Virus record (IMG/VR): IMGVR_UViG_3300025102_000017
Strand: one strand, 5' to 3'
DNA: 64,000 nt
Source of the DNA: an uncultured virus (IMG/VR IMGVR_UViG_3300025102_000017)
Lineage: Duplodnaviria; Heunggongvirae; Uroviricota; Caudoviricetes
A program made the translations under genes and the position numbers. Positions 1-64,000 of this stretch are shown here, piece by piece. The notes below the pieces were generated by a model that saw only the letters and a program-made list of their open reading frames with translations, was not told where the DNA came from and made no database searches. Numbering within the stretch: position 1 is the first letter of the stretch; every line of letters begins with the position of its first letter.

Positions 1-110
1 TTATTATTGAGTTGTGACCATTCTTTTTTAGATTGACCATGAACATATCCGGCAGTTCTGCCTTCTGCCCATCTACCACCAACAACCAATAATGTATCAG
101 AGATCGCCAA
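1..110 (-). CDS. N-terminal part (runs off the window) of a probable degenerate SGNH-like paralog
   Basis: Manual translation from TTG at 110 with upstream GAGGGA: MAISDTLLVVGGRWAEGRTAGYVHGQSKKEWSQLNN. It resembles the LLTLGCSWMEG N-termini of neighbouring paralogs but lacks the Ser. Confidence 0.4.
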   Translation of the reverse strand, partial: MAISDTLLVVGGRWAEGRTAGYVHGQSKKEWSQLNN

Positions 111-366
111 ATTTATCCCTCATGTCCTCACGTTGTTTTTTGAGGGAGTCAAGTGCACCATCAAGAAACCCTCTACGATATTCCCAAGTATCACCACCTG
201 ATTTACCTCTAGATGCATTGATGCATTTGCCGTAGTCTGGATCATCTGTTTGAATATTATTACAGACTAAACCAGCGAGATCTATATCTTTACCCGGTTT
301 ACCAGTACCCTGCCAGTAGAGTTGACCCTCCATCCAGGTAGCACCACATTTCTCACATTTTCTCAT
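97..366 (-). CDS. Small Cys-rich hypothetical phage protein (putative Zn-binding)
   Basis: 89 aa ORF with CEKC and two further Cys; late-promoter motif at 391-397 upstream. Confidence 0.7.
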   Translation of the reverse strand: MRKCEKCGATWMEGQLYWQGTGKPGKDIDLAGLVCNNIQTDDPDYGKCINASRGKSGGDTWEYRRGFLDGALDSLKKQREDMRDKFGDL

Positions 367-390
367 GGGGAGAACAGCAGTTGATCGAAT

Positions 391-397
391 TATTTAG
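391..397 (-). promoter_or_regulatory. T4-like late promoter (CTAAATA)
   Basis: Plus-strand tatttag in the intergenic gap, 25 nt before the ATG at 366. Confidence 0.55.
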
Positions 398-400
398 ATT

Positions 401-1036
401 CTAGCAATCAAAGTCCGTGTGTGCAATAATATACTCAGCAATAGTCTTATGCTGCAGTGCATTTGGATGACCTTGACCTGGTGTCTGGATAATCTTCAGG
501 ATATCCTTATAGATGCAATGCATCGTAGAGTCATCCATTAGGTTACGCCAATAACCAAGATCTGCTAGTGGATCGCAATCATTGAACAGTACAATGTAAG
601 GAACATTGTGTACCTTAGCAAACTGTTCAAATAACAATAAGTTCTTATACAGATTCTCCCCACCATGTGTCTTATTCCACACCCAACGGTAGTAGGAAGA
701 CATTGCTAGGGAGTGTGGGACTTTCTTCTTGTTACCAGAGCGAAAGTTGAAGTTAGAGTTATCTTGACGGAAGCGATAGGGGCAGAATAGATGTGGACCA
801 TCTTCTGCATAGTATTCAATGCGGGTAGGCACTGTGAGTTGCAAGACCGTAGGTTGAACACCATTAGTCTTGATCTCATGCAGTGCCCTATTTACGATGA
901 AGTCATTAGATGCACCACATTGGGATAGATCTGTAACTTCAGTCTTATAATGTTTAGAGACATGATGGATGAATCGCTCAGTCAGGCGATTCCTCAGTTC
1001 ATCACCCCATGTATAAGAACAACCCGCAAAGATCAT
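401..1036 (-). CDS. SGNH/GDSL-like hydrolase or acyltransferase
   Basis: GCSYTWG (block I), GASN (block II) and C-terminal GHPNALQH. Confidence 0.7.
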   Translation of the reverse strand: MIFAGCSYTWGDELRNRLTERFIHHVSKHYKTEVTDLSQCGASNDFIVNRALHEIKTNGVQPTVLQLTVPTRIEYYAEDGPHLFCPYRFRQDNSNFNFRSGNKKKVPHSLAMSSYYRWVWNKTHGGENLYKNLLLFEQFAKVHNVPYIVLFNDCDPLADLGYWRNLMDDSTMHCIYKDILKIIQTPGQGHPNALQHKTIAEYIIAHTDFDC

Positions 1037-1461
1037 GCCGAAAGATCAATCATTTTCTGTATGTATGTCCTAGCTTTCTGTAAGTCTGAGAGACGAGATT
1101 CGCCCACTTTCTTACCTGCTCGACTGACATATTTTACCACATTTCCAGCAAAGAAGTCAAGACCTTGATCTGCAACAAAGTCCCATACTTCAATCTTACC
1201 GGTATTGTAGTGCTCGGGATGACTGTAATTAGCACTCTTGGGTTGAGGACGCTTTTCAGGAATACTCATATCAAATGAAATAACATCTGCACCCTCAGCA
1301 CCGAAGATTATTCCATCCATAGGAACAGGTTGTGCTGCACCAAATGACTCACCTGTACCAATAGTGATGGAGTCAGTTACTTTTTCTTCTTTCATCTTGT
1401 TTCTTGAAGTTACGAAATCAAGAGGTAGTCCAAACTCATCGTCTGCGTGAATTTCGGCCAT
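1033..1461 (-). CDS. DUF3310-family protein with N-terminal extension
   Basis: C-terminal HPEHYNTGKIEVWDF...FFAGNVVKYVSRAGKK...DLQKARTYI is the typical DUF3310 pattern. Confidence 0.75.
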   Translation of the reverse strand: MAEIHADDEFGLPLDFVTSRNKMKEEKVTDSITIGTGESFGAAQPVPMDGIIFGAEGADVISFDMSIPEKRPQPKSANYSHPEHYNTGKIEVWDFVADQGLDFFAGNVVKYVSRAGKKVGESRLSDLQKARTYIQKMIDLSA

Positions 1462-1468
1462 AAGAATG

Positions 1469-2275
1469 TTATACTCCCTTATAGTTAGTATAACAGTTAT
1501 TCACTGCTGCGTCAAGGATGTCAGCGATTTGCTTATGTCCCTCTAGAGTTGGATGGAAGGAGTATGGGTTGACTATCTTCCTCTTTTTCAGATGTGAAAT
1601 ACGATCACAGTCTGCTTTCCAGTCAGAAAAGTGATACTTATCATCCTTTGGATTCCATCCATTATGATATGCCAATTGACTTAGTAAGTCATTATTGCAA
1701 GGATAAGGTAGTTTCACAAAGTTTCGGAAAGCATCTTTTTTGCGCCAATCAATTCCAGGGTAATTCAACGTATGAAACCATAGTTGAGGAACACCAAGCA
1801 ACTCAAAATAGTGCCGCCAATGACATATTTCACGGATCATGTGGTTTAGTTGAACTTTTTCATCAAAGTGTTGACGAAAGTATTCTTTTGGTCCAACCCA
1901 ATCAGGACCATGTAAGTTTGCTTTTGATCTTTGTGTTGGTTGAAATGACGAAAACCCTTTCGAGTGATTGAAAAACAACTCCATTCTGTAGATAGAAGTT
2001 ATTCCCCACAGGACAATAGTATCATCTAAAGTATTTTTCCGTAAGTATGTTAGCACTCTACGGAACATCGAACCATTAGATGCACCACCCTTACCCAGAT
2101 TGACATTTTCAAAACCATACTTCTTTGAGAGAATAGTTCTGAAAGAGTATTTTGCCATCAACTCTCGGTTATGTGAAACATCGCTATACAATTGGGATGT
2201 CTTATGAACGTTCGGAACGTACATAGCCCCGACACCTTCCATCCAACTGCACCCCAAAGTCAGTAACTTAGTCAT
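1469..2275 (-). CDS. SGNH-like protein, tandem paralog 1
   Basis: LLTLGCSWMEG, GGASN, VLWGITSIYR and NPYSFHPTLEGH. Confidence 0.75.
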   Translation of the reverse strand: MTKLLTLGCSWMEGVGAMYVPNVHKTSQLYSDVSHNRELMAKYSFRTILSKKYGFENVNLGKGGASNGSMFRRVLTYLRKNTLDDTIVLWGITSIYRMELFFNHSKGFSSFQPTQRSKANLHGPDWVGPKEYFRQHFDEKVQLNHMIREICHWRHYFELLGVPQLWFHTLNYPGIDWRKKDAFRNFVKLPYPCNNDLLSQLAYHNGWNPKDDKYHFSDWKADCDRISHLKKRKIVNPYSFHPTLEGHKQIADILDAAVNNCYTNYKGV

Positions 2276-3143
2276 CGTAATTACTCACTTGGTATGATTT
2301 ATGCCACAAAGTTTTGTATAAACTGGGATTTGGGTTGTTACTTTTGTGTCTATTATAATACTTTTCAAAGATTGGGTCAAGGATCTCCGCAATTTGCTCA
2401 TGACCCTGGCGTGTTGGGTGGAAAGAGTATGGATTTACAACTCCCTTTTGCTCTAATAGTTTTATTCTATCACAATCTGCTCTCCAATCTGAAGAATGAT
2501 ACTTGTCATCTACTGGATCCCACCCATTCTTGTATGCTAATTGACTAAGTAAATCCTTATTGCAAGGGTAGGGCATCTCACAAAATGGTTTATGGAGTGA
2601 GTGTCCTCTGTATTCTGCGTAAGTTATAGTATTCAAAGTGTCAAACCACATCTGTTCACAACCTGCTAACTCAAAATGTTTCTGCCAATGGCAAATATCT
2701 GATGTCAACAGGGATATTGCCATCTCCTCATCAAAGTGTAAATTGAAATGTTCCTTAGGACCGCACCAATTGCTGCGACCAGTCTTACGTAAATCTACTT
2801 TTTGGTTAGGTTGGAACGAATGATGTTTCTTAGTATCGGTAAAATACATTTCATCACGATAGATTGACGTGATTCCCCACATGACAATAGTGTCATTCAG
2901 GTCATTAGCAAGCAAATACCTCTTTAGTTTACGTGCTTGAGAGTTATTTGCTGCTCCACCTGCACTAATATCAACATGATCTAGTTTATATTTCTTGCAC
3001 AACAACGTCGTAAAAGAATATTTGCGTTGTTCGTTGTCAAAACTAAACTTACGATACTCATCTCTTGTGTATTTTTTGGTGTTGTCGTAGGAAGCACCGA
3101 TTCCCTTTACCCAACTACACCCTAATGTTAGCAATCTCGTCAT
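2268..3143 (-). CDS. SGNH-like protein, tandem paralog 2
   Basis: LLTLGCSWVKG, GGAANN and NPYSFHPTRQGH; C-terminal half closely similar to 1469..2275. Confidence 0.75.
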   Translation of the reverse strand: MTRLLTLGCSWVKGIGASYDNTKKYTRDEYRKFSFDNEQRKYSFTTLLCKKYKLDHVDISAGGAANNSQARKLKRYLLANDLNDTIVMWGITSIYRDEMYFTDTKKHHSFQPNQKVDLRKTGRSNWCGPKEHFNLHFDEEMAISLLTSDICHWQKHFELAGCEQMWFDTLNTITYAEYRGHSLHKPFCEMPYPCNKDLLSQLAYKNGWDPVDDKYHSSDWRADCDRIKLLEQKGVVNPYSFHPTRQGHEQIAEILDPIFEKYYNRHKSNNPNPSLYKTLWHKSYQVSNYDD

Positions 3144-3903
3144 AAATTTTGTCAGCGAACCAGGCGTGGCAGGATTTTGTTGGATGATATGAGTATGGAT
3201 TTAGATCACCTTGCTTTACGAGGTAGGGAACTCTGCTGGAATCGCTGTCAGCGAACTGTGAAACGTGATATCCGTCTGCTTTAGGAGCATAACCACGGTC
3301 TGCACATCTCAATGATAGTAAATCCCGCTGAGGTTTGTCATCAAAAAGCATATTAGGACTCTTATAGTCATAATTGTGGTGGTTGAAAGTATCCAACCAG
3401 TAGTTTTTGATCCCAGCAAGAGCAAAAAACTTGTCCCAGAACCTTATTTGTTGCGATAAGAGGATAACTTTTTGCTCATGATTGTAGTGATGGGTTATAT
3501 GTTCCTTGACATTGAATTGTGCACGCTCTTTCATAGCGTCTTTACCCCATCCATTACCAAATAGAACGTTTACATAGTCCTGTTTTGAGTTATACCACAC
3601 TTCTGTGCGTGGTGTAACTGTCAATGCCCATATGACAGTGGTATTTTGACACTTCTGTTTCGACAAATCTCCAAAATATTTCGTCGCCATACGGAATTGC
3701 CTCTCATTTGAGGATCCCATTACCGCAAAATTCTTATTTTCCATCCCCCAACGTTCAGCAAGGATGCTTCTCCATGCATATTCTCTGGATACTTCTTTAT
3801 CGGTCATCTTACCGCTCTTGCGATAATCTATTTCAGTCATCCCTTCTTCGTAATGGAGACCAACTCCAAACGTCCAAGAGCATCCAAAGGTAACTAGCGT
3901 CAT
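3115..3903 (-). CDS. SGNH-like protein, tandem paralog 3
   Basis: LVTFGCSWTFG, GSSN and NPYSYHPTKSCH. Confidence 0.75.
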   Translation of the reverse strand: MTLVTFGCSWTFGVGLHYEEGMTEIDYRKSGKMTDKEVSREYAWRSILAERWGMENKNFAVMGSSNERQFRMATKYFGDLSKQKCQNTTVIWALTVTPRTEVWYNSKQDYVNVLFGNGWGKDAMKERAQFNVKEHITHHYNHEQKVILLSQQIRFWDKFFALAGIKNYWLDTFNHHNYDYKSPNMLFDDKPQRDLLSLRCADRGYAPKADGYHVSQFADSDSSRVPYLVKQGDLNPYSYHPTKSCHAWFADKIYDEIANIRV

Positions 3904-3945
3904 TCTGTGATATAACGAGGAGGTAGTAATCGTGGTATCCTGCCG

Positions 3946-3952
3946 TATTTAT
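3946..3952 (-). promoter_or_regulatory. Late promoter (ATAAATA) for the SGNH operon
   Basis: Plus-strand tatttat in the 3904-4006 gap, upstream of the overlapping minus-strand SGNH genes. Confidence 0.55.
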
Positions 3953-4006
3953 CGCGACATAGTTTGGCGAATATGGTCAAAGTCATTACGGTGACTTGGT
4001 AGCACT

Positions 4007-4984
4007 CTATTTTCCCCATGAATCAGGCAACTCATCGAAAACAACCTTCCAATCCTTATAGAAGCGACCCATATACATTCCAGCAACGTTGATATCCTCT
4101 TCATCAAGGTCTTCAATGTCACTTGACCACTGATCTTTGAGGTAATCGTACTCAGGTGCATTACTTCCCATGTCTGGGACATAACAATTATGATGAATTT
4201 TGGTAATTTTGTAATTTAGGAAGTTAGAAAGACGCTCTAACTCTTCTTTTTCCTTATCTGGGTTCCAAAAATCTTCCATAACCATGGGATAAACGTTTTC
4301 TTTCCCAAATGCATCGCAAAATTTCAGGTAACCATCGGTATAATCGCAGTGATACGGCAAACGATCCTTTTTTAGGTTCCAGAAAAAGAGTTTTTTGTGC
4401 TTTTTTCTGGCAGCATAACGAGAAGCGACAAAATCGCCTCCAAATGCGTCCATAATTTCGAGTTCTCGCTGACAGACACTGCCAACTTCGGAAAAATAGC
4501 GCCGAACCGGGTCCCGGAACTGCATTGTGACCTTTACGTTGAAGTGATCACGAAGTTTTGGAGCAATTCCCAACAAAAATTCCCTGTCAAGACTAAAATT
4601 GGCGTTCGAGAAGTCGCAAACTGCCGCATATGTCTCTTTGACGTTTTCATAGTGACCTAAAAAGTATTCAATATACCCATCAATGTGTTTTGGAGTCTTT
4701 TGGAGAATCTCAGTTGACGTATTTTCGATAAAAAGGTTACTTCGGGACAAATATTTCCCAAAAGGATGCGTGGGTGGTCGTTTACCACCGTTGTATTGCG
4801 TACCTTCCCACAAGGTATCGAACATCCTCCAAGCGGATGGGGTATTTTGTTGCAAGCAGTTGAGGTACCAGTTCTCTTTCTTATGCCCCATGTGGGCATA
4901 CTGGTTCTCCATCGTCACTGTGTAATGAAATGGACTGGTAGCAGACCAACCTGTACCAGGGTTCAAAAGCAGAGTGGGCTTCAT
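4007..4984 (-). CDS. Sulfotransferase-like P-loop protein
   Basis: N-terminal GTGWSATS, HxxxKE, DFS and FRDPVRR (3'-PB-like R-D-P) motifs. Confidence 0.6.
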   Translation of the reverse strand: MKPTLLLNPGTGWSATSPFHYTVTMENQYAHMGHKKENWYLNCLQQNTPSAWRMFDTLWEGTQYNGGKRPPTHPFGKYLSRSNLFIENTSTEILQKTPKHIDGYIEYFLGHYENVKETYAAVCDFSNANFSLDREFLLGIAPKLRDHFNVKVTMQFRDPVRRYFSEVGSVCQRELEIMDAFGGDFVASRYAARKKHKKLFFWNLKKDRLPYHCDYTDGYLKFCDAFGKENVYPMVMEDFWNPDKEKEELERLSNFLNYKITKIHHNCYVPDMGSNAPEYDYLKDQWSSDIEDLDEEDINVAGMYMGRFYKDWKVVFDELPDSWGK

Positions 4985-5015
4985 GGTAAACTATATACGT
5001 CAGGGGGGAATTTTT

Positions 5016-5171
5016 ATGCCTTACGATGTCTATCTAGACAAGAAAATGATCTTTGAATCTATTTCAAAGGAACAAGCAGAAGAGATTCGCACTACCATGC
5101 AAAGAATGATCATGGCAGGAATCAATACTACTTATAAGGTCGAAGACATCAGAATTGAACCATGTGAATAA
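5016..5171 (+). CDS. Small hypothetical protein (51 aa)
   Basis: ATG at 5016 follows a G-rich SD; its stop overlaps the next ATG. The track start at 4974 overlaps the divergent gene and is unlikely. Confidence 0.6.
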   Translation: MPYDVYLDKKMIFESISKEQAEEIRTTMQRMIMAGINTTYKVEDIRIEPCE

Positions 5172-6061
5172 TGAAACCCACGTTATTTTTGAACGTAGGA
5201 ACGGGATGGTCCGGTACTACTCCATTATACTACACTTTGGGGTGGTATAACAAGTATTGTCATGCAGGTCACCGCAAAGAGAAGGGATATTTGTGGTTGC
5301 TTCAATTGCAGGAAGATAAAAACACTTTTGAGAGAGTAAAATTCTACAAGAAGTTTTTTGGACCGTCAAGGAAGTCAATAACAACGAGAAAACCAAAAAT
5401 TTTCACTCACGAATCTCCTTATGTTGCTGGAAAGTGGTCTGAGGAAGAAATTGAGTATTTTTGGGGTCCTCCGTTTGAATTGAAGAAATACGTTCAATAT
5501 TATCTCAAGCATTGGGATAATATCAAGGATGATTATAAGGCAGTTGCTGATTTTAGCAATCCTAATGGATATTGCTCTCCAGAATATCTACAATTCTTGG
5601 CATTTCACTTACAGAGTTATTTTGACGTAAAAATCCACATTATTTTTCGAGATCCTCTCCGTAGACTCTGGTCTTGTCGTCAGGCACAGAAAAGAGACAA
5701 ACCTGTCGAGCATTTTTTGAAGTGTGGCATGGATTTTGACTATGTGGACATGTATATCAAATGGGCAGCTGCTTTTGGAGAGGATGCCGTCCATATTACG
5801 ATCATGGAAGATTTTTGGGCAGGTGATACTGCTCCACTTTCTGATTTTATCGGTATGGAGATTGGAGATGTTCATCCAAACGCATATGTTCCAGATTTAG
5901 GTCCCTGTGCTCCACATATCCAATATTTGAATGACCAGTGGGAGTCTGATGTCATGCATCTACCAGATCATGCCCGTGAGAAGGCAGGAATCTTTTTAGA
6001 ACCATGTTATGAGCATTGGAAGCAGTATTTTGGGCACTTGCCAGAATCCTGGAGAAAGTGA
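5171..6061 (+). CDS. Sulfotransferase-like P-loop protein, paralog of 4007..4984
   Basis: MKPTLFLNVGTGWSGTTP, GHRKE, DFSN, FRDPLRR and YVPDLG motifs shared with 4007..4984. Confidence 0.6.
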   Translation: MKPTLFLNVGTGWSGTTPLYYTLGWYNKYCHAGHRKEKGYLWLLQLQEDKNTFERVKFYKKFFGPSRKSITTRKPKIFTHESPYVAGKWSEEEIEYFWGPPFELKKYVQYYLKHWDNIKDDYKAVADFSNPNGYCSPEYLQFLAFHLQSYFDVKIHIIFRDPLRRLWSCRQAQKRDKPVEHFLKCGMDFDYVDMYIKWAAAFGEDAVHITIMEDFWAGDTAPLSDFIGMEIGDVHPNAYVPDLGPCAPHIQYLNDQWESDVMHLPDHAREKAGIFLEPCYEHWKQYFGHLPESWRK

Positions 6062-6091
6062 TAACATACATAGTCTGCTGTCGAGGTAATT

Positions 6092-6223
6092 ATGCTCCGT
6101 CTTTGGTATTGGATCAAAGGTGAATACAATCTCTGGAAAATTCGCAAAATGGATCCGTTCATTTATGAGGTTGATGATATGGAGGAGGATCTAGATGACG
6201 ACGAAACAGAAGAGGTAGAATGA
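6092..6223 (+). CDS. Small protein (43 aa) with DPFIY motif and acidic tail
   Basis: Not in the ORF track. GAGGT SD; MLRLWYWIKGEYNLWKIRKMDPFIYEVDDMEEDLDDDETEEVE; ATGA overlap with the carbamoyltransferase. Confidence 0.65.
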   Translation: MLRLWYWIKGEYNLWKIRKMDPFIYEVDDMEEDLDDDETEEVE

Positions 6224-7599
6224 TTGGTTTTTCTGAAGGATTTCATGACGCTGGATTAGCAGTTGTTCATGAAAACAAGATTATCTTTGCTGCACACAGC
6301 GAAAGATATTCTAAGAAAAAACATGACAAGAAATTGTGCGGTGAACTTGCGTTTTACGGCAATTATCTCAACCCAAATGCTGACGTAGTTGCTTTTTACG
6401 AAAAGCAGTTCCCGAAACGTGTTCGGCAATTTTTTGCTGGACAAAAACACTGGCGTAGGCGGCGACATCTAGCATTACGCCCAACTATTAGTTTTCCTCA
6501 CCACCAATCGCATGCTGCGGCAGCATTTCAGACTTCATGCTTTGAAGAAGCAGCATGTGTCGTTGTAGATAGTATTGGTGAGTGGGATTGCAGTTCTGTA
6601 TGGACTGCAAAGATGGAAGATGGTAAAGCAGTCTATAAAAAGGTCTGGTCTCAGGCATATCCCAAGTCTATTGGTCTTTGGTACTCTGCATTGACAGGAT
6701 GGGCAGGTCTTCGCCCTTTAGATGAGGAATACATCTTCATGGGTATGGCAGCATTCGGAAAACCGAAGCATATCGATGAAGTTCGCCAACTTCTGTCACA
6801 AAACAACCATCGTGGTTGTCAACTTGACATTGAGAGCAAAGAAGACGTTGCTGCTAGTGCACAGGTTGTTCTGGAGACAGAATTGCATGCTATTTTTGAT
6901 ATAGCAATGCAGTACAGCAATAATATTTGTTATGGGGGTGGAGTTGCCCTAAATTGCGTTGCCAACACCAAACTCCGGGATAAGTGCAATCTATGGATCA
7001 TGCCTAATCCAGGAGATGCCGGTGGGGCACTTGGTGCTGCCTTATTGGCGTCTGGTAAGAAGGTTGAGTTCACTCCTTATACTGGTCACAGTATTTCTCG
7101 TAAAATCGACCCCAAAGAGGTTGTAGACGTTCTTTTGAGGGATGGTATCTGTGGTGTTGCAAATGGCAAGGCAGAATATGGTCCTCGTGCCCTAGGCAAC
7201 AGATCTTTGCTTGCAGACCCCCGAACCTTTGCAAATAAGGATCGAGTCAACGAAATCAAGAAGAGGCAGAAGTTCAGACCGTTTGCTCCGGCAATTCTGG
7301 AGGAATCTTGCCAAGATTACTTCTGGATGCCAGAACATTCCCGGTACATGTCTTATGTCTATCAATGTAAGCGTCCAGACGACATTCCTGCCTGCGTACA
7401 CGTCGATAATAGTGCAAGAGTGCAAACGGTACCGGAAACCAGTCCATCGGTCTTCAGGGCGATTCTAGAGGCGTGGGAAGAGCGCACAGGTTGCCCAGTG
7501 CTACTAAATACATCACTGAACATTCGTGGCATGCCAATGGTCAACGAATGGTCTGATGCATTAGATTTTTCAAACAAGTATAACGTGACTGTATTATGA
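6220..7599 (+). CDS. O-carbamoyltransferase (NodU/CmcH family)
   Basis: FHDAG, ERYSKKKHD, HHQSHAAAAF, GGVALNC, PGDAGGALG, EYGPRALGNRS, FRPFAP and LLNTSLN. Confidence 0.9.
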   Translation: MIGFSEGFHDAGLAVVHENKIIFAAHSERYSKKKHDKKLCGELAFYGNYLNPNADVVAFYEKQFPKRVRQFFAGQKHWRRRRHLALRPTISFPHHQSHAAAAFQTSCFEEAACVVVDSIGEWDCSSVWTAKMEDGKAVYKKVWSQAYPKSIGLWYSALTGWAGLRPLDEEYIFMGMAAFGKPKHIDEVRQLLSQNNHRGCQLDIESKEDVAASAQVVLETELHAIFDIAMQYSNNICYGGGVALNCVANTKLRDKCNLWIMPNPGDAGGALGAALLASGKKVEFTPYTGHSISRKIDPKEVVDVLLRDGICGVANGKAEYGPRALGNRSLLADPRTFANKDRVNEIKKRQKFRPFAPAILEESCQDYFWMPEHSRYMSYVYQCKRPDDIPACVHVDNSARVQTVPETSPSVFRAILEAWEERTGCPVLLNTSLNIRGMPMVNEWSDALDFSNKYNVTVL

Positions 7600-8435
7600 A
7601 AATCCTATTCTCCGGAGATTCCTTCTGCGAAGGCACCGAATTAGACGGTCTGGAGCATAGTCTTGAACTTAGAGACAAACTGAGGTACTCAAACGTAGTC
7701 AGTGAGTATGTCAATGACTTATATGGGTTGAATGTTACTTTTGACAATATTGGATACTCTGGTTACTCAAATGATCAGATTACCCGTGATACAGTCACTT
7801 GGTGTGAGAATAATGAAGCAGATCTCGTAGTTGTCGAGTTTTCTCATCCCCAGAGGTGGGCGTTCTATAGTGAAGAGCATGAACGCTGGTATAGCATGGA
7901 TCAGTACGAACATTTCCATGGTTGTCACCCAGATCACAAAGTAATTGGGATTTGTGAGTGGTGGGATAAGAATGTCAAGTCCCGGACCCAGTATATTGAA
8001 AATTTCTTCAAAAATGTGTTTCTTCTTGAAAGTTACTTTGAGAAGAAGGGTATTCCTTATATCTTCTTGCAATTAGAGGAATGGACTGAAACAGAACTCA
8101 AGTATTGTGTCAGTCCATGGATGGAGTTAGTCAAGAACCGCGATATCAAAGGTGTTACTCCATCTCAAGAAGAATTCGTTCCTAGGGACTACCATCCCGG
8201 AGAAACTAATGCTATCTGCCCATCATGGTGGATGAATGAAGAAGAATTGATTAGAGAGTACAGAACTCTTGATTTGCGGGATCGTAAGACTGAATTTGCC
8301 ACTGGTGATGAGGAAGACACTCACAGGTGGTTAGGGGGATGGCATCCTAGTGCAAATGGTCATATTGCTATCGCAAAATGGATTCTAAGTCAAATGATTG
8401 AACATCCAGGACTCAAGCACTTTTTTCCTAAGTGA
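7596..8435 (+). CDS. SGNH-like protein
   Basis: ILFSGDSFCEG, GYSN and GWHPSANGH. Confidence 0.7.
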   Translation: MKILFSGDSFCEGTELDGLEHSLELRDKLRYSNVVSEYVNDLYGLNVTFDNIGYSGYSNDQITRDTVTWCENNEADLVVVEFSHPQRWAFYSEEHERWYSMDQYEHFHGCHPDHKVIGICEWWDKNVKSRTQYIENFFKNVFLLESYFEKKGIPYIFLQLEEWTETELKYCVSPWMELVKNRDIKGVTPSQEEFVPRDYHPGETNAICPSWWMNEEELIREYRTLDLRDRKTEFATGDEEDTHRWLGGWHPSANGHIAIAKWILSQMIEHPGLKHFFPK

Positions 8436-9649
8436 TGAAGAAAGAAGACCTTCTAAGTGACATAAAAAATAATTCTTTTTGTTCTTATCCATTTACCAAC
8501 ATTCGTAATGGAATGTCGCATGGTTATACACCATGCTGTTGGATGCAAACTCAACAATTAGTCGGTCCTGCTAATACGACACCATTTGATTATTATGATG
8601 GTCCTGAGGCGAAAGAATTGCGTCGTGCAATGCTCGCTGGTGAAATGTCAGAATATGTCAAAGCAATGTGTCAAAGATGTTTCTATAAGGAGAAACACTT
8701 TGGTACATCACCTCGTTTGATGAATGAGTTGTATGATCCCAAAATTTTAGATCATTATGCCGAAGATGGGAGTTATACGGGCACTGCAAGAAATCTGAAC
8801 CTAGAATTGAATTTTTATGGTAATACTTGTAACTTAGAATGCTATGGTTGCCATTCTGGAGATTCTACGACTAGAGACAGACGTTTAGAGCAATTAGCAG
8901 ATCTTGATAAGAGATATCCGAGAACTAATAAGTTTCCAGATACAGATCTCCTAAAAATTGATCAAGCTCAATTTAGTGACATTATAAGTGACATTTTAGA
9001 TAATGCAGATCGTATCAAGTCAATATCTTTCTGTGGTGGAGAACCGATGCTAATGAAATCCCATTTTAGGGTTTTAGATGCTCTTGCTGGTTCTGGTAAG
9101 TCAAGGTCTATTAGTTTGTCGTATGTATCGAATATGACGATATTTACTTTGAAGCAGATGCAAAAATATCTTGATAGATTCAATTATACCCACATTCAGT
9201 GGAGTTGTGATGGTTTGGGTGATAGGAACTATTATTTGCGATATCCAACTAATTGGGAGCAGACCTTGAGTCATGTGGACGAAATACGCGAGTATTTCCT
9301 TAGGACTGGTAAGGGGTCAATTGCAGGAACATATACTCCATCTGTTTTGTCTGTTTACAAGATCAAGGAAGTATTTGAGTTTTTTGAAAAACGTGGTCTC
9401 AAAAAACGTCCATTTCAGATCTATAACAACCTAGAAAACCCAGATTACCTCAGGGTCAATAATTTGCCCCATCCCATCAAAGAAGAGATCTATGATGATG
9501 TGAAAAGTGTAGATGAGTCTGTTGCTAAGCAGATGATGCAAAGTCCAATAACAAATGGATGGATAAAGGCGAAAAAGTATTTTGATGACCTTGACAGTCT
9601 AAGAAATACCAATTGGAGACAGACTTTTCCCGAACTTGCGGGGTACTAA
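8432..9649 (+). CDS. Radical SAM protein with N-terminal SPASM/twitch-like domain
   Basis: CNLECYGC (CxxxCxxC) and GGEP; N-terminal CSYPF...PCC...CQRC. Confidence 0.85.
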   Translation: MMKKEDLLSDIKNNSFCSYPFTNIRNGMSHGYTPCCWMQTQQLVGPANTTPFDYYDGPEAKELRRAMLAGEMSEYVKAMCQRCFYKEKHFGTSPRLMNELYDPKILDHYAEDGSYTGTARNLNLELNFYGNTCNLECYGCHSGDSTTRDRRLEQLADLDKRYPRTNKFPDTDLLKIDQAQFSDIISDILDNADRIKSISFCGGEPMLMKSHFRVLDALAGSGKSRSISLSYVSNMTIFTLKQMQKYLDRFNYTHIQWSCDGLGDRNYYLRYPTNWEQTLSHVDEIREYFLRTGKGSIAGTYTPSVLSVYKIKEVFEFFEKRGLKKRPFQIYNNLENPDYLRVNNLPHPIKEEIYDDVKSVDESVAKQMMQSPITNGWIKAKKYFDDLDSLRNTNWRQTFPELAGY

Positions 9650-9652
9650 ATA
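9646..9652 (+). promoter_or_regulatory. Late promoter (CTAAATA)
   Basis: Motif at the radical SAM stop codon, upstream of 9706. Confidence 0.55.
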
Positions 9653-9705
9653 ATATGGTATTATGCCTGCAGGCATGATGCCTTATTACAAATTGACCTA
9701 CATGT

Positions 9706-10470
9706 ATGGCTAAAGGTTTCAAGGTGGTGACGACTCCGCCTGAAGGTGAACAGACACAAAAGTCGGACGAATTTTCAATTGAAGCCGCAAGAGAGATGGT
9801 AAAGGGTAAGACCTTTGTCTTCTGCCTTCCTGGTCGCGGTGTATCATATATCTTCCTCAAGAACTTTGTACAACTCTGTTTTGAGATTGTGCAGCAGGGA
9901 GGTGCTATTCAAATCTCCCAAGACTACTCGTCAATGGTCAACTTTGCCCGTTGTAAGTGCTTGGGTGCAAATGTTCTCCAAGGTCCAGATCAAAAACCTT
10001 GGCAGGGCAAACTGCAATATGACTACCAACTGTGGATTGACAGTGATATTGTTTTTGGTCTTGAGCAGTTCTATCGTATCCTTTGGATGGACAGAGACCT
10101 TGCTGCTGGTTGGTATGTGACTGAAGATGGCAATACCACTTCTGTTGCACACTGGTTGGAAGAAGATGACTTCAAGAACAATGGTGGTGTGATGAACCAC
10201 GAGATGCTTGATGGTATTCAGAAGCGTCGCAAACCATTTACTGTTGACTACACCGGTTTCGGTTGGTTGTTGATCAAGTATGGTGTGTTTGAACACGAGA
10301 TGATGAAGTACCCCTGGTTTGCACCACAAATGCAGGTCTTTGAGTCTGGTGAAGTCCAGGACATGTGTGGAGAGGACGTTTCATTCTGCCTTGATGCTAA
10401 GAAAGCAGGGTTCGAGATCTGGTGTGATCCTAAGTGTCGAGTTGGACACGAGAAGACTAGAATCATTTGA
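9706..10470 (+). CDS. Conserved cyanophage GT-A-fold glycosyltransferase-like protein
   Basis: WIDSD (DxD), TGFGWLLI, GEDVSFC and VGHEK motifs; located upstream of gp25. Confidence 0.65.
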   Translation: MAKGFKVVTTPPEGEQTQKSDEFSIEAAREMVKGKTFVFCLPGRGVSYIFLKNFVQLCFEIVQQGGAIQISQDYSSMVNFARCKCLGANVLQGPDQKPWQGKLQYDYQLWIDSDIVFGLEQFYRILWMDRDLAAGWYVTEDGNTTSVAHWLEEDDFKNNGGVMNHEMLDGIQKRRKPFTVDYTGFGWLLIKYGVFEHEMMKYPWFAPQMQVFESGEVQDMCGEDVSFCLDAKKAGFEIWCDPKCRVGHEKTRII

Positions 10471-10487
10471 TTTTATAGATATATCAA

Positions 10488-10667
10488 ATGAATACGCTAG
10501 ATATGGACAGATACGATATATTCGTGGAAGGTCATCTAATTCACCACAATATAGATGAAGAGGAGATGGAAGAATATACTCAAGATCTAGCGGATGAGTT
10601 CTATCAGACAGGAACACCGCATCCAGAGAGTGTAGATGTCGTGTATGTCGGTCGAGATGAAGACTAA
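10488..10667 (+). CDS. Small acidic hypothetical protein (59 aa)
   Basis: Not in the track. MNTLDMDRYDIFVEGHLIHHNIDEEEMEEYTQDLADEFYQTGTPHPESVDVVYVGRDED; ATAGATA promoter variant upstream and a terminator downstream. Confidence 0.6.
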   Translation: MNTLDMDRYDIFVEGHLIHHNIDEEEMEEYTQDLADEFYQTGTPHPESVDVVYVGRDED

Positions 10668-10671
10668 TACT

Positions 10672-10696
10672 AGGGGGATCATTGATCCCCCTTTTT
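10672..10696 (+). terminator. Intrinsic terminator
   Basis: AGGGGGATCA/TGATCCCCCT inverted repeat followed by a T run. Confidence 0.75.
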
Positions 10697-10702
10697 CATG
10701 CT

Positions 10703-10709
10703 CTAAATA
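10703..10709 (+). promoter_or_regulatory. Late promoter for the baseplate operon
   Basis: CTAAATAAATA about 30 nt upstream of gp25. Confidence 0.65.
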
Positions 10710-10737
10710 AATACATCACGAAATACTAGGTCGCGCA

Positions 10738-11142
10738 GTGCCTCTTCAGAGAACATCGCTGCCATTCAAGGACATTTCACTGTCTTTCAAACGGCATCCA
10801 GTTACTAATGATATCATTCCTCTGAAGAATGAAGACGCTATCAAGCGATCTGTACAAAACCTGGTACGTATCCAACTAGGCGAAGTTTTCTTCAATAACC
10901 TACTGGGAACTAGGATTACGGGAGCTCTTTTTGAACTAGCGGACGGCGATTTTGTCGATCCAATCAAAACTGAGATTGAAACAACAATTACTAACTTTGA
11001 ACCTAGAGTGAAATTGACTCGGGTTGATGTTATTTCTGAACCAGACGCAAACAGTCTTGAGGTGACAATTTCTTACGATATTGTTGGACAAAACGCCCCA
11101 TCTCAAAGTGTATCATTCATCCTTGAACCTACTAGGCTATAA
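10738..11142 (+). CDS. gp25: Baseplate wedge subunit gp25
   Basis: FKDISLSFKRHPVTND, AIKRSVQNLV and ITNFEPRV; synteny with gp6. Confidence 0.9.
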   Translation: MPLQRTSLPFKDISLSFKRHPVTNDIIPLKNEDAIKRSVQNLVRIQLGEVFFNNLLGTRITGALFELADGDFVDPIKTEIETTITNFEPRVKLTRVDVISEPDANSLEVTISYDIVGQNAPSQSVSFILEPTRL

Positions 11143-13262
11143 TGGCACTAACACAATTTACAAATCTAAACTTTGAGGACATCAAGACCTCAATCAAAGA
11201 TTATCTGAGGGAGAACTCAAACTTCACAGATATGGACTTTGAGGGGTCTAACCTCTCAATGCTAATCAATCTGTTAGCGTATAATTCATATAGCACCGCC
11301 TACAACACCAATATGGCGGTGAATGAGACATTCATCGACTCCGCTACGCTGAGGGAAAATGTTGTATCTCTTGCTCGTAATATTGGTTATGTACCTCGCT
11401 CTGTCCGGGCGGCGCGTGCGGTCGTAGATATTTCTATTTCCCAACTTCCAAGTACCACTGAGACAGTCAGTATCTCTCCTGGAGTCATTGCTAACGGCAC
11501 TGTCTCTGATGTAAATTATATCTTCTCCGTACCAGAAACTGTTACCTTCCCTGCTAATGACACTGAGGCAGGTGCTTCGGTTGAAATTTTTCAAGGTCAA
11601 TATCTTGAAAACTCATTTACTGTAAACGACTCAATTCCTAATCAGCGATTTATTCTCCCTAATAATGGTATTGATACATCAACGATTACAGTAAAGGTAA
11701 GGAATAGTTCATCCGATAACACTGTAACTGAATACAGTCTAGTTGAAAGTATCATCGGTATTACTTCAACATCTAACATTTACCTGCTACAAGAAACTAC
11801 CGACGAGAAATATGAAATTCTTTTCGGTGACAATGTTTTCGGCAAAAAACTTCAGTCAGGTAATATAGTTACCGTTGGTTATATCAAGACCAATGGTAGG
11901 GCAGGAAATGGTGTTCGATTCTTCAATTTTGTCGGCACTCTAAAAGATCAGGATGGTTTGACTGAGAGTGGGTTTAGTGCCAATCTGTTTACTGACACAC
12001 CCTCTCAGAATGGCGACAGTATTGAGTCTTTGGAGAGTGTCAAGTATTATGCACCCCGCATGTATGCCGCCCAGAACCGCGCTGTGACGGCAAATGACTA
12101 TGAGGCAATCTTACCCTCCATTTATCCAAACATCGAGTCTGTGTCCGCCTACGGGGGTGAGGAGTTGAATCCTCCCCAGTATGGTCGAGTCTTCATTGCT
12201 GCTAAACCAAAGAATGGTTTCTTCTTGTCAGATTTGACAAAGAAGCAACTTCTAGTATCTCTGCGGGATTACTCAATCGCAGGTATTCTCCCATCCTTTG
12301 TAGATCTTAGTTTCCTGTTTGTTGAGATTGATACCTATGTCTACTACAACAGCAACTTTATTGGGGATGTTGATAATCTGAAGACAAACGTTATCAGTGC
12401 CTTGACCCTTTACGGTGGAGGGCGTGAAATCAATCGTTTCAGTGGTAGATTCAAGTACAGTGGCATCCAATCAACCATTGATGGTGTAGATACTTCTATT
12501 ACTTCCAATATTACTCTCGTCAGGATGCGTCGTAACCTGGTTGCAAAAATCAACCAGTTTGCACAATATGAAATTTGTTTCCTAAATCCTTTCTATTGCA
12601 ACAAAGGTTCTTACAATATCCAATCAACTGGATTCAACGTATCTGGTGTGGTGGGAACATGTTACTTCTCTGATAATAAGATTGATGAGACTCAAGGTGA
12701 TCTGTTCTTGTTCCAAATCCTTGATGACGACAGAGTTCAAGTAATCAACTCTAAATTCGGTCGTATTGATTATATGAAGGGTGAGGTTATTTTGGAGACA
12801 ATCAATATTACCTCTACCCTCGAACCCGACAATGTTATTGAAATTGAGGCAATTCCTCAGTCTAATGATATTCTTGCCAAGAATGAGATGTATCTCTCGT
12901 TTGATGTGGCAAAGAGTAATGTCTTCATGCGTGTAGACAGTATTGCAACAGGCAATAACAGTTCTGGTTCTAGGTTCATCTCACAATCTAGTTACTTCCC
13001 TGATAAGAGGGTTCGTGGAACCATTATAACTACTACTGCCGGTTCTACACTTATTGGTTATGTCAATGGTGAAAAATACTTTGGCGCATTCCACGTTATG
13101 GCGGATGGGACTAAGATGACCGGTTCTTCTCACAGTCCTAACAGTAAGTTGATTACGTCTACCCCCATCGTGACTACTAAAACAGTTACGAGTGTGTCAG
13201 CTACTACATCATCCACTACATCATCAAGTTCATATTCAGCACCACAATCTAGCGGATACTAA
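11142..13262 (+). CDS. gp6: Baseplate wedge subunit gp6 with C-terminal extension
   Basis: DFEGSNLS, DSATLRENVVSLARNIGY and QNRAVTANDY. Confidence 0.9.
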   Translation: MALTQFTNLNFEDIKTSIKDYLRENSNFTDMDFEGSNLSMLINLLAYNSYSTAYNTNMAVNETFIDSATLRENVVSLARNIGYVPRSVRAARAVVDISISQLPSTTETVSISPGVIANGTVSDVNYIFSVPETVTFPANDTEAGASVEIFQGQYLENSFTVNDSIPNQRFILPNNGIDTSTITVKVRNSSSDNTVTEYSLVESIIGITSTSNIYLLQETTDEKYEILFGDNVFGKKLQSGNIVTVGYIKTNGRAGNGVRFFNFVGTLKDQDGLTESGFSANLFTDTPSQNGDSIESLESVKYYAPRMYAAQNRAVTANDYEAILPSIYPNIESVSAYGGEELNPPQYGRVFIAAKPKNGFFLSDLTKKQLLVSLRDYSIAGILPSFVDLSFLFVEIDTYVYYNSNFIGDVDNLKTNVISALTLYGGGREINRFSGRFKYSGIQSTIDGVDTSITSNITLVRMRRNLVAKINQFAQYEICFLNPFYCNKGSYNIQSTGFNVSGVVGTCYFSDNKIDETQGDLFLFQILDDDRVQVINSKFGRIDYMKGEVILETINITSTLEPDNVIEIEAIPQSNDILAKNEMYLSFDVAKSNVFMRVDSIATGNNSSGSRFISQSSYFPDKRVRGTIITTTAGSTLIGYVNGEKYFGAFHVMADGTKMTGSSHSPNSKLITSTPIVTTKTVTSVSATTSSTTSSSSYSAPQSSGY

Positions 13263-13267
13263 TACAA

Positions 13268-16200
13268 GTGATTGAGACTTCTCTTACCCGAGTAAAAATT
13301 CATGAGGTAGTCGAAAGTCAGATTCCTGAATCGATTGATACAGAGAATCCGCTTTTTGGCGAATTCATGAAGCAGTATTACCTCTCCCAAGAGTATCAAG
13401 GGGGACCGGTTGATATTGCTGAGAATCTGGTAGAGTATAAAAGTCTTGACGTACTGAGCAATAATAACCTGACCGGGTTTACCACGGTTACTGAATATGT
13501 TGAGGGTTATCATGACACGATTTACGTGGGGTCAACCAAAGGGTGGCCTGGATCGTGGGGTCTGCTGAAGATTGATAATGAGATAATCACATACACTGGT
13601 ATTGGAACAACTTCATTTACTGGATGTAAGCGTGGTTTCAGTGGAATTGAAAATAACCATAAAACTAATCAACCTGAATATCTAACTTTCACTAGCACTG
13701 GGATTTCTACCCATGGTCTTGGTGCTAAGGTTCAAAACCTTAGTAATAGATTCTTACATTCCTTCCTCAAGAAACTCAAGAAGCAGGTTCTGCCTGGATT
13801 CTCTGAACGTCCTTTGAATGAGAAGGTCAATCAGAATAATTTTATTCGCCAAGCAAAAGATTTCTATAGAACGAAAGGTACTGAAGAATCTTTCAAAATC
13901 CTCTTTGGTGCCTTGTATGGTGAAGAGGTTGAGATGCTTCAACCTGCTCGTTATATGATTCGTCCGTCTGCTGCGGACTATTTGACGAATGATGTGCTGC
14001 TCGCTAAAGGCAAAAGTGGCGATGCACTAAAAATTGAAGGACAAACTATCAGTCAAGGTGATGGAACTTCTGCTTCTGTATACGCTGTTGAATCTTCTAT
14101 CGTTGGAGTCACTACTTACTACAAAATCTCCCTTTCCAAGGGTACAACACTTGGAACTTTCAACCAGATAAACAAGACCTATGTGACCCGTGAGATCCCT
14201 TCCGGCGCAACGGTTCTCGACGTTGATTCTACGGTTGGTTTTGATACATCAGGATTCTTCTCTCTAGAAGGGCAGGTTTATCCATATACCAATAGCAACT
14301 ACACTCAATTTATTGGGATCAATTCTACTACCTCACAGATTGCTATTGGTGCGACTGTTACTGCGGGATTGACTGCACTCTCCTATGAGAATGGAGACCT
14401 CTCCCTGCCAGTAGAGGTGGAGATTGTTGGTATTCTTGCATCTTACAGTGGATACTCTGAAAACCAACAGCGTCAAAGTATTATCAATGTCAAGCAAATT
14501 GGTAATAATGAGACTGACCTGAGGTTTGCTACTTGGATCCAAAACTCTGCATCTAAGCATACTCTTCTGGGATGGAAGAGTCTTGGACAGGGTAAGTATC
14601 AGTTAGATTTTAGTAGGACCCATGACTACTATAAAAGTGATACTCTAGACGTTGTAGATCCAGATAATAATGTTCAAACTGCCACAATCTCAACTATCCT
14701 GAGTGATAGTTCTGTGGTTGTCACTACGACAACACTAGATCCTAATATTGTTTATTTCGTTCGTCGCAATATCAAACTTCGTGATGGACATACTGCTGAT
14801 GTCCAGGCAACTTATCGAGATAATGGAGATGCCGTTTATGTTGCATCTAACAGTATCCCACACTGGGATATGGCTGCTTCCAAGCGGGTACGAGAGGTGT
14901 TCCCCTATCTGCAAACTCCAGGCACGACCATCAATCTGAATGATCACCATTTTGCAGATGGTGACATTGTTACCTATAAAGCATCAAATGGAGTTGCTTT
15001 AGATAACCTGATTGAGGGAGATTCTTACTATGTCAAACGTCTAAATGGTAACCAATTCTCATTATCACTCACTTTAGAGAATGTTCGCAACGGCATCTAT
15101 GTTGTAGGTATCACCACTGACGACTCCAATAGGCAGACTGAGCAGCACTTTACGCCCACTCAGTTCTATGGAATTGATAATGACTCCCAAAAACTTCTTC
15201 GCAAATTCCCGGTTCCTGAATTTGGTGATGGAGAAAAAGATGCAACCAAAGCAGGTGGCATCGGTTTGTTTGCGAATGGCGTAGAAATTCACTCGTACAA
15301 ATCTACTGAAAAAGTATTTTATGGTGCAGTCAGGAGCGTAGATGTTCTAAATTCAGGTGATGATTATGATATTGCTAATCCTCCCCGCCTGTCCCTTACA
15401 CAACCCAATCATACTGGATTAGGTGCATCTTGTGTAGCACTGGTTCAAGGCACCTTAGAGGACATCCTAGTGGATACTGAGGGTGTGGATTATCAAGAGA
15501 CACCTCTCGTTAGCATCAAAGGTGGTAACCACAAGGGTTCTTGTGTTATTAGACCTCAAACAAAGATCGTTCCTCAAGTAGTAACATTCGATGCCACCTC
15601 TGCAGGAGGAGTTGTAAATACAGAGCAAGATCGTTTCTCATTCCCTAACCCCCATGGACTGAAGCATGGTGAGGCAGTAATTTACAGTAGTTTTGGTACT
15701 ACTGAGGTTGGTATTGGAACTACGCCAGGCAACCTGATTGATGGTAACCCTTACTATGTGGTGGTCAAGGATGAGTTCGAGATCATGCTGTCAGAGTCAC
15801 CTGAGAAGGCACTGGCAGGGATTGGTACTATTCCTCTAGATTCAAATGGTGCCGGAACCCATCAATTCTCAACTATAAAAAGAAGAAACAAATTAGACAA
15901 AATTTATATTGAAGAACCTGGTGTCTTCTACAATAGAAAACTGCAGTTCTCATCTGGTACTGTTGGTATCAACACGTTTATTGATGCTTTCTTCTATCCA
16001 GATCATGGATTTGTAGACAATGATGAGATCCGATATGCTTCTCCAGATGGTGGTGATATTGGTGGTCTGACTGAAGGCACGGATTACTTCTGTCAGAGAC
16101 TTGATAAAGATAGATTCCGCTTGTCAACGGTGGATACTGGTGAGTCATACGTCTCACTCATCAATGATGGTAGTGGAGATCATATCTTAGGCGACCCTCC

Positions 16201-19200
16201 AATCTTCATCAACATTGTTGGACGCCAGGGCATTACTACAGCAAATGCCACTGCCACTCCTATTTTGAGGGGTAAGATTACTAGCGTTCAGGTGACTGAA
16301 GCAGGAACTAAATTTGGTTCTACTGTTATCAACGATAACTTCCGTCCAGATGTCACTGTAATTGAGGGTAAGAACTCATACCTTCAACCGTTTATTGTAA
16401 ATGGTAGAGTCGAATCTATCATTGTCAAAGCGGGTGGACAAGATTACTTCAATTTACCTGATATTGAAATCAGTGGTGATGGAATTGGTGCCAAAGCAAA
16501 GGCAGTCATTGAAAATGGCGAAATCAAAGATATCATCATGATTTACAAGGGTGTAAATTACACCCAAGGACAGACCACTGCAAAAGCAAGAACTCCTGGT
16601 TCAGGGTGCATTCTTTCGGCAAACTTGAAAGAATGGAATGTCAATGCTGTTGATCGTTATGCAAAACTGGGTCAGGTTGGTCTTGATGATGGATATTACA
16701 CCAATCCACGTGAGGCAGGATATGGTCTCCCTTACGTAAACTATTACCCTTCCCGTAAACTTCGGGACTATCTCGGAGATGAGGGTCAGACCCACTCTCC
16801 TATTTTGGGATATGCTTATGACGGCAACCCCATCTATGGACCATATGCTTTTGAGGGAACCAATGGTGGTGCTCTGAAGTACATGGAATCTAGTTACATC
16901 AAAGTAACTGGACAACGTTTTGATGGTCCTCCCATACTCAACTTCCCTGCTGGGTTCTTTGTAGAGGACTACAAGTATGTGCCTGGTTATGGAGACCTAG
17001 ATGAGCACAATGGTCGTTTTGCCGTTACTCCGGAGTATCCGAATGGCGTCTACGCTTATTACACAACAGTATCTCCTAATCTGGTTGCAAACCCTGGAGA
17101 TCCTTTCAACCAGAGTAGAACTCCCATCTTCCCCTATGTTGTGGGAGAAACATATCGTTCCAAATTAGAATCTAAAAACTTTGAGTTTGATTTCGACCAA
17201 CGTCAGGATCCCACTCAATATGGTCTGGTCAAGAATACTAGAGGATATAACATTGATGAGTATGAGTTCATCTCAAACTCTAATAAAGGAACTCTAATCC
17301 AATCACAAATTTATTCAACAGAAGAAGGTCCCGTTGAAAGGATCAAGATCGTTGATGGTGGTGAAGAGTACAACGTTGATGATAACTTAGTATTTGATAA
17401 TAATGGCACTCAAGGATTTGGTGCTATTGGTAGAGTTGCGAAAATTGTTGGACCCGTTGCTACTGATATTGAGTCTACCCTATTAGAACTTGATGATATT
17501 GAATTCCTTTTCAAAGAAGGAGTAGTAACTGGTATCAGCACAGTACCTCACGGATTGAATAACAACTCATTCGTGAAAGTTAGTGATGTTAGTTCACAGC
17601 GACACATTCAATTGCAAGGTATCCACCAAATTAGGGTACCTCAGGTAACATCAGGTATTGTAACGGCACTACAAACGATCAACGCCAATTCTGGTTTTAC
17701 TACCAGTGTTCGTCTTGCTGATAATGTCAACGTATTCAATGTCAATGATATTGTCCAGGTAGATGACGAGCAAATGAAAGTGTTTGGGGTTGATGAACTC
17801 CAGAACCAACTTGATTTGATTCGTGAGTTCAATGGTACTGTTGCAGCAGCACATACATTTGGGGTTGCTATCAAACAACTTCCCACCAGGTTCGAGTTCG
17901 ATCTTGAATATATTCCTGCTACACCAGAGAACTACACAGTCTACTTTGACGCTGGCAATGTAGTTGGTCTTGGTCTCTCCTATGGTGCAGTAAACAATCA
18001 CACCATTGATACTGTTGACTTCGGACAGCAGACTATTCCTACACGGTCAATCTTTGTCCCAAGGCATGAGTTTGAGACTGGTGATAAGATCACATACAAG
18101 TCTGAAAATGGCACGCGACTGAACTATCAACCCACCACAGGTGCTGGTGGAACAGATAGTGGTTGGACTTCACCTGTACCTGAAACTGATCTGTATGTTC
18201 AGGTGCTGAGTCAGAACACTATCGGTATTGTTACAACTTACAGCGGTATCAGTTCTGCTGAAGCAAGAATCATGTATTACCCAGATCAAACTGGTATTGG
18301 TAATACACACCTGTTCTTGACTGACAGAGATGCTGTAACTGGTAAGGTTAGTACCACTAATGTTTTGGTCACAACCAGAGATGATCATACTCTGCGACCT
18401 CTTGATAATATTGATATGACTGTGGTTTCAGCGGCAACGTCGTCTGTTTCCCTAGTCTATGATCCCGGCAGTCGCTTTGTAAGTATCGGCAATTCTGCTA
18501 ATCCCCGAATTGATGTCACTCGTGGCGACACGCTTGAGTTTGATGTCTCCGATGCGAGCATGGTGGACACCAAAATTCAGTTCTTCTTAGACCCAGAATT
18601 CCGTAAGGAATTTGTTGGTTCGGGTACTACTGATCCTCAGGTAACTTACAGCGGTGTTGCTGGAAATGCTAACGCAACAGCAACTGTTGCAATGGATACA
18701 GATGCACCAGAGATTCTGTATTATCGAGTCAATTCTCTCAGCAGTGTAAAAACTATTGATGAGAATATTGACATTGATGACTATAACAAGATTGTCGTCA
18801 ACAACAGTGTCTACAGTGCTGCTGGTACAATCAGCACGGTTGCTAGTAATCAATTCACGTTCAATGTCTTCAAACAACCTGAGCGTGTGGGTTACACCAC
18901 AGTAACGGCAAATATTGCATACCTGACTGACTCTAAGACTGATGCTGGTCCTGTGGCAGTTGTTGATCTTCTGTCTGGAGGAATTGGATACCGCGATGTT
19001 CCTAAGGTGAGTGTTGCCTCAACTAGTGGCACTTCTGCTCTCCTGCGTCCAACTGGTTCTAAGATCGGTAAGATTAGTGAGGTTCGGATTTCTGGGTATG
19101 GATTTGATTATCCATCTGACAAGACTCTGCGTCCTGAGGCAGCAATTCCCCAGATCATTTACCTCAAAGACAACTTCTCTATCGACCGTGTTGGAATCAC

Positions 19201-21511
19201 ATCTGCTGGTAGGAAGTATCTGACCCCACCCGACCTGGTTGTTTACAACTCTAAGAGTGATCAAATCAGTGATATTACTAAGTTCCGGGTATCCTTGCAG
19301 GGTTCTGGTGTCAGTGAAGTGAATATTATTAGCGGTGGTAATAACCTCCGTAGTGGTGATAACAAACTCATTGCTATCAATAACACCAATGGAGTTGGTA
19401 TTGTTAGTGCATCCTATGCATTCCCCAATGTAACCCTGACACTCAAGACACCTACAACTGGTTTCACAAATGCTGTTCCACTTCCATTCGCTGTTGGGGA
19501 TAAGGTTTTTGTGGAGAATGTGGGCGTAACCACCGGTAATGGTTATAACTCTGCTGACTTCGCTTACAAAACTTTCACTCTTACTGCAGTCAACGCAAAC
19601 CTGAATGTATTCAACGGTGCAACCATCACCTACGAAACGGAACAAAATCCAGGTTCATATGATGGTAGTCAACTCGGATCTGTATCTAACATTGTTGACA
19701 TTGCTAAATTTGAGATTGACTTGGTAGAAAGCACGTTTGATAGTGGTGAAACTGTCTACAACCAGAATGGAGATACCTGTAAGGTAGTCTTTGGTGAGGG
19801 CAAACGATCCAATGTCATTAGAGTGGATAATGTTGATGGATTCTCTGTTGGTGACAAGGTGGTTGCAGAACTCTCCAACTCTGGCGGCACCATTGAACAG
19901 ATTGACACTCCCAAGGCACATTTTGAAACTGGTGTCGTCTACAATGGACGTTTTGGTTGGCAAGATGATGTTGGTAAACTGTCTGACATCTCTCAACGTA
20001 TCCAGGACAGTGATTACTATCAACAGTTCTCTTATTCACTGAAGTCTAAGATTGGCATCTCCTCTTGGAGTGAACCAGTTGATTCTTTGGCACACATTGC
20101 CGGATTCAAAAAGCATTCAGACATGCTGATCAATTCTGCTACTGTCGGAATTGGCACAACATCATTGATTGGTATTGCCGGAGACGGTGGTGCTGCACAA
20201 GCGGTTGTTCTGATTGACAGTGGTGATAAGTTGAGTTGCTTCAAGACATTTGACACTGGATTTGAGGTCCCTGATGCAACAAACACCATCAGTGACAAGA
20301 TTGTCTTTACAGGCACTAGATTTGGTGCCACTCTGATTTGTAAGGGTAACCGTGTATTGGAGATTGATGACATCAGTCCTCAGTTCTTCAATGATCCTGA
20401 CATTCTCAAGTCAGTCAATATTGATAAGTTCCCCAAGAGTGGTGCTGATGCTCCCTCTGGCGTCAAGTATCACGCTCAAGTGGTTCTGGACGAATCATTG
20501 GGTCAAACATTCAACACCACACAGTATGCCGAATTTGCTGTATTCAGTGATGGCACTGACTGCTATATCAACCAGTATTCTGACTTGGCAGACTCCTTCG
20601 ATTTGGGCGAGTTCTTTGCCGTAATCGATACCGATGATGTGTTGGTTCAGTTCCAACCCTTCAACAATACATTCACGTATGACATTACCTTCTATAAGGA
20701 AGAATTGCCTCGTGATGTAGCAGTCGGCATTGCTAGCACTGCATTCAGTCATGTTGAGAAGCAAGGTATTAGTTCTTCGTTTGCTTCTTCTGGATCTCCA
20801 GTCACAGAAACCATGATTGACATTGATGGAACTAAATTCCGTTCTGGTTCAATCATCGTCGCTCATGAGACTGCAACTGAGGTTGAAGTGGAAGAGTACA
20901 ACTTCCTGATGGATGGTACTGGTGATGTTATCTACAGTGACTACGGTAACTTGGATAGCGGCACTACGTTAGGTGACTTTGATATGTCTCAATCAAGTGA
21001 TGTGTTGAGTCTTACCTACACCCCTGCTGCCAATCAGGCAGTTGATGTTCACTTGCTGAACACGTTGGTGGGTGTTGCTCAAACAGCACAATCTAATGTT
21101 TCTGGTATTACAACCATGTTCGTTGGAGACTCACAACTCAATGGTGCATACGTTGCAATCTCTGCTGAAGCATCGCCTTCACTGACTCCGATATCAACCA
21201 AGAGCACGACTATCTTCACATCATGCAAGTATTTTGTAGAAATACATAATACTACAGACGATGAATACTCTGTGTTTACTGTCGCTGCTAATTCCACTAA
21301 CGGCAACGTAAACTATAACACATACAATAACCTATCTAACGCTGCTCAACCACGTCGGGATATTCGCGAAGTGGAGGTTGATCTGGATGGTTCAGATATG
21401 AGATTGATGTTTATGCCTTTGGCGAATAAGGCGTATATTTGCCGGACATATGAGATACGACTTGATCGTCCTGATAGTATCGCAACAGACACCACAATAA
21501 CTATTCCATAA
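13268..21511 (+). CDS. Giant baseplate wedge initiator (gp7-like) structural protein with YHYH-like motifs
   Basis: 2747 aa ORF after gp6; AKDFYRTKGT, HSPILGYAYDGNPIYGP, DLDEHNGRF and IQDSDYYQQFSYSLKS. Confidence 0.75.
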   Translation: MIETSLTRVKIHEVVESQIPESIDTENPLFGEFMKQYYLSQEYQGGPVDIAENLVEYKSLDVLSNNNLTGFTTVTEYVEGYHDTIYVGSTKGWPGSWGLLKIDNEIITYTGIGTTSFTGCKRGFSGIENNHKTNQPEYLTFTSTGISTHGLGAKVQNLSNRFLHSFLKKLKKQVLPGFSERPLNEKVNQNNFIRQAKDFYRTKGTEESFKILFGALYGEEVEMLQPARYMIRPSAADYLTNDVLLAKGKSGDALKIEGQTISQGDGTSASVYAVESSIVGVTTYYKISLSKGTTLGTFNQINKTYVTREIPSGATVLDVDSTVGFDTSGFFSLEGQVYPYTNSNYTQFIGINSTTSQIAIGATVTAGLTALSYENGDLSLPVEVEIVGILASYSGYSENQQRQSIINVKQIGNNETDLRFATWIQNSASKHTLLGWKSLGQGKYQLDFSRTHDYYKSDTLDVVDPDNNVQTATISTILSDSSVVVTTTTLDPNIVYFVRRNIKLRDGHTADVQATYRDNGDAVYVASNSIPHWDMAASKRVREVFPYLQTPGTTINLNDHHFADGDIVTYKASNGVALDNLIEGDSYYVKRLNGNQFSLSLTLENVRNGIYVVGITTDDSNRQTEQHFTPTQFYGIDNDSQKLLRKFPVPEFGDGEKDATKAGGIGLFANGVEIHSYKSTEKVFYGAVRSVDVLNSGDDYDIANPPRLSLTQPNHTGLGASCVALVQGTLEDILVDTEGVDYQETPLVSIKGGNHKGSCVIRPQTKIVPQVVTFDATSAGGVVNTEQDRFSFPNPHGLKHGEAVIYSSFGTTEVGIGTTPGNLIDGNPYYVVVKDEFEIMLSESPEKALAGIGTIPLDSNGAGTHQFSTIKRRNKLDKIYIEEPGVFYNRKLQFSSGTVGINTFIDAFFYPDHGFVDNDEIRYASPDGGDIGGLTEGTDYFCQRLDKDRFRLSTVDTGESYVSLINDGSGDHILGDPPIFINIVGRQGITTANATATPILRGKITSVQVTEAGTKFGSTVINDNFRPDVTVIEGKNSYLQPFIVNGRVESIIVKAGGQDYFNLPDIEISGDGIGAKAKAVIENGEIKDIIMIYKGVNYTQGQTTAKARTPGSGCILSANLKEWNVNAVDRYAKLGQVGLDDGYYTNPREAGYGLPYVNYYPSRKLRDYLGDEGQTHSPILGYAYDGNPIYGPYAFEGTNGGALKYMESSYIKVTGQRFDGPPILNFPAGFFVEDYKYVPGYGDLDEHNGRFAVTPEYPNGVYAYYTTVSPNLVANPGDPFNQSRTPIFPYVVGETYRSKLESKNFEFDFDQRQDPTQYGLVKNTRGYNIDEYEFISNSNKGTLIQSQIYSTEEGPVERIKIVDGGEEYNVDDNLVFDNNGTQGFGAIGRVAKIVGPVATDIESTLLELDDIEFLFKEGVVTGISTVPHGLNNNSFVKVSDVSSQRHIQLQGIHQIRVPQVTSGIVTALQTINANSGFTTSVRLADNVNVFNVNDIVQVDDEQMKVFGVDELQNQLDLIREFNGTVAAAHTFGVAIKQLPTRFEFDLEYIPATPENYTVYFDAGNVVGLGLSYGAVNNHTIDTVDFGQQTIPTRSIFVPRHEFETGDKITYKSENGTRLNYQPTTGAGGTDSGWTSPVPETDLYVQVLSQNTIGIVTTYSGISSAEARIMYYPDQTGIGNTHLFLTDRDAVTGKVSTTNVLVTTRDDHTLRPLDNIDMTVVSAATSSVSLVYDPGSRFVSIGNSANPRIDVTRGDTLEFDVSDASMVDTKIQFFLDPEFRKEFVGSGTTDPQVTYSGVAGNANATATVAMDTDAPEILYYRVNSLSSVKTIDENIDIDDYNKIVVNNSVYSAAGTISTVASNQFTFNVFKQPERVGYTTVTANIAYLTDSKTDAGPVAVVDLLSGGIGYRDVPKVSVASTSGTSALLRPTGSKIGKISEVRISGYGFDYPSDKTLRPEAAIPQIIYLKDNFSIDRVGITSAGRKYLTPPDLVVYNSKSDQISDITKFRVSLQGSGVSEVNIISGGNNLRSGDNKLIAINNTNGVGIVSASYAFPNVTLTLKTPTTGFTNAVPLPFAVGDKVFVENVGVTTGNGYNSADFAYKTFTLTAVNANLNVFNGATITYETEQNPGSYDGSQLGSVSNIVDIAKFEIDLVESTFDSGETVYNQNGDTCKVVFGEGKRSNVIRVDNVDGFSVGDKVVAELSNSGGTIEQIDTPKAHFETGVVYNGRFGWQDDVGKLSDISQRIQDSDYYQQFSYSLKSKIGISSWSEPVDSLAHIAGFKKHSDMLINSATVGIGTTSLIGIAGDGGAAQAVVLIDSGDKLSCFKTFDTGFEVPDATNTISDKIVFTGTRFGATLICKGNRVLEIDDISPQFFNDPDILKSVNIDKFPKSGADAPSGVKYHAQVVLDESLGQTFNTTQYAEFAVFSDGTDCYINQYSDLADSFDLGEFFAVIDTDDVLVQFQPFNNTFTYDITFYKEELPRDVAVGIASTAFSHVEKQGISSSFASSGSPVTETMIDIDGTKFRSGSIIVAHETATEVEVEEYNFLMDGTGDVIYSDYGNLDSGTTLGDFDMSQSSDVLSLTYTPAANQAVDVHLLNTLVGVAQTAQSNVSGITTMFVGDSQLNGAYVAISAEASPSLTPISTKSTTIFTSCKYFVEIHNTTDDEYSVFTVAANSTNGNVNYNTYNNLSNAAQPRRDIREVEVDLDGSDMRLMFMPLANKAYICRTYEIRLDRPDSIATDTTITIP

Positions 21512-24378
21512 TGTCGTTCAATCTGGGTTCTGTCAATAAGAAATTCAATTCCGAAACGGAGAGTTTCAGACGGACATTCAAACTAAATCATAAATTCGAC
21601 CCGATTTTTCGGAAAGAATTTGATGGGAGCAGCACGGGTGCGGTGATTTCTGGTAGCGATAGTATCGTTATCAACAATCACTTCTTTGTGACTGGTGAGG
21701 AGTTGAATTATACTTGTGCGACTGGTAATTCCCCTATCGGTATTCAACATGGTGTGAATGGTGTGGGTGCTGCAACCACCATGCCATCTGAGGTGTTTGC
21801 CATCAAAGTCAATGAGAACACATTCAAATTAGCAGCAACAAAAGCACTTGCATTGACATCGGATGCCATCGGTATTACCACTGTAGGTATTGGCACCACT
21901 CATTTTTTCCAAGCGAAGAAGCAAAATACAAAATGTATCATTGCCGTAGATGATATTATTCAATCACCGCTGTACAAGAAGCATGGTGTGACAACCACCT
22001 TGTCGGCATTGAATAATAAAGATGTCACCCTTGCTGATGGATCTCTTTTTGAAAGATTTGATCTAATTCAAATTGACGATGAGATCATGCGAATTAGACT
22101 AACAAATATTGGTGGTGACCCAGATAAATTTACAGTGGATCGTGCCTGGATGGGCACTAAGCAAGATAACCACGCAGTTGGTGCCACTGTCCAGTTCATG
22201 TTGGGCGACTATAATATCATTGATAATGAGATTACGTTCGTTGATGTTCCGTTTGGTGGTACACGTCGGACAGTTGGTATTACGTCAGAAGACATCAATC
22301 TAACTGGTAATTACTTTACTAAGTTGACGGATGATCTAGATACCGGGACAAAAGTAAAACTTAGAAGTGGTAATGCTCCTGCACCTTTAGAAGCAAATAG
22401 AGATTACTTTATTATCAAAAATACAGCAAACAATTTCTCGTTTGCTAACAGCAAAGATGATGCTCTAACTGGTGTCAAACTAACATTGACCACTGTTGGT
22501 ATTGGCACTCACAATCTTGTCAATGCTGACACCCTAGTTGGTAGTACCTTCCAAGGTCGTGCTTTCCAGCGTAGTAATTATGATGGCAATATGGTCTTTG
22601 ATGACATCTCCGATTCCTTCACAGGTATTGGTAAAACCTTTACATTGAAAGAAGATAATACTGATATCATTGGTGTTACAACAGACTTTGGTGCAATTCT
22701 AATCAACAACATTTTCCAAAAACCTGACGTTGATTATGAGTTTATCAGTTCACCCACTCCAGGCATCACTTCAGTCTTCTTCAAAGGAAATGACGAACCT
22801 GGTTTTATTGCCAATACTAACCCCAATGATGTAAATGCTAACCGCCTTCCTCGTAGAGGTATTATCGTTTCATTTGGAAATACACAAGGTATTGGTTTTC
22901 AACCAGGTGCTTATGATGACATCGCATTAGTCAGTGCCAATACAGGAATTGGTGCGAGTGTTATTGTAAACGTAGGTACTGGAAGAAGTCTCGGTCAAAT
23001 TGACATTGTAAATCCTGGGTACGGATACACTGTTGGTGAAGAACTTACAGTCGTCGGTATTCCCACTATCTCTGATTACGGAGTAGATTTTACACCTCCT
23101 ACAGTCACGGTGTTAGATACTCACGATGATGAATTTGCTGGATGGGTGTTTGGTAAACTGCAAATCCTAGATGATTTCTCAGACCAGTTTGATGGACGCC
23201 GTAGCGTATTCCAGATTACTAAGGACAATGTTCCCCTGAGTATTGAAAAACTTGATGGTAGTAACATTGAACTAGAAGATGTTTTATTGATCTTTATCAA
23301 TGATGTCTTACAAAAACCTGGTAAGGCATATGTGTTTGATGGTGGTACCCGTATTAGATTTACAGAACCTCCACGAGCAGGATCTAGTCTACAGTTCCTA
23401 TTCTATAGGGGCACTGATTCTGATATCACTTCTGCTGAGGACACTCCTGATGTCAAGGAAGGAGATGATGTTCGTCTTGGCAAGCAGGACTTCAGAGTTA
23501 TGCGTGGAGTTTTGAGTAGAGATACTATTCAGACCACAAATTATAAGGGTCCTTTCATTACAGATGCATCTATCCCAACTAGGGTTATTGATATCTGTAA
23601 GCAAACTGAAGATAAATTTGTTGAGGGCGTAAAAGTTCCTAAGTCACGTCCTTTCCTTGGTGCAAGGATTTACCCTGCTGCACGTTTGATTAGAGACGTT
23701 GCAATCCTCGACACAGAGGTTTATGTAGACAGTGGTGCCTTGATCTTTAGTAAGACTGAGGGCGATAGTTTCAATCTTCAGGAAGATTGGCCTATGCGTA
23801 TTGTTGACAATGAGGTGAGTTCGGTTGGATACGGCACTACAGGGTTCCGTGTCGTCGAAACAAACCACGACGTTGCAAATATTGTAGGTGATAGTGGATA
23901 TCTTTGTGGCGTAGGTTCAACTGCCCAAGGATTACAGTTCCACTTCCATATTGCGCTGAATGACCCTCAACGCCAAAACCAATATGGTTCTATAACTAAG
24001 ACCGGTATTGGCACGGGAGATTATTTCATTCTTTCCCGCACTAACCTAGGAACTGGGTGCACTGCGCTTTCTCAAGATAGAACAACAACTGTGGGTATTG
24101 CCACAACCTGTCTTGATGGTATATACGAGTGCTCTCATATTGAAGACCTTGGTAGTAGTGTTGTCAAGGTTCACGTAAACATAGAATCCGGTCATGGACT
24201 GGTGTTTACTGGTCTACATAGCGAGGTTGGCACTCATTATGGGGAGTTTAGTTGGGCAAAAATTACTGCCAATTCCAACATAGGCACGACCTTTACGGTA
24301 AACAAAACCGGGTTGATTGGTATATCTACCGCGCCAACTGTCACCCGAGAACAGAAACTCCTCGTGGATTATCCATAA
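21511..24378 (+). CDS. Virion structural protein (baseplate-associated)
   Basis: 955 aa, beta-rich, DDISDSFTG / DDFSDQFDG modules; translationally coupled to the upstream gene. Confidence 0.7.
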   Translation: MSFNLGSVNKKFNSETESFRRTFKLNHKFDPIFRKEFDGSSTGAVISGSDSIVINNHFFVTGEELNYTCATGNSPIGIQHGVNGVGAATTMPSEVFAIKVNENTFKLAATKALALTSDAIGITTVGIGTTHFFQAKKQNTKCIIAVDDIIQSPLYKKHGVTTTLSALNNKDVTLADGSLFERFDLIQIDDEIMRIRLTNIGGDPDKFTVDRAWMGTKQDNHAVGATVQFMLGDYNIIDNEITFVDVPFGGTRRTVGITSEDINLTGNYFTKLTDDLDTGTKVKLRSGNAPAPLEANRDYFIIKNTANNFSFANSKDDALTGVKLTLTTVGIGTHNLVNADTLVGSTFQGRAFQRSNYDGNMVFDDISDSFTGIGKTFTLKEDNTDIIGVTTDFGAILINNIFQKPDVDYEFISSPTPGITSVFFKGNDEPGFIANTNPNDVNANRLPRRGIIVSFGNTQGIGFQPGAYDDIALVSANTGIGASVIVNVGTGRSLGQIDIVNPGYGYTVGEELTVVGIPTISDYGVDFTPPTVTVLDTHDDEFAGWVFGKLQILDDFSDQFDGRRSVFQITKDNVPLSIEKLDGSNIELEDVLLIFINDVLQKPGKAYVFDGGTRIRFTEPPRAGSSLQFLFYRGTDSDITSAEDTPDVKEGDDVRLGKQDFRVMRGVLSRDTIQTTNYKGPFITDASIPTRVIDICKQTEDKFVEGVKVPKSRPFLGARIYPAARLIRDVAILDTEVYVDSGALIFSKTEGDSFNLQEDWPMRIVDNEVSSVGYGTTGFRVVETNHDVANIVGDSGYLCGVGSTAQGLQFHFHIALNDPQRQNQYGSITKTGIGTGDYFILSRTNLGTGCTALSQDRTTTVGIATTCLDGIYECSHIEDLGSSVVKVHVNIESGHGLVFTGLHSEVGTHYGEFSWAKITANSNIGTTFTVNKTGLIGISTAPTVTREQKLLVDYP

Positions 24379-24381
24379 ATA
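24375..24381 (+). promoter_or_regulatory. Late promoter (ATAAATA)
   Basis: Upstream of gp8. Confidence 0.6.
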
Positions 24382-24408
24382 ATGTGAATCGAGAAGTCAT
24401 TTAGCATA

Positions 24409-25938
24409 ATGCCCGCCATCATTACTGATCAAATTAGAGTATTGAATGCTTCTAACTTTGTCAGTGGCATCTCTACCACGGACAATAGTTATTATGTGTT
24501 CATGGGCTTGCCTAATGCTACTGATGTCGCTGCCGACTGGAACACTGATACTCCATCACCAATCGATAACTTCGACCAGCATGATGATATCTACGACACG
24601 TTGATCTCTGCTAAAAAGATCAATAGTAGTGATGTGTTGCGAGTTGTTCGCAAAATCTCATGGACTAGTGGTACTACCTATGAGATGTATAGACATGACT
24701 ATAGCATTGATAGGTTGACGCCCAACACCAGTTCAACTGGTTTGTATAAGGCAAATTATTATGTGATGAACTCTGACTACAGAGTTTATGAGTGTCTGTA
24801 TAACGGAGCAGACCCTGCCAATGGTGGCAAAGGCGTGATTTCTTTGCAAGAACCTGTTCACACAGATCTGCAACCACGTCTTGAAAGTGATGGGTATATT
24901 TGGAAGTATCTTTATACTATCAAACCAAGCAACATTGTAAAGTTTGATAGTGCTGAGTTCATTCCCCTTCCTTCTGACTGGGCGATTAGCACTGATACTG
25001 CTGACGTGCGAAATACTGCCGTCGATGGTCGTATTGAAGTGGTTGTGATTGAAGATGTGGTCAACGCATCATATCAATTCACTGGAACTAAAAATAACGT
25101 CCCCATCAAGGGTGATGGTTCAGGTGGATTTGCGTCAGTCACCTTTGTCAATGGAAAACCGACTGCGGTTCAAGTTACCAATGGTGGTACTGGTTACACC
25201 TTTGGTACTTTAGATCTTGACTCTGTTGTCACTGGTTCCGGTGCATCTTTTACCGTCATCATTCCCCCTCCAGGTGGACATGGTGCTGACATTTATCGCG
25301 AACTTGGTTCAAACAAAGTTCTCATTTACTCTAGATTTGAGAACAGTGATGTAACGAATCCTGATTTCCCCGTAGGAAACCAGTTCGCTCGTATCGGTAT
25401 TATCAAGAACCCCGAAATGCAAGGGAGTTCTAATCTGTTGTCTGACCCCACCGTGTCAGGGATGTTCGGCGTGCGACTGGCAGGTGCCGCATCAACCACG
25501 ATGGTCGTTCAGAACGATGGTATTGTAAAACAAACTGTAGGTGTAGGTTCGACTGCTATTGGTAAGATTATTTCTTACGACAATACGACTCGGGTCCTGA
25601 ATTATTGGCAAGATCGCTCTCTGGCAGATGGATCTACCACATCCCTTCACCAATTCACTCTAAATAGATTTACGAAAACCCCTGGTTCAGGTGGTTCTTT
25701 GAACGTTGTTGTGAAGACAACCGGCGGCGAAGAAACCCTAACCGTTGACACTGCTTTTACTGGAGTCTCTACGACTATCAATAATCGCACTTATTATTTG
25801 GGTCAAACATACAATTCTGGTATTGCCTCCCCAGAGATCAAGAAGTATTCCGGCGACATTATCTACGTAGATAACCGTCCTGAAGTAACTAGAGCATCTA
25901 ACCAGCGAGAGGATATCAAGATCATCTTAGAATTCTGA
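24409..25938 (+). CDS. gp8: Baseplate wedge subunit gp8
   Basis: MPAIITDQIR, YYVMNSDYRVYECLYN, DGYIWKYLYTI and terminal EDIKIILEF. Confidence 0.9.
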   Translation: MPAIITDQIRVLNASNFVSGISTTDNSYYVFMGLPNATDVAADWNTDTPSPIDNFDQHDDIYDTLISAKKINSSDVLRVVRKISWTSGTTYEMYRHDYSIDRLTPNTSSTGLYKANYYVMNSDYRVYECLYNGADPANGGKGVISLQEPVHTDLQPRLESDGYIWKYLYTIKPSNIVKFDSAEFIPLPSDWAISTDTADVRNTAVDGRIEVVVIEDVVNASYQFTGTKNNVPIKGDGSGGFASVTFVNGKPTAVQVTNGGTGYTFGTLDLDSVVTGSGASFTVIIPPPGGHGADIYRELGSNKVLIYSRFENSDVTNPDFPVGNQFARIGIIKNPEMQGSSNLLSDPTVSGMFGVRLAGAASTTMVVQNDGIVKQTVGVGSTAIGKIISYDNTTRVLNYWQDRSLADGSTTSLHQFTLNRFTKTPGSGGSLNVVVKTTGGEETLTVDTAFTGVSTTINNRTYYLGQTYNSGIASPEIKKYSGDIIYVDNRPEVTRASNQREDIKIILEF

Positions 25939-25942
25939 TACG

Positions 25943-28900
25943 ATGCCACAGAACACCAACCTAAACGTTTCTCCCTACTTTGACGACTTTGATTCTGAAA
26001 AGAATTATACTAAGATTCTTTTCAAACCAGGGTCACCGGTACAGGCAAGAGAACTGACCACGCTTCAGTCTGTCCTTCAGGGGCAGATTGAAAAGTTTGG
26101 CAAGCATATATTCAAAGAGGGATCTGTAGTTATCCCTGGAAAATATAACTACGACCCAGACTATACGTATGTCAAAATCGAATCTACCTTCTTTGGTGTT
26201 CCGGTAGAGTCGTATTATGACAAGCTGATTGGTCTCCGTATCCAAGGCAAGCAGTCTGGTGTGACTGCAAAGGTTGTAAACCTGTTGTCTTCAACTGAGT
26301 CGCTGACTGGAAATACCACCCTTTATATCAAGTATGAGGGCAGTTCTTCTGACCTCTCAGGTGATACATTCCTCGACGGTGAAAATCTGATTACCCTCAG
26401 TGATTTCACTTACGGAACCACCACTATTACGGCAGACTCTGATTTCGCTAGTGCTATTGCTGCCTCTGCTACTGGTACTGGTTGCTCCTTCAAACTGATC
26501 CGGGGTATCTTCTTTGCACGTGGTGCATTTATTGAAGTTCCAACTGATACTCTGATTCTTGATCAGTATACTAACAGACCTTCTTATCGAGTTGGTTTCC
26601 AAGTCACAGAAAAGATTGTTACTGCTGTTGATGACAGCACACTGTTTGATAATGCTGCTGGATTCTCTAACTTCACTGCTCCTGGTGCAGACCGACTGAA
26701 GATTAGTCTGTCTCTGACCAAGAAAGGTCTGACAGACTTCAATGATGAGAGTTTCATTGAACTGTATCGTACTGACGAAGGTAAGGTCAAGCAACTAGTT
26801 GACCGCACTGTCTATAACGAGATTGCTAAAGAATTTGCTCGTCGCACTTTCGATGAGAGTGGTGACTACTATGTCCGTAAGTTCCCCATCGAAGCAAAGG
26901 AGTGTCTGAACGACAGGTATAGTGTCTTTGGTCAGTTCCTGCCTAGTCGTTTGACTGAAGATGGTAATGTACCATCTAAGGACTTGATGTGTATTGGTGT
27001 GGGTCCTGGTAAGGCATACGTCAAAGGTTTTGAGAGTTACCTGCAAGGTTATCGTAACCTGGATGTCACAAAACCACGTACCACCAAACTAATCAAAGAT
27101 CGTGGTATCCCGTTCGTTGCGGGTAACCGCATGCGAGTCAACAACGTCTATGGCGGTGCTCAGATCAAACTGAATGCAGATACTGCTGACTTCGTTGATC
27201 TCCGCAGTAAGCGTCTGTTATCTAACCGCACCAGTTTGCCTGGTGATAGTATTGGACGTGCACGTGTATATGACTTCAAACTACAGAATGCTGCATACGC
27301 TGATGTGACGAGTGTGTTTGAGTTGATGTTGTTTGACATCCAACTTGACACTGTTCTTACACTGAACCAAGCACTTACCCTTGCGTCACCTGCTCGTATT
27401 GAGGGTGCTAGTTCTGGAGCTAAGGGTATGCTCCGAACTGACATGTCAAACACCACTAGTATGGTGTTGACTGATGTTGCTGGCACATTCTTAGAGGATG
27501 AGCAAATCCTCATCAATGGCGAACGTCAAGGTCGTGTCATCTCTTCTGTTAGAGACTATGACATGCAAGACGTGAAGTCTGTGCGTTCAACTGGTGGTTC
27601 TCGTACGTTTGCTGCTGACGTTGTTTTAGAAGAGAAGACTGCTTACACCAACACGTTCCAGTTGGCAGCGAACGGTAATCTGACTGCTTCTCTGACTAGT
27701 TGGGCTAAACTTCTGCGTGTTGGAGACATCGTATCCTACACTGATGTTTCCCAAACTGATCCTGTTTACCTGGAAGTCAGTGCTATTGCTGGAACTAATC
27801 AGAGTGCAACCCTGATTGACAGTTCTGACGGTGCTGTCGCTGGTGTTGCACACAATGCTATTCATAGCAGTGGCAACGTCACTATCACTGACCTGAAGAT
27901 CATTGCAGGTAGGATCAAGAACTCCGACGAAGGATTCCTGTATGCCGATATGCCTCACAGGTATATCGAAAGCGTTGATCTGACTGATTCTATTCTCTAT
28001 ATTCGTAAAGAATATACTGGTCAGACAACTAGTGGTGATGGTCAGTTGACCTTGCCATCCCTGGTGGGCACTGACTTTATCTATTCAGGATTTGATGAAG
28101 AGCGATATTCAGTTGTCTATACAGATGGAAGTATTGAACCACTGACATCAGATCAAGTTGTCCTCACTGGTGGTTCTAAGTCTGGAACCATTTCTGGACT
28201 GACTGCTTCTCAAAGTGCCAATGTGGTTGTTCAAACCACTCAGCAAAAAGCAAACGTCACCTCCAAGGTCAAGTCACTGGTCAAGCAGGCAACCCTTGTC
28301 GTTAGTGGATCTTCAAACATCAACTCTGGTATTTCTACTGGAATTAGTGATGGTCTGTCGCCAAGCAACATCTATGGTAAGCGTGTACAAGATGCAGAGG
28401 TATCTCTAGACGTTCCTGATGTGGTTACTGTCCACGCTGTGTTTGAGTCTTCAGGGACTGCTGGACCCACCATCCCGAACCTTCAAATGTCTTCCTTCAC
28501 TGGAAGTTCAGGCGACAACAGTGATCTAATCGTTGGTGAGATCGGTGTTGGTAAGAGTTCTGGTGCTGCTGCAATGATCCTTGCCCGTGATGGTGGCGAT
28601 AAGATCGAAATTTGTTCTAAGAATTCTAATAACTTTATTCCTACTGAAGAGATTGAGTTCTCTCAGAGTGGCGTTCGAGCAAATATTTCTAGCGTAAATC
28701 CTGGTGATCCTAACATCCGGGCTAACTTTGTGCTGGACAATGGTCAACGTGAAGAGTTTTATGACTTTGCACGTCTTGTACGTAAACCCAACTCCAATGC
28801 ACCTCAGGGGCAGTTGAAAGTTTACTTTGACCATTACACCATCAACTCTGAGGACGGTGGTGATATCCTTACAGCATCTAGTTATGAACGACCAGAATAC

Positions 28901-31900
28901 GACCGAGTGCCTGCATTTGGAAATGTCCGTAACACTGATATTATTGATCTGCGCCCTCGCGTAGCACCCTTTAGTGGTAGCACAAGATCACCCTTTGAGT
29001 TTGAGTCACGGAACTTTGCCTCTGGTGGACAGTCTGTACCTAACGTTTTAGTCTCAGATGAGACTATTCAATTTGATTATAGGCACTATCTTGCTCGTAA
29101 AGATCGCCTGTATATCAATCAGAACAATACCTTTACCATTGTAGAAGGAACACCTGCTGAGCGTCCGGTGTTGCCTGACCCCATGACCGACTCCTTTGAG
29201 TTGGCACAAATTGATTACAAACCATATGTCTATGACGCACGTTACGATACGAAGATAACTTTCAAGGCAAATCGTCGATATACCATGAAGGATATCGGCA
29301 AACTTGAGAACCGTATTGAGGATTTGGAAGAAATTACTTCCTTGTCCTTGCTTGAGGCAAAGACTGACAGTCTGACAATCAAGGATCCTGACACTGGACT
29401 TGATCGTTTCAAGAATGGTTTTGTTGTTGATCCATTCCGCAACTTTGATGTAGCAGACAAGACTCAAACTGAGATCAAGTATGAACTTGATAACGGCACC
29501 CTTATTGCTAAGCAGCATAGGGATAGTGTTGATCTGTTGCTCGGTTCTAACACCGTTGTTGGACTGAATGGTGCACCTGATCCTACTGTCGATCCTCGCT
29601 ATACAAATGATCTAGGTTCTCCCAATATCGTCAAGACTGGTGACGTTGTTACCTTGGCGTATGAGGAAATTATTGATCGTAGTCAGAACTTTGCTACACG
29701 TCTTGAGAGTGTGAACCCCTACATGTACCGCGATTGGGGCGGTATGATGCAACTCACTCCTGACTCTGACGTATTCATTGACCGCAATCAGGTCACGATT
29801 ACTGAGGGTGAAGGTTTTGCTAATGACTTCTTTGCACAAACTGAACCACAACCATTCATGCGAGAGCAGAATGTTCAGTTTGACTGCACTGTGCTGAAAC
29901 CCAATACACAGCACTTTGCATATTGGAATGGAACTGATATGACGGATGATAACGCATATACTGTTCCTAAACTGATTGAGGTTACCCCAACTCAAGGTTC
30001 TTTCCAAATTGGTGAGGCAGTTCGTGGTTACATGTTCAGCACTCAAGCGAATGGTCAAGGATTTGATCTCCGCTTCCGTCTGGCAGCTCCTAACCACAAG
30101 GATGGTCCTTTCAATGCTCCGACCATCGTATATAACCAGAACCCATATAGCAATACTGTGGGTCTTTCTTCTGCTTACTCAGAGACCACTAGCGTCCTCA
30201 ACGTTGACACTCAGTCACTGAATCAGAAGTCTGATGCTAACTTCTTCGGCACTGTGACTGAAGGTATGGTGTTGGTGGGTGAGTCTAGTGGTGCACAGGC
30301 AACTGTTTCTGACATTCGCTTGATCACAGACGAGACTGGATGTGTTCAGGGTTGCTACTACATCCCACCAAACATGTTCCGGGATGGAGATCATACAGCA
30401 GCGATGCACCAGGTTCGTCCTGAGACTCTGATTCCTGGTAAGAATGTTAGTACGGCAAGTGCTGAATTCTTCACCGAAGGTTTTGAGATTACTGAAACTA
30501 CGGTTATCAGAACAGAACCAGCATTGCCTGAGCCTGTTGTCAATGTGATTACTAACATCACAAACAACACGACAAACAATATCACTAACGTTACTAACAA
30601 TAACATTACTAATGTTAGGAACGTTACTAACGTAACCAACGTTCAGGAGAACAACAACGACGACCCCCTGGCACAGTCGTTTGTAATTACAGAAGATCCT
30701 GGCATCTTCATGACGGGTGTAGACATGTTCTTCCAGAGCAGGTCTGAGACTATCCCAGTCAAGATTCGTATTGTGCCACTGGAGAATGGTTATCCTTCAG
30801 TGAAGGTGATGAAGCACAGTGAGGTAGAACTGGATCCAGAACAGGTCAACATCTCAGATGATGGTTCTGTTCCTACTAGGTTCACTTTCCCTGCTCCTGT
30901 GTATCTGCCTGCAGGTGACTATGCTTTCTACCTGGGTTCTGCCTCTGGTGACTATGACGCCTGGATCTCTCAGGTGGGTGAAGCAGATATCAACACCCTG
31001 TTTGGTAACCAGTTCCAACGTGTTGTGGTGACTAAGCAGCCTGCTCAAGGTTCCTTGTTCAAAGCACAGAGCAACAACACCTGGACTGCTTCTCAGTTGG
31101 AAGACTTGAAGTATGTTTCCTATAAGGCAAGGTTTACTGCCGATGAAGGAAGCATCCGTCTTTATAACCCACAACTGAACCTGTTTGGTGCACGAAATAA
31201 ACTGCCCAACAACCCCATTGAGGTTTTCTCTAAGCGAGTGTTTGTTGGATTCTCTTCTGGCATGGAAGGCAACCCCCACATTGTAGAGGGAACTATCATG
31301 TCTCAGGCAAACAATACCACTGCACGTGGTGTGGTTGCTGAGAAACTAGCACACCTTGGACAAGCAGCAAATACCCTCAGTATCACCAATTCTGGTTCTG
31401 GTTATGAAGATGGAACTTATGATCCTGTTACTCTTCTCACTGTAACTGGTCGTGGTATTGATGCTGTTGGCATCGTCACTGTCTCCAGTGGTGCTATTAC
31501 CCAAGTAACCGTCAAAGGTTTTGAGACTGGTGAAGGTTATAAAGTTGGTGATACCTTGACTGCCAACCTTGGCACTAAGGGTCTGGGTAGCAACCTTCTT
31601 ATGACTGTTGGTGTTACCACCGCTGTAAGTGGTCTGGTTCTTACTAATGTAAGCGGCAGCGAATTCGACACATCTAACAACATTTCTTATATCCCCACTG
31701 CTGGTGCTGGTGTTGGTATTGCCTCTGCTCAGGCGGACATCATTCCCAATGTTGTCACAATCAACACTGATGAGTATGATGGTCGCCACTTCAAGGTCAA
31801 CCACCCCAACCATGGTAATCACTCAGAGACATCATATGTGACCCTTCAGGGCATTGCTGCTGACTCTGTTCCTACCCGGTTGACTGTTGGATATGCCGCT

Positions 31901-33079
31901 AGCGTAAGTTCCGTTGTGAGCGTTGCTAGTAGCGCAGGGTTCAACATGTTTGAAGGTGAGCAAGTTTCACCCAGCAACCTTGGATATGCACTGATTGGCG
32001 ACGAGATCATCAGTTACACCTCTGTTGGTACTAACCAACTTACAGGAACAATCGTTCGTAATATCGACGATTCAATCGCAATGTCTCATGAGATTGACAC
32101 CCCTGTTCAGAAGTATGAACTGTCTGGCGTCTCACTTCGCAAGATCAATAAGTTGCATTCATTCGGTGACGTTACCAACGCCATTGAAAACAAAATTGGT
32201 CTTGACCATTACTACCTGAAGCACGGTGGTTCTAACTACTTTGCTAAGGATAAGGTTGGTGGCGGTGAGCGTGGACGTGCATCTGCGAACATCTCCTTCG
32301 ATACTGTGAACCCCAACATCGCTCACAGTGCTCCTACAGGCACTCAGGTCACCGGTAAGGTCCGCACTACTTCCGGTACCAGTGTTGATGGTAATGAAGC
32401 ATCCTTCTTGGATCAAGGATTTGAAGACATCTCTCTGCTTGGTAAGACTGAATTCAAGTCTGCTCGTATCATTGCTTCTCGGGACAATGAGCAGCAGAAG
32501 AATACCATCCTGACTATGCCTGGTGCAAAGTCATTCACCTTCGAGGCAACTCTCAAAACTGAAAACGAGAACGTGTCTCCTGTGGTTGATGTATTCAAGT
32601 CTTCCATCCTGACTGAATCCAATCGTATCAACAACCCGGTTTCCAACTACAAGACTGACCGTCGTGCAAATGGAACCGAGGATCCACACAACATGGTCTA
32701 TCAGACCAAAGAGGTTCAACTTGAGAACCCCTCCACCTCATTGAAAGTTCTATTCGCTACCAACCGTCCTGCTGCCACTGACATTAGAGTCCTGTATCGC
32801 CTCAAGCGAGAAGATGCTGCTGACTTTGATAAGGTGTTTGAACTGATGCCTGGTTTCAGCAACCTTGACTCTGACGGCGACGTGTTGAATCCCAAAAATA
32901 ACGATGGAAAACCCGACAAAAAGACTTCCCCAAGTCTTGAAGGGCAGTTCAATGAATACGAATTTACTGCTAACAACGTTCCTGCCTTTACGGCATTCCA
33001 AGTGAAACTTGTATTCAATAGCAGCAATTCGGCAGAGGCACCTAAACTGCTCGACTTCCGTACAATTGCAGTCGCATAA
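25943..33079 (+). CDS. Giant virion structural protein (DUF4815/VrlC-like)
   Basis: MPQNTNLNVSPYFDDFD, VQARELT, ARRTFDESGDY, RYTMKDIGKLE and DPLAQSF. Confidence 0.8.
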   Translation: MPQNTNLNVSPYFDDFDSEKNYTKILFKPGSPVQARELTTLQSVLQGQIEKFGKHIFKEGSVVIPGKYNYDPDYTYVKIESTFFGVPVESYYDKLIGLRIQGKQSGVTAKVVNLLSSTESLTGNTTLYIKYEGSSSDLSGDTFLDGENLITLSDFTYGTTTITADSDFASAIAASATGTGCSFKLIRGIFFARGAFIEVPTDTLILDQYTNRPSYRVGFQVTEKIVTAVDDSTLFDNAAGFSNFTAPGADRLKISLSLTKKGLTDFNDESFIELYRTDEGKVKQLVDRTVYNEIAKEFARRTFDESGDYYVRKFPIEAKECLNDRYSVFGQFLPSRLTEDGNVPSKDLMCIGVGPGKAYVKGFESYLQGYRNLDVTKPRTTKLIKDRGIPFVAGNRMRVNNVYGGAQIKLNADTADFVDLRSKRLLSNRTSLPGDSIGRARVYDFKLQNAAYADVTSVFELMLFDIQLDTVLTLNQALTLASPARIEGASSGAKGMLRTDMSNTTSMVLTDVAGTFLEDEQILINGERQGRVISSVRDYDMQDVKSVRSTGGSRTFAADVVLEEKTAYTNTFQLAANGNLTASLTSWAKLLRVGDIVSYTDVSQTDPVYLEVSAIAGTNQSATLIDSSDGAVAGVAHNAIHSSGNVTITDLKIIAGRIKNSDEGFLYADMPHRYIESVDLTDSILYIRKEYTGQTTSGDGQLTLPSLVGTDFIYSGFDEERYSVVYTDGSIEPLTSDQVVLTGGSKSGTISGLTASQSANVVVQTTQQKANVTSKVKSLVKQATLVVSGSSNINSGISTGISDGLSPSNIYGKRVQDAEVSLDVPDVVTVHAVFESSGTAGPTIPNLQMSSFTGSSGDNSDLIVGEIGVGKSSGAAAMILARDGGDKIEICSKNSNNFIPTEEIEFSQSGVRANISSVNPGDPNIRANFVLDNGQREEFYDFARLVRKPNSNAPQGQLKVYFDHYTINSEDGGDILTASSYERPEYDRVPAFGNVRNTDIIDLRPRVAPFSGSTRSPFEFESRNFASGGQSVPNVLVSDETIQFDYRHYLARKDRLYINQNNTFTIVEGTPAERPVLPDPMTDSFELAQIDYKPYVYDARYDTKITFKANRRYTMKDIGKLENRIEDLEEITSLSLLEAKTDSLTIKDPDTGLDRFKNGFVVDPFRNFDVADKTQTEIKYELDNGTLIAKQHRDSVDLLLGSNTVVGLNGAPDPTVDPRYTNDLGSPNIVKTGDVVTLAYEEIIDRSQNFATRLESVNPYMYRDWGGMMQLTPDSDVFIDRNQVTITEGEGFANDFFAQTEPQPFMREQNVQFDCTVLKPNTQHFAYWNGTDMTDDNAYTVPKLIEVTPTQGSFQIGEAVRGYMFSTQANGQGFDLRFRLAAPNHKDGPFNAPTIVYNQNPYSNTVGLSSAYSETTSVLNVDTQSLNQKSDANFFGTVTEGMVLVGESSGAQATVSDIRLITDETGCVQGCYYIPPNMFRDGDHTAAMHQVRPETLIPGKNVSTASAEFFTEGFEITETTVIRTEPALPEPVVNVITNITNNTTNNITNVTNNNITNVRNVTNVTNVQENNNDDPLAQSFVITEDPGIFMTGVDMFFQSRSETIPVKIRIVPLENGYPSVKVMKHSEVELDPEQVNISDDGSVPTRFTFPAPVYLPAGDYAFYLGSASGDYDAWISQVGEADINTLFGNQFQRVVVTKQPAQGSLFKAQSNNTWTASQLEDLKYVSYKARFTADEGSIRLYNPQLNLFGARNKLPNNPIEVFSKRVFVGFSSGMEGNPHIVEGTIMSQANNTTARGVVAEKLAHLGQAANTLSITNSGSGYEDGTYDPVTLLTVTGRGIDAVGIVTVSSGAITQVTVKGFETGEGYKVGDTLTANLGTKGLGSNLLMTVGVTTAVSGLVLTNVSGSEFDTSNNISYIPTAGAGVGIASAQADIIPNVVTINTDEYDGRHFKVNHPNHGNHSETSYVTLQGIAADSVPTRLTVGYAASVSSVVSVASSAGFNMFEGEQVSPSNLGYALIGDEIISYTSVGTNQLTGTIVRNIDDSIAMSHEIDTPVQKYELSGVSLRKINKLHSFGDVTNAIENKIGLDHYYLKHGGSNYFAKDKVGGGERGRASANISFDTVNPNIAHSAPTGTQVTGKVRTTSGTSVDGNEASFLDQGFEDISLLGKTEFKSARIIASRDNEQQKNTILTMPGAKSFTFEATLKTENENVSPVVDVFKSSILTESNRINNPVSNYKTDRRANGTEDPHNMVYQTKEVQLENPSTSLKVLFATNRPAATDIRVLYRLKREDAADFDKVFELMPGFSNLDSDGDVLNPKNNDGKPDKKTSPSLEGQFNEYEFTANNVPAFTAFQVKLVFNSSNSAEAPKLLDFRTIAVA
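30535..30665 (+). repeat. Low-complexity N/T/V/I coding repeat (TNV/TNI/TNN units)
   Basis: VVNVITNITNNTTNNITNVTNNNITNVRNVTNVTNVQENNNDD, encoded by imperfect actaac-type units. Confidence 0.8.
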
Positions 33080-33219
33080 TGAGAAACAAAGGAGATCGAA
33101 AGATCGCTAAGAAAATCTTGAAGATCGCTAAAAAGCATCCCGAGATGTATACCCCAGCAGAACTTTCCTATGCTAGATTGATCAAACGTATCAATAAAAA
33201 GAGGCCGTTAGAAGAATGA
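33079..33219 (+). CDS. Small basic hypothetical protein (46 aa)
   Basis: Not in the track. TAATG overlap; MRNKGDRKIAKKILKIAKKHPEMYTPAELSYARLIKRINKKRPLEE. Confidence 0.65.
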   Translation: MRNKGDRKIAKKILKIAKKHPEMYTPAELSYARLIKRINKKRPLEE

Positions 33220-33246
33220 GTTGGGGATTTTTATGGGAGGTTCTTT

Positions 33247-33456
33247 ATGAACAACAAAAGAATGAAAGTGAAGGATCATCCCAATCTGGAGAGGGATCCT
33301 AATAGCACTGCTATTGTATCCACCGATAAGGATGGATACAAAAAATACATTTCTGAACGTAATCTTCGCATAGCAAAAGATAAGCGTATTGAGGAACTTG
33401 AATCTCGTTTACTGAGATTGGAGGCACTGATTGCAGAGTTACCTAGTGATAAATAA
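33247..33456 (+). CDS. Small conserved T4-like hypothetical protein with coiled-coil C-terminus
   Basis: GGGAGG SD; KVKDHPNLERD..S.AIV motif. Confidence 0.75.
   Translation: MNNKRMKVKDHPNLERDPNSTAIVSTDKDGYKKYISERNLRIAKDKRIEELESRLLRLEALIAELPSDK
33449..33455 (+). promoter_or_regulatory. Late promoter (ATAAATA)
   Basis: 22 nt upstream of 33477. Confidence 0.6.
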
Positions 33457-33476
33457 CTTTGTGAATTGTGTGACAG

Positions 33477-33812
33477 ATGGCGGTTCCTGTAGTAAACATT
33501 CAAATTGAACAAGGCACTGAATTTTCAGCGACCTATACAGTTACTGCTGCCACTGGAAGTCCCCTAGATCTTACTAACCATAGCATCTCAGCTAAGGTTG
33601 GCAAGTATGAGGGGTCACAGGGTCTTGGTTTTGGAGTTACCTTCGGTTCCACACCAACCGATGGAAAAATTACTATTTCCTTAGACAATGCGACTTCAGG
33701 TATTATTACCGCAGGTCGTTATCATTATGACGTTGTAGTTACAAACGATATTACTTCCAAAAAGTCTAAAGTAATCACAGGTCAAGCTCACGTCAACGGG
33801 ACGATTTCCTAA
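33477..33812 (+). CDS. Small virion protein (Ig-like adaptor)
   Basis: NIQIEQGTEF...PLDLT...GRYHYDV pattern; late promoter upstream. Confidence 0.65.
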   Translation: MAVPVVNIQIEQGTEFSATYTVTAATGSPLDLTNHSISAKVGKYEGSQGLGFGVTFGSTPTDGKITISLDNATSGIITAGRYHYDVVVTNDITSKKSKVITGQAHVNGTIS

Positions 33813-34195
33813 TGGCAAACGAGTATAATGTGTCCTTAGGTAATGATGAGGACTTTTCTGTTTCCCTTTCTTCAGCAGGATTATCTGCTTTAGAATCTGG
33901 AAGTTTTACTGTTGCATTACAAGGTTCAGGGACATCAGGAGGAGGAGGTTCTGGAGACGTGGATAAACTAATTCAACTCAATGATGTAAATGTAACGAAT
34001 TTGAGTTCTGGAACGGATAAGTTCGTTTTAGTATACGATGCTCCCTCCAACTCGTTCAAATTCATAAACCCTGACGAAGTTATTGATAGTGCTATTGGGG
34101 ACAATCCTGCACCAGAAGGATTGACTTCTACTGCTATTGATTATTTGGATGATGTGCTTGATGATAAGATTGATCTAGATGGTGGTTCTTTTTGA
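33812..34195 (+). CDS. Small fibre-associated protein
   Basis: LIQLNDVN and VLVYD motifs; ends in DGGSF like the adjacent fibre. Confidence 0.65.
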   Translation: MANEYNVSLGNDEDFSVSLSSAGLSALESGSFTVALQGSGTSGGGGSGDVDKLIQLNDVNVTNLSSGTDKFVLVYDAPSNSFKFINPDEVIDSAIGDNPAPEGLTSTAIDYLDDVLDDKIDLDGGSF

Positions 34196-34197
34196 AT

Positions 34198-34204
34198 CTA
34201 AATA
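34198..34204 (+). promoter_or_regulatory. Late promoter (CTAAATA)
   Basis: In the intergenic gap upstream of the fibre gene. Confidence 0.6.
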
Positions 34205-34272
34205 TATCAGATCAAATCTTGAATATATTTCGGAATGCTTCCTTGATTATTCAAATAACGACATAAAGGTAA

Positions 34273-37200
34273 ATGGCTGCACCTGTTTTACAGTTCAAGC
34301 GTGGCAATCTCGCCGCATTGCCAGGTCTCCAAGCAGGTGAACCTGGATGGGTCACAGACAGTTATGATCTGTTTGTCGGCATTGACTCCAATACCAGTAA
34401 CAACAAGGTAGTTGGATCAGCAAGATATTGGACAAGGGAGGGTACCACTAGTGGTTCTGCCGTCCGCATGGTGGAAGGGACCAACAATGGTCAACACTAT
34501 GTGTCTTTGGGGTCTCCTGCGGCACTCACAAGCAATCAAGAATACATCCTTCCCGCAGCTGCTGTAGCAGGCGGATATATGAAGGTAGATGGATCAGGCA
34601 ATATGTCCTGGTCTACAGAAGTTGATATTGATACTCCCCTCTCGGTGTTGGACATCGACGGTGGTACTGATATTGGTGCTGACCTTGCTGACGGCGACCT
34701 CCTCATCGTGGATGATGGTGGTGGTGGAACGAATCGTAAGACAGCACTGTCTCGCGTCAAGACTTATGTTCTTGGTGGTGGTTCCGGTGCTAGTTTTGCT
34801 GCAATCAATGTTTCTGGCATTGGTTCTATTGCATTCGTCAAGAGTAGCACTGGTGATTTCAGTGGTGTTGTTACTGCCTCTTCGTTCGACGGCAGTCTTG
34901 CTACTAGCAACCTGACTGGTACTGTTGCTAACAACCAACTCGCCAATAGCACGATTTCTTTCGGTGGCATTGAACTGGCACTGGGTGCCTCTGATGCTAC
35001 TCCTGCATTCAACCTCCAGGATGCTACTGGTTATCTGACTTCTAACCTGTCGGGCACGATCACCAACGCTCAGTTGGCTGGTTCGATTGCTGACAGCAAA
35101 CTGAATCAGATCACATCTGCCAATAAGGTTGATGTTTCTGCTATTGATATTGATGGTGCTACCGACATCGGTGCTGACCTGGTTGATGCTGATCTTCTGG
35201 TTGTAGATGACGGTGCTGGTGGCACCAACCGCAAGACAGCAATGTCCCGCGTCAAGGATTATGTCCTTGGTGGTGGTGCTGGTGCCAACTTCGTCAACCT
35301 GAATGCAACTGGTATTACGACCACCGTCCAGTTACAGTCAGTTGACATCAACGTGTCTGCTGGTGCAACTGTTACTGGTGCTCTTGACGTTGATGGTGGT
35401 GCAAACATTGCCTCTGGTCTGACCGTAACTGGCGGTCTGACTGCAAACTCTGCAATCATTTCTGACCTGACGGATAACCGGGTTCTGATTGCTGGTTCTG
35501 GTGGTGAAGTCGAAGACAGTGCCAACCTGACCTTTGATGGTTCTGATCTGGGCGTGACAGGTGATGTCACCGCTTCAGGCACTGTCCAAGGTGCTCAAAT
35601 CACTGCTACCAGTGCTGCAACCCTTGCTTCTGCTGCTGTCCAAGACCTGACTGATGGTCGTGTGGTTCTGGCAGGTTCTGGTGGTGAACTGGGTGATGAC
35701 TCTGGTCTGACCTACGGTGACAACGATCTCCGTGTTACCGGTGGCATCAACGCTACTGGTGTTGCAACTGCCACTCAGTTCGCTACAGGTGCTTCTGGTT
35801 CTGCAATCATCGTTACCAGCGACACGATCACTGGTCCTTCTTCAATCACCCTTGACCCTGCTGCTCTCAACGACAACAGCGGCACGGTGTTCATCCTGGG
35901 TGACCTGCAAGTCAAGGGCACCACGACTCAAGTTGACTCCACCACAGTTTCTGTTGCTGACCTGGCAATCGAAGTTGCTAAGGGTGCTGCCAACGATGCC
36001 GCTGCTAACGGTGCTGGTTTCACTGTTGACTCTGGTGAGGGTGACAAGACCTTCCACTTTGAAGCACTGGGTGACAACTTCGGTTCTTCCGAGAACCTGA
36101 ACCTCGCTTCTGGTAAAGTCCTCAAGGTCAACAACACTGAGATCCTGAGTGCAACTGCTCTGAGTAGTTCTATTGTAGTTGATGCTGCTTCTGTCAACAT
36201 TGACGGTGCAACTGCAATCGGTGCTGATCTGGTAGACGCTGACCTCTTCCTGGTTGACGACGGTGCAGGTGGTACAAACCGCAAGATCACTGCTACTGAG
36301 ATCAAGGACTACATGCTCGGCGGCGGTGCCGGTGCAAACTTCGCCGCAATCAACGTCACTGGTATTTCTACCGTCGCGTTCGCTGATGCTACAACCCTAA
36401 AGGTTGGTGCTGGTGCTACCGTAACTGGTGCTCTAGACGTTGATGGTGGTGCTAACATCGCTTCCGGTCTTACCGTAACTGGTGGTTTCACTGCTAACTC
36501 CGCGATTGTTTCTGACCTGACTGACGGTCGGGTGGTTCTTGCTGGTTCTTCCGGCGAACTGGAAGACAGCGGCAACCTGACCTTCGACGGTTCAACCCTT
36601 GCTGTCACGGGTGCTGCAACTGTCAGCACTGACCTGACGGTTACTCAAGAACTGACCGCTCGCGACGCTACCCTCCGTAACGTTGTCTCCAGTGGTGTTA
36701 TTACTGCAACCGCCATTCGGAACTCCGATGCCGGTCTGCTTCCTCTGGTTGGTGTTTCCAGTCAGTCTGGTCACACAGGTATCGTTACCGGATTCAAGTT
36801 TACTGGTACTGGTGTTGAGGACTATAAGGTCGAAGACGGTACTGCAACTGTCACCCTGTCGGGTGTTGCTGCTACCACCTTCACCACCAGCGGTACTGTT
36901 ACTGCTACTCAAGGTCAAACTTCATTCACTGTTGCCTCTGGTTTCACCGAAGGATTCGTTGATGTCTATCACAACGGTGTTCGCCTGATTACAGGTACTG
37001 ACTACACCCAAGGCAATGACGGTCAAACCGTTACTCTTGCTTCTGGTGCAACCGTTGGTGACGAACTTGAGTTCGTTGCTTGGAAGTCACTGGGTGACAT
37101 CGTTCACATTCAATCCCTGAAGACTGCCGCTGACCTGACTGTCACGGGCGTCGCTACCGCAACTGGCGGTTTCGTGGGTGACCTGACTGGTGATGTCACT

Positions 37201-38235
37201 GGTACCGTCAGCGATGGTTCTGGTCTGAATGCTGGTACCGTCCCACTGTCCTCTTTGGACATCGACGGCGGCACTGACATCGGCGCTGACCTGGTTGACG
37301 CTGACCTCCTGATCGTTGACGACGGCGCAGGCGGCACCAACCGCAAGACAGCACTGTCTCGCGTCAAGTCCTACGTGCTCGGCGGCGGATCCGGTGCAAC
37401 CTTTGCACAGATCAACGTTACGGGTATTGCCACCAACACCTTCCTGAAGTCCACCACCGCAACAGTGGGTGCTGGAATGACGGTCGGTGGTGCACTTGAC
37501 GTAGACGGCGGTGCAAACATCTCCGGCGGTGAAAGCGTCCTTTCTTCCGCAACCGTCTCCGATCTGACCGATGGTCGCATCGTGGTCGCGGGTGGATCTG
37601 GTGCCCTGGAAGATGATAGCAACCTCACCTGGGACGGATCAACTCTGGGAATCGGCGGTGCTATCAGCGGTTCTGGTGGTGCATCCATCACTGGCGGCGA
37701 GACCGTCATGTCGTCTGCTACGGTGTCTGACCTGACTTCAGGTCGCGTCGTGCTCGCGGGTGGATCCGGTGCTCTCCAAGACAACGGTGGTCTGACCTAC
37801 AACGGTTCTACCCTCGCGGTTACGGGTGCGATCACTGCATCCGGTAACATGACCGTCAGTGGTGACCTGGTTGTTGAAGGTTCTACTACCCAGATCAACA
37901 CCACCAACACTACCATCGAAGACGTTCTGCTTGAACTGCAGAAGGTTGACGGCGGTGCTCTGAGCGGCGACACCAACAAAGACGTTGGTATCGTGATGAA
38001 CTACTACAGTGGATCTGCCAAGAAGGCAGCAATCTACTGGGATGACTCTGCTGCTCGCTTCGTCCTCGCAAGCGAAGCTTCTGAGACCTCCGGTGTTATG
38101 ACTCCTAGCGCCTACGGCGGTTTGGAAGTTGGTTCCCTGTTCCTGAATGATTGTGCTGGTCAATCTCAAGTGATCTCCTGCTCCGGCACGACTCGCTCAC
38201 TGGAGAACATCACAATCGACGGTGGTTCGTTCTGA
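34273..38235 (+). CDS. Long tail-fibre-like protein with internal repeats
   Basis: LQFKRG...GEP N-terminal fibre motif; G/A/T/S/D-rich; several repeat families. Confidence 0.8.
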   Translation: MAAPVLQFKRGNLAALPGLQAGEPGWVTDSYDLFVGIDSNTSNNKVVGSARYWTREGTTSGSAVRMVEGTNNGQHYVSLGSPAALTSNQEYILPAAAVAGGYMKVDGSGNMSWSTEVDIDTPLSVLDIDGGTDIGADLADGDLLIVDDGGGGTNRKTALSRVKTYVLGGGSGASFAAINVSGIGSIAFVKSSTGDFSGVVTASSFDGSLATSNLTGTVANNQLANSTISFGGIELALGASDATPAFNLQDATGYLTSNLSGTITNAQLAGSIADSKLNQITSANKVDVSAIDIDGATDIGADLVDADLLVVDDGAGGTNRKTAMSRVKDYVLGGGAGANFVNLNATGITTTVQLQSVDINVSAGATVTGALDVDGGANIASGLTVTGGLTANSAIISDLTDNRVLIAGSGGEVEDSANLTFDGSDLGVTGDVTASGTVQGAQITATSAATLASAAVQDLTDGRVVLAGSGGELGDDSGLTYGDNDLRVTGGINATGVATATQFATGASGSAIIVTSDTITGPSSITLDPAALNDNSGTVFILGDLQVKGTTTQVDSTTVSVADLAIEVAKGAANDAAANGAGFTVDSGEGDKTFHFEALGDNFGSSENLNLASGKVLKVNNTEILSATALSSSIVVDAASVNIDGATAIGADLVDADLFLVDDGAGGTNRKITATEIKDYMLGGGAGANFAAINVTGISTVAFADATTLKVGAGATVTGALDVDGGANIASGLTVTGGFTANSAIVSDLTDGRVVLAGSSGELEDSGNLTFDGSTLAVTGAATVSTDLTVTQELTARDATLRNVVSSGVITATAIRNSDAGLLPLVGVSSQSGHTGIVTGFKFTGTGVEDYKVEDGTATVTLSGVAATTFTTSGTVTATQGQTSFTVASGFTEGFVDVYHNGVRLITGTDYTQGNDGQTVTLASGATVGDELEFVAWKSLGDIVHIQSLKTAADLTVTGVATATGGFVGDLTGDVTGTVSDGSGLNAGTVPLSSLDIDGGTDIGADLVDADLLIVDDGAGGTNRKTALSRVKSYVLGGGSGATFAQINVTGIATNTFLKSTTATVGAGMTVGGALDVDGGANISGGESVLSSATVSDLTDGRIVVAGGSGALEDDSNLTWDGSTLGIGGAISGSGGASITGGETVMSSATVSDLTSGRVVLAGGSGALQDNGGLTYNGSTLAVTGAITASGNMTVSGDLVVEGSTTQINTTNTTIEDVLLELQKVDGGALSGDTNKDVGIVMNYYSGSAKKAAIYWDDSAARFVLASEASETSGVMTPSAYGGLEVGSLFLNDCAGQSQVISCSGTTRSLENITIDGGSF

Positions 38236-38259
38236 TAGACAAATAAAAATCTGATATAT

Positions 38260-38283
38260 AGGGGAGGCGACTCCCCTTTTTTT
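38260..38283 (+). terminator. Intrinsic terminator with GNRA loop
   Basis: AGGGGAG-GCGA-CTCCCCT followed by a T run. Confidence 0.8.
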
Positions 38284-38508
38284 ATGTCTAAAGAAGAAGA
38301 AATTCAGAATATTCTGAACGTGTACATGAAGAGACTTTCTGACGAGATTGCCAGATCTGTTGCATATGAAGCACGTATCAACTTATTGAATGCTCAGTTA
38401 GAACTTGCTGTAAAACAACTACAAGCACAACAACCAGCTGATGGTGGTAATTTTGGTTTGCCAGAGAAACCTGCAAAGGTAGGTGCTGGTAGAACTGCTA
38501 AGAAATAA
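38284..38508 (+). CDS. Small coiled-coil hypothetical protein
   Basis: 74 aa; contains DGGNF, echoing the DGGSF ends of the upstream fibre genes; TAATG coupling to the next gene. Confidence 0.65.
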   Translation: MSKEEEIQNILNVYMKRLSDEIARSVAYEARINLLNAQLELAVKQLQAQQPADGGNFGLPEKPAKVGAGRTAKK

Positions 38509-39032
38509 TGGAGTCTTACTTTAGTGGTATATGGAAGGATGACTATGTTAGTCTTCTAAAGCACTCAGGAGACGCTCTAATAGACTATGTAAACAAGTTA
38601 TCCCCTTCTAGTGTTCTAGACGTGGGATGCGGTTACAACCGCCTTAGAGACGCTATACCTGGATTAGTTGGAATTGATCCATACAATTCTGAGGCACATC
38701 TTCATATGTCTTTAGAGGAATATTATCAGTATGAGTTTCCTCCTGCTGATACTGTATTGTGTCTTGGATCCATAAATTTTGGATCTGAGAAAAATATCGA
38801 TGAGCAGATTTCTATGCTGGATAAGTTGTTTTTGAAGGACTGCATATTCAGAGTCAATCCAGGCATAGAACATAGTTGGAGTAATGAATGGAAGGATATT
38901 GAATGGTATGATTGGAATATTGAGAAGATAAATAAAATTGCAATTGAATACCGATATAAAATCAAGTCACTTGAGGAGGAATATACCTCTCAAGGACATA
39001 AAAGGTATTTTTTTCATTATGCTAAATACTAA
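38508..39032 (+). CDS. Class I SAM-dependent methyltransferase-like protein
   Basis: SVLDVGCG motif I, GIDP and LCLGSINF. Confidence 0.7.
   Translation: MESYFSGIWKDDYVSLLKHSGDALIDYVNKLSPSSVLDVGCGYNRLRDAIPGLVGIDPYNSEAHLHMSLEEYYQYEFPPADTVLCLGSINFGSEKNIDEQISMLDKLFLKDCIFRVNPGIEHSWSNEWKDIEWYDWNIEKINKIAIEYRYKIKSLEEEYTSQGHKRYFFHYAKY
39022..39028 (+). promoter_or_regulatory. Late promoter (CTAAATA)
   Basis: 24 nt upstream of the ATG at 39052. Confidence 0.6.
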
Positions 39033-39051
39033 AGTAGAAAGGAAATCAACA

Positions 39052-39726
39052 ATGCTTTCTGGAACCGATTTCGTAAAGAAAATCAAGGAAGGTAATAGGG
39101 AGCTTTTTGAGGCTTCCCGTAGCAACGTCCGTCGTTTCTTCGCTTCATCCCCTAGCGACGAGTACCTGGTAGATCACTTCCGTGGCCGTATGGTCAACGA
39201 AGCACAGAACATGTACGCCATCGCAGGTCAAGTTGCTTCTGCAGACCCCAGCACCGACGTGCGTGACCTGGAACTGCTGAGCAAGCAAGCACTCGACGAA
39301 GCAAAGCACTTCCGCATGGTCAAGGAAGTCATCGAGCACATCACCGGTGAAGAACTGGATGTTGCTGCTGCTTTCGCTGCTGAAGCTGACGCTCCTCAGG
39401 CAAAGGGTGCTTCCCTGCTTGAGAAGTATGAAGCTTCTGAAGATCCCGCTGCCCTCGCTGCCTATCAGCTCGTTGCTGAAGGTCGTGCAGAAGCAGTCTG
39501 GAACGAAATGGCTGAGTGCGTTGACGACAAGTTCATCTCTTCACGCTATGCCTCCATCGCTAAGGATGAAGGATTCCACAGCAACCTGGGTGGTCGCACC
39601 CTGAGTCGCCTGGTGGAAGGTAGTGCTGATCTGCAGGACCGCGTTCTCTCACTGGTTGAGCGTATGCGTGAAGATCTGCTGGAGATCTCCCGTCAGAACA
39701 CTGCTACTCCCCTTGCCGTTGTTTGA
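39052..39726 (+). CDS. Ferritin-like di-iron four-helix-bundle protein
   Basis: E...DEAKH...E...DEGFH paired ExxH motifs; AAGGAA SD; the likely start is 39052, not the track start at 38938. Confidence 0.75.
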   Translation: MLSGTDFVKKIKEGNRELFEASRSNVRRFFASSPSDEYLVDHFRGRMVNEAQNMYAIAGQVASADPSTDVRDLELLSKQALDEAKHFRMVKEVIEHITGEELDVAAAFAAEADAPQAKGASLLEKYEASEDPAALAAYQLVAEGRAEAVWNEMAECVDDKFISSRYASIAKDEGFHSNLGGRTLSRLVEGSADLQDRVLSLVERMREDLLEISRQNTATPLAVV

Positions 39727-40348
39727 AGGTCTGACGACCTTCTCTAATAGTCTCGTCTAACCAATGTTCTTTGACGGGACTTACATACTTTCCGTTGGCA
39801 TCGCCGGTTATAAACTGGTCGATGCCTTCGGTCGTTATGGGGAAGTCCATCATTCTCGCAACATACTTGATATAATCTTCTTTCCAAAGGAAAAAACATT
39901 CATGAGACAGGAAGTGAGTCTCAATGTTAGGGTCCGATAGGATAGATTTATAATACCCCATGGCAGTAGGTAGAGTTACCTCTCCACCAACTCTCTGCTG
40001 TTGTACTGCATTGATATTTTGATCTCTTGTAATGATTGCAACTACAGGTTCATAACCAAGGTGCATTGCTTGATGGCAAACTGCAGAAATCTTTGGTGTC
40101 TGCCTTACCCCATCGTAGAAAAAAGGGACACTTACGTTTGCTAGAAAGAAGTCTCCTTCTGGAAAATCTAATAACTCAGGATATACCCAATATTTTGCAA
40201 ATGGTTCTTCGTCACTAGGAACCCAATAGTTATTTTTGAGAGATTCCCACCCAACAACCTCAGGATGTTGACTAAAGACTCTAGCGAAAAGATGGTTTCC
40301 TGACCCTTGGGGTCCGGTTGTAATTAGAAGTTTTTTCATCAGCAGCAA
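39704..40348 (-). CDS. P-loop (kinase/sulfotransferase-like) protein, paralog A
   Basis: ITTGPQGSGNHLF, EPFA and RDQNI. Confidence 0.6.
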   Translation of the reverse strand: MLLMKKLLITTGPQGSGNHLFARVFSQHPEVVGWESLKNNYWVPSDEEPFAKYWVYPELLDFPEGDFFLANVSVPFFYDGVRQTPKISAVCHQAMHLGYEPVVAIITRDQNINAVQQQRVGGEVTLPTAMGYYKSILSDPNIETHFLSHECFFLWKEDYIKYVARMMDFPITTEGIDQFITGDANGKYVSPVKEHWLDETIREGRQTFKQRQGE

Positions 40349-41028
40349 CCTTCATCCTTTTCAGGTTTTTCTGGTGCTGGAGAAGGAATAGAAGGTGTGT
40401 TGGGATCCCACAGAGCAGGACATCCTGTCTTATTGCAGTCATCTAGTGGATTTTCATCAACATACTGAACGTATTTGGCGTTAGCGTCACGTTCCAGAAT
40501 AGTTTCAATACGCTTGTCATACCAAGCAATAGGAATACCAATATCCAAGTGCTTTAGATATTCCTGCTTGTACAGATATAGTAGTTCGTAACTCAAATAA
40601 ATTGGGTTGGGAAATTTTGCCAGTTGATCCAGAAAATACCTGGAGGTAGGTTCATTTCGCAACCTCTGTTGCTGGTTGTTTAGAATATTTTGGTCTCTAC
40701 CAATAACTACTACTTGTGTTTTGATCCCCAATTTTTCGGCAGACTTGCAAAACTGCAATACGTTTGGACGCCAGTGGGTCCCATTTGATTTGATGCCGAG
40801 GGGGACACTAATAGAGGTAAAGAAATATTCGCTCTGAGACCAGTTGAAGTTTCGCAATTTACTAGGGTCTCGCCAGTAATCCGCGAAGGGTTCCGAGAAT
40901 CTGTGTGCTTCCCAATAGTTGGAAAGTAGTGACTTCCACCCAAAGACATCATCGTGCAATGAAAAGATTTTTGACCAGAGGTGGTTGCCCGCCCCTTGAG
41001 GTCCAGTAAGTACAACGAGTGTCTTCAT
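40339..41028 (-). CDS. P-loop (kinase/sulfotransferase-like) protein, paralog B
   Basis: LTGPQGAGNHLW, EPFA, RDQNI, LSYE and DANAKYV shared with paralog A. Confidence 0.6.
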   Translation of the reverse strand: MKTLVVLTGPQGAGNHLWSKIFSLHDDVFGWKSLLSNYWEAHRFSEPFADYWRDPSKLRNFNWSQSEYFFTSISVPLGIKSNGTHWRPNVLQFCKSAEKLGIKTQVVVIGRDQNILNNQQQRLRNEPTSRYFLDQLAKFPNPIYLSYELLYLYKQEYLKHLDIGIPIAWYDKRIETILERDANAKYVQYVDENPLDDCNKTGCPALWDPNTPSIPSPAPEKPEKDEGCC

Positions 41029-41059
41029 AATAATCGAAACCTACTACTAATTATATCAC

Positions 41060-41066
41060 CTAAATA
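41060..41066 (+). promoter_or_regulatory. Late promoter (CTAAATA)
   Basis: In the divergent intergenic region upstream of 41127. Confidence 0.6.
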
Positions 41067-41126
41067 TGGTTAGTCGGGGAGTATATACTCCCCTTTCCAC
41101 GTGATCGCTATATAGCGACTTGGTGA

Positions 41127-42293
41127 ATGACATCTCCAAACATTAGGATCAAGCGATCTGCTATCGCTGGTAAGGTCCCACACTATCCTAGTACCCTAGA
41201 ATTAGGGGAATTTGCAATCAATACAGCGGACGGCAAGGTCTTTATTGCCGCTGGTGTTGGTGCAGGTGTTACAGTACGTGAAGTTGGTATAAGCACCAAT
41301 AGGATTCTCAGTGGCATCGCTACAATTGCCACACTTGGAGCAACTAATCTAACAGTAAACAATACTATCGCTGGCATTTCCAGTGGTGCGCTGAAGGTAG
41401 ATACTGCAGTTGACAGTGGGAACCAATGGCATCACGTTGGATTTCTTGATAGTAGGACTGGATTCCAAAAGATAAAGACCAACGGTCTTACCTATAATCC
41501 TAGCGTAGGCAAACTTTACGCTGGTATTGGTAGTTTTGGTAAGATCACTGGTGAGGCAACAGTTTCTCAATTACGAGTTACTGGAATCACCACTGTAACT
41601 ACAATAAATGCTGATGCATTTGTTGGTGATGGATCTGGTCTTACTAACGTCCCAGTTGGTGCTGCTACATCTATTGCATGTGGAGTTACAACTGCCACTC
41701 AGGGTCAGACATCATTTAGTAGTCCCCATGTCCATACTGACGGAAGCATACAATACACCGTAGAAACATATATCAACGGTGTTCGTCAGCGTAATAATAT
41801 TGACTTCAATACTTCATCTACAAGCACGGTAACCCTAACCAGTGGTGCCACAGTAGGTGATGAGGTATCCATTCAAGTTCATTATGGTCATACACTTGAT
41901 CAAGAATCATTCACCGGAACACAAGGGCAGACAGATTTTACAATTTCAGGTGATTTTGCTGCATCGAAAAACTTCAAAGTATTTTTGAATGGTGTAAAGT
42001 TACGCAAAACTGCAGACTATACTACCAGTGCATCTATTGTCCTTACGACAGGATGTAAAGTAGGAGACGAAGTTGATATCTGTGGTGATACTTCAGAAGA
42101 CCAGTTCACTGCTACTGAGGGACAAACTACTTTCATCCCAACCGACTCAAATATCAGCAGCAAAAACTCTCAAGTATTCTTGAATGGCGTCTTGCTGCGA
42201 CCGTCAGATTGGGTATTTGGAGATACTACTGTAAGTCTAACTAATGGCGCAACTGTAGGTGACGAGATAGATGTCGTTGTGAGACGCAACTAA
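41127..42293 (+). CDS. Fibre-like virion protein with three C-terminal beta modules
   Basis: IRIKRS..GKVP...LGEFAINTADGKVF N-terminus; three T.GQT.F...NGV...GDE repeats. Confidence 0.75.
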   Translation: MTSPNIRIKRSAIAGKVPHYPSTLELGEFAINTADGKVFIAAGVGAGVTVREVGISTNRILSGIATIATLGATNLTVNNTIAGISSGALKVDTAVDSGNQWHHVGFLDSRTGFQKIKTNGLTYNPSVGKLYAGIGSFGKITGEATVSQLRVTGITTVTTINADAFVGDGSGLTNVPVGAATSIACGVTTATQGQTSFSSPHVHTDGSIQYTVETYINGVRQRNNIDFNTSSTSTVTLTSGATVGDEVSIQVHYGHTLDQESFTGTQGQTDFTISGDFAASKNFKVFLNGVKLRKTADYTTSASIVLTTGCKVGDEVDICGDTSEDQFTATEGQTTFIPTDSNISSKNSQVFLNGVLLRPSDWVFGDTTVSLTNGATVGDEIDVVVRRN

Positions 42294-42296
42294 ATA
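42290..42296 (+). promoter_or_regulatory. Late promoter (CTAAATA)
   Basis: Upstream of gp13. Confidence 0.6.
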
Positions 42297-42315
42297 GAAA
42301 AAAAGTCTTGAATAA

Positions 42316-43161
42316 ATGGCGAACCCATCTACAAGACAGGAGTTAGTAAGTTACGCTAGGCGTCAACTAGGTGCTCCAGTCCTTGAAATCAACGTTGCTG
42401 ATGAGCAAATTGAAGATCTGATGGATGATGCCATTCAGGTTTATCAAAACCGCCACATGGATGGCGTTGAATTGATGTATCTGAAGCACAAGATTACGCA
42501 GGACTTTCTCGATGCGACACGTGCTCGTGCAGGGGATAAAGCGACTGGTATCACTACCAGTACCGCTACAGCAAATATTACTGGAATTGGCACTACCACC
42601 TTTAGTTATGAGGAGAACCAGAATTTCATCCAGATTCCGGACGCTGTTATTGGGATCGAAAGAGTTTTCAAACTGGACAATCGTCTAATCTCGACGAACA
42701 TGTTCAATATCAATTATCAGTTGATGTTGAACGACGTGTACTTCTTCAGTTCAATGGAACTGATGGGATATACGATGACTAAAAGATATTTGGAAGACCT
42801 AGATCATATTCTGCATCCAGAAAAAGCAATCCGTTTCAATCGTCGGCAGAACAGACTTTACCTAGACGTTGATGGTAATAGTATGCAGGAGGATGATTAT
42901 ATTATTATCCGCTGCTACAGGGTCCTGAACCCTGACGATTACCCCAAAGTATACAATGATATCTTCTTGAAGAGATACTTCACTGCTCTACTGAAGAAGC
43001 AGTGGGGTGCCAATATGATGAAGTTCCAGGGTGTGAAACTACCAGGTGGTGTTGAACTGAATGGTAGACAGATCTATGAAGATGCTCTGGGAGAAATCCA
43101 GGGACTGGAAGATAAGATGACACTTGAGTATGAACTTCCACCTCTTGATCTGATTGGATAA
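42316..43161 (+). CDS. gp13: Neck protein gp13
   Basis: LGAPVLEINV, KKQWGANM.KF and LPGGVELNG. Confidence 0.92.
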   Translation: MANPSTRQELVSYARRQLGAPVLEINVADEQIEDLMDDAIQVYQNRHMDGVELMYLKHKITQDFLDATRARAGDKATGITTSTATANITGIGTTTFSYEENQNFIQIPDAVIGIERVFKLDNRLISTNMFNINYQLMLNDVYFFSSMELMGYTMTKRYLEDLDHILHPEKAIRFNRRQNRLYLDVDGNSMQEDDYIIIRCYRVLNPDDYPKVYNDIFLKRYFTALLKKQWGANMMKFQGVKLPGGVELNGRQIYEDALGEIQGLEDKMTLEYELPPLDLIG

Positions 43162-44552
43162 TGGCACTAAATCCCTTCTTTTTACAAGGTACATCTAACG
43201 AGCAAGACCTCGTACAGGATCTGATCAACGAACAGATCCAAATGTATGGGGTGGAATTCGTTTATCTTCCTCGTGTTTTCGTAAATGTGAAGACAATTAT
43301 GAGGGAGGTGACCAGTTCTAAGTTCGATAAGTCATTTCCTATTGAGGGTTATATTGAGTCTTATGAAGGGTTTGATGCCGGATATAATCTTCTGACGAAG
43401 TTTGGTGTTAGAACCACTGCTGAGATGAAGATTGTCATCTCTCAGGAAAGGTATCTAAATTATGTTACTCCATTGATGCAAGGTCGTCGTGGACTTAGTA
43501 ACGCTCCAACTCGACCATATGAGGGAGATCTTTTATACTTCCCATACAGAGACTTACTGTTAGAAATCAAATATGTAGATGATGTTAGCAACTTCTATCA
43601 GTTACGAAAGAACTATACTTATACTCTGACATGCGAACCGTTCGAGTATGAGGATGAAGTCATCAATACAGGAGTCGCTGCGATCGATGATGACTTTGCA
43701 ACTGCTGGTTACAATGCAACCTTCGTTCTCCTAGATGTTGGTACAACTGCATCAGCAACTGTAGGACTCAGTAGTGGTGTTCGTTATATCGAACTCCTAA
43801 ATGGTGGTAGTGGTTGGACTGCTGCACCAGAGATCAAGATCGATGCACCTACAAGTGGAACAACAGCAACTGCTGTTGCTATCACTAGTGCCTCAGGTAA
43901 CAGTCAGTTTAGAACAAACCGCATTAGTGAAATCTATATCACTAATCCTGGGTCTGGTTATACATCGACACCAAACCTCCAATTCATCTCTGAGGATGGT
44001 AAGGGATCGGGTGCATCTGTAAGAGTTGCTATTTCTACAAGCGGTGGCATCGGTGGAATCACCATTGATAACACCGGTGAAGATTATATCCAAGCAGACC
44101 CACCAGCAATTACATTCAATGATCCTCCAACTGGAGGACATATTGCTAAGGCAGATGCAGTCATCGATACGTTTGGTCGTTTGATCGACATTCGTATTAC
44201 TGATTCTGGTTCTGGATATAACTCTGCACCCACAATCACAGTTGGTGCAGCAGGCACCGTTGGTGTTGGCACCTTCAGTTATGGAGAAGTTATCAAGGGT
44301 CAATCCAGTCTCAGCACTGCCTTTGTCACTTCTTGGAATGCTCCAACTCTTACCCTCAAAGCACGCAATCTCACTGGCGACTTCCAGGTTGGTGAATTGA
44401 TTGTTGATAATGAGGGCAGTGCATATCGTCTAAATACCATCGATTATAATGACGATGACTTTGCTCCTAGTTACAACTCTGGTGATACCATCCAGACGGA
44501 AGCAGACAGCATCTTAGATTTTACAGAGAAAAACCCATTCGGTGAAGTATAA
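43161..44552 (+). CDS. gp14: Neck protein gp14 with C-terminal insertion
   Basis: EQDLVQDLINEQIQMYG, RPYEGDLLYFP and DFTEKNPFGE. Confidence 0.9.
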   Translation: MALNPFFLQGTSNEQDLVQDLINEQIQMYGVEFVYLPRVFVNVKTIMREVTSSKFDKSFPIEGYIESYEGFDAGYNLLTKFGVRTTAEMKIVISQERYLNYVTPLMQGRRGLSNAPTRPYEGDLLYFPYRDLLLEIKYVDDVSNFYQLRKNYTYTLTCEPFEYEDEVINTGVAAIDDDFATAGYNATFVLLDVGTTASATVGLSSGVRYIELLNGGSGWTAAPEIKIDAPTSGTTATAVAITSASGNSQFRTNRISEIYITNPGSGYTSTPNLQFISEDGKGSGASVRVAISTSGGIGGITIDNTGEDYIQADPPAITFNDPPTGGHIAKADAVIDTFGRLIDIRITDSGSGYNSAPTITVGAAGTVGVGTFSYGEVIKGQSSLSTAFVTSWNAPTLTLKARNLTGDFQVGELIVDNEGSAYRLNTIDYNDDDFAPSYNSGDTIQTEADSILDFTEKNPFGEV

Positions 44553-45598
44553 TGGTTGGCAATTACTTTTACAATGAAACTATTCGGAAGACAGTAATTG
44601 CTTTCGGTACTCTTTTCAATAACATCAGTATTCAAAAGCATAATTCTGGTGGTACATCAATCAGTAAGATAAAGGTTCCTATTGCTTACGGACCTATTCA
44701 AAGGTTTATTGCACGCATCGAGCAGCAACCAAACTTTGATGACAACGTTGCAATAAGTCTTCCTCGATTGTCATTTGAACTGACATCTTATACTTATGAT
44801 GCCGCACGTAAGGCATCTCCTGTTCAAAAATTTACGATGATTTCTCCGAAGGAGAAGTCAAAAATCAAACGGATGTTTATGCCGGTCCCATATGATCTGG
44901 GATTCCGTTTGAGTTTTGCAGCAAAGTTACAAGACGACGCTCTTCAAATTATCGAGCAGATTCTACCATTCTTTCAACCCTCATATAGCGTGACTATCAA
45001 CATGCTAGAAGGAGTTGAAGAGAAGCGTGATGTGCCTTTTACTCTTACAAACGTTGGGTTTGTTGATGAGTATGAAGGTGATTTCTCAACACGTAGGTTC
45101 ATTCAATACGACCTCGATTTTGTAGCGAAAACATATTTTTACCAAGAAGTTCCAACAGACGAAAATGGAGTTATCAAAAAAGTTCAGGTGGATTATTCTA
45201 CCGCTATCAGGGCACCAAGAGAACAAAGGTATACGGTTGTTCCACAAGCTGCCCAAGATTATAACGCGGACGAAACGGGAACAATTACTGCCGCCCTCGA
45301 TAGAATAAAAACTCTTGTCAAAGTAACAAACGGATCTAATTATACTGTTGGTGGATTCATTGAAATCAACAAAGAAGTTATGCGAATTATGGAGATCGAC
45401 AGTAACGATCTTATCGTAAAACGTGGTCAGTTCAACAGTAGTATTGTATCCCATGAGTCAGGTGACAAGATCAATCTTGTAAATAGTGCTGATAGCGACC
45501 TAATTGAATTTGGGGACACATTCGGTTTCAGCGAGTCTAGATCATTCTTCGATTCAGATGGAAAATCGTTTAGTCCTACTACCGGTACTGATGAATGA
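44552..45598 (+). CDS. gp15: Tail sheath stabilizer/terminator gp15
   Basis: YFYNETIRK, KVPIAYGP and LQIIEQILPFFQP. Confidence 0.92.
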   Translation: MVGNYFYNETIRKTVIAFGTLFNNISIQKHNSGGTSISKIKVPIAYGPIQRFIARIEQQPNFDDNVAISLPRLSFELTSYTYDAARKASPVQKFTMISPKEKSKIKRMFMPVPYDLGFRLSFAAKLQDDALQIIEQILPFFQPSYSVTINMLEGVEEKRDVPFTLTNVGFVDEYEGDFSTRRFIQYDLDFVAKTYFYQEVPTDENGVIKKVQVDYSTAIRAPREQRYTVVPQAAQDYNADETGTITAALDRIKTLVKVTNGSNYTVGGFIEINKEVMRIMEIDSNDLIVKRGQFNSSIVSHESGDKINLVNSADSDLIEFGDTFGFSESRSFFDSDGKSFSPTTGTDE

Positions 45599-45999
45599 GT
45601 CAAGATTTTGAGGCTATTGACAAGGCATTAGAAACTAAGTCTGAGATTGTCAAAGAGACCAAGGCAATCAAGAAAATCAAACCTGACGCACCTGAGCAGG
45701 ACTATGAATACTCTCGTGCTCAACTTTACAACTTAGTAGAGAAGGGGCAAGAGGCAGTGAATGGTATCCTTGACGTATGCATGGATACTCAGCACCCTAG
45801 AGCGTATGAAGTTGCTGGTCAATTGATCAAACACGTCGGTGATGTCACTGATAAGATCGTTGACTTACAGAAAAAAATGAAGGATCTGAATGCAGAGGAA
45901 GGTCCCAAAAACGTCACTAACAATGCCTTGTTTGTGGGTAGCACAAGCGAATTGCAGAAGATGATCAAGAAAGGTCTTCTAAATAATAGTGATAAGTAA
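45595..45999 (+). CDS. gp16: Terminase small subunit gp16
   Basis: DYEYSRAQLY, HPRAYEVAGQLIK and NNALFVGSTSELQK. Confidence 0.92.
   Translation: MSQDFEAIDKALETKSEIVKETKAIKKIKPDAPEQDYEYSRAQLYNLVEKGQEAVNGILDVCMDTQHPRAYEVAGQLIKHVGDVTDKIVDLQKKMKDLNAEEGPKNVTNNALFVGSTSELQKMIKKGLLNNSDK
45979..45985 (+). promoter_or_regulatory. Late promoter (CTAAATA)
   Basis: At the end of gp16, upstream of 46009. Confidence 0.55.
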
Positions 46000-46008
46000 T
46001 TTCTACAG

Positions 46009-46689
46009 ATGAAGTATACATACAAATTACCTATCTTTAGTGACTTGCTGGAATATAGTGAGCGTCAACTTGCTGATGCCACTCCTGCTCAAAAAAAGGC
46101 TGCAATGAAAAGGCTGAAGGCAAGAGAGGGAGAAGGTGGTAAGGGAACTGAGGGTAGTGCCGAGGCTCCTATCAAACAGCAACCACACCAGGGAAGTAAA
46201 GAGAAGAGGAGAAGGCAGAAGCAAGGTAACGCTAAAGGATTCCAAGGTGACAAGTCAATTGTCAAAGGTAGTCGGTCAAATATTGAGAAGAGAACAAAGT
46301 CTACCGCTATAACTAAAACAAGAAAAGCACCTACATCTACTGATATTGTCAGGGTACAAAAAAGTCCTGACAACGCTAAAGGTAAATCAGATAGGGTTGC
46401 TCAAGGTGGTGCAATTGTCAAGTATAAAGGTAAGGGAGAAGAGGAAAATAAAAAGACTGGCGGCGTAAAGAACTACGGTGCTAAAAAGAAACTAGTCAAG
46501 ACGAAGCGTGTTGCTGGTAAAGTTGGCAAAGGACTTCAGGTTGCAGGTAAGGTTGCCAAAGAAGTTGGAAAGGTAGCAAAGGCAGCAATCAGTGGTACTA
46601 ACGATGCTTTTGGTAAATCCAAGTGGGAGCACACTGAATTGAAGACTTACCAAGAATTTATGATTGAGTGTCGCCATGCCCGGAAGTGA
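46009..46689 (+). CDS. Lys-rich hypothetical protein, candidate internal head protein
   Basis: Very basic and low complexity; C-terminal LKTYQEFMIE. Confidence 0.6.
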   Translation: MKYTYKLPIFSDLLEYSERQLADATPAQKKAAMKRLKAREGEGGKGTEGSAEAPIKQQPHQGSKEKRRRQKQGNAKGFQGDKSIVKGSRSNIEKRTKSTAITKTRKAPTSTDIVRVQKSPDNAKGKSDRVAQGGAIVKYKGKGEEENKKTGGVKNYGAKKKLVKTKRVAGKVGKGLQVAGKVAKEVGKVAKAAISGTNDAFGKSKWEHTELKTYQEFMIECRHARK

Positions 46690-48331
46690 CGTTTATCTCG
46701 GTAATCCTAATCTAAAGAAGGCTAATACCCAGCAGGAATTTACCGAAGAAAACATCATCGAATTTGTTCGATGTAAGAATGACCCTGTTTATTTTACTGA
46801 AAAACATATCAAAATTGTGAACGTTGACGAAGGTCTCGTCGGCTTTGACATGTATAAGTTTCAGAAGAAACTTATTAGAAATTTTCATAAAAACAGATTC
46901 AACATCTGTAAGATGCCACGCCAGACTGGTAAGTCTACTACCGTGGTATCGTACTTACTCCATTACGCTATCTTCAATGATAACGTCAACATCGGAATCC
47001 TCGCAAACAAGGCAGCGACTGCTAGAGATTTGCTCGGAAGATTACAACTGGCGTACGAAAACTTGCCGCGCTGGATGCAGCAAGGCATCGTAGCCTGGAA
47101 CAAAGGATCCATGGAACTGGAGAATGGTTCCAAGATCATTGCGGCATCCACCTCAGCATCTGCTGTCCGGGGTATGTCTTTCAACATCATCTTCCTGGAC
47201 GAATTTGCGTTCGTTGCAAACCACCTGGCAGATGACTTCTTTGCATCTGTGTATCCTACGATTTCATCTGGTAAATCCACCAAGGTGATTATCGTATCTA
47301 CGCCTCATGGTATGAACCACTTCTATAGGATGTGGCATGACGCTGAGCGTGGAAAGAATGAGTATGTTGCTACTGAGGTGCACTGGTCAGAGGTACCAGG
47401 TAGAGATGCCAAGTGGAAGAAACAAACTATTGCCAACACATCAGAACAACAGTTCCAGATCGAGTTCGAGTGCGAATTCCTAGGATCTGTTGACACCCTG
47501 ATTGCTGCATCAAAACTCAAAGCACTGGTCTATGAAGACCCAGTAAAAAGGAACGGTAAGTTATCGCTCTTTGAAACCCCAAGAGAAGGTAATGAGTATG
47601 TTATAACTGTGGACGTTGCACGTGGAGTTGGAAAAGACTACAGCACTTTCTGTGTATTTGATATAACAAATTACCCTTACAAGATTGTTGCTACCTTCAG
47701 GGATAATGAGATCAAACCAATGCTCTTCCCCTCAATCATTGAGGAGGTAGGTAGAGCATATAACAATGCCCACGTTCTATGTGAGGTAAATGATATTGGT
47801 GATCAAGTAGCATCAATTTTATTTTATGACTTGGAATATGAGAATGTTTTGATGGTTGCTATGCGTGGACGCAACGGTCAAATTGTTGGATCTGGATTCT
47901 CTGGTGTCAAGACACAGTTGGGTGTCAAGATGAGTCAGGTTACTAAGAAGGTGGGATGCTCCAACCTCAAGACTCTTATTGAGGATGACAAACTAATTTT
48001 CTGTGACTATCAAATCATCTCAGAACTAACAACCTTCATCCAAAAGAAACAGTCCTTTGAGGCAGAAGAAGGGTGTAATGATGACCTTGCTATGTGTCTG
48101 GTTATCTTTGCTTGGTTGGTTGCCCAAGATTATTTCAAGGAGATGACGGATCAAGATGTCAGAAAGAAAATATATGAAGAGCAAAAAAATGCCATTGAAC
48201 AAGACATGGCACCGTTTGGATTTATCAGTGATGGATTGGATGATGACCTAGAACAGGTGGATTCCAATGGAGATAATTGGAAGGTGGATGAGTACGGTGA
48301 TCGTGCCTACATGTGGGAGTACCACGTCTAA
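46676..48331 (+). CDS. gp17: Terminase large subunit gp17
   Basis: YLGNPNLK, PRQTGKS Walker A, IFLDEFAF Walker B and DDLAM nuclease motif; ATG at 46676. Confidence 0.95.
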   Translation: MPGSDVYLGNPNLKKANTQQEFTEENIIEFVRCKNDPVYFTEKHIKIVNVDEGLVGFDMYKFQKKLIRNFHKNRFNICKMPRQTGKSTTVVSYLLHYAIFNDNVNIGILANKAATARDLLGRLQLAYENLPRWMQQGIVAWNKGSMELENGSKIIAASTSASAVRGMSFNIIFLDEFAFVANHLADDFFASVYPTISSGKSTKVIIVSTPHGMNHFYRMWHDAERGKNEYVATEVHWSEVPGRDAKWKKQTIANTSEQQFQIEFECEFLGSVDTLIAASKLKALVYEDPVKRNGKLSLFETPREGNEYVITVDVARGVGKDYSTFCVFDITNYPYKIVATFRDNEIKPMLFPSIIEEVGRAYNNAHVLCEVNDIGDQVASILFYDLEYENVLMVAMRGRNGQIVGSGFSGVKTQLGVKMSQVTKKVGCSNLKTLIEDDKLIFCDYQIISELTTFIQKKQSFEAEEGCNDDLAMCLVIFAWLVAQDYFKEMTDQDVRKKIYEEQKNAIEQDMAPFGFISDGLDDDLEQVDSNGDNWKVDEYGDRAYMWEYHV

Positions 48332-48338
48332 AGCGTCG

Positions 48339-48361
48339 CTAAATAAGCAATTTCATAAATA
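48339..48361 (+). promoter_or_regulatory. Tandem late promoters (CTAAATA and ATAAATA)
   Basis: Two motifs in the gp17-gp18 gap. Confidence 0.65.
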
Positions 48362-48395
48362 TCTCTAGTCATTGTAGGGACACTAGGGAGTTAGA

Positions 48396-50582
48396 ATGGC
48401 ACTTCGATTAGCATCTCCGGGTATTTCTATACGCGAGGTTGACCTAACTCGTGGTGGCGTTGATTTTACAACCAACGTCGTAGCAGGTTTTGTGGGTCCC
48501 TTTCGTAAAGGACCCGTAAACGAAATCACGAGAATCAATAACGAGAAAGAGCTCGTTGAGGTATTCGGTCAACCCGGTTTAGGGAAATCTGATTATCATT
48601 ATGAGGTATTTTTGTCGGCGTCACACTTCCTGTCTTATGGCGGTAAGTTAGATGTCGTTCGTTGTAAAGGTGGAGACCTTATCAACGCCAACGCTGCTGT
48701 TGGTTACGCCAATACCACTAATCTGCTCGTAGAGAACGAGGATGATTACTACAATAATCATGCCGATGATCTCCACTGGTATTGGGCTGCCAAGAACCCT
48801 GGTGCTTGGTCGAACAAGGTAAAGGTTGCCGTAATCGACAACATTGCCGACCAGATTGTAACTCCCACCCTTGAAGTAGGCACCGTCGCATCCAACGTTA
48901 CCGTTGGTATGGGTGTCACTCAGGTCTTGACCGGCAAAACTATCGGTGTTGGTACTGAGAGTGCCGCAACCGGTATCCTGAAAGGTATCGTTACTGCTAA
49001 GGACGACACCGCTGGAACCATTGAAGTTCGCGTGGTTAGTACCGTTGTTGGAGGCACCGAAACCGCTGCTTCTTATCAACGCAATTCACAGCGTGAATTC
49101 AAGAATGGTGAGATGCTGAACTTTGTCAATAGTAGCGGTAACACCGTTGCTTCTGGCAGTACAGTGACTACTGCTGATTGGTACAACAATCAGAACATCC
49201 TTACCAGCGTCGCTGACGGTGGTACGGACTTGGTAACCCTTCCATGGCGTGCGGTTCTGAACCGCCCACAAACAAGCAACTACACTTCTGATCGTGACGG
49301 AAGTAACGATGCACTGCATATCGTAGTTGTTGACGCTGGTGGTCAGGTTACTGGAGACGTTGGTTCCGTTCTGGAGAAGTTCGGCAACCTGTCCAAATCA
49401 CTCGATGCTACCATCAGTGGTGGTAGAGAGATCTACTACAAGAACTACCTCGCAGAAAACTCAGAGTTCCTCTGGGCAGGCGTGTCTCTTGTAAATGGCA
49501 CTGACACTTATAACGACACCTCACCGATTGCTTCTGGATTCTCTTCCGGATTCACTGCGGTTACATCTGGTGCTGGTTCATGGGGTCAGGAATCTAAGGA
49601 TGTCAAGTTCAACTCTGTTGGCAACCAAATCTACGAACTTCTGGGTGGATTAGATTACACCGGAATCGGAGTATTTGATGCTCCTCTTGGAGACCTCCTC
49701 ACTTCCTATAACAAGTTTACCGATCCTGTAGATAGCGACATTCGCTTCCTTCTTCAGGGTGGTGCATTCAAAACTCGGGAAGAAGAGCAGGCGAAAGCAA
49801 ACAAGATGATCCAGATCTGCGAAGGTCGTAAGGATTGTATTGCTTTCATCTCTCCTGATCGCTTCAGTCAGATCAATGTAACTGACTCTGCCGACAAACT
49901 GAAGAATACACTTGAGTTCTTCTCTCCTATCACATCAACTTCTTACGCTGTCTTTGACTCTGGTTACCAGTACGTCTACGACCGCTTCAATAAGCAGTTT
50001 GTGTGGATGCCTACTTCAGCAGACATCGCTGGACTCTGTGCACGGACTGACCGGGACAACTTCCCGTGGTTCTCTCCTGCAGGTCAAGCGCGTGGTGGTC
50101 TAAACTTCTCCATCAAACTGGCCTTCAACCCTGGTCAGGATTCACGAGACCAACTTTACTCCAACCGGATCAATCCCGTCATTTCCCAACCATCTGGCGG
50201 CATCATCTTGTTCGGTGACAAGACGGGTCTTTCCTTCGAGAGTGCCTTTGATCGCATCAACGTCCGTCGCCTCTTCATCACACTGGAGAAAGCGATTGAG
50301 AACGCTGCAAAGTCACAACTCTTTGAATTGAATGACGCTGGAACTCGTTCCAACTTCATCAATATCGTCGAACCATTCCTCCGGGATGTTCAGGCAAAGC
50401 GTGGTATCACGGACTTCCTGCTGGTTTGCGACGAGACAAACAACACCCCTGATGTTATTGACCGCAACGAATTCCTCGCGGACATCTTCATCAAACCCGC
50501 CCGTTCGATCAACTTCATTGGTCTGACGTTTGTTGCTACCCGCACAGGCGTTAGCTTCAGCGAAGTCGTCGGCACCGTCTGA
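48396..50582 (+). CDS. gp18: Tail sheath protein gp18
   Basis: SPGISIREVDLT, PWFSPAG, FDRINVRRLF and KPARSINFI. Confidence 0.95.
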   Translation: MALRLASPGISIREVDLTRGGVDFTTNVVAGFVGPFRKGPVNEITRINNEKELVEVFGQPGLGKSDYHYEVFLSASHFLSYGGKLDVVRCKGGDLINANAAVGYANTTNLLVENEDDYYNNHADDLHWYWAAKNPGAWSNKVKVAVIDNIADQIVTPTLEVGTVASNVTVGMGVTQVLTGKTIGVGTESAATGILKGIVTAKDDTAGTIEVRVVSTVVGGTETAASYQRNSQREFKNGEMLNFVNSSGNTVASGSTVTTADWYNNQNILTSVADGGTDLVTLPWRAVLNRPQTSNYTSDRDGSNDALHIVVVDAGGQVTGDVGSVLEKFGNLSKSLDATISGGREIYYKNYLAENSEFLWAGVSLVNGTDTYNDTSPIASGFSSGFTAVTSGAGSWGQESKDVKFNSVGNQIYELLGGLDYTGIGVFDAPLGDLLTSYNKFTDPVDSDIRFLLQGGAFKTREEEQAKANKMIQICEGRKDCIAFISPDRFSQINVTDSADKLKNTLEFFSPITSTSYAVFDSGYQYVYDRFNKQFVWMPTSADIAGLCARTDRDNFPWFSPAGQARGGLNFSIKLAFNPGQDSRDQLYSNRINPVISQPSGGIILFGDKTGLSFESAFDRINVRRLFITLEKAIENAAKSQLFELNDAGTRSNFINIVEPFLRDVQAKRGITDFLLVCDETNNTPDVIDRNEFLADIFIKPARSINFIGLTFVATRTGVSFSEVVGTV

Positions 50583-50601
50583 TCAATAGGAGATCCAACT
50601 A

Positions 50602-51237
50602 ATGGCTTTAGATAGAAACATTTTTTCTATAAGAAATAATGAGAGAACGATTGATTCGTTCAAGTCACGCCTGGTGGGAGGTGGTGCTCGCCCCAACCTG
50701 TTTGAGGTTGAGTTGAACTTCCCTACGGGAGTTGGTATCTTTGATGAGGACATTGAAGATACCACATATCGGATGATGATCAAGGGAGCACAGCTCCCTG
50801 CTTCCAATATTCAGGAAGTTCTCGTTCCTTTCCGTGGGCGTCAATTGAAGGTTGCAGGAGATCGTCGTTTCGATCCTTGGACCATCACCGTCATCAACGA
50901 TGGTGACTTCAAACTCCGCGAAGCATTTGAGCGGTGGGCAAACTTCATCATCAAAGTATCAGACGGTTCTGGTACCATCAACCCCAGTGAGTATTACTCT
51001 GACTGGGTTGTCAACCAATTGGGTCGTGCAAGCACTGACATCAACATTGAGGGTAAAGATAACCCAGCACAACTTCCTGTTCTTCGCCGCTATGCGATGA
51101 AGGGTTGTTGGCCTTCTTCTGTGGGTGGTATTGAACTGTCCTACGATCAAGCAGATACTGTTGAAGAATTCCAGGTGACCCTCCAAGTTCAGTGGTGGGC
51201 TGCTTACGATTCTAATAATGGTCCTTCTGTGGTCTGA
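50602..51237 (+). CDS. gp19: Tail tube protein gp19
   Basis: GGARPNLFEV, FRGRQLKVAGDRRFDPW and EEFQVT. Confidence 0.95.
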   Translation: MALDRNIFSIRNNERTIDSFKSRLVGGGARPNLFEVELNFPTGVGIFDEDIEDTTYRMMIKGAQLPASNIQEVLVPFRGRQLKVAGDRRFDPWTITVINDGDFKLREAFERWANFIIKVSDGSGTINPSEYYSDWVVNQLGRASTDINIEGKDNPAQLPVLRRYAMKGCWPSSVGGIELSYDQADTVEEFQVTLQVQWWAAYDSNNGPSVV

Positions 51238-51243
51238 TAAATA
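51237..51243 (+). promoter_or_regulatory. Late promoter (ATAAATA)
   Basis: Upstream of gp20. Confidence 0.6.
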
Positions 51244-51270
51244 TATTGACAAGACCCCGAACCTAATATT

Positions 51271-52929
51271 ATGACCAAACTTTTTGGTTTTTCAATTGAT
51301 GATGAATCAAAAAAGTCGAAAGGTGTAATCAGCCCTGTCGCTCCTAACAAGGAGGATGGTGCTGATTATTACCTTTCTTCGGGTTTCTATGGGCAGTACG
51401 TTGATATCGAAGGTGTCTTCAGGACCGAGTTCGATATCATCAAACGCTATAGGGACATGTCCCTTCACCCTGAATGTGACACTGCTGTAGAGCATGTGGT
51501 CAATGAGGCAATTGTCTCTGACCTGAACGATTCTCCTGTCGAGATTGATCTCGATAATCTCCAGGTGGGTCAATCACTCAAGAATGTTATTCGTGATGAA
51601 TTCAAGATGGTGAAAGACCTTCTTGAATTTGATAAGAAGTCGCACGAGATCTTCCGCAACTGGTATGTGGACGGGCGACTGTACTACCATAAGGTTATCG
51701 ACGTACAGAAACCTGACGAAGGTATCAAAGAAGTCCGTTATATCGACGCCCTCAAGATCAAACTGATGAGGGTCAAACCCAATGACAAGGGTAAGGGTGT
51801 GCCTGACATGCCTATGCCTGACAACTCCGCAACCAACGTCAACAAAGACACTAAGGTTCAGGAATTTTACACCTACTACCCGCAGGGTATTGCACAGAAG
51901 TATGGTTCTGTTGCTGGCAAGGGTGTGCGAATTGCTAAGGATTCCATCTGTCACATCACCTCTGGTCTGGTAGACCGTAACAAAAAACTCACCCTCTCTT
52001 ACCTCCATAAGGCAATCAAGGGTCTGAACCAACTGAGAATGATTGAGGACTCCCTCGTCATCTATCGTCTTTCCCGTGCACCTGAGCGTCGTATTTTCTA
52101 CATCGACGTTGGCAACCTGCCAAAGGTCAAGGCAGAGCAGTATCTGCGTGACGTTATGAGTCGTTACCGGAACAAGTTGGTGTATGACGCCAACACCGGT
52201 GAGATCAAAGATGATAAGAAGTTCATGTCCATGCTGGAAGACTTCTGGCTTCCTCGTCGTGAGGGTGGTCGTGGAACTGAGATCTCTACACTGCCTGGTG
52301 GACAGAACCTGGGCGAACTGAGTGACATTGAATACTTCCAGAAGAAACTGTATCGTTCACTGAACGTTCCTGAGTCCCGCATTGGTGGTGACAGTGGTTT
52401 CAACATGGGTCGTTCTAGTGAGATCCTTCGTGACGAACTGATGTTCAGTAAGTTCGTGGGTCGTCTCCGTAAGCGTTTCTCTGCATTGTTCCTTGATCTT
52501 CTGAAGACTCAGTTGATCCTGAAGAACATCGTGACTCCCGAAGACTGGGATAAGATGTCAGAGCACATCCAGTTCGACTACCTTTATGACAACCACTTCG
52601 CTGAACTGAAGGAAACAGAACTGATGAATGAGCGTTTGAACCTGATGGTCCAGGTCGAACCTTACATCGGTACTTACTACTCCCGTGACTATGTGAAGCG
52701 TAAGATTCTCCGTCAGAGTGACGAAGAGATTCTGGAAATGGAACAGGAGATGGATGAAGAGAATGCCGAAGGCACCGGAGTCCCGCTAGAAACTCAAAAT
52801 ATGATCATGCAAGGTCAGATTGAGAACGGTCAAATTGGCACAAATAAGGATGGATCGATGGGTAAAGTGCCTGAGGATCCTGAGCAAATGCAGGCTCCCA
52901 CTCTAAATATCAAGAAGGCCAAGATATAA
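51271..52929 (+). CDS. gp20: Portal protein gp20
   Basis: RAPERRIFYIDVGNLPK and EDFWLPRREGGRGTEI. Confidence 0.97.
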   Translation: MTKLFGFSIDDESKKSKGVISPVAPNKEDGADYYLSSGFYGQYVDIEGVFRTEFDIIKRYRDMSLHPECDTAVEHVVNEAIVSDLNDSPVEIDLDNLQVGQSLKNVIRDEFKMVKDLLEFDKKSHEIFRNWYVDGRLYYHKVIDVQKPDEGIKEVRYIDALKIKLMRVKPNDKGKGVPDMPMPDNSATNVNKDTKVQEFYTYYPQGIAQKYGSVAGKGVRIAKDSICHITSGLVDRNKKLTLSYLHKAIKGLNQLRMIEDSLVIYRLSRAPERRIFYIDVGNLPKVKAEQYLRDVMSRYRNKLVYDANTGEIKDDKKFMSMLEDFWLPRREGGRGTEISTLPGGQNLGELSDIEYFQKKLYRSLNVPESRIGGDSGFNMGRSSEILRDELMFSKFVGRLRKRFSALFLDLLKTQLILKNIVTPEDWDKMSEHIQFDYLYDNHFAELKETELMNERLNLMVQVEPYIGTYYSRDYVKRKILRQSDEEILEMEQEMDEENAEGTGVPLETQNMIMQGQIENGQIGTNKDGSMGKVPEDPEQMQAPTLNIKKAKI

Positions 52930-52932
52930 ATA
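52925..52932 (+). promoter_or_regulatory. Late promoter, exact T4 consensus TATAAATA
   Basis: Upstream of 52957. Confidence 0.7.
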
Positions 52933-52956
52933 ACCTTTAGCGTTTCTACTATTGTA

Positions 52957-53175
52957 ATGGATACTGATCAACTTTTGGACATGATGGGTTCTAACGAATC
53001 CACTCCTAGCGAAATTCATGATGCAATCAAAACTTTGTTGCATCAGAAAGCTGCAGAGAGAGTGTCCGAGGTAACCCCCGCTGTGGCATCAGGTGTTTTT
53101 GGCGATACCTCTGGTGATATCCCTGGTGATGAAGTGGAAACGACTACTGACGAAACCGAAGAGGAGTCTGAGTGA
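52957..53175 (+). CDS. Small acidic prohead core protein (gp67-like position)
   Basis: 72 aa with an acidic tail, directly after the portal gene. Confidence 0.6.
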   Translation: MDTDQLLDMMGSNESTPSEIHDAIKTLLHQKAAERVSEVTPAVASGVFGDTSGDIPGDEVETTTDETEEESE

Positions 53176-53732
53176 TGCAAGCACTGAAACTTGTAGCTGA
53201 CCATGGTGAACTTTCAAGTAATGATGCAACTACTGTTGCCTCCAGTGCTTTTTCAGTGAAAACTGGTCTGCTCTATTTGGCATGTAGTTCTGAGAAAAAG
53301 AGTGGTCACGTTGCTGTATGCAACACTATTGCTCAGGCAGGTGTGGGTTCATTCCATGTTGAGAAAGGAAATGGTTTCCTTTATCGATATGGTCATCCGG
53401 CGAACGCTAAGATTGTTAGCGTCGAAAAAGGTTCATCTACAGTTTTGACTGTTGATTTCCCCGACACCAAAATCCAAGTCGGTGATTTTATTACTATGAG
53501 TGGCAGTGCTGTGAGTGGATACAACACCACTTTGGCACATGTTGAGGTAACTGCTGTTTCTGATCCTCAGGTCAAAAACAACTACCAAAAAACTATCACA
53601 GTTGATGCCGATACTGCTTCCCTTGCGGACTTTACTGGCACTGCTGAAGTTGCTAAATCAGTCATTGTAAGACTGGCAGCAGAAACTGGTGATGGTTGCA
53701 CGATACATGTACACGAGGTCAACCTAGGATGA
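53172..53732 (+). CDS. Hypothetical virion protein
   Basis: 186 aa, beta-rich; coupled between the gp67-like gene and gp21. Confidence 0.65.
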   Translation: MMQALKLVADHGELSSNDATTVASSAFSVKTGLLYLACSSEKKSGHVAVCNTIAQAGVGSFHVEKGNGFLYRYGHPANAKIVSVEKGSSTVLTVDFPDTKIQVGDFITMSGSAVSGYNTTLAHVEVTAVSDPQVKNNYQKTITVDADTASLADFTGTAEVAKSVIVRLAAETGDGCTIHVHEVNLG

Positions 53733-54376
53733 AACTAATTTCCGAAGAAATTGAATCAGTAGATATTCTTACCGAAGAAAAAGACGGTAAGAAGACTCTC
53801 TACATCCAAGGTCCCTTCCTCCAAGCAGAGGTTGTGAATCGTAATAAGCGTTGCTATCCTCTTGCGACTATGGTCAATGAGGTGTCTCGCTATAACGAGT
53901 CCTTCACCTCTAAGGGTCGTGCCCTTGGTGAACTGGGTCATCCTGACGGACCCCAGATCAATCTGGATCGTGTATCCCATAAGATTGTCTCTCTCACTCA
54001 AGAAGGCAATAACTTTGTTGGCAAAGCTCAAATTCTTTCAACCCCCATGGGGAAGATTGCTGAGTCCTTGATTAGCGAAGGGGTCAAACTCGGCGTGTCT
54101 TCTCGTGGAATGGGTTCTATCACTCAACGCGATGGAGTCAATTATGTCGGGGAAGATTTCATGCTCGCTACAGCTGCTGATATTGTTGCTGATCCATCTG
54201 CCCCTGATGCTTTTGTAGATGGGATTATGGAAGGAAAAGAGTGGGTCTGGGAAGGCGGTGTACTCCGTGAAAAAGCCTGCAGGGCAATTGAAGAGAGTAT
54301 AAATACCGCTGTAGATGAAGGAGTTCTTGAGGCACACAAGTTGCGCCTATTTTCTCAATTCCTTTCAAATCTATAA
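53729..54376 (+). CDS. gp21: Prohead protease gp21
   Basis: ALGELGHP, LGVSSRGMGS and DIVADPSAPDAFV; start at ATG 53729. Confidence 0.95.
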   Translation: MKLISEEIESVDILTEEKDGKKTLYIQGPFLQAEVVNRNKRCYPLATMVNEVSRYNESFTSKGRALGELGHPDGPQINLDRVSHKIVSLTQEGNNFVGKAQILSTPMGKIAESLISEGVKLGVSSRGMGSITQRDGVNYVGEDFMLATAADIVADPSAPDAFVDGIMEGKEWVWEGGVLREKACRAIEESINTAVDEGVLEAHKLRLFSQFLSNL

Positions 54377-54380
54377 AACT

Positions 54381-54387
54381 CTAAATA
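54381..54387 (+). promoter_or_regulatory. Late promoter (CTAAATA)
   Basis: Upstream of gp22-gp23. Confidence 0.65.
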
Positions 54388-54423
54388 ATAACAGTAATAA
54401 CTAGGACTTACGGAAGCTAACCG

Positions 54424-55512
54424 ATGGCTGAAGCGAAACAAACACTAGATGAAATGGAGAACCAGGTTACTAAAGGTGCGTCTAAAGCGGAACCTATGCC
54501 TAAGGCTCCCAACTACGTGCCGGACAACGCCTCGATCGAAGATCTTGGTGGACCTACTCCTACTAACTCCAGACCAGAAGACGACAGCAATAAGCTGAAG
54601 ACTCCTGGTGCCTCTTTTGCACAAGCAGGCGACCCCCATTTTGGGCGTAAAGGTGCCGCTGGCAAAGTACAACTCCCTGGACCTGCTGCTCTGAAGAGCA
54701 CCGGTTACGGTGAAGAGGTTGAATCTGAAGAAGAGGTGGTTGCTGAAGCCCCCGCTACCGAAGAGGAAGTTGTTGCTGAAGAAGAGCAGACGAACGAAAT
54801 CGTCATCGACGTTGCCGATGATGTCGCCGCTCTCCTCGAAGGCGAAGAACTCTCTGCCGAGTTCCAAGAAAAGACCGCTACGATCTTTGAAGCTGCAGTT
54901 CGCAGCAAGATCGATCAAGTGGCAAGCACTCTGGAAACTCAGTTCGCTGAAGCATTCGATCAAGAGATCGCTAGCTTCAAGACTGAAATGACCGAGCGTG
55001 TTGATTCATACCTAGAGTTCGTTGCAAACGAATGGATCAACGAAAATGCGTTGCAGGTCGAGACAGGAATCCGAGGTGAACTTTCGGAGTCCTTTATGTC
55101 GGGTCTCAAGACCCTTTTTGAAGAACATTATGTTGAAATCCCTGAAGATAAATATGATGTCTTGGAAGCAATGACTTCCAAGCTTGATGAAATGGAGACA
55201 AAACTCAATGAACAGATCGACAGCAACGTCGCATTGACTAAGCGACTGTCGGCATCTGTTTCTGACAACATCCTCGATGAAGTAAGTGAAGGTCTGGCAC
55301 TGTCCCAAAAAGACAAGCTCTCGGAACTCTCTAAAGGTGTTGAGTTTGAAAGTGAAGAACAGTACCGGGAAAAGCTCGCCACCCTGAAGGAGTCGTACTT
55401 TGCTGCGAAGCCTGTGGTCGAGTCCCAAGAAGTTAGCAGCGAGGAGAGCCTGGTCGAAGATCATTCTCCGGCGATGAGTGCTTATCTCAACGCTCTGACT
55501 AAGTTCCAATAG
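54424..55512 (+). CDS. gp22: Prohead scaffold protein gp22
   Basis: EDLGGPTP, ATIFEAAV, VDSYLE and LKESYF; acidic coiled coil. Confidence 0.92.
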   Translation: MAEAKQTLDEMENQVTKGASKAEPMPKAPNYVPDNASIEDLGGPTPTNSRPEDDSNKLKTPGASFAQAGDPHFGRKGAAGKVQLPGPAALKSTGYGEEVESEEEVVAEAPATEEEVVAEEEQTNEIVIDVADDVAALLEGEELSAEFQEKTATIFEAAVRSKIDQVASTLETQFAEAFDQEIASFKTEMTERVDSYLEFVANEWINENALQVETGIRGELSESFMSGLKTLFEEHYVEIPEDKYDVLEAMTSKLDEMETKLNEQIDSNVALTKRLSASVSDNILDEVSEGLALSQKDKLSELSKGVEFESEEQYREKLATLKESYFAAKPVVESQEVSSEESLVEDHSPAMSAYLNALTKFQ

Positions 55513-55544
55513 TATAAAAACACCCAACCAATTAGGTAAACCCA

Positions 55545-56951
55545 ATGTTCAATTCTGGATCCCTCCAGAAGAAGTGGGCACCCCTGCTGGAGGCCGAAGG
55601 ACTTGATGCTATCAAGGACAACCACCGCAAGGCAGTAACCGCTCAACTTCTCGAAAACCAAGAACGTTTTCTCCGTGAAGAGCGTGCATTCCTGAGTGAA
55701 GCACCTCCGACCGTAAACACTGACCCCTCTTCTGCTGGCACCGCCGGTTTTAGTGGTGGCGCAGCCGCTGCTGGTCCTGTTGCAGGTTTCGACCCTGTGC
55801 TGATCAGCCTGATCCGTCGCTCCATGCCCAACCTGGTCGCTTATGACCTCGCTGGTGTGCAGCCGATGTCCGGTCCTACCGGTCTGATCTTCGCAATGCG
55901 CTCCCGCTATGACAACCAGTCTGGCACCGAGGCATTCTTCAACGAGCCCGATTCGGCGTTCTCCGCTCAGAACTCCAACGCATCACTGGATCAAGGTGAT
56001 TACACTGGAGCTACTGACGGCGGCACTTCTGTCGGTTTCGGTACAACCGCCCAAGGCGGCAGCAACCCCTCCATCCTGAATGGTGGTGCTAACAACGACT
56101 ACTCCGTTGGACAAGGTTTCAACACCCAAGCTTCTGAAGCTCTGGGCGATGGTGCCTCGAACGACTTCCGTGAGATGGCGTTCAGCATCGAGAAAGTCTC
56201 GGTGACCGCCAAGTCACGTGCCCTGAAGGCAGAGTACAGCCTTGAGCTTGCTCAGGACCTGAAGGCGATCCACGGTCTGGATGCTGAAGCGGAACTCGCT
56301 AACATCCTCAGCACTGAGATTCTTGCTGAGATCAACCGCGAGATCATCCGTACCATCTACAAGTCTGCTGAAGCAGGTGCTCAAACCAACACTGCCACCA
56401 CTGGCGTGTTCGACCTTGACACCGACAGCAACGGTCGTTGGATGGTTGAGAAGTTCAAAGGTATGATCTTCCAACTGGAGCGTGATGCTAACGCCATCGC
56501 TCAAAGGACTCGTCGCGGGAAGGGTAACATCATCCTTTGCTCCGCTGATGTTGCTTCCGCTCTGACCGCCGCTGGTCAACTGGACTACACCCCCGCCCTG
56601 TCATCCAACATGAACGTTGATGACACCGGCAACACCTTCGCTGGTACCCTCAACGGTCGCTATCGCGTCTACATTGACCCGTTTGCTGCTAACCTGAGTG
56701 CAGATCAGTATTACGTGATGGGCTACAAGGGTTCTAACCCTTATGACGCCGGTCTGTTCTACTGCCCTTACGTGCCCCTGCAAATGGTTCGCGCCGTTGG
56801 TCAGGACACCTTCCAGCCGAAAATCGGTTTCAAGACTCGCTACGGCATGGTTGCAAACCCCTATGCAGAAGGTACTACCCAAGGTCTGGGTCGTATCACT
56901 GCTGGTTCCAACCGCTACTACCGTCGCGTCAAGGTCCAAAACCTCATGTGA
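55545..56951 (+). CDS. gp23: Major capsid protein gp23
   Basis: GVQPMSGPTGLIFAMR, KSRALKAEYS.ELAQDLKAIHGLDAE and FQPKIGFKTRYG. Confidence 0.98.
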   Translation: MFNSGSLQKKWAPLLEAEGLDAIKDNHRKAVTAQLLENQERFLREERAFLSEAPPTVNTDPSSAGTAGFSGGAAAAGPVAGFDPVLISLIRRSMPNLVAYDLAGVQPMSGPTGLIFAMRSRYDNQSGTEAFFNEPDSAFSAQNSNASLDQGDYTGATDGGTSVGFGTTAQGGSNPSILNGGANNDYSVGQGFNTQASEALGDGASNDFREMAFSIEKVSVTAKSRALKAEYSLELAQDLKAIHGLDAEAELANILSTEILAEINREIIRTIYKSAEAGAQTNTATTGVFDLDTDSNGRWMVEKFKGMIFQLERDANAIAQRTRRGKGNIILCSADVASALTAAGQLDYTPALSSNMNVDDTGNTFAGTLNGRYRVYIDPFAANLSADQYYVMGYKGSNPYDAGLFYCPYVPLQMVRAVGQDTFQPKIGFKTRYGMVANPYAEGTTQGLGRITAGSNRYYRRVKVQNLM

Positions 56952-56971
56952 TTTGGTATCACATACCTTAC

Positions 56972-56997
56972 AGGGAGTCTTCGGACTCCCTTTTTTT
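56972..56997 (+). terminator. gp23 intrinsic terminator with cUUCGg tetraloop
   Basis: AGGGAGTC-TTCG-GACTCCCT followed by a T run. Confidence 0.9.
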
Positions 56998-57077
56998 ATC
57001 TCAATGTGTTGTTGGATGTGTTGTTGGAAATACCCCAATCGCTGTCATAGACTCTATATGGAATCCATTTCAAAACG

Positions 57078-57260
57078 ATGAAAACTTTCAAGCAATTCAG
57101 AGAAGCATACTCTGGTCGGGAAAGACAAGACCATGCTCCCAAACCACCTGTTGACCGTAAGTTGAAAATCGATTATGGTTCAGGCAATTGGAAGAAAAAA
57201 TACAATATGCCATCAGCGTTTCCCGGCAATTACACACCACCGAAAACCGTAGACGTTTAG
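57078..57260 (+). CDS. Small protein with capsid-targeting-like N-terminus
   Basis: MKTFKQFRE resembles the T4 internal-protein leader MKTYQEFIAE. Confidence 0.6.
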   Translation: MKTFKQFREAYSGRERQDHAPKPPVDRKLKIDYGSGNWKKKYNMPSAFPGNYTPPKTVDV

Positions 57261-57388
57261 TCTTGTAAAGAAATTACAAATGTTAGTGAACTAACACAAA
57301 CTTGTATAGATAGTGCAGTCGCAAGAGGTTGTGATGAAATGAAAGGTTCAAATCCCTTACATCATAAGTCTTTCCGATCTATCTTTAC

Positions 57389-57547
57389 ATGCATAACATA
57401 ATTTCGCACAATCAGTTGACTGAATGGTGTCGAATAGAGCAATTAGAGGAAGCAGACGACAAAATCAATGACTACTATGAGTGTCTAATTGAATGTGAAC
57501 AAGAGTCTAGTGCATGCAAACGCATATGCAAAGAAATTTTATTGTGA
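57389..57547 (+). CDS. Small 4-Cys protein (52 aa)
   Basis: Not in the track. MHNIISHNQLTEWCRIEQLEEADDKINDYYECLIECEQESSACKRICKEILL; terminator immediately after. Confidence 0.7.
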   Translation: MHNIISHNQLTEWCRIEQLEEADDKINDYYECLIECEQESSACKRICKEILL

Positions 57548-57557
57548 TGTAGGTCCC

Positions 57558-57585
57558 GACCCCTCCCCAAGAGGGGTCTTTTTTT
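57558..57585 (+). terminator. Intrinsic terminator
   Basis: GACCCCT-N7-AGGGGTC followed by seven T. Confidence 0.8.
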
Positions 57586-57628
57586 GCCCATAGATAGTGT
57601 ATACTGTTCTCGTACCAACACAAAATTC

Positions 57629-57829
57629 ATGAAGGACCAGAACGTCATTATGGAACCCGAGACCAAGAGAATCAAGTGGAACCGGGGTCTTGATCTGTTT
57701 GTTGAGAGCGTGCTGAAGCCTGATCACATGCTGCGTCAGTGTGCCCACAATCAACTTTGCTATAATGAGTTGATGGACATCCGTGAAGATGTTCTAGATT
57801 ATCTAAAGACGAAGCGTTGGCATGCCTAA
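57629..57829 (+). CDS. Small hypothetical protein (66 aa)
   Basis: MKDQ...WNRGLDLFVESVLKPD..LRQCAHNQ.CYNELM; ATAGATA promoter variant upstream; likely start ATG 57629. Confidence 0.7.
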   Translation: MKDQNVIMEPETKRIKWNRGLDLFVESVLKPDHMLRQCAHNQLCYNELMDIREDVLDYLKTKRWHA

Positions 57830-57986
57830 GAACGGATTGAGTAAAGACGAGATCAATTGTCGAGTCCTCAAACTAAAAAAAGAATTGTATGATGGTTCCT
57901 GGAGTGCTAGGAACCGTGAGTGGCACGAGGGAGCACACACCATGTTGAATCGTGTTCTTGATATCCTAGAAGAGTATCGCCTCTAA
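57822..57986 (+). CDS. Small hypothetical protein (54 aa)
   Basis: Not in the track. MPKNGLSKDEINCRVLKLKKELYDGSWSARNREWHEGAHTMLNRVLDILEEYRL; overlaps the preceding stop. Confidence 0.65.
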   Translation: MPKNGLSKDEINCRVLKLKKELYDGSWSARNREWHEGAHTMLNRVLDILEEYRL

Positions 57987-57989
57987 ATA
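57983..57989 (+). promoter_or_regulatory. Late promoter (CTAAATA)
   Basis: Upstream of gp3. Confidence 0.6.
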
Positions 57990-58010
57990 GCTCGTTGCTG
58001 CTATTGGGTT

Positions 58011-58589
58011 TTGGAGACCAGAGTCAGAGGTGCCACTCCTCCATATAAACTAAATGAACCCACGAACAGGAACTTCCTGAGTATCGTTGGGTTCGATTTT
58101 ATTTTGAATCGTTGCCCTAAGGTTAGTTTCTATTGCAACCAGGCAAACATTCCTGAGATTGAATTAGGAGTAGCGGTTCAGCATTCATATCTTAGAGACA
58201 TCCCTACACCAGGGGAGAAGTTGACTTTCGGTGATCTCAACCTGTCATTCATGGTTGATGAAGACTGCGAGAACTACTTACAGATCTATGATTGGATTAC
58301 TGGACTAGGATTCCCTGAGTCTCTACAACAGTACGAAGACCTAAAAAGGAATAGTAGGTTCTATCCGACAGAAGATGCTCCGTTCAATGAGCGTTCTGAT
58401 GGAACACTAATTATTTTGAATAGTGATTACAACCCTGCTTGTAAGATCAAGTTCAGGGATATGTTCCCTGTCTCCTTGTCCGGCATTCCTTTTAGTGCCA
58501 TTGAAACTGAGGAGAGATACTTTACAGCACAGGTGAGTTTCAAGTATACTATCTTTGATATGATTGACATCAATGGAAAGAAAGTCTAA
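58011..58589 (+). CDS. gp3: Tail completion / tube terminator gp3
   Basis: NRNFLS, FMVDEDCENY..IYDWI.GLGFP and FPVSLS; start codon uncertain (TTG). Confidence 0.85.
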   Translation: METRVRGATPPYKLNEPTNRNFLSIVGFDFILNRCPKVSFYCNQANIPEIELGVAVQHSYLRDIPTPGEKLTFGDLNLSFMVDEDCENYLQIYDWITGLGFPESLQQYEDLKRNSRFYPTEDAPFNERSDGTLIILNSDYNPACKIKFRDMFPVSLSGIPFSAIETEERYFTAQVSFKYTIFDMIDINGKKV

Positions 58590-59025
58590 TCCAATTAGTC
58601 TTGAGAACATCCAAGAGATGTGGACTAAGGATGCGATCATCAACCCTGATGAATTGGACACCGAGTCTCTCAAGGTGCCTCAATTACACGCCAAATATTA
58701 CGGGCTATATAATACTATACTGCTGATGCGAAAGCAAAACGAACAAATTTACAGTTCGTTGTTACTAGATCGCAGGAAATTTTACACAGGAAAGGCAACT
58801 GCTGCCGTATACGAAGCAGAACCATTTCCCTATAAGATCAGAGACAAGGATGACCTCAAGTTATATCTTGAGTCTGATGAGAAGTTATCCAAGGTACGAC
58901 TGAAAATTGAATACTTCGATTCGATGCTGAAATACTTAGAAGAAATTCTAAGGCAGGTGACGAATCGTTCGTATCAAATCAAAAATGCGATTGAGTGGCG
59001 CAGGTTCACTTCCGGTTATGGCTGA
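58573..59025 (+). CDS. uvsY: Recombination mediator UvsY
   Basis: ESLKVPQLHAKY and RSYQIKNAIEW.RF. Confidence 0.9.
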   Translation: MERKSNPISLENIQEMWTKDAIINPDELDTESLKVPQLHAKYYGLYNTILLMRKQNEQIYSSLLLDRRKFYTGKATAAVYEAEPFPYKIRDKDDLKLYLESDEKLSKVRLKIEYFDSMLKYLEEILRQVTNRSYQIKNAIEWRRFTSGYG

Positions 59026-60466
59026 TCTGATCATCAAAAAGAAGAACGAAGTATATCTCATCGTGGATTGCGATCCACATATACAGCACGAACTTCAGGA
59101 TCAATTTACCTTTGAGGTACCTGGTGCAAAATTCATGCCTCAGTATAGAAGCAAATACTGGGACGGTAAGATTAGATTATTCAACATTGAGAAGAAGGAG
59201 ATTTACGTAGGATTACTAGATAAACTCTGTCAGTTTTGTAAGAGATATAATTATACATTTGAATTTGAGGACTCAAAGCATTATGGATTGCCTTACCAAG
59301 AAGATGAAGGTATATCCCACAGGGGCGTCAAAGACTGGTTAGGTGTTATATGCAAGCATACACCTAGAGACTACCAGATCGAGGGGGTTTACGACGCCCT
59401 CAAAAGAAAGAGAAGACTGATCATATCTCCGACCGGATCGGGCAAGTCTTTGATGATCTACGCTGTTGTGCAGTATCATGCTGCCCACAAAAGAAAGATC
59501 TTGGTCATAGTTCCTACCACATCCTTGGTGGAACAGATGTACAAGGACTTCGATGATTATGGATTGGATGCTCAGAGCGAGTGTCATAGGATCTATGGTG
59601 GTAAGGATATGAACAGCGACAAGACTGTAATCATATCAACTTGGCAATCAATTTACAAGCTTGACAAAAAGTGGTTTAGGCAGTTTGAGGTTGTCATTGG
59701 AGATGAGGCACACAACTTCAAATCAAAATCACTGGTAGGCATCATGACAAAGATGCATGACACCAGATATAGATATGGATTTACTGGCACCCTAGATGGA
59801 ACCCAAACTCACAAGTGGGTGCTAGAAGGATTGTTCGGTCCATCATACAAGATTGTCAACACTAAGGAACTGCAGGATGCAGGTTACCTAGCAAAGTTGA
59901 GTATCAAAGTTTTACTGTTGAAACATAAGCAGACTCCATTTGATACTTACGAGGAGGAGGTACAGTATCTGATTGGGCATGAGAAGAGAAACAACTTCAT
60001 CAAAAACCTTGCACTGGACCTAAAGGGTAATACCCTCATCCTTTTTAGTCGGGTTGCCGCACATGGGGAGGTTCTATATGACCTCATAAATAAAGATGAC
60101 CGGAAGGTATTCTTTATCCACGGTGGAGTGGACGTAGAAGAGCGAGAGTCAGTTAGATCTATTGCAGAGACTGAGAACAACGCTATAATCATCGCTTCTT
60201 TCGGCACTTTTTCAACAGGTATCAACATCAAAAACTTACATAACGTGGTCTTTGCATCACCTAGTAAGTCTCGCATCAGAACACTTCAATCAATCGGGAG
60301 GGTGCTGCGTAAGAGTGATTCAAAATTGAAGGCAACTCTATACGATATAGCAGATGATTGCAAGAAGGGTCAAAAATCAAACTACACCTTGAACCATCTT
60401 ATCGAACGAATCAAATACTATAACGAAGAGAAGTTCAACTATGACATCATTCAAATCAAACTCTGA
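59018..60466 (+). CDS. uvsW: SF2 helicase UvsW
   Basis: SPTGSGKS, DEAH and QSIGRVLR; start at ATG 59018. Confidence 0.95.
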   Translation: MADLIIKKKNEVYLIVDCDPHIQHELQDQFTFEVPGAKFMPQYRSKYWDGKIRLFNIEKKEIYVGLLDKLCQFCKRYNYTFEFEDSKHYGLPYQEDEGISHRGVKDWLGVICKHTPRDYQIEGVYDALKRKRRLIISPTGSGKSLMIYAVVQYHAAHKRKILVIVPTTSLVEQMYKDFDDYGLDAQSECHRIYGGKDMNSDKTVIISTWQSIYKLDKKWFRQFEVVIGDEAHNFKSKSLVGIMTKMHDTRYRYGFTGTLDGTQTHKWVLEGLFGPSYKIVNTKELQDAGYLAKLSIKVLLLKHKQTPFDTYEEEVQYLIGHEKRNNFIKNLALDLKGNTLILFSRVAAHGEVLYDLINKDDRKVFFIHGGVDVEERESVRSIAETENNAIIIASFGTFSTGINIKNLHNVVFASPSKSRIRTLQSIGRVLRKSDSKLKATLYDIADDCKKGQKSNYTLNHLIERIKYYNEEKFNYDIIQIKL

Positions 60467-60881
60467 CAACCCGTACGATGAGTTCATCGCAGCAATCAAG
60501 TTGGTGTCTGGTGAAGAGATCTTGTCTTCTGTAATGGTAATTGCAGACGATGACGATAAAGTGATATTAGATAATCCTATCATTTGTGAAGAGATTCGCT
60601 CCAAAGGAGCGAATATACCCATGGGGTATAAGTTTGAACCTTGGATGAGATTGACTGATGAAGATGTTTTTATTGTAGATATGGATCGTATTATTACTAT
60701 CTCTGAAATCAAAGATGAAGATGTAATCAATACCTATAGAAGTATTATTGCTAGTGGTTTCACTAGAGAACATCCTGATCTCACTAAGGAGATGGGATTC
60801 ATAAACACTGTTGATAAAGCAAGAGAATCCTTTGAGTCACTGTATACAGCAGAGGATGCTACTAAAGATACTCAAAGCTAA
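60441..60881 (+). CDS. Conserved hypothetical protein (Sm-like fold candidate)
   Basis: IKLVSGEEI...PWM pattern; located between uvsW and gp55. Confidence 0.65.
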   Translation: MTSFKSNSDNPYDEFIAAIKLVSGEEILSSVMVIADDDDKVILDNPIICEEIRSKGANIPMGYKFEPWMRLTDEDVFIVDMDRIITISEIKDEDVINTYRSIIASGFTREHPDLTKEMGFINTVDKARESFESLYTAEDATKDTQS

Positions 60882-60913
60882 CCTACAGCCTTCTCTTCAA
60901 CCCTAACAGAGTG

Positions 60914-60942
60914 ATTCTACAGATAATCGACAGTCCTGTCAA
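60914..60942 (-). promoter_or_regulatory. Sigma70-type promoter, antisense orientation
   Basis: Minus strand TTGACA-N17-TAGAAT. Confidence 0.6.
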
Positions 60943-60955
60943 GCTGTGCTATAAT
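60927..60955 (+). promoter_or_regulatory. Sigma70-type promoter for the gp55 operon
   Basis: TCGACA-N17-TATAAT with extended -10 TGn. Confidence 0.7.
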
Positions 60956-60977
60956 TTGTACAAGAAAACCCACACAA

Positions 60978-61448
60978 ATGACAAGGAAACGATCTGAACA
61001 TTATGTAAACAACAAAGAGTTTCTTGCTGCAATCATTGCCTACAAGCAGGATATTTCCGATGCTGAAGCACTCGGTAAACCGAAACCTCGTATTACGAAT
61101 TATCTCGGTGAATGCTTTTTGAAGATTGCTACCCACCTTTCATACAAACCAAACTTCGTGAACTACATGTTCAAGGACGATATGGTTTGTGATGGGATTG
61201 AGAACTGTGTTCAATACATCAACAACTTCAATCCTGAGAAGTCCAAGAATCCATTTGCTTACTTTACTCAGATCATTCACTATGCATTCTTGCGTAGGAT
61301 TCAGAAAGAGAAAAAGCAATTAGAAATTCGCCAAAAAATTATTGAAAGGTCGGGATACGACGAAGTGTTTGTTGCCGACGAGATGTCAAAGTCATCAGAG
61401 TATAACTCTATCAAAGACGCAGTTCAGTACAGAAACAACTATCGATGA
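60978..61448 (+). CDS. gp55: Late sigma factor gp55
   Basis: HYVNNKEFL and NPFAYFTQIIHYAFLRRIQKEKKQ. Confidence 0.95.
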   Translation: MTRKRSEHYVNNKEFLAAIIAYKQDISDAEALGKPKPRITNYLGECFLKIATHLSYKPNFVNYMFKDDMVCDGIENCVQYINNFNPEKSKNPFAYFTQIIHYAFLRRIQKEKKQLEIRQKIIERSGYDEVFVADEMSKSSEYNSIKDAVQYRNNYR

Positions 61449-61636
61449 ATCATCCCATCACGGTTGAAGACTACATGGATTTTGGTGAAGAGTTCTTTGC
61501 CAAGTATAACTATGTAAGAGACCGCATCCCTGATGCCTCTACTGAAGACATTCTCACTGTAATGGAAACCTTGGGCAAACTTGTAGTCCAAGGCAGAGAA
61601 GATTACTACGATCAACGACGCCGAACCCGGAGATGA
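61445..61636 (+). CDS. Hypothetical protein
   Basis: ATGA-coupled ORF in the gp55-gp47 operon. Confidence 0.65.
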   Translation: MNHPITVEDYMDFGEEFFAKYNYVRDRIPDASTEDILTVMETLGKLVVQGREDYYDQRRRTRR

Positions 61637-61890
61637 AAGTGAACATCCTTTTTGAAAAGTGTGAAAAAGAGAAGGCACAAGACACCGGTCTTCCTTATAC
61701 CGCCTATCTGGTGACATACAAAGTTGATGGTGTTGAAACATATGACATCGCTACTTGTGGAAAGACAGTAGATCTCTTTGATCATTATTACGATACCTAT
61801 AAAGAAAACTTTATTAGGTTTGATCAAGCAGAAGGCAGGGTCAGTCCCAAACTATACGGTTATCAATCACCTGAGTCCAAGAAAAAGTAA
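61633..61890 (+). CDS. Hypothetical protein
   Basis: Coupled ORF; LPYTAYLV.Y and DLFDHYYD.Y motifs. Confidence 0.7.
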   Translation: MKVNILFEKCEKEKAQDTGLPYTAYLVTYKVDGVETYDIATCGKTVDLFDHYYDTYKENFIRFDQAEGRVSPKLYGYQSPESKKK

Positions 61891-62522
61891 TGGCATTTCT
61901 AGTTCATAATCTACCACCGGTACCAGTCAAGGTCCGCAAGGAGTATTTGTATGACCTAGAACATGGTCATGGTGAGTTCACTGAGGGTATCTGGGTCAGT
62001 GTGAAGAGTGTCCAATATAAGGCACTCTACTTTGAGACATTGATTCCTGAGTATGGTGCTCTGTTTGACAAACTTCCTCTGAGTGCATTTGTGTGGAAAG
62101 AGGAGCATGATGATCTGCCCCTTGATACTCTGCAACTGTGGGATTGTTTTGATTACAATATTACAGTAATCGAGAAACCCATGCTGTCACGGTGTGAGTT
62201 CTTTGGTAAAGATAAGCAGATGCATGCTGGTGAGTACATGTTCACTATTGATACCTGTCATAGTGAATCTTCTACTCTAGACACTGGGTTTAGTCAAGAT
62301 GATCCTGAGCATAAATCATTCAATATTATCAAACTGGACAACGGACAGTTTGCTGCACAACCCAACAACCGGGTGATCTGGAAAGACATGAGTCTTATCC
62401 CAGAAGAAACCAAGATGCCAGACTTCAAAGTCTGCACTCAAAATTACCGAGTTGAAAATAGTGATAAGTGGAGTGTTGGTCATTCAGAAGAATGGATGTA
62501 CACAACGCAAGACGGCGCATGA
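61890..62522 (+). CDS. Conserved hypothetical protein
   Basis: VRKEYLYD, LQLWDCF, EHKSFN and NGQFAAQPNNR. Confidence 0.7.
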   Translation: MAFLVHNLPPVPVKVRKEYLYDLEHGHGEFTEGIWVSVKSVQYKALYFETLIPEYGALFDKLPLSAFVWKEEHDDLPLDTLQLWDCFDYNITVIEKPMLSRCEFFGKDKQMHAGEYMFTIDTCHSESSTLDTGFSQDDPEHKSFNIIKLDNGQFAAQPNNRVIWKDMSLIPEETKMPDFKVCTQNYRVENSDKWSVGHSEEWMYTTQDGA

Positions 62523-63559
62523 AAGTTGCAATCATCACTGACCAGCACTTTGGTTTCAAGAAGGGGTCAAAGGTCTACCACGATTACTTCCTCAAATTCT
62601 ATGAGGAAACTTTCTTCCCTATGCTTGAGAGGGAAGGAATAAAAACTATTCTCGATTTAGGAGATACCTTTGACAACCGTAAAGGTGTTGATCTCTATTC
62701 TCTGGACTGGGCGAAGACACATTATTTCGACCGTCTTCGATCTATGGGGATATCTATTGTTTCTGTTGTGGGCAACCATACCGCCTTCTACAAGAACACT
62801 AATGACATCAATACTATCGATCTACTCCTACGAGAGTACGATAACGTTCGTATTGTTGGCGAGTGTGAAGAGATAGATGTTTGTGGTCTTCCTATCTTAT
62901 TCATCCCATGGATCAATCAAGAGAACCGGGATGCCACATACAAGAAGATCAAAGAAACTAAAGCAAAGGTTGCCATGGGGCACCTGGAACTGAATGGTTT
63001 TGTTGCCACTCATGGTCATGTCATGGAGCATGGTCATGACATTGATGTGTATCAGAAGTTTGACAAAGTATTATCTGGACACTTCCACACTCGTTCTACG
63101 AACGGTAAGATCTATTACATCGGCAATCCCTATGAGATGTTCTGGAGTGATGTGAATGACCCACGTGGATGTATCACGTTTGATACTGAAACGTTGGAGA
63201 TGAAGAATATTGATAACCCCAATCAACTCTATAAAGTAATCAAATATCAGGATACACCTCGTCAACTCTTCAAGTTCAATGAGTATAGAGGGAACATTGT
63301 AAAGGTAGTTGTATTCAAAAAGACTAACGAGAAAGAGTTTGATCGTTTCATGGAGTCCCTGGCAAAGGCAAACCCCATTGAGATCAAAGTGGTGGAGCGA
63401 TCAGATGTCATGTATCTTGACTATGACTTTGCTGAACAGACGGAAGATACAATGACCCTGCTCAACAAATACGTCGATGATTTAGAGACAAATCTAAATA
63501 AATCTAAGATCAAAAATATCTTGACAGAGGCGTACCAACTAGCATGTGAGGGAATCTGA
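62519..63559 (+). CDS. gp47: Recombination nuclease gp47 (Mre11/SbcD-like)
   Basis: TDQHFG, LGDTFD, GNH and SGHFH phosphoesterase motifs; start at ATG 62519. Confidence 0.95.
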   Translation: MKVAIITDQHFGFKKGSKVYHDYFLKFYEETFFPMLEREGIKTILDLGDTFDNRKGVDLYSLDWAKTHYFDRLRSMGISIVSVVGNHTAFYKNTNDINTIDLLLREYDNVRIVGECEEIDVCGLPILFIPWINQENRDATYKKIKETKAKVAMGHLELNGFVATHGHVMEHGHDIDVYQKFDKVLSGHFHTRSTNGKIYYIGNPYEMFWSDVNDPRGCITFDTETLEMKNIDNPNQLYKVIKYQDTPRQLFKFNEYRGNIVKVVVFKKTNEKEFDRFMESLAKANPIEIKVVERSDVMYLDYDFAEQTEDTMTLLNKYVDDLETNLNKSKIKNILTEAYQLACEGI

Positions 63560-63816
63560 TGCATATAATCACCCCCGTACAGGAGAAACGAGAAGGTGCA
63601 TATGCCGTCGTAGACGAGTCGGGTGAAAAGGTTGTGTTCTTCTTCGCTGAACGCGACGATGCCGAAAGGTATGTTATGATGTTAGAATGTAATGGTCAGA
63701 CCTCCGAAATGGAAGTCGTGGACATTCCAGACAAGGCAGCGATTGCTGCTTGTGAACGAACGGGTACTAAGTACACCATCATCACTAAGAATGAACTTGT
63801 TATTCCTGTTGAATGA
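63559..63816 (+). CDS. DUF3110-like small protein
   Basis: VFFFAERDDAERYVMMLE motif. Confidence 0.5.
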   Translation: MHIITPVQEKREGAYAVVDESGEKVVFFFAERDDAERYVMMLECNGQTSEMEVVDIPDKAAIAACERTGTKYTIITKNELVIPVE

Positions 63817-64000
63817 TTCTTTTCAAAGAAATTCGTTATAAAAATTTTCTATCAGCAGGGAACCAGTTCACGGTAATCCCATTAGATGCCAACAAAGACA
63901 CGCTCATTGTTGGATCAAATGGTGCTGGCAAGAGTACGATTCTTGATGCTCTCACCTTCTCTCTGTTTGGGAAACCTTTTCGTAAGGTCAACAAATCTCA
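63813..64000 (+). CDS. gp46: Recombination ATPase gp46 (Rad50/SbcC-like), N-terminal part
   Basis: MILFKEIRYKNFLSAGN...GSNGAGKSTILDAL Walker A; truncated by the window end. Confidence 0.92.
   Translation, partial: MILFKEIRYKNFLSAGNQFTVIPLDANKDTLIVGSNGAGKSTILDALTFSLFGKPFRKVNKS

Follow-up and report, generated by a model that had tools for sequence, protein, structure and literature searches.

Absence of TTAA from a clade of T4-like cyanomyoviruses and a candidate orphan nuclease with proposed self-immunity through site loss

The 64,000-base stretch of DNA analysed here (IMG/VR IMGVR_UViG_3300025102_000017), referred to as the window, falls within a marine, Kyanoviridae-like clade of T4-like cyanomyoviruses that lack the tetramer TTAA. 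This absence is kept by purifying selection that acts mostly at synonymous sites. The best explanation, towards which we lean with some reservation, is an orphan nuclease that is encoded by the phage and would cut TTAA, with self-immunity arising through loss of the site. This reading is favoured by an orphan nuclease in the window's population and by a methylase that appears dead or lost where TTAA is at zero; it is further favoured because TTAA alone tracks the state of the methylase and because the sampled hosts show neither avoidance of the word nor the nuclease.

Results

TTAA is absent from the window

The window (positions 1–64000) is ~98% coding with 59 greedy ORFs, and its annotated genes include gp25, gp6, gp8, neck, sheath, tube, terminase, portal, protease, scaffold, major capsid, UvsY, UvsW, gp55 and gp47. 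An exact search of both strands returned 0 TTAA in 64,000 bases. At a G+C content of 43.8%, base composition predicts 399 copies and a second-order Markov model predicts 190. Dinucleotide-preserving shuffles (n = 100) gave 286 ± 13 copies, the largest value being 316, and resampling of the window's own codon usage (n = 200) gave 281 ± 13. Within-gene synonymous-codon shuffles (n = 300), a check that had been proposed in the first-pass annotation of this DNA, gave 268 ± 12 with a minimum of 227. TTAA is avoided in all three reading phases, and its count lies far below the composition, Markov and codon-preserving expectations. Codon usage does not account for the depletion, and loss through selection is firmly supported. 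The annotation, made by eye, had described TTAA as wholly absent over 64 kb where several hundred copies were expected; both statements stand, with expectations of 190–399, and its figure for AT content was accurate. It had also called other AT palindromes common, and AATT (301 vs 330 expected), ATAT (314 vs 327) and TATA (225 vs 246) are near expectation in the window.

The recoding is visible at the level of codons. None of the 144 TTA codons in the window is followed by an A-initial codon, with A-initial codons constituting 30% of the total. Codons of the form xTT occur at 0 of 615 (Phe/Leu/Ile/Val)(Lys/Asn) pairs, as against 1973 of the 4706 Phe, Leu, Ile and Val codons (42%) that precede other residues, in agreement with the earlier claim that codon pairs able to form TTAA use other codons. 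Similarly, T directly precedes none of the 25 TAA stops. In the structural gene module that extends from baseplate gp25 to major capsid gp23 (positions 10738–56951, plus strand), TTAA was removed via synonymous recoding. When TTAA sites in orthologues from two depleted contigs, G003 and G004, were aligned to the window, the identical amino-acid pair was found at 35 of 56 sites. The replacement codons relative to these orthologues vary, with ATT changed to ATC, TTT to TTC, GTT to GTA or GTC, and TTA to CTG, CTC or CTA.

Distribution of TTAA loss among cyanomyoviruses

In an 84-row portal tree, all 12 rows with zero TTAA, including the window and G002, form one clade (SH-aLRT 98), the sister clade of which has observed/expected (O/E) ratios of 0.2–0.4. 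TTAA is at zero in 11 of the 80 portal-anchored viral contigs, and 69 of the 80 portal loci have O/E values of 0.06–0.8 that are graded over many cyanomyovirus clades. Independent contigs at 64–87% identity have no TTAA either. TTAA counts were 0 vs 321 expected in G002 (112 kb, 64–80% nucleotide identity), 0 vs 128 in G001 and 0 vs 693 in the complete genome G011 (192,351 bp; portal 92% identical). The cultured phage S-ShM2 (0 vs 586 expected in 179,563 bases) is an independent repeat of the pattern. Exact k-mer counts with Markov expectations, another check suggested earlier for the window and its relatives, give 0 vs 190 in the window and zero clade-wide.

Two contigs in which no nuclease was found are also depleted of TTAA, namely G003 (102 vs 508; 0.20) and G004 (175 vs 606; 0.29), which indicates that TTAA is under some pressure even where the phage has no such nuclease of its own; most of the depleted contigs, however, are fragments that may carry an unseen nuclease.

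A putative orphan nuclease in the window's population

At its left edge (positions 1–4618), the window is 99.8% identical to positions 12858–17475 of a metagenome locus, L231, in which TTAA is likewise absent (0 vs 59 expected in 17.5 kb). This locus encodes a 176-aa orphan PD-(D/E)XK nuclease (6948–7478, plus strand) that lies outside the window, 5,380–5,910 bases to the left of its first base. No methylase gene follows the nuclease in L231, where the gene stands alone, with small early genes around it; in relatives it is coupled to methylases, and in ACG-2014f isolates the nuclease cassette is located in a variable island.

The AlphaFold model of the nuclease (pLDDT 90, pTM 0.82) and its alignment are consistent with a restriction-type PD-(D/E)XK fold that has a conserved catalytic D...ExK, and residues D73, E82 and K84 are invariant in 50 nuclease sequences, down to 27% identity. 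The best fold match was the homing endonuclease I-Ssp6803I (Z 11.3, rmsd 2.5 over 113 residues), and further matches were NhoI (Z 10.0), PvuII (Z 7.0) and EcoRV (Z 6.2). These enzymes have the fold and the D...ExK core in common with the phage nuclease, itself a predicted homodimer, but identity to the solved PD-(D/E)XK structures is only 10–17% and the recognition sequences differ. I-Ssp6803I in particular recognises a long site as a homing enzyme, unlike the free-standing phage gene with its methylase-coupled relatives. The predicted homodimer is symmetric and scored 0.63 vs 0.00 for the best control, with at least 76% of contacts in common between runs and a partner pLDDT of at least 85; 20 of 30 solved homodimers pass the mark used for this score, as does 1 of 23 single chains. 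The nuclease had no match in Pfam or NCBIfam, and its 297 sequence matches included no characterised homologue and no informative name.

TTAA content follows the state of the methylase

In related phages the nuclease is the first gene of a cassette that includes a beta-class N6-adenine methylase, a layout typical of type II restriction-modification. All 21 loci (14 distinct gene sequences) with a nuclease at least 74% identical have 0 TTAA and carry either a 207-aa methylase or none, and all 11 loci of the 58–61% nuclease group have an adjoining full-length methylase with TTAA present. The 207-aa methylase has EPPP or EPPS where intact ones have DPPY and is without 36 residues, including the HPTxK region; with the change to EPPP and the 36-aa deletion, the methylase of G002-type phages is predicted to be dead. 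In G011 and S-ShM2 the nuclease is present and a cassette-family methylase is missing. Each TTAA-free genome that was examined either has no methylase or has one that is, judged by its residues, catalytically dead. No active methylase adjoins the nuclease in L231 or in the complete genome G011, and one was found only in related phages (G012, G013 and 11 loci). A functional methylase of the cassette family is absent from G011, S-ShM2 and L231, which also have no TTAA sites to methylate. The search for genes that correlate with TTAA loss, as the annotation had advised, points to the nuclease accompanied by a dead or lost methylase in zero-TTAA genomes.

Among all 4-, 5- and 6-mers, eight words are absent from all four methylase-less carriers of the nuclease, and only TTAA of those eight occurs in all three methylase-bearing carriers (76, 217 and 283 copies). 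From this tracking of the word against methylase state we infer that the nuclease cleaves TTAA. In G012, which has the nuclease and two methylases, a 13-kb block around the cassette contains 1 TTAA vs 78 expected, compared with 216 vs 385 outside it. In the cultured phage S-BM3 an intact methylase lies 80 kb from the nuclease (TTAA 76 vs 552 expected); its TTAA is down to 0.14 despite that methylase. Few independent events lie behind the correlation (the window's clade, the S-ShM2 lineage and perhaps L213/L256 and L255), and the nuclease subgroups track phage phylogeny.

Three partial contigs with a nuclease 35–38% identical and no detected methylase have kept some TTAA, at 37 vs 277 (G014), 77 vs 225 (G015) and 11 vs 186 (G016). 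They would agree with the model only with a methylase elsewhere in the genome, outside the sequenced part, in the manner of S-BM3. Two phages have more distant members of the nuclease family: TTAA stands at 141 vs 184 in ACG-2014f US44, and in S-SSM4 TCGA is at 0 vs 330 expected and TTAA is not depleted. These two patterns indicate that the nuclease family is not uniformly linked to TTAA.

Other purged words and host genomes

Further words are depleted in the window. The RGCY words are reduced (GGCC 9 vs 64 expected, GGCT 27 vs 130, AGCC 18 vs 71, AGCT 40 vs 144), and five 6-mer palindromes are at zero, namely AGTACT (0 vs 9.6), GACGTC (0 vs 9.6), TTCGAA (0 vs 10.3), GTCGAC (0 vs 6.9) and CTCGAG (0 vs 4.6). 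Both groups had escaped the first-pass annotation. In 610 kb of pooled sequence from the TTAA-free clade, nine palindromic 6-mers are erased (each 0 vs 16–78 expected), and no non-palindromic word has an O/E under 0.05. The nine erased palindromes and the depleted RGCY words imply that other nucleases, from the host or from other phages, must also act. Different purges were observed in other lineages, with CCGG (0 vs 35), CGCG (0 vs 20) and GCGC (0 vs 37) missing from G004 and CCGG (0 vs 92) from S-BM3.

The nuclease profile was found in none of the 401 genomes of the picocyanobacterial host family that were searched. TTAA O/E values were 0.87–1.9 in all 20 sampled genomes of this family, none of which avoids TTAA, AGCT, GGCC, GCGC or CCGG, and TTAA density ranged from 0.5 to 15 sites per kb. 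Restriction systems are reportedly scarce in these hosts.

Discussion

The annotation had left the choice between a host restriction system and a phage-encoded TTAA nuclease, and it is partly settled in that the evidence favours a phage-borne enzyme with sequence purging and makes host restriction the less favoured of the two. In the favoured model the nuclease would cut TTAA; removal of all TTAA sites from the lineage would make the methylase dispensable, and it would decay. Any new TTAA would afterwards be suicidal, which would give the all-or-none pattern. The enzyme would then be free to shred unmethylated TTAA-bearing DNA, both the host chromosome and probably co-infecting rival phages, with self told from non-self by absence of the site instead of methylation.

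Classical restriction avoidance, in which a TTAA-specific (MseI-like) host system kills site-bearing phages and the phage cassette plays no part, its nuclease having a homing role or a different specificity, is in our judgement an improbable but serious competitor. A broad, lineage-specific purge confined to palindromes is the signature of type IIP enzymes; within the pooled 610 kb of the clade neither TTAA nor any of the nine 6-mers occurs, those nine have no known phage nuclease, and other lineages (G004, S-SSM4, S-BM3) have different purges. TTAA is also depleted in G003 and G004, where no nuclease was detected, and in fold the nuclease comes closest to a homing endonuclease. However, none of the 20 sampled host-family genomes avoids TTAA or the four other palindromes that were counted, and host restriction gives no account of a methylase dead or lost only in TTAA-free genomes, of TTAA alone tracking methylase state, or of the near-TTAA-free block centred on the cassette in G012.

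A related reading makes the TTAA cassette of other co-infecting cyanophages the main selective agent, under which all cyanomyoviruses with common hosts would lose TTAA to differing extents, with TTAA-free lineages later gaining or keeping the nuclease without a methylase as a free weapon. The graded depletion across portal loci, which includes contigs G003 and G004, where no nuclease was found, agrees with it, as do the absence of the nuclease from the host genomes searched and a cassette that is common and mobile, lying in a variable island in ACG-2014f with its methylase linked or unlinked. It shares with the favoured model, from which it is computationally inseparable, the hypothetical premise that the nuclease cuts TTAA, and most of the depleted contigs are fragments in which a nuclease may have gone unseen; we consider it somewhat less probable still than host restriction. 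An artefact, whether sequencing or assembly error (for example from a modified base) or a recoded or synthetic sequence, is hardly credible. An exact zero is unusual, but no supporting evidence for an artefact was found: the first 10 kb recur near-identically (at least 0.9 of sampled words) in 8 runs from 7 studies, the first 20 kb are covered by four runs that show few differences, the zero reappears in the independent contigs and in cultured S-ShM2, and no single miscall yields the varied synonymous replacements, among them the multi-base change of TTA to CTG.

Restriction-site avoidance in virulent phages has been surveyed (Rusinov et al. 2018, PMC6286503), and the text of that survey mentions neither cyanophages nor TTAA. 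The present case resembles such avoidance in that a palindromic word has been purged from a large lytic phage to exact zero by synonymous recoding, with several sites affected per genome. Staphylococcus phage K is reportedly an example, with GATC completely absent. Unlike classical avoidance, which is directed against an enzyme of the host, the candidate enzyme here is phage-borne, and the host family lacks the nuclease (401 genomes) and the avoidance (20 genomes). MseI, the prototype restriction-modification system for this word, cuts T^TAA and is paired with an N6-adenine methylase; the inferred word is the same here and the phage methylases are also N6-adenine enzymes.

Chloroviruses encode type II restriction-modification enzymes, for example the CviAII and CviJI pairs, and their nucleases are thought to degrade host DNA. 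As in these lytic viruses of phototrophs, a small type II nuclease is accompanied by a cognate methylase, here in relatives, and the RGCY, GTAC, TGCA and CATG words depleted in the window coincide with sites of chlorovirus enzymes. Chloroviruses protect themselves by methylation, whereas the TTAA-free clade seems to have a dead or deleted methylase and would owe its protection to the absence of the site. T4 breaks down host DNA and protects its own with modified cytosine. The favoured model would likewise have a T4-like phage destroy host DNA and spare its own, and the window encodes a homologue of gp47 (62468–63559), part of the downstream exonuclease gp46/47; unlike in T4, discrimination would rest on the absence of a 4-base word and not on base modification.

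In a wider form, the model would have cyanomyoviruses fight with orphan restriction enzymes, the word being erased, the methylase discarded and the nuclease turned on the host chromosome and co-infecting phages, so that a phage arsenal and not host restriction lies behind the lineage-specific palindrome purges. We regard this generalisation as tentative and rather doubtful. The purges cited for it are TTAA in the window's clade and S-ShM2, TCGA and CCGG in S-SSM4, and CCGG, CGCG and GCGC in G004.

TTAA-free genomes bias digestion methods of the MseI type and k-mer models of phage DNA. Cultured S-ShM2, the host of which is Synechococcus WH8102, is in the same state (0 TTAA, nuclease, no methylase) and makes the idea directly testable. 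If the model is correct, a restriction-type system would here follow a logic of its own, in which self is known by the missing target and not by a mark upon it, and the way in which unmodified T4-like cyanophages break down host DNA and leave their own intact would have a concrete explanation. Competition between phages through nucleases would then be a force on the genome sequences of viruses that are among the ocean's most abundant.

Complete absence of TTAA from the window

An exact count over both strands of the window found no TTAA, against 399 occurrences expected from composition and 190 from a Markov model, in agreement with the complete absence across 64 kb reported in the first-pass annotation. 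Dinucleotide shuffles of the window contained 286 ± 13 copies and 300 within-gene synonymous shuffles contained 268 ± 12, with a minimum of 227, so that the preference of that annotation for selection over codon usage withstood a codon-shuffled null. The tetramer is avoided in every reading phase: no A comes after any of the 144 TTA codons, all 25 TAA stops lack a preceding T, and an xTT codon is used in 0 of 615 pairs of F, L, I or V followed by K or N, compared with 42% elsewhere, which bears out the earlier remark that codon pairs able to create TTAA use other codons. Orthologues in two TTAA-bearing relatives contain the tetramer at 56 sites; at 35 of these the same two residues are encoded in the window, by varied synonymous codons. 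Together with the shuffle, phase and codon results, this varied replacement excludes both codon usage and a single systematic miscall as the cause.

The first 10 kb of the window is near-identical in eight runs of seven studies, with no RNA dataset listed for it, and over the first 20 kb the contigs of four runs show few differences. None of the 40 differences listed among the contigs of these four runs creates TTAA, a comparison that is powerless given that chance alone would produce ~0.9 such cases (2.3% of possible substitutions). The absence of TTAA is real and extreme, and reflects strong selection.

Gene content and hosts

Approximately 98% of the 64-kb window is coding (59 greedy ORFs). 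Its genes, structural with some for replication, are those of a T4-like cyanomyovirus and include baseplate gp25, gp6 and gp8, neck, sheath stabiliser, terminase, sheath, tube, portal, prohead protease, scaffold, major capsid, UvsY, UvsW, a late sigma factor and a gp47-like nuclease subunit. By portal protein there is no close cultured phage (identity no higher than about 70%), and the best match, at 82%, is an uncultured single-virus genome. The hosts are picocyanobacteria, because the complete relative G011 encodes both psbA and psbD; host assignment by the phage ferredoxin was uninformative, its matches being scattered across all cyanobacteria.

A tailoring-enzyme island (401–10470) adjoins the baseplate genes and comprises two DUF6071 paralogues, several unannotated paralogous ORFs, a Nol-like carbamoyltransferase, a glycosyltransferase-like protein and a radical SAM protein without a homologue in the TTAA-bearing relatives G003 and G004. 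The baseplate region also holds two giant structural ORFs (13268–21511 and 25943–33079, both +) of 2,747 and 2,378 aa, which are both kept at 53–69% identity in G003 and in the TTAA-free relative G002.

TTAA loss is a trait of a clade

Of 80 viral contigs retrieved by means of the portal protein, 11 lack TTAA altogether, and in a quick IQ-TREE portal tree, from which locus L017 was omitted as part of G002, the zero-TTAA contigs, the window and G002 fall into one clade of 12 rows (SH-aLRT 98; 43–50% G+C). The observed/expected ratio (O/E) of TTAA is 0.2–0.4 in the sister clade and ranges from 0.06 to 1.1 in other cyanomyovirus clades. The 112-kb contig G002 has 0 TTAA against 321 expected despite only 64–80% nucleotide identity to the window, and G011 (192,351 bp), syntenic with the window and 77–87% identical, has 0 against 693. 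With 4,162 words in the window lying one substitution from TTAA, many sites should have arisen as the clade diverged, if tolerated. The loss is a clade trait, and selection against TTAA is continuing.

A nuclease gene outside the window

In G002 a PF01555 methylase gene lies behind a 176-aa ORF, of which no homologue was found in two TTAA-bearing relatives. An exact 42-mer search of viral contigs for the left extension of the window returned only G001, a TTAA-free contig, and a metagenome scan with the nuclease alignment led to contig L231, which is 99.8% identical to window positions 1–4618 and also to the flank that G001 shows on the left. The ORF in L231 (6948–7475) sits 5.4–5.9 kb left of the window and has no methylase behind it, and the contig holds 0 TTAA against 59 expected. 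Because L231 carries the ORF at this level of identity, the window's own population has the nuclease gene, located outside the window.

The 176-aa protein models confidently as a PD-(D/E)XK nuclease (pLDDT 90, pTM 0.82), and the predicted fold matches I-Ssp6803I (Z 11.3), NhoI (10.0), Hjc (8.3), PvuII (7.0) and EcoRV (6.2). Residues D73, E82 and K84 are invariant in 50 homologues. Modelling supports a symmetric homodimer, with a score of 0.63 (best control 0.00). Twenty of 30 solved homodimers attain this mark, as does 1 of 23 single chains; contact agreement between the runs is at least 76%, with pLDDT of at least 85. The protein matched nothing in Pfam, PHROGs or NCBIfam, and none of its 297 database homologues bears an informative name.

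Another candidate nuclease, a 226-aa ORF (46009–46689, +) between gp16 (small terminase) and gp17 (large terminase), was rejected. It is matched in two of four zero-TTAA loci covering the site and in none of 17 others, has no family match and is not conserved in G002, which at this insertion site instead has a 413-aa ORF with a DUF6321 end.

Methylase state tracks TTAA

All 21 loci (14 distinct genes) with a nuclease at least 74% identical have 0 TTAA, and their methylase is either a 207-aa form or missing, whereas all 11 loci of the group with 58–61% identity have an adjacent full-length methylase and contain TTAA. In the 207-aa protein, EPPP or EPPS replaces the catalytic DPPY, the loop after the motif is shortened and a 36-residue deletion takes out the HPTxK region, so that the enzyme is dead.

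Longer records extend the comparison. Two complete nuclease carriers without a methylase of the cassette family, G011 and the cultured phage S-ShM2, have 0 TTAA (693 and 586 expected), and S-ShM2 constitutes a second, independent instance because its nuclease (SShM2_059) is of a different subgroup (32% identity). The complete genome of cultured S-BM3, with an intact methylase 80 kb from its nuclease, has 76 against 552, G012, with two adjacent methylases, 217 against 462, and G013, with one adjacent, 283 against 450. When all 4-, 5- and 6-mers were considered, eight were missing from all four methylase-less carriers, and only TTAA of these eight occurs in all three methylase-bearing carriers. 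Within G012, the contig behind locus L202, the 13 kb surrounding the nuclease and its two methylases (about 7.5–20.5 kb) have 1 TTAA against 78 expected, compared with 216 against 385 outside it. This block consists of small, presumably early genes, and AGCT stands at 2 against 20 within it and 25 against 86 outside.

A family-wide correlation between nuclease and TTAA fails for distant members (141 against 184 in ACG-2014f US44; no depletion in cultured S-SSM4), and only the closer nuclease subfamilies and methylase state are informative.

Other depleted words and lineages

In a 610-kb clade pool, the only words below an O/E of 0.05 were TTAA (0 against 1,927) and nine palindromic 6-mers, all at zero (TTCGAA, GACGTC, GTCGAC, CTCGAG, AGCGCT, TGCGCA, GGCGCC, CCCGGG and ACGCGT); no non-palindromic word in the pool was as depleted as these. 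Five palindromic 6-mers stand at zero in the window: AGTACT (9.6 expected), GACGTC (9.6), TTCGAA (10.3), GTCGAC (6.9) and CTCGAG (4.6). RGCY, the site of the chlorovirus enzyme CviJI, is depleted in every cyanomyovirus examined, both in the window (GGCC 9 against 64, GGCT 27 against 130, AGCC 18 against 71, AGCT 40 against 144) and in G002, G011, G003 and G004 (O/E 0.07 to 0.45), with no such depletion in 20 host-family genome samples.

G004, the contig behind locus L053 (122,669 bases), has no CCGG (35 expected), CGCG (20), GCGC (37) or ACTAGT (13); it carries two intact PF01555 methylases at 52.6–54.4 kb, and a nuclease of the present family was undetected. S-SSM4 (NC_020875; loci L340–L349) has no TCGA (330 expected), CCGG (133), TTTAAA (54) or AGTACT (50), its TTAA is not depleted, and it encodes a distant member of the nuclease family, CYXG_00024, together with a distant PF01555-type methylase; it may represent a parallel system of different specificity. 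One island separates the near-identical isolates ACG-2014f US44 and C90 (flanks 98–99%). In US44 this island contains a weak nuclease homologue (L317, 24919–25455), and a distant beta-class methylase lies at 136 kb; the C90 island (L318, 24381–27844) holds a 201-aa ORF, a 394-aa DNA methyltransferase and a helicase, and the C90 genome lacks the distant methylase of US44.

Discussion

The best-supported mechanism, which we hold to be somewhat more probable than not, is self-immunity by complete site loss, directed against an orphan restriction nuclease that the phage itself carries. We infer that the nuclease is specific for TTAA; complete loss of the word would confer immunity to the phage's own orphan enzyme and would make the methylase unnecessary.

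Several observations speak against a simple picture. Three partial contigs with a 35–38% identical nuclease and no detected methylase have a TTAA O/E of 0.06–0.34, TTAA is depleted without a detected nuclease in G003 (0.20) and G004 (0.29), and in S-BM3 it is depleted to 0.14 despite the methylase. Restriction by the host might purge TTAA, an explanation we regard as unlikely. The nuclease profile had no match in 401 picocyanobacterial-family genomes, and 20 sampled host-family genomes have a TTAA O/E of 0.87–1.9 (0.5–15 sites per kb) and show no avoidance of AGCT, GGCC, GCGC or CCGG. A cyanophage-resistance paper describes restriction-modification as uncommon in these hosts, and host DNA as degraded while phage DNA replicates (PMC6708340). 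Pressure from the nuclease cassettes of rival phages could likewise purge the word, and to this we assign a somewhat lower probability still.

In the literature searched, which includes PMC12707154 and PMC6286503 but few subscription journals, neither cyanophage genomes free of TTAA nor a phage guarded against its own nuclease by site loss had been described, which does not prove absence from print.

Because nine further 6-mers are erased in the clade, and other words in other lineages, several restriction-type nucleases, be they of hosts or of other phages, act on cyanomyoviruses. Self-immunity by site loss would be virus-encoded restriction-modification in a variant form, with a methylase that is no longer needed.
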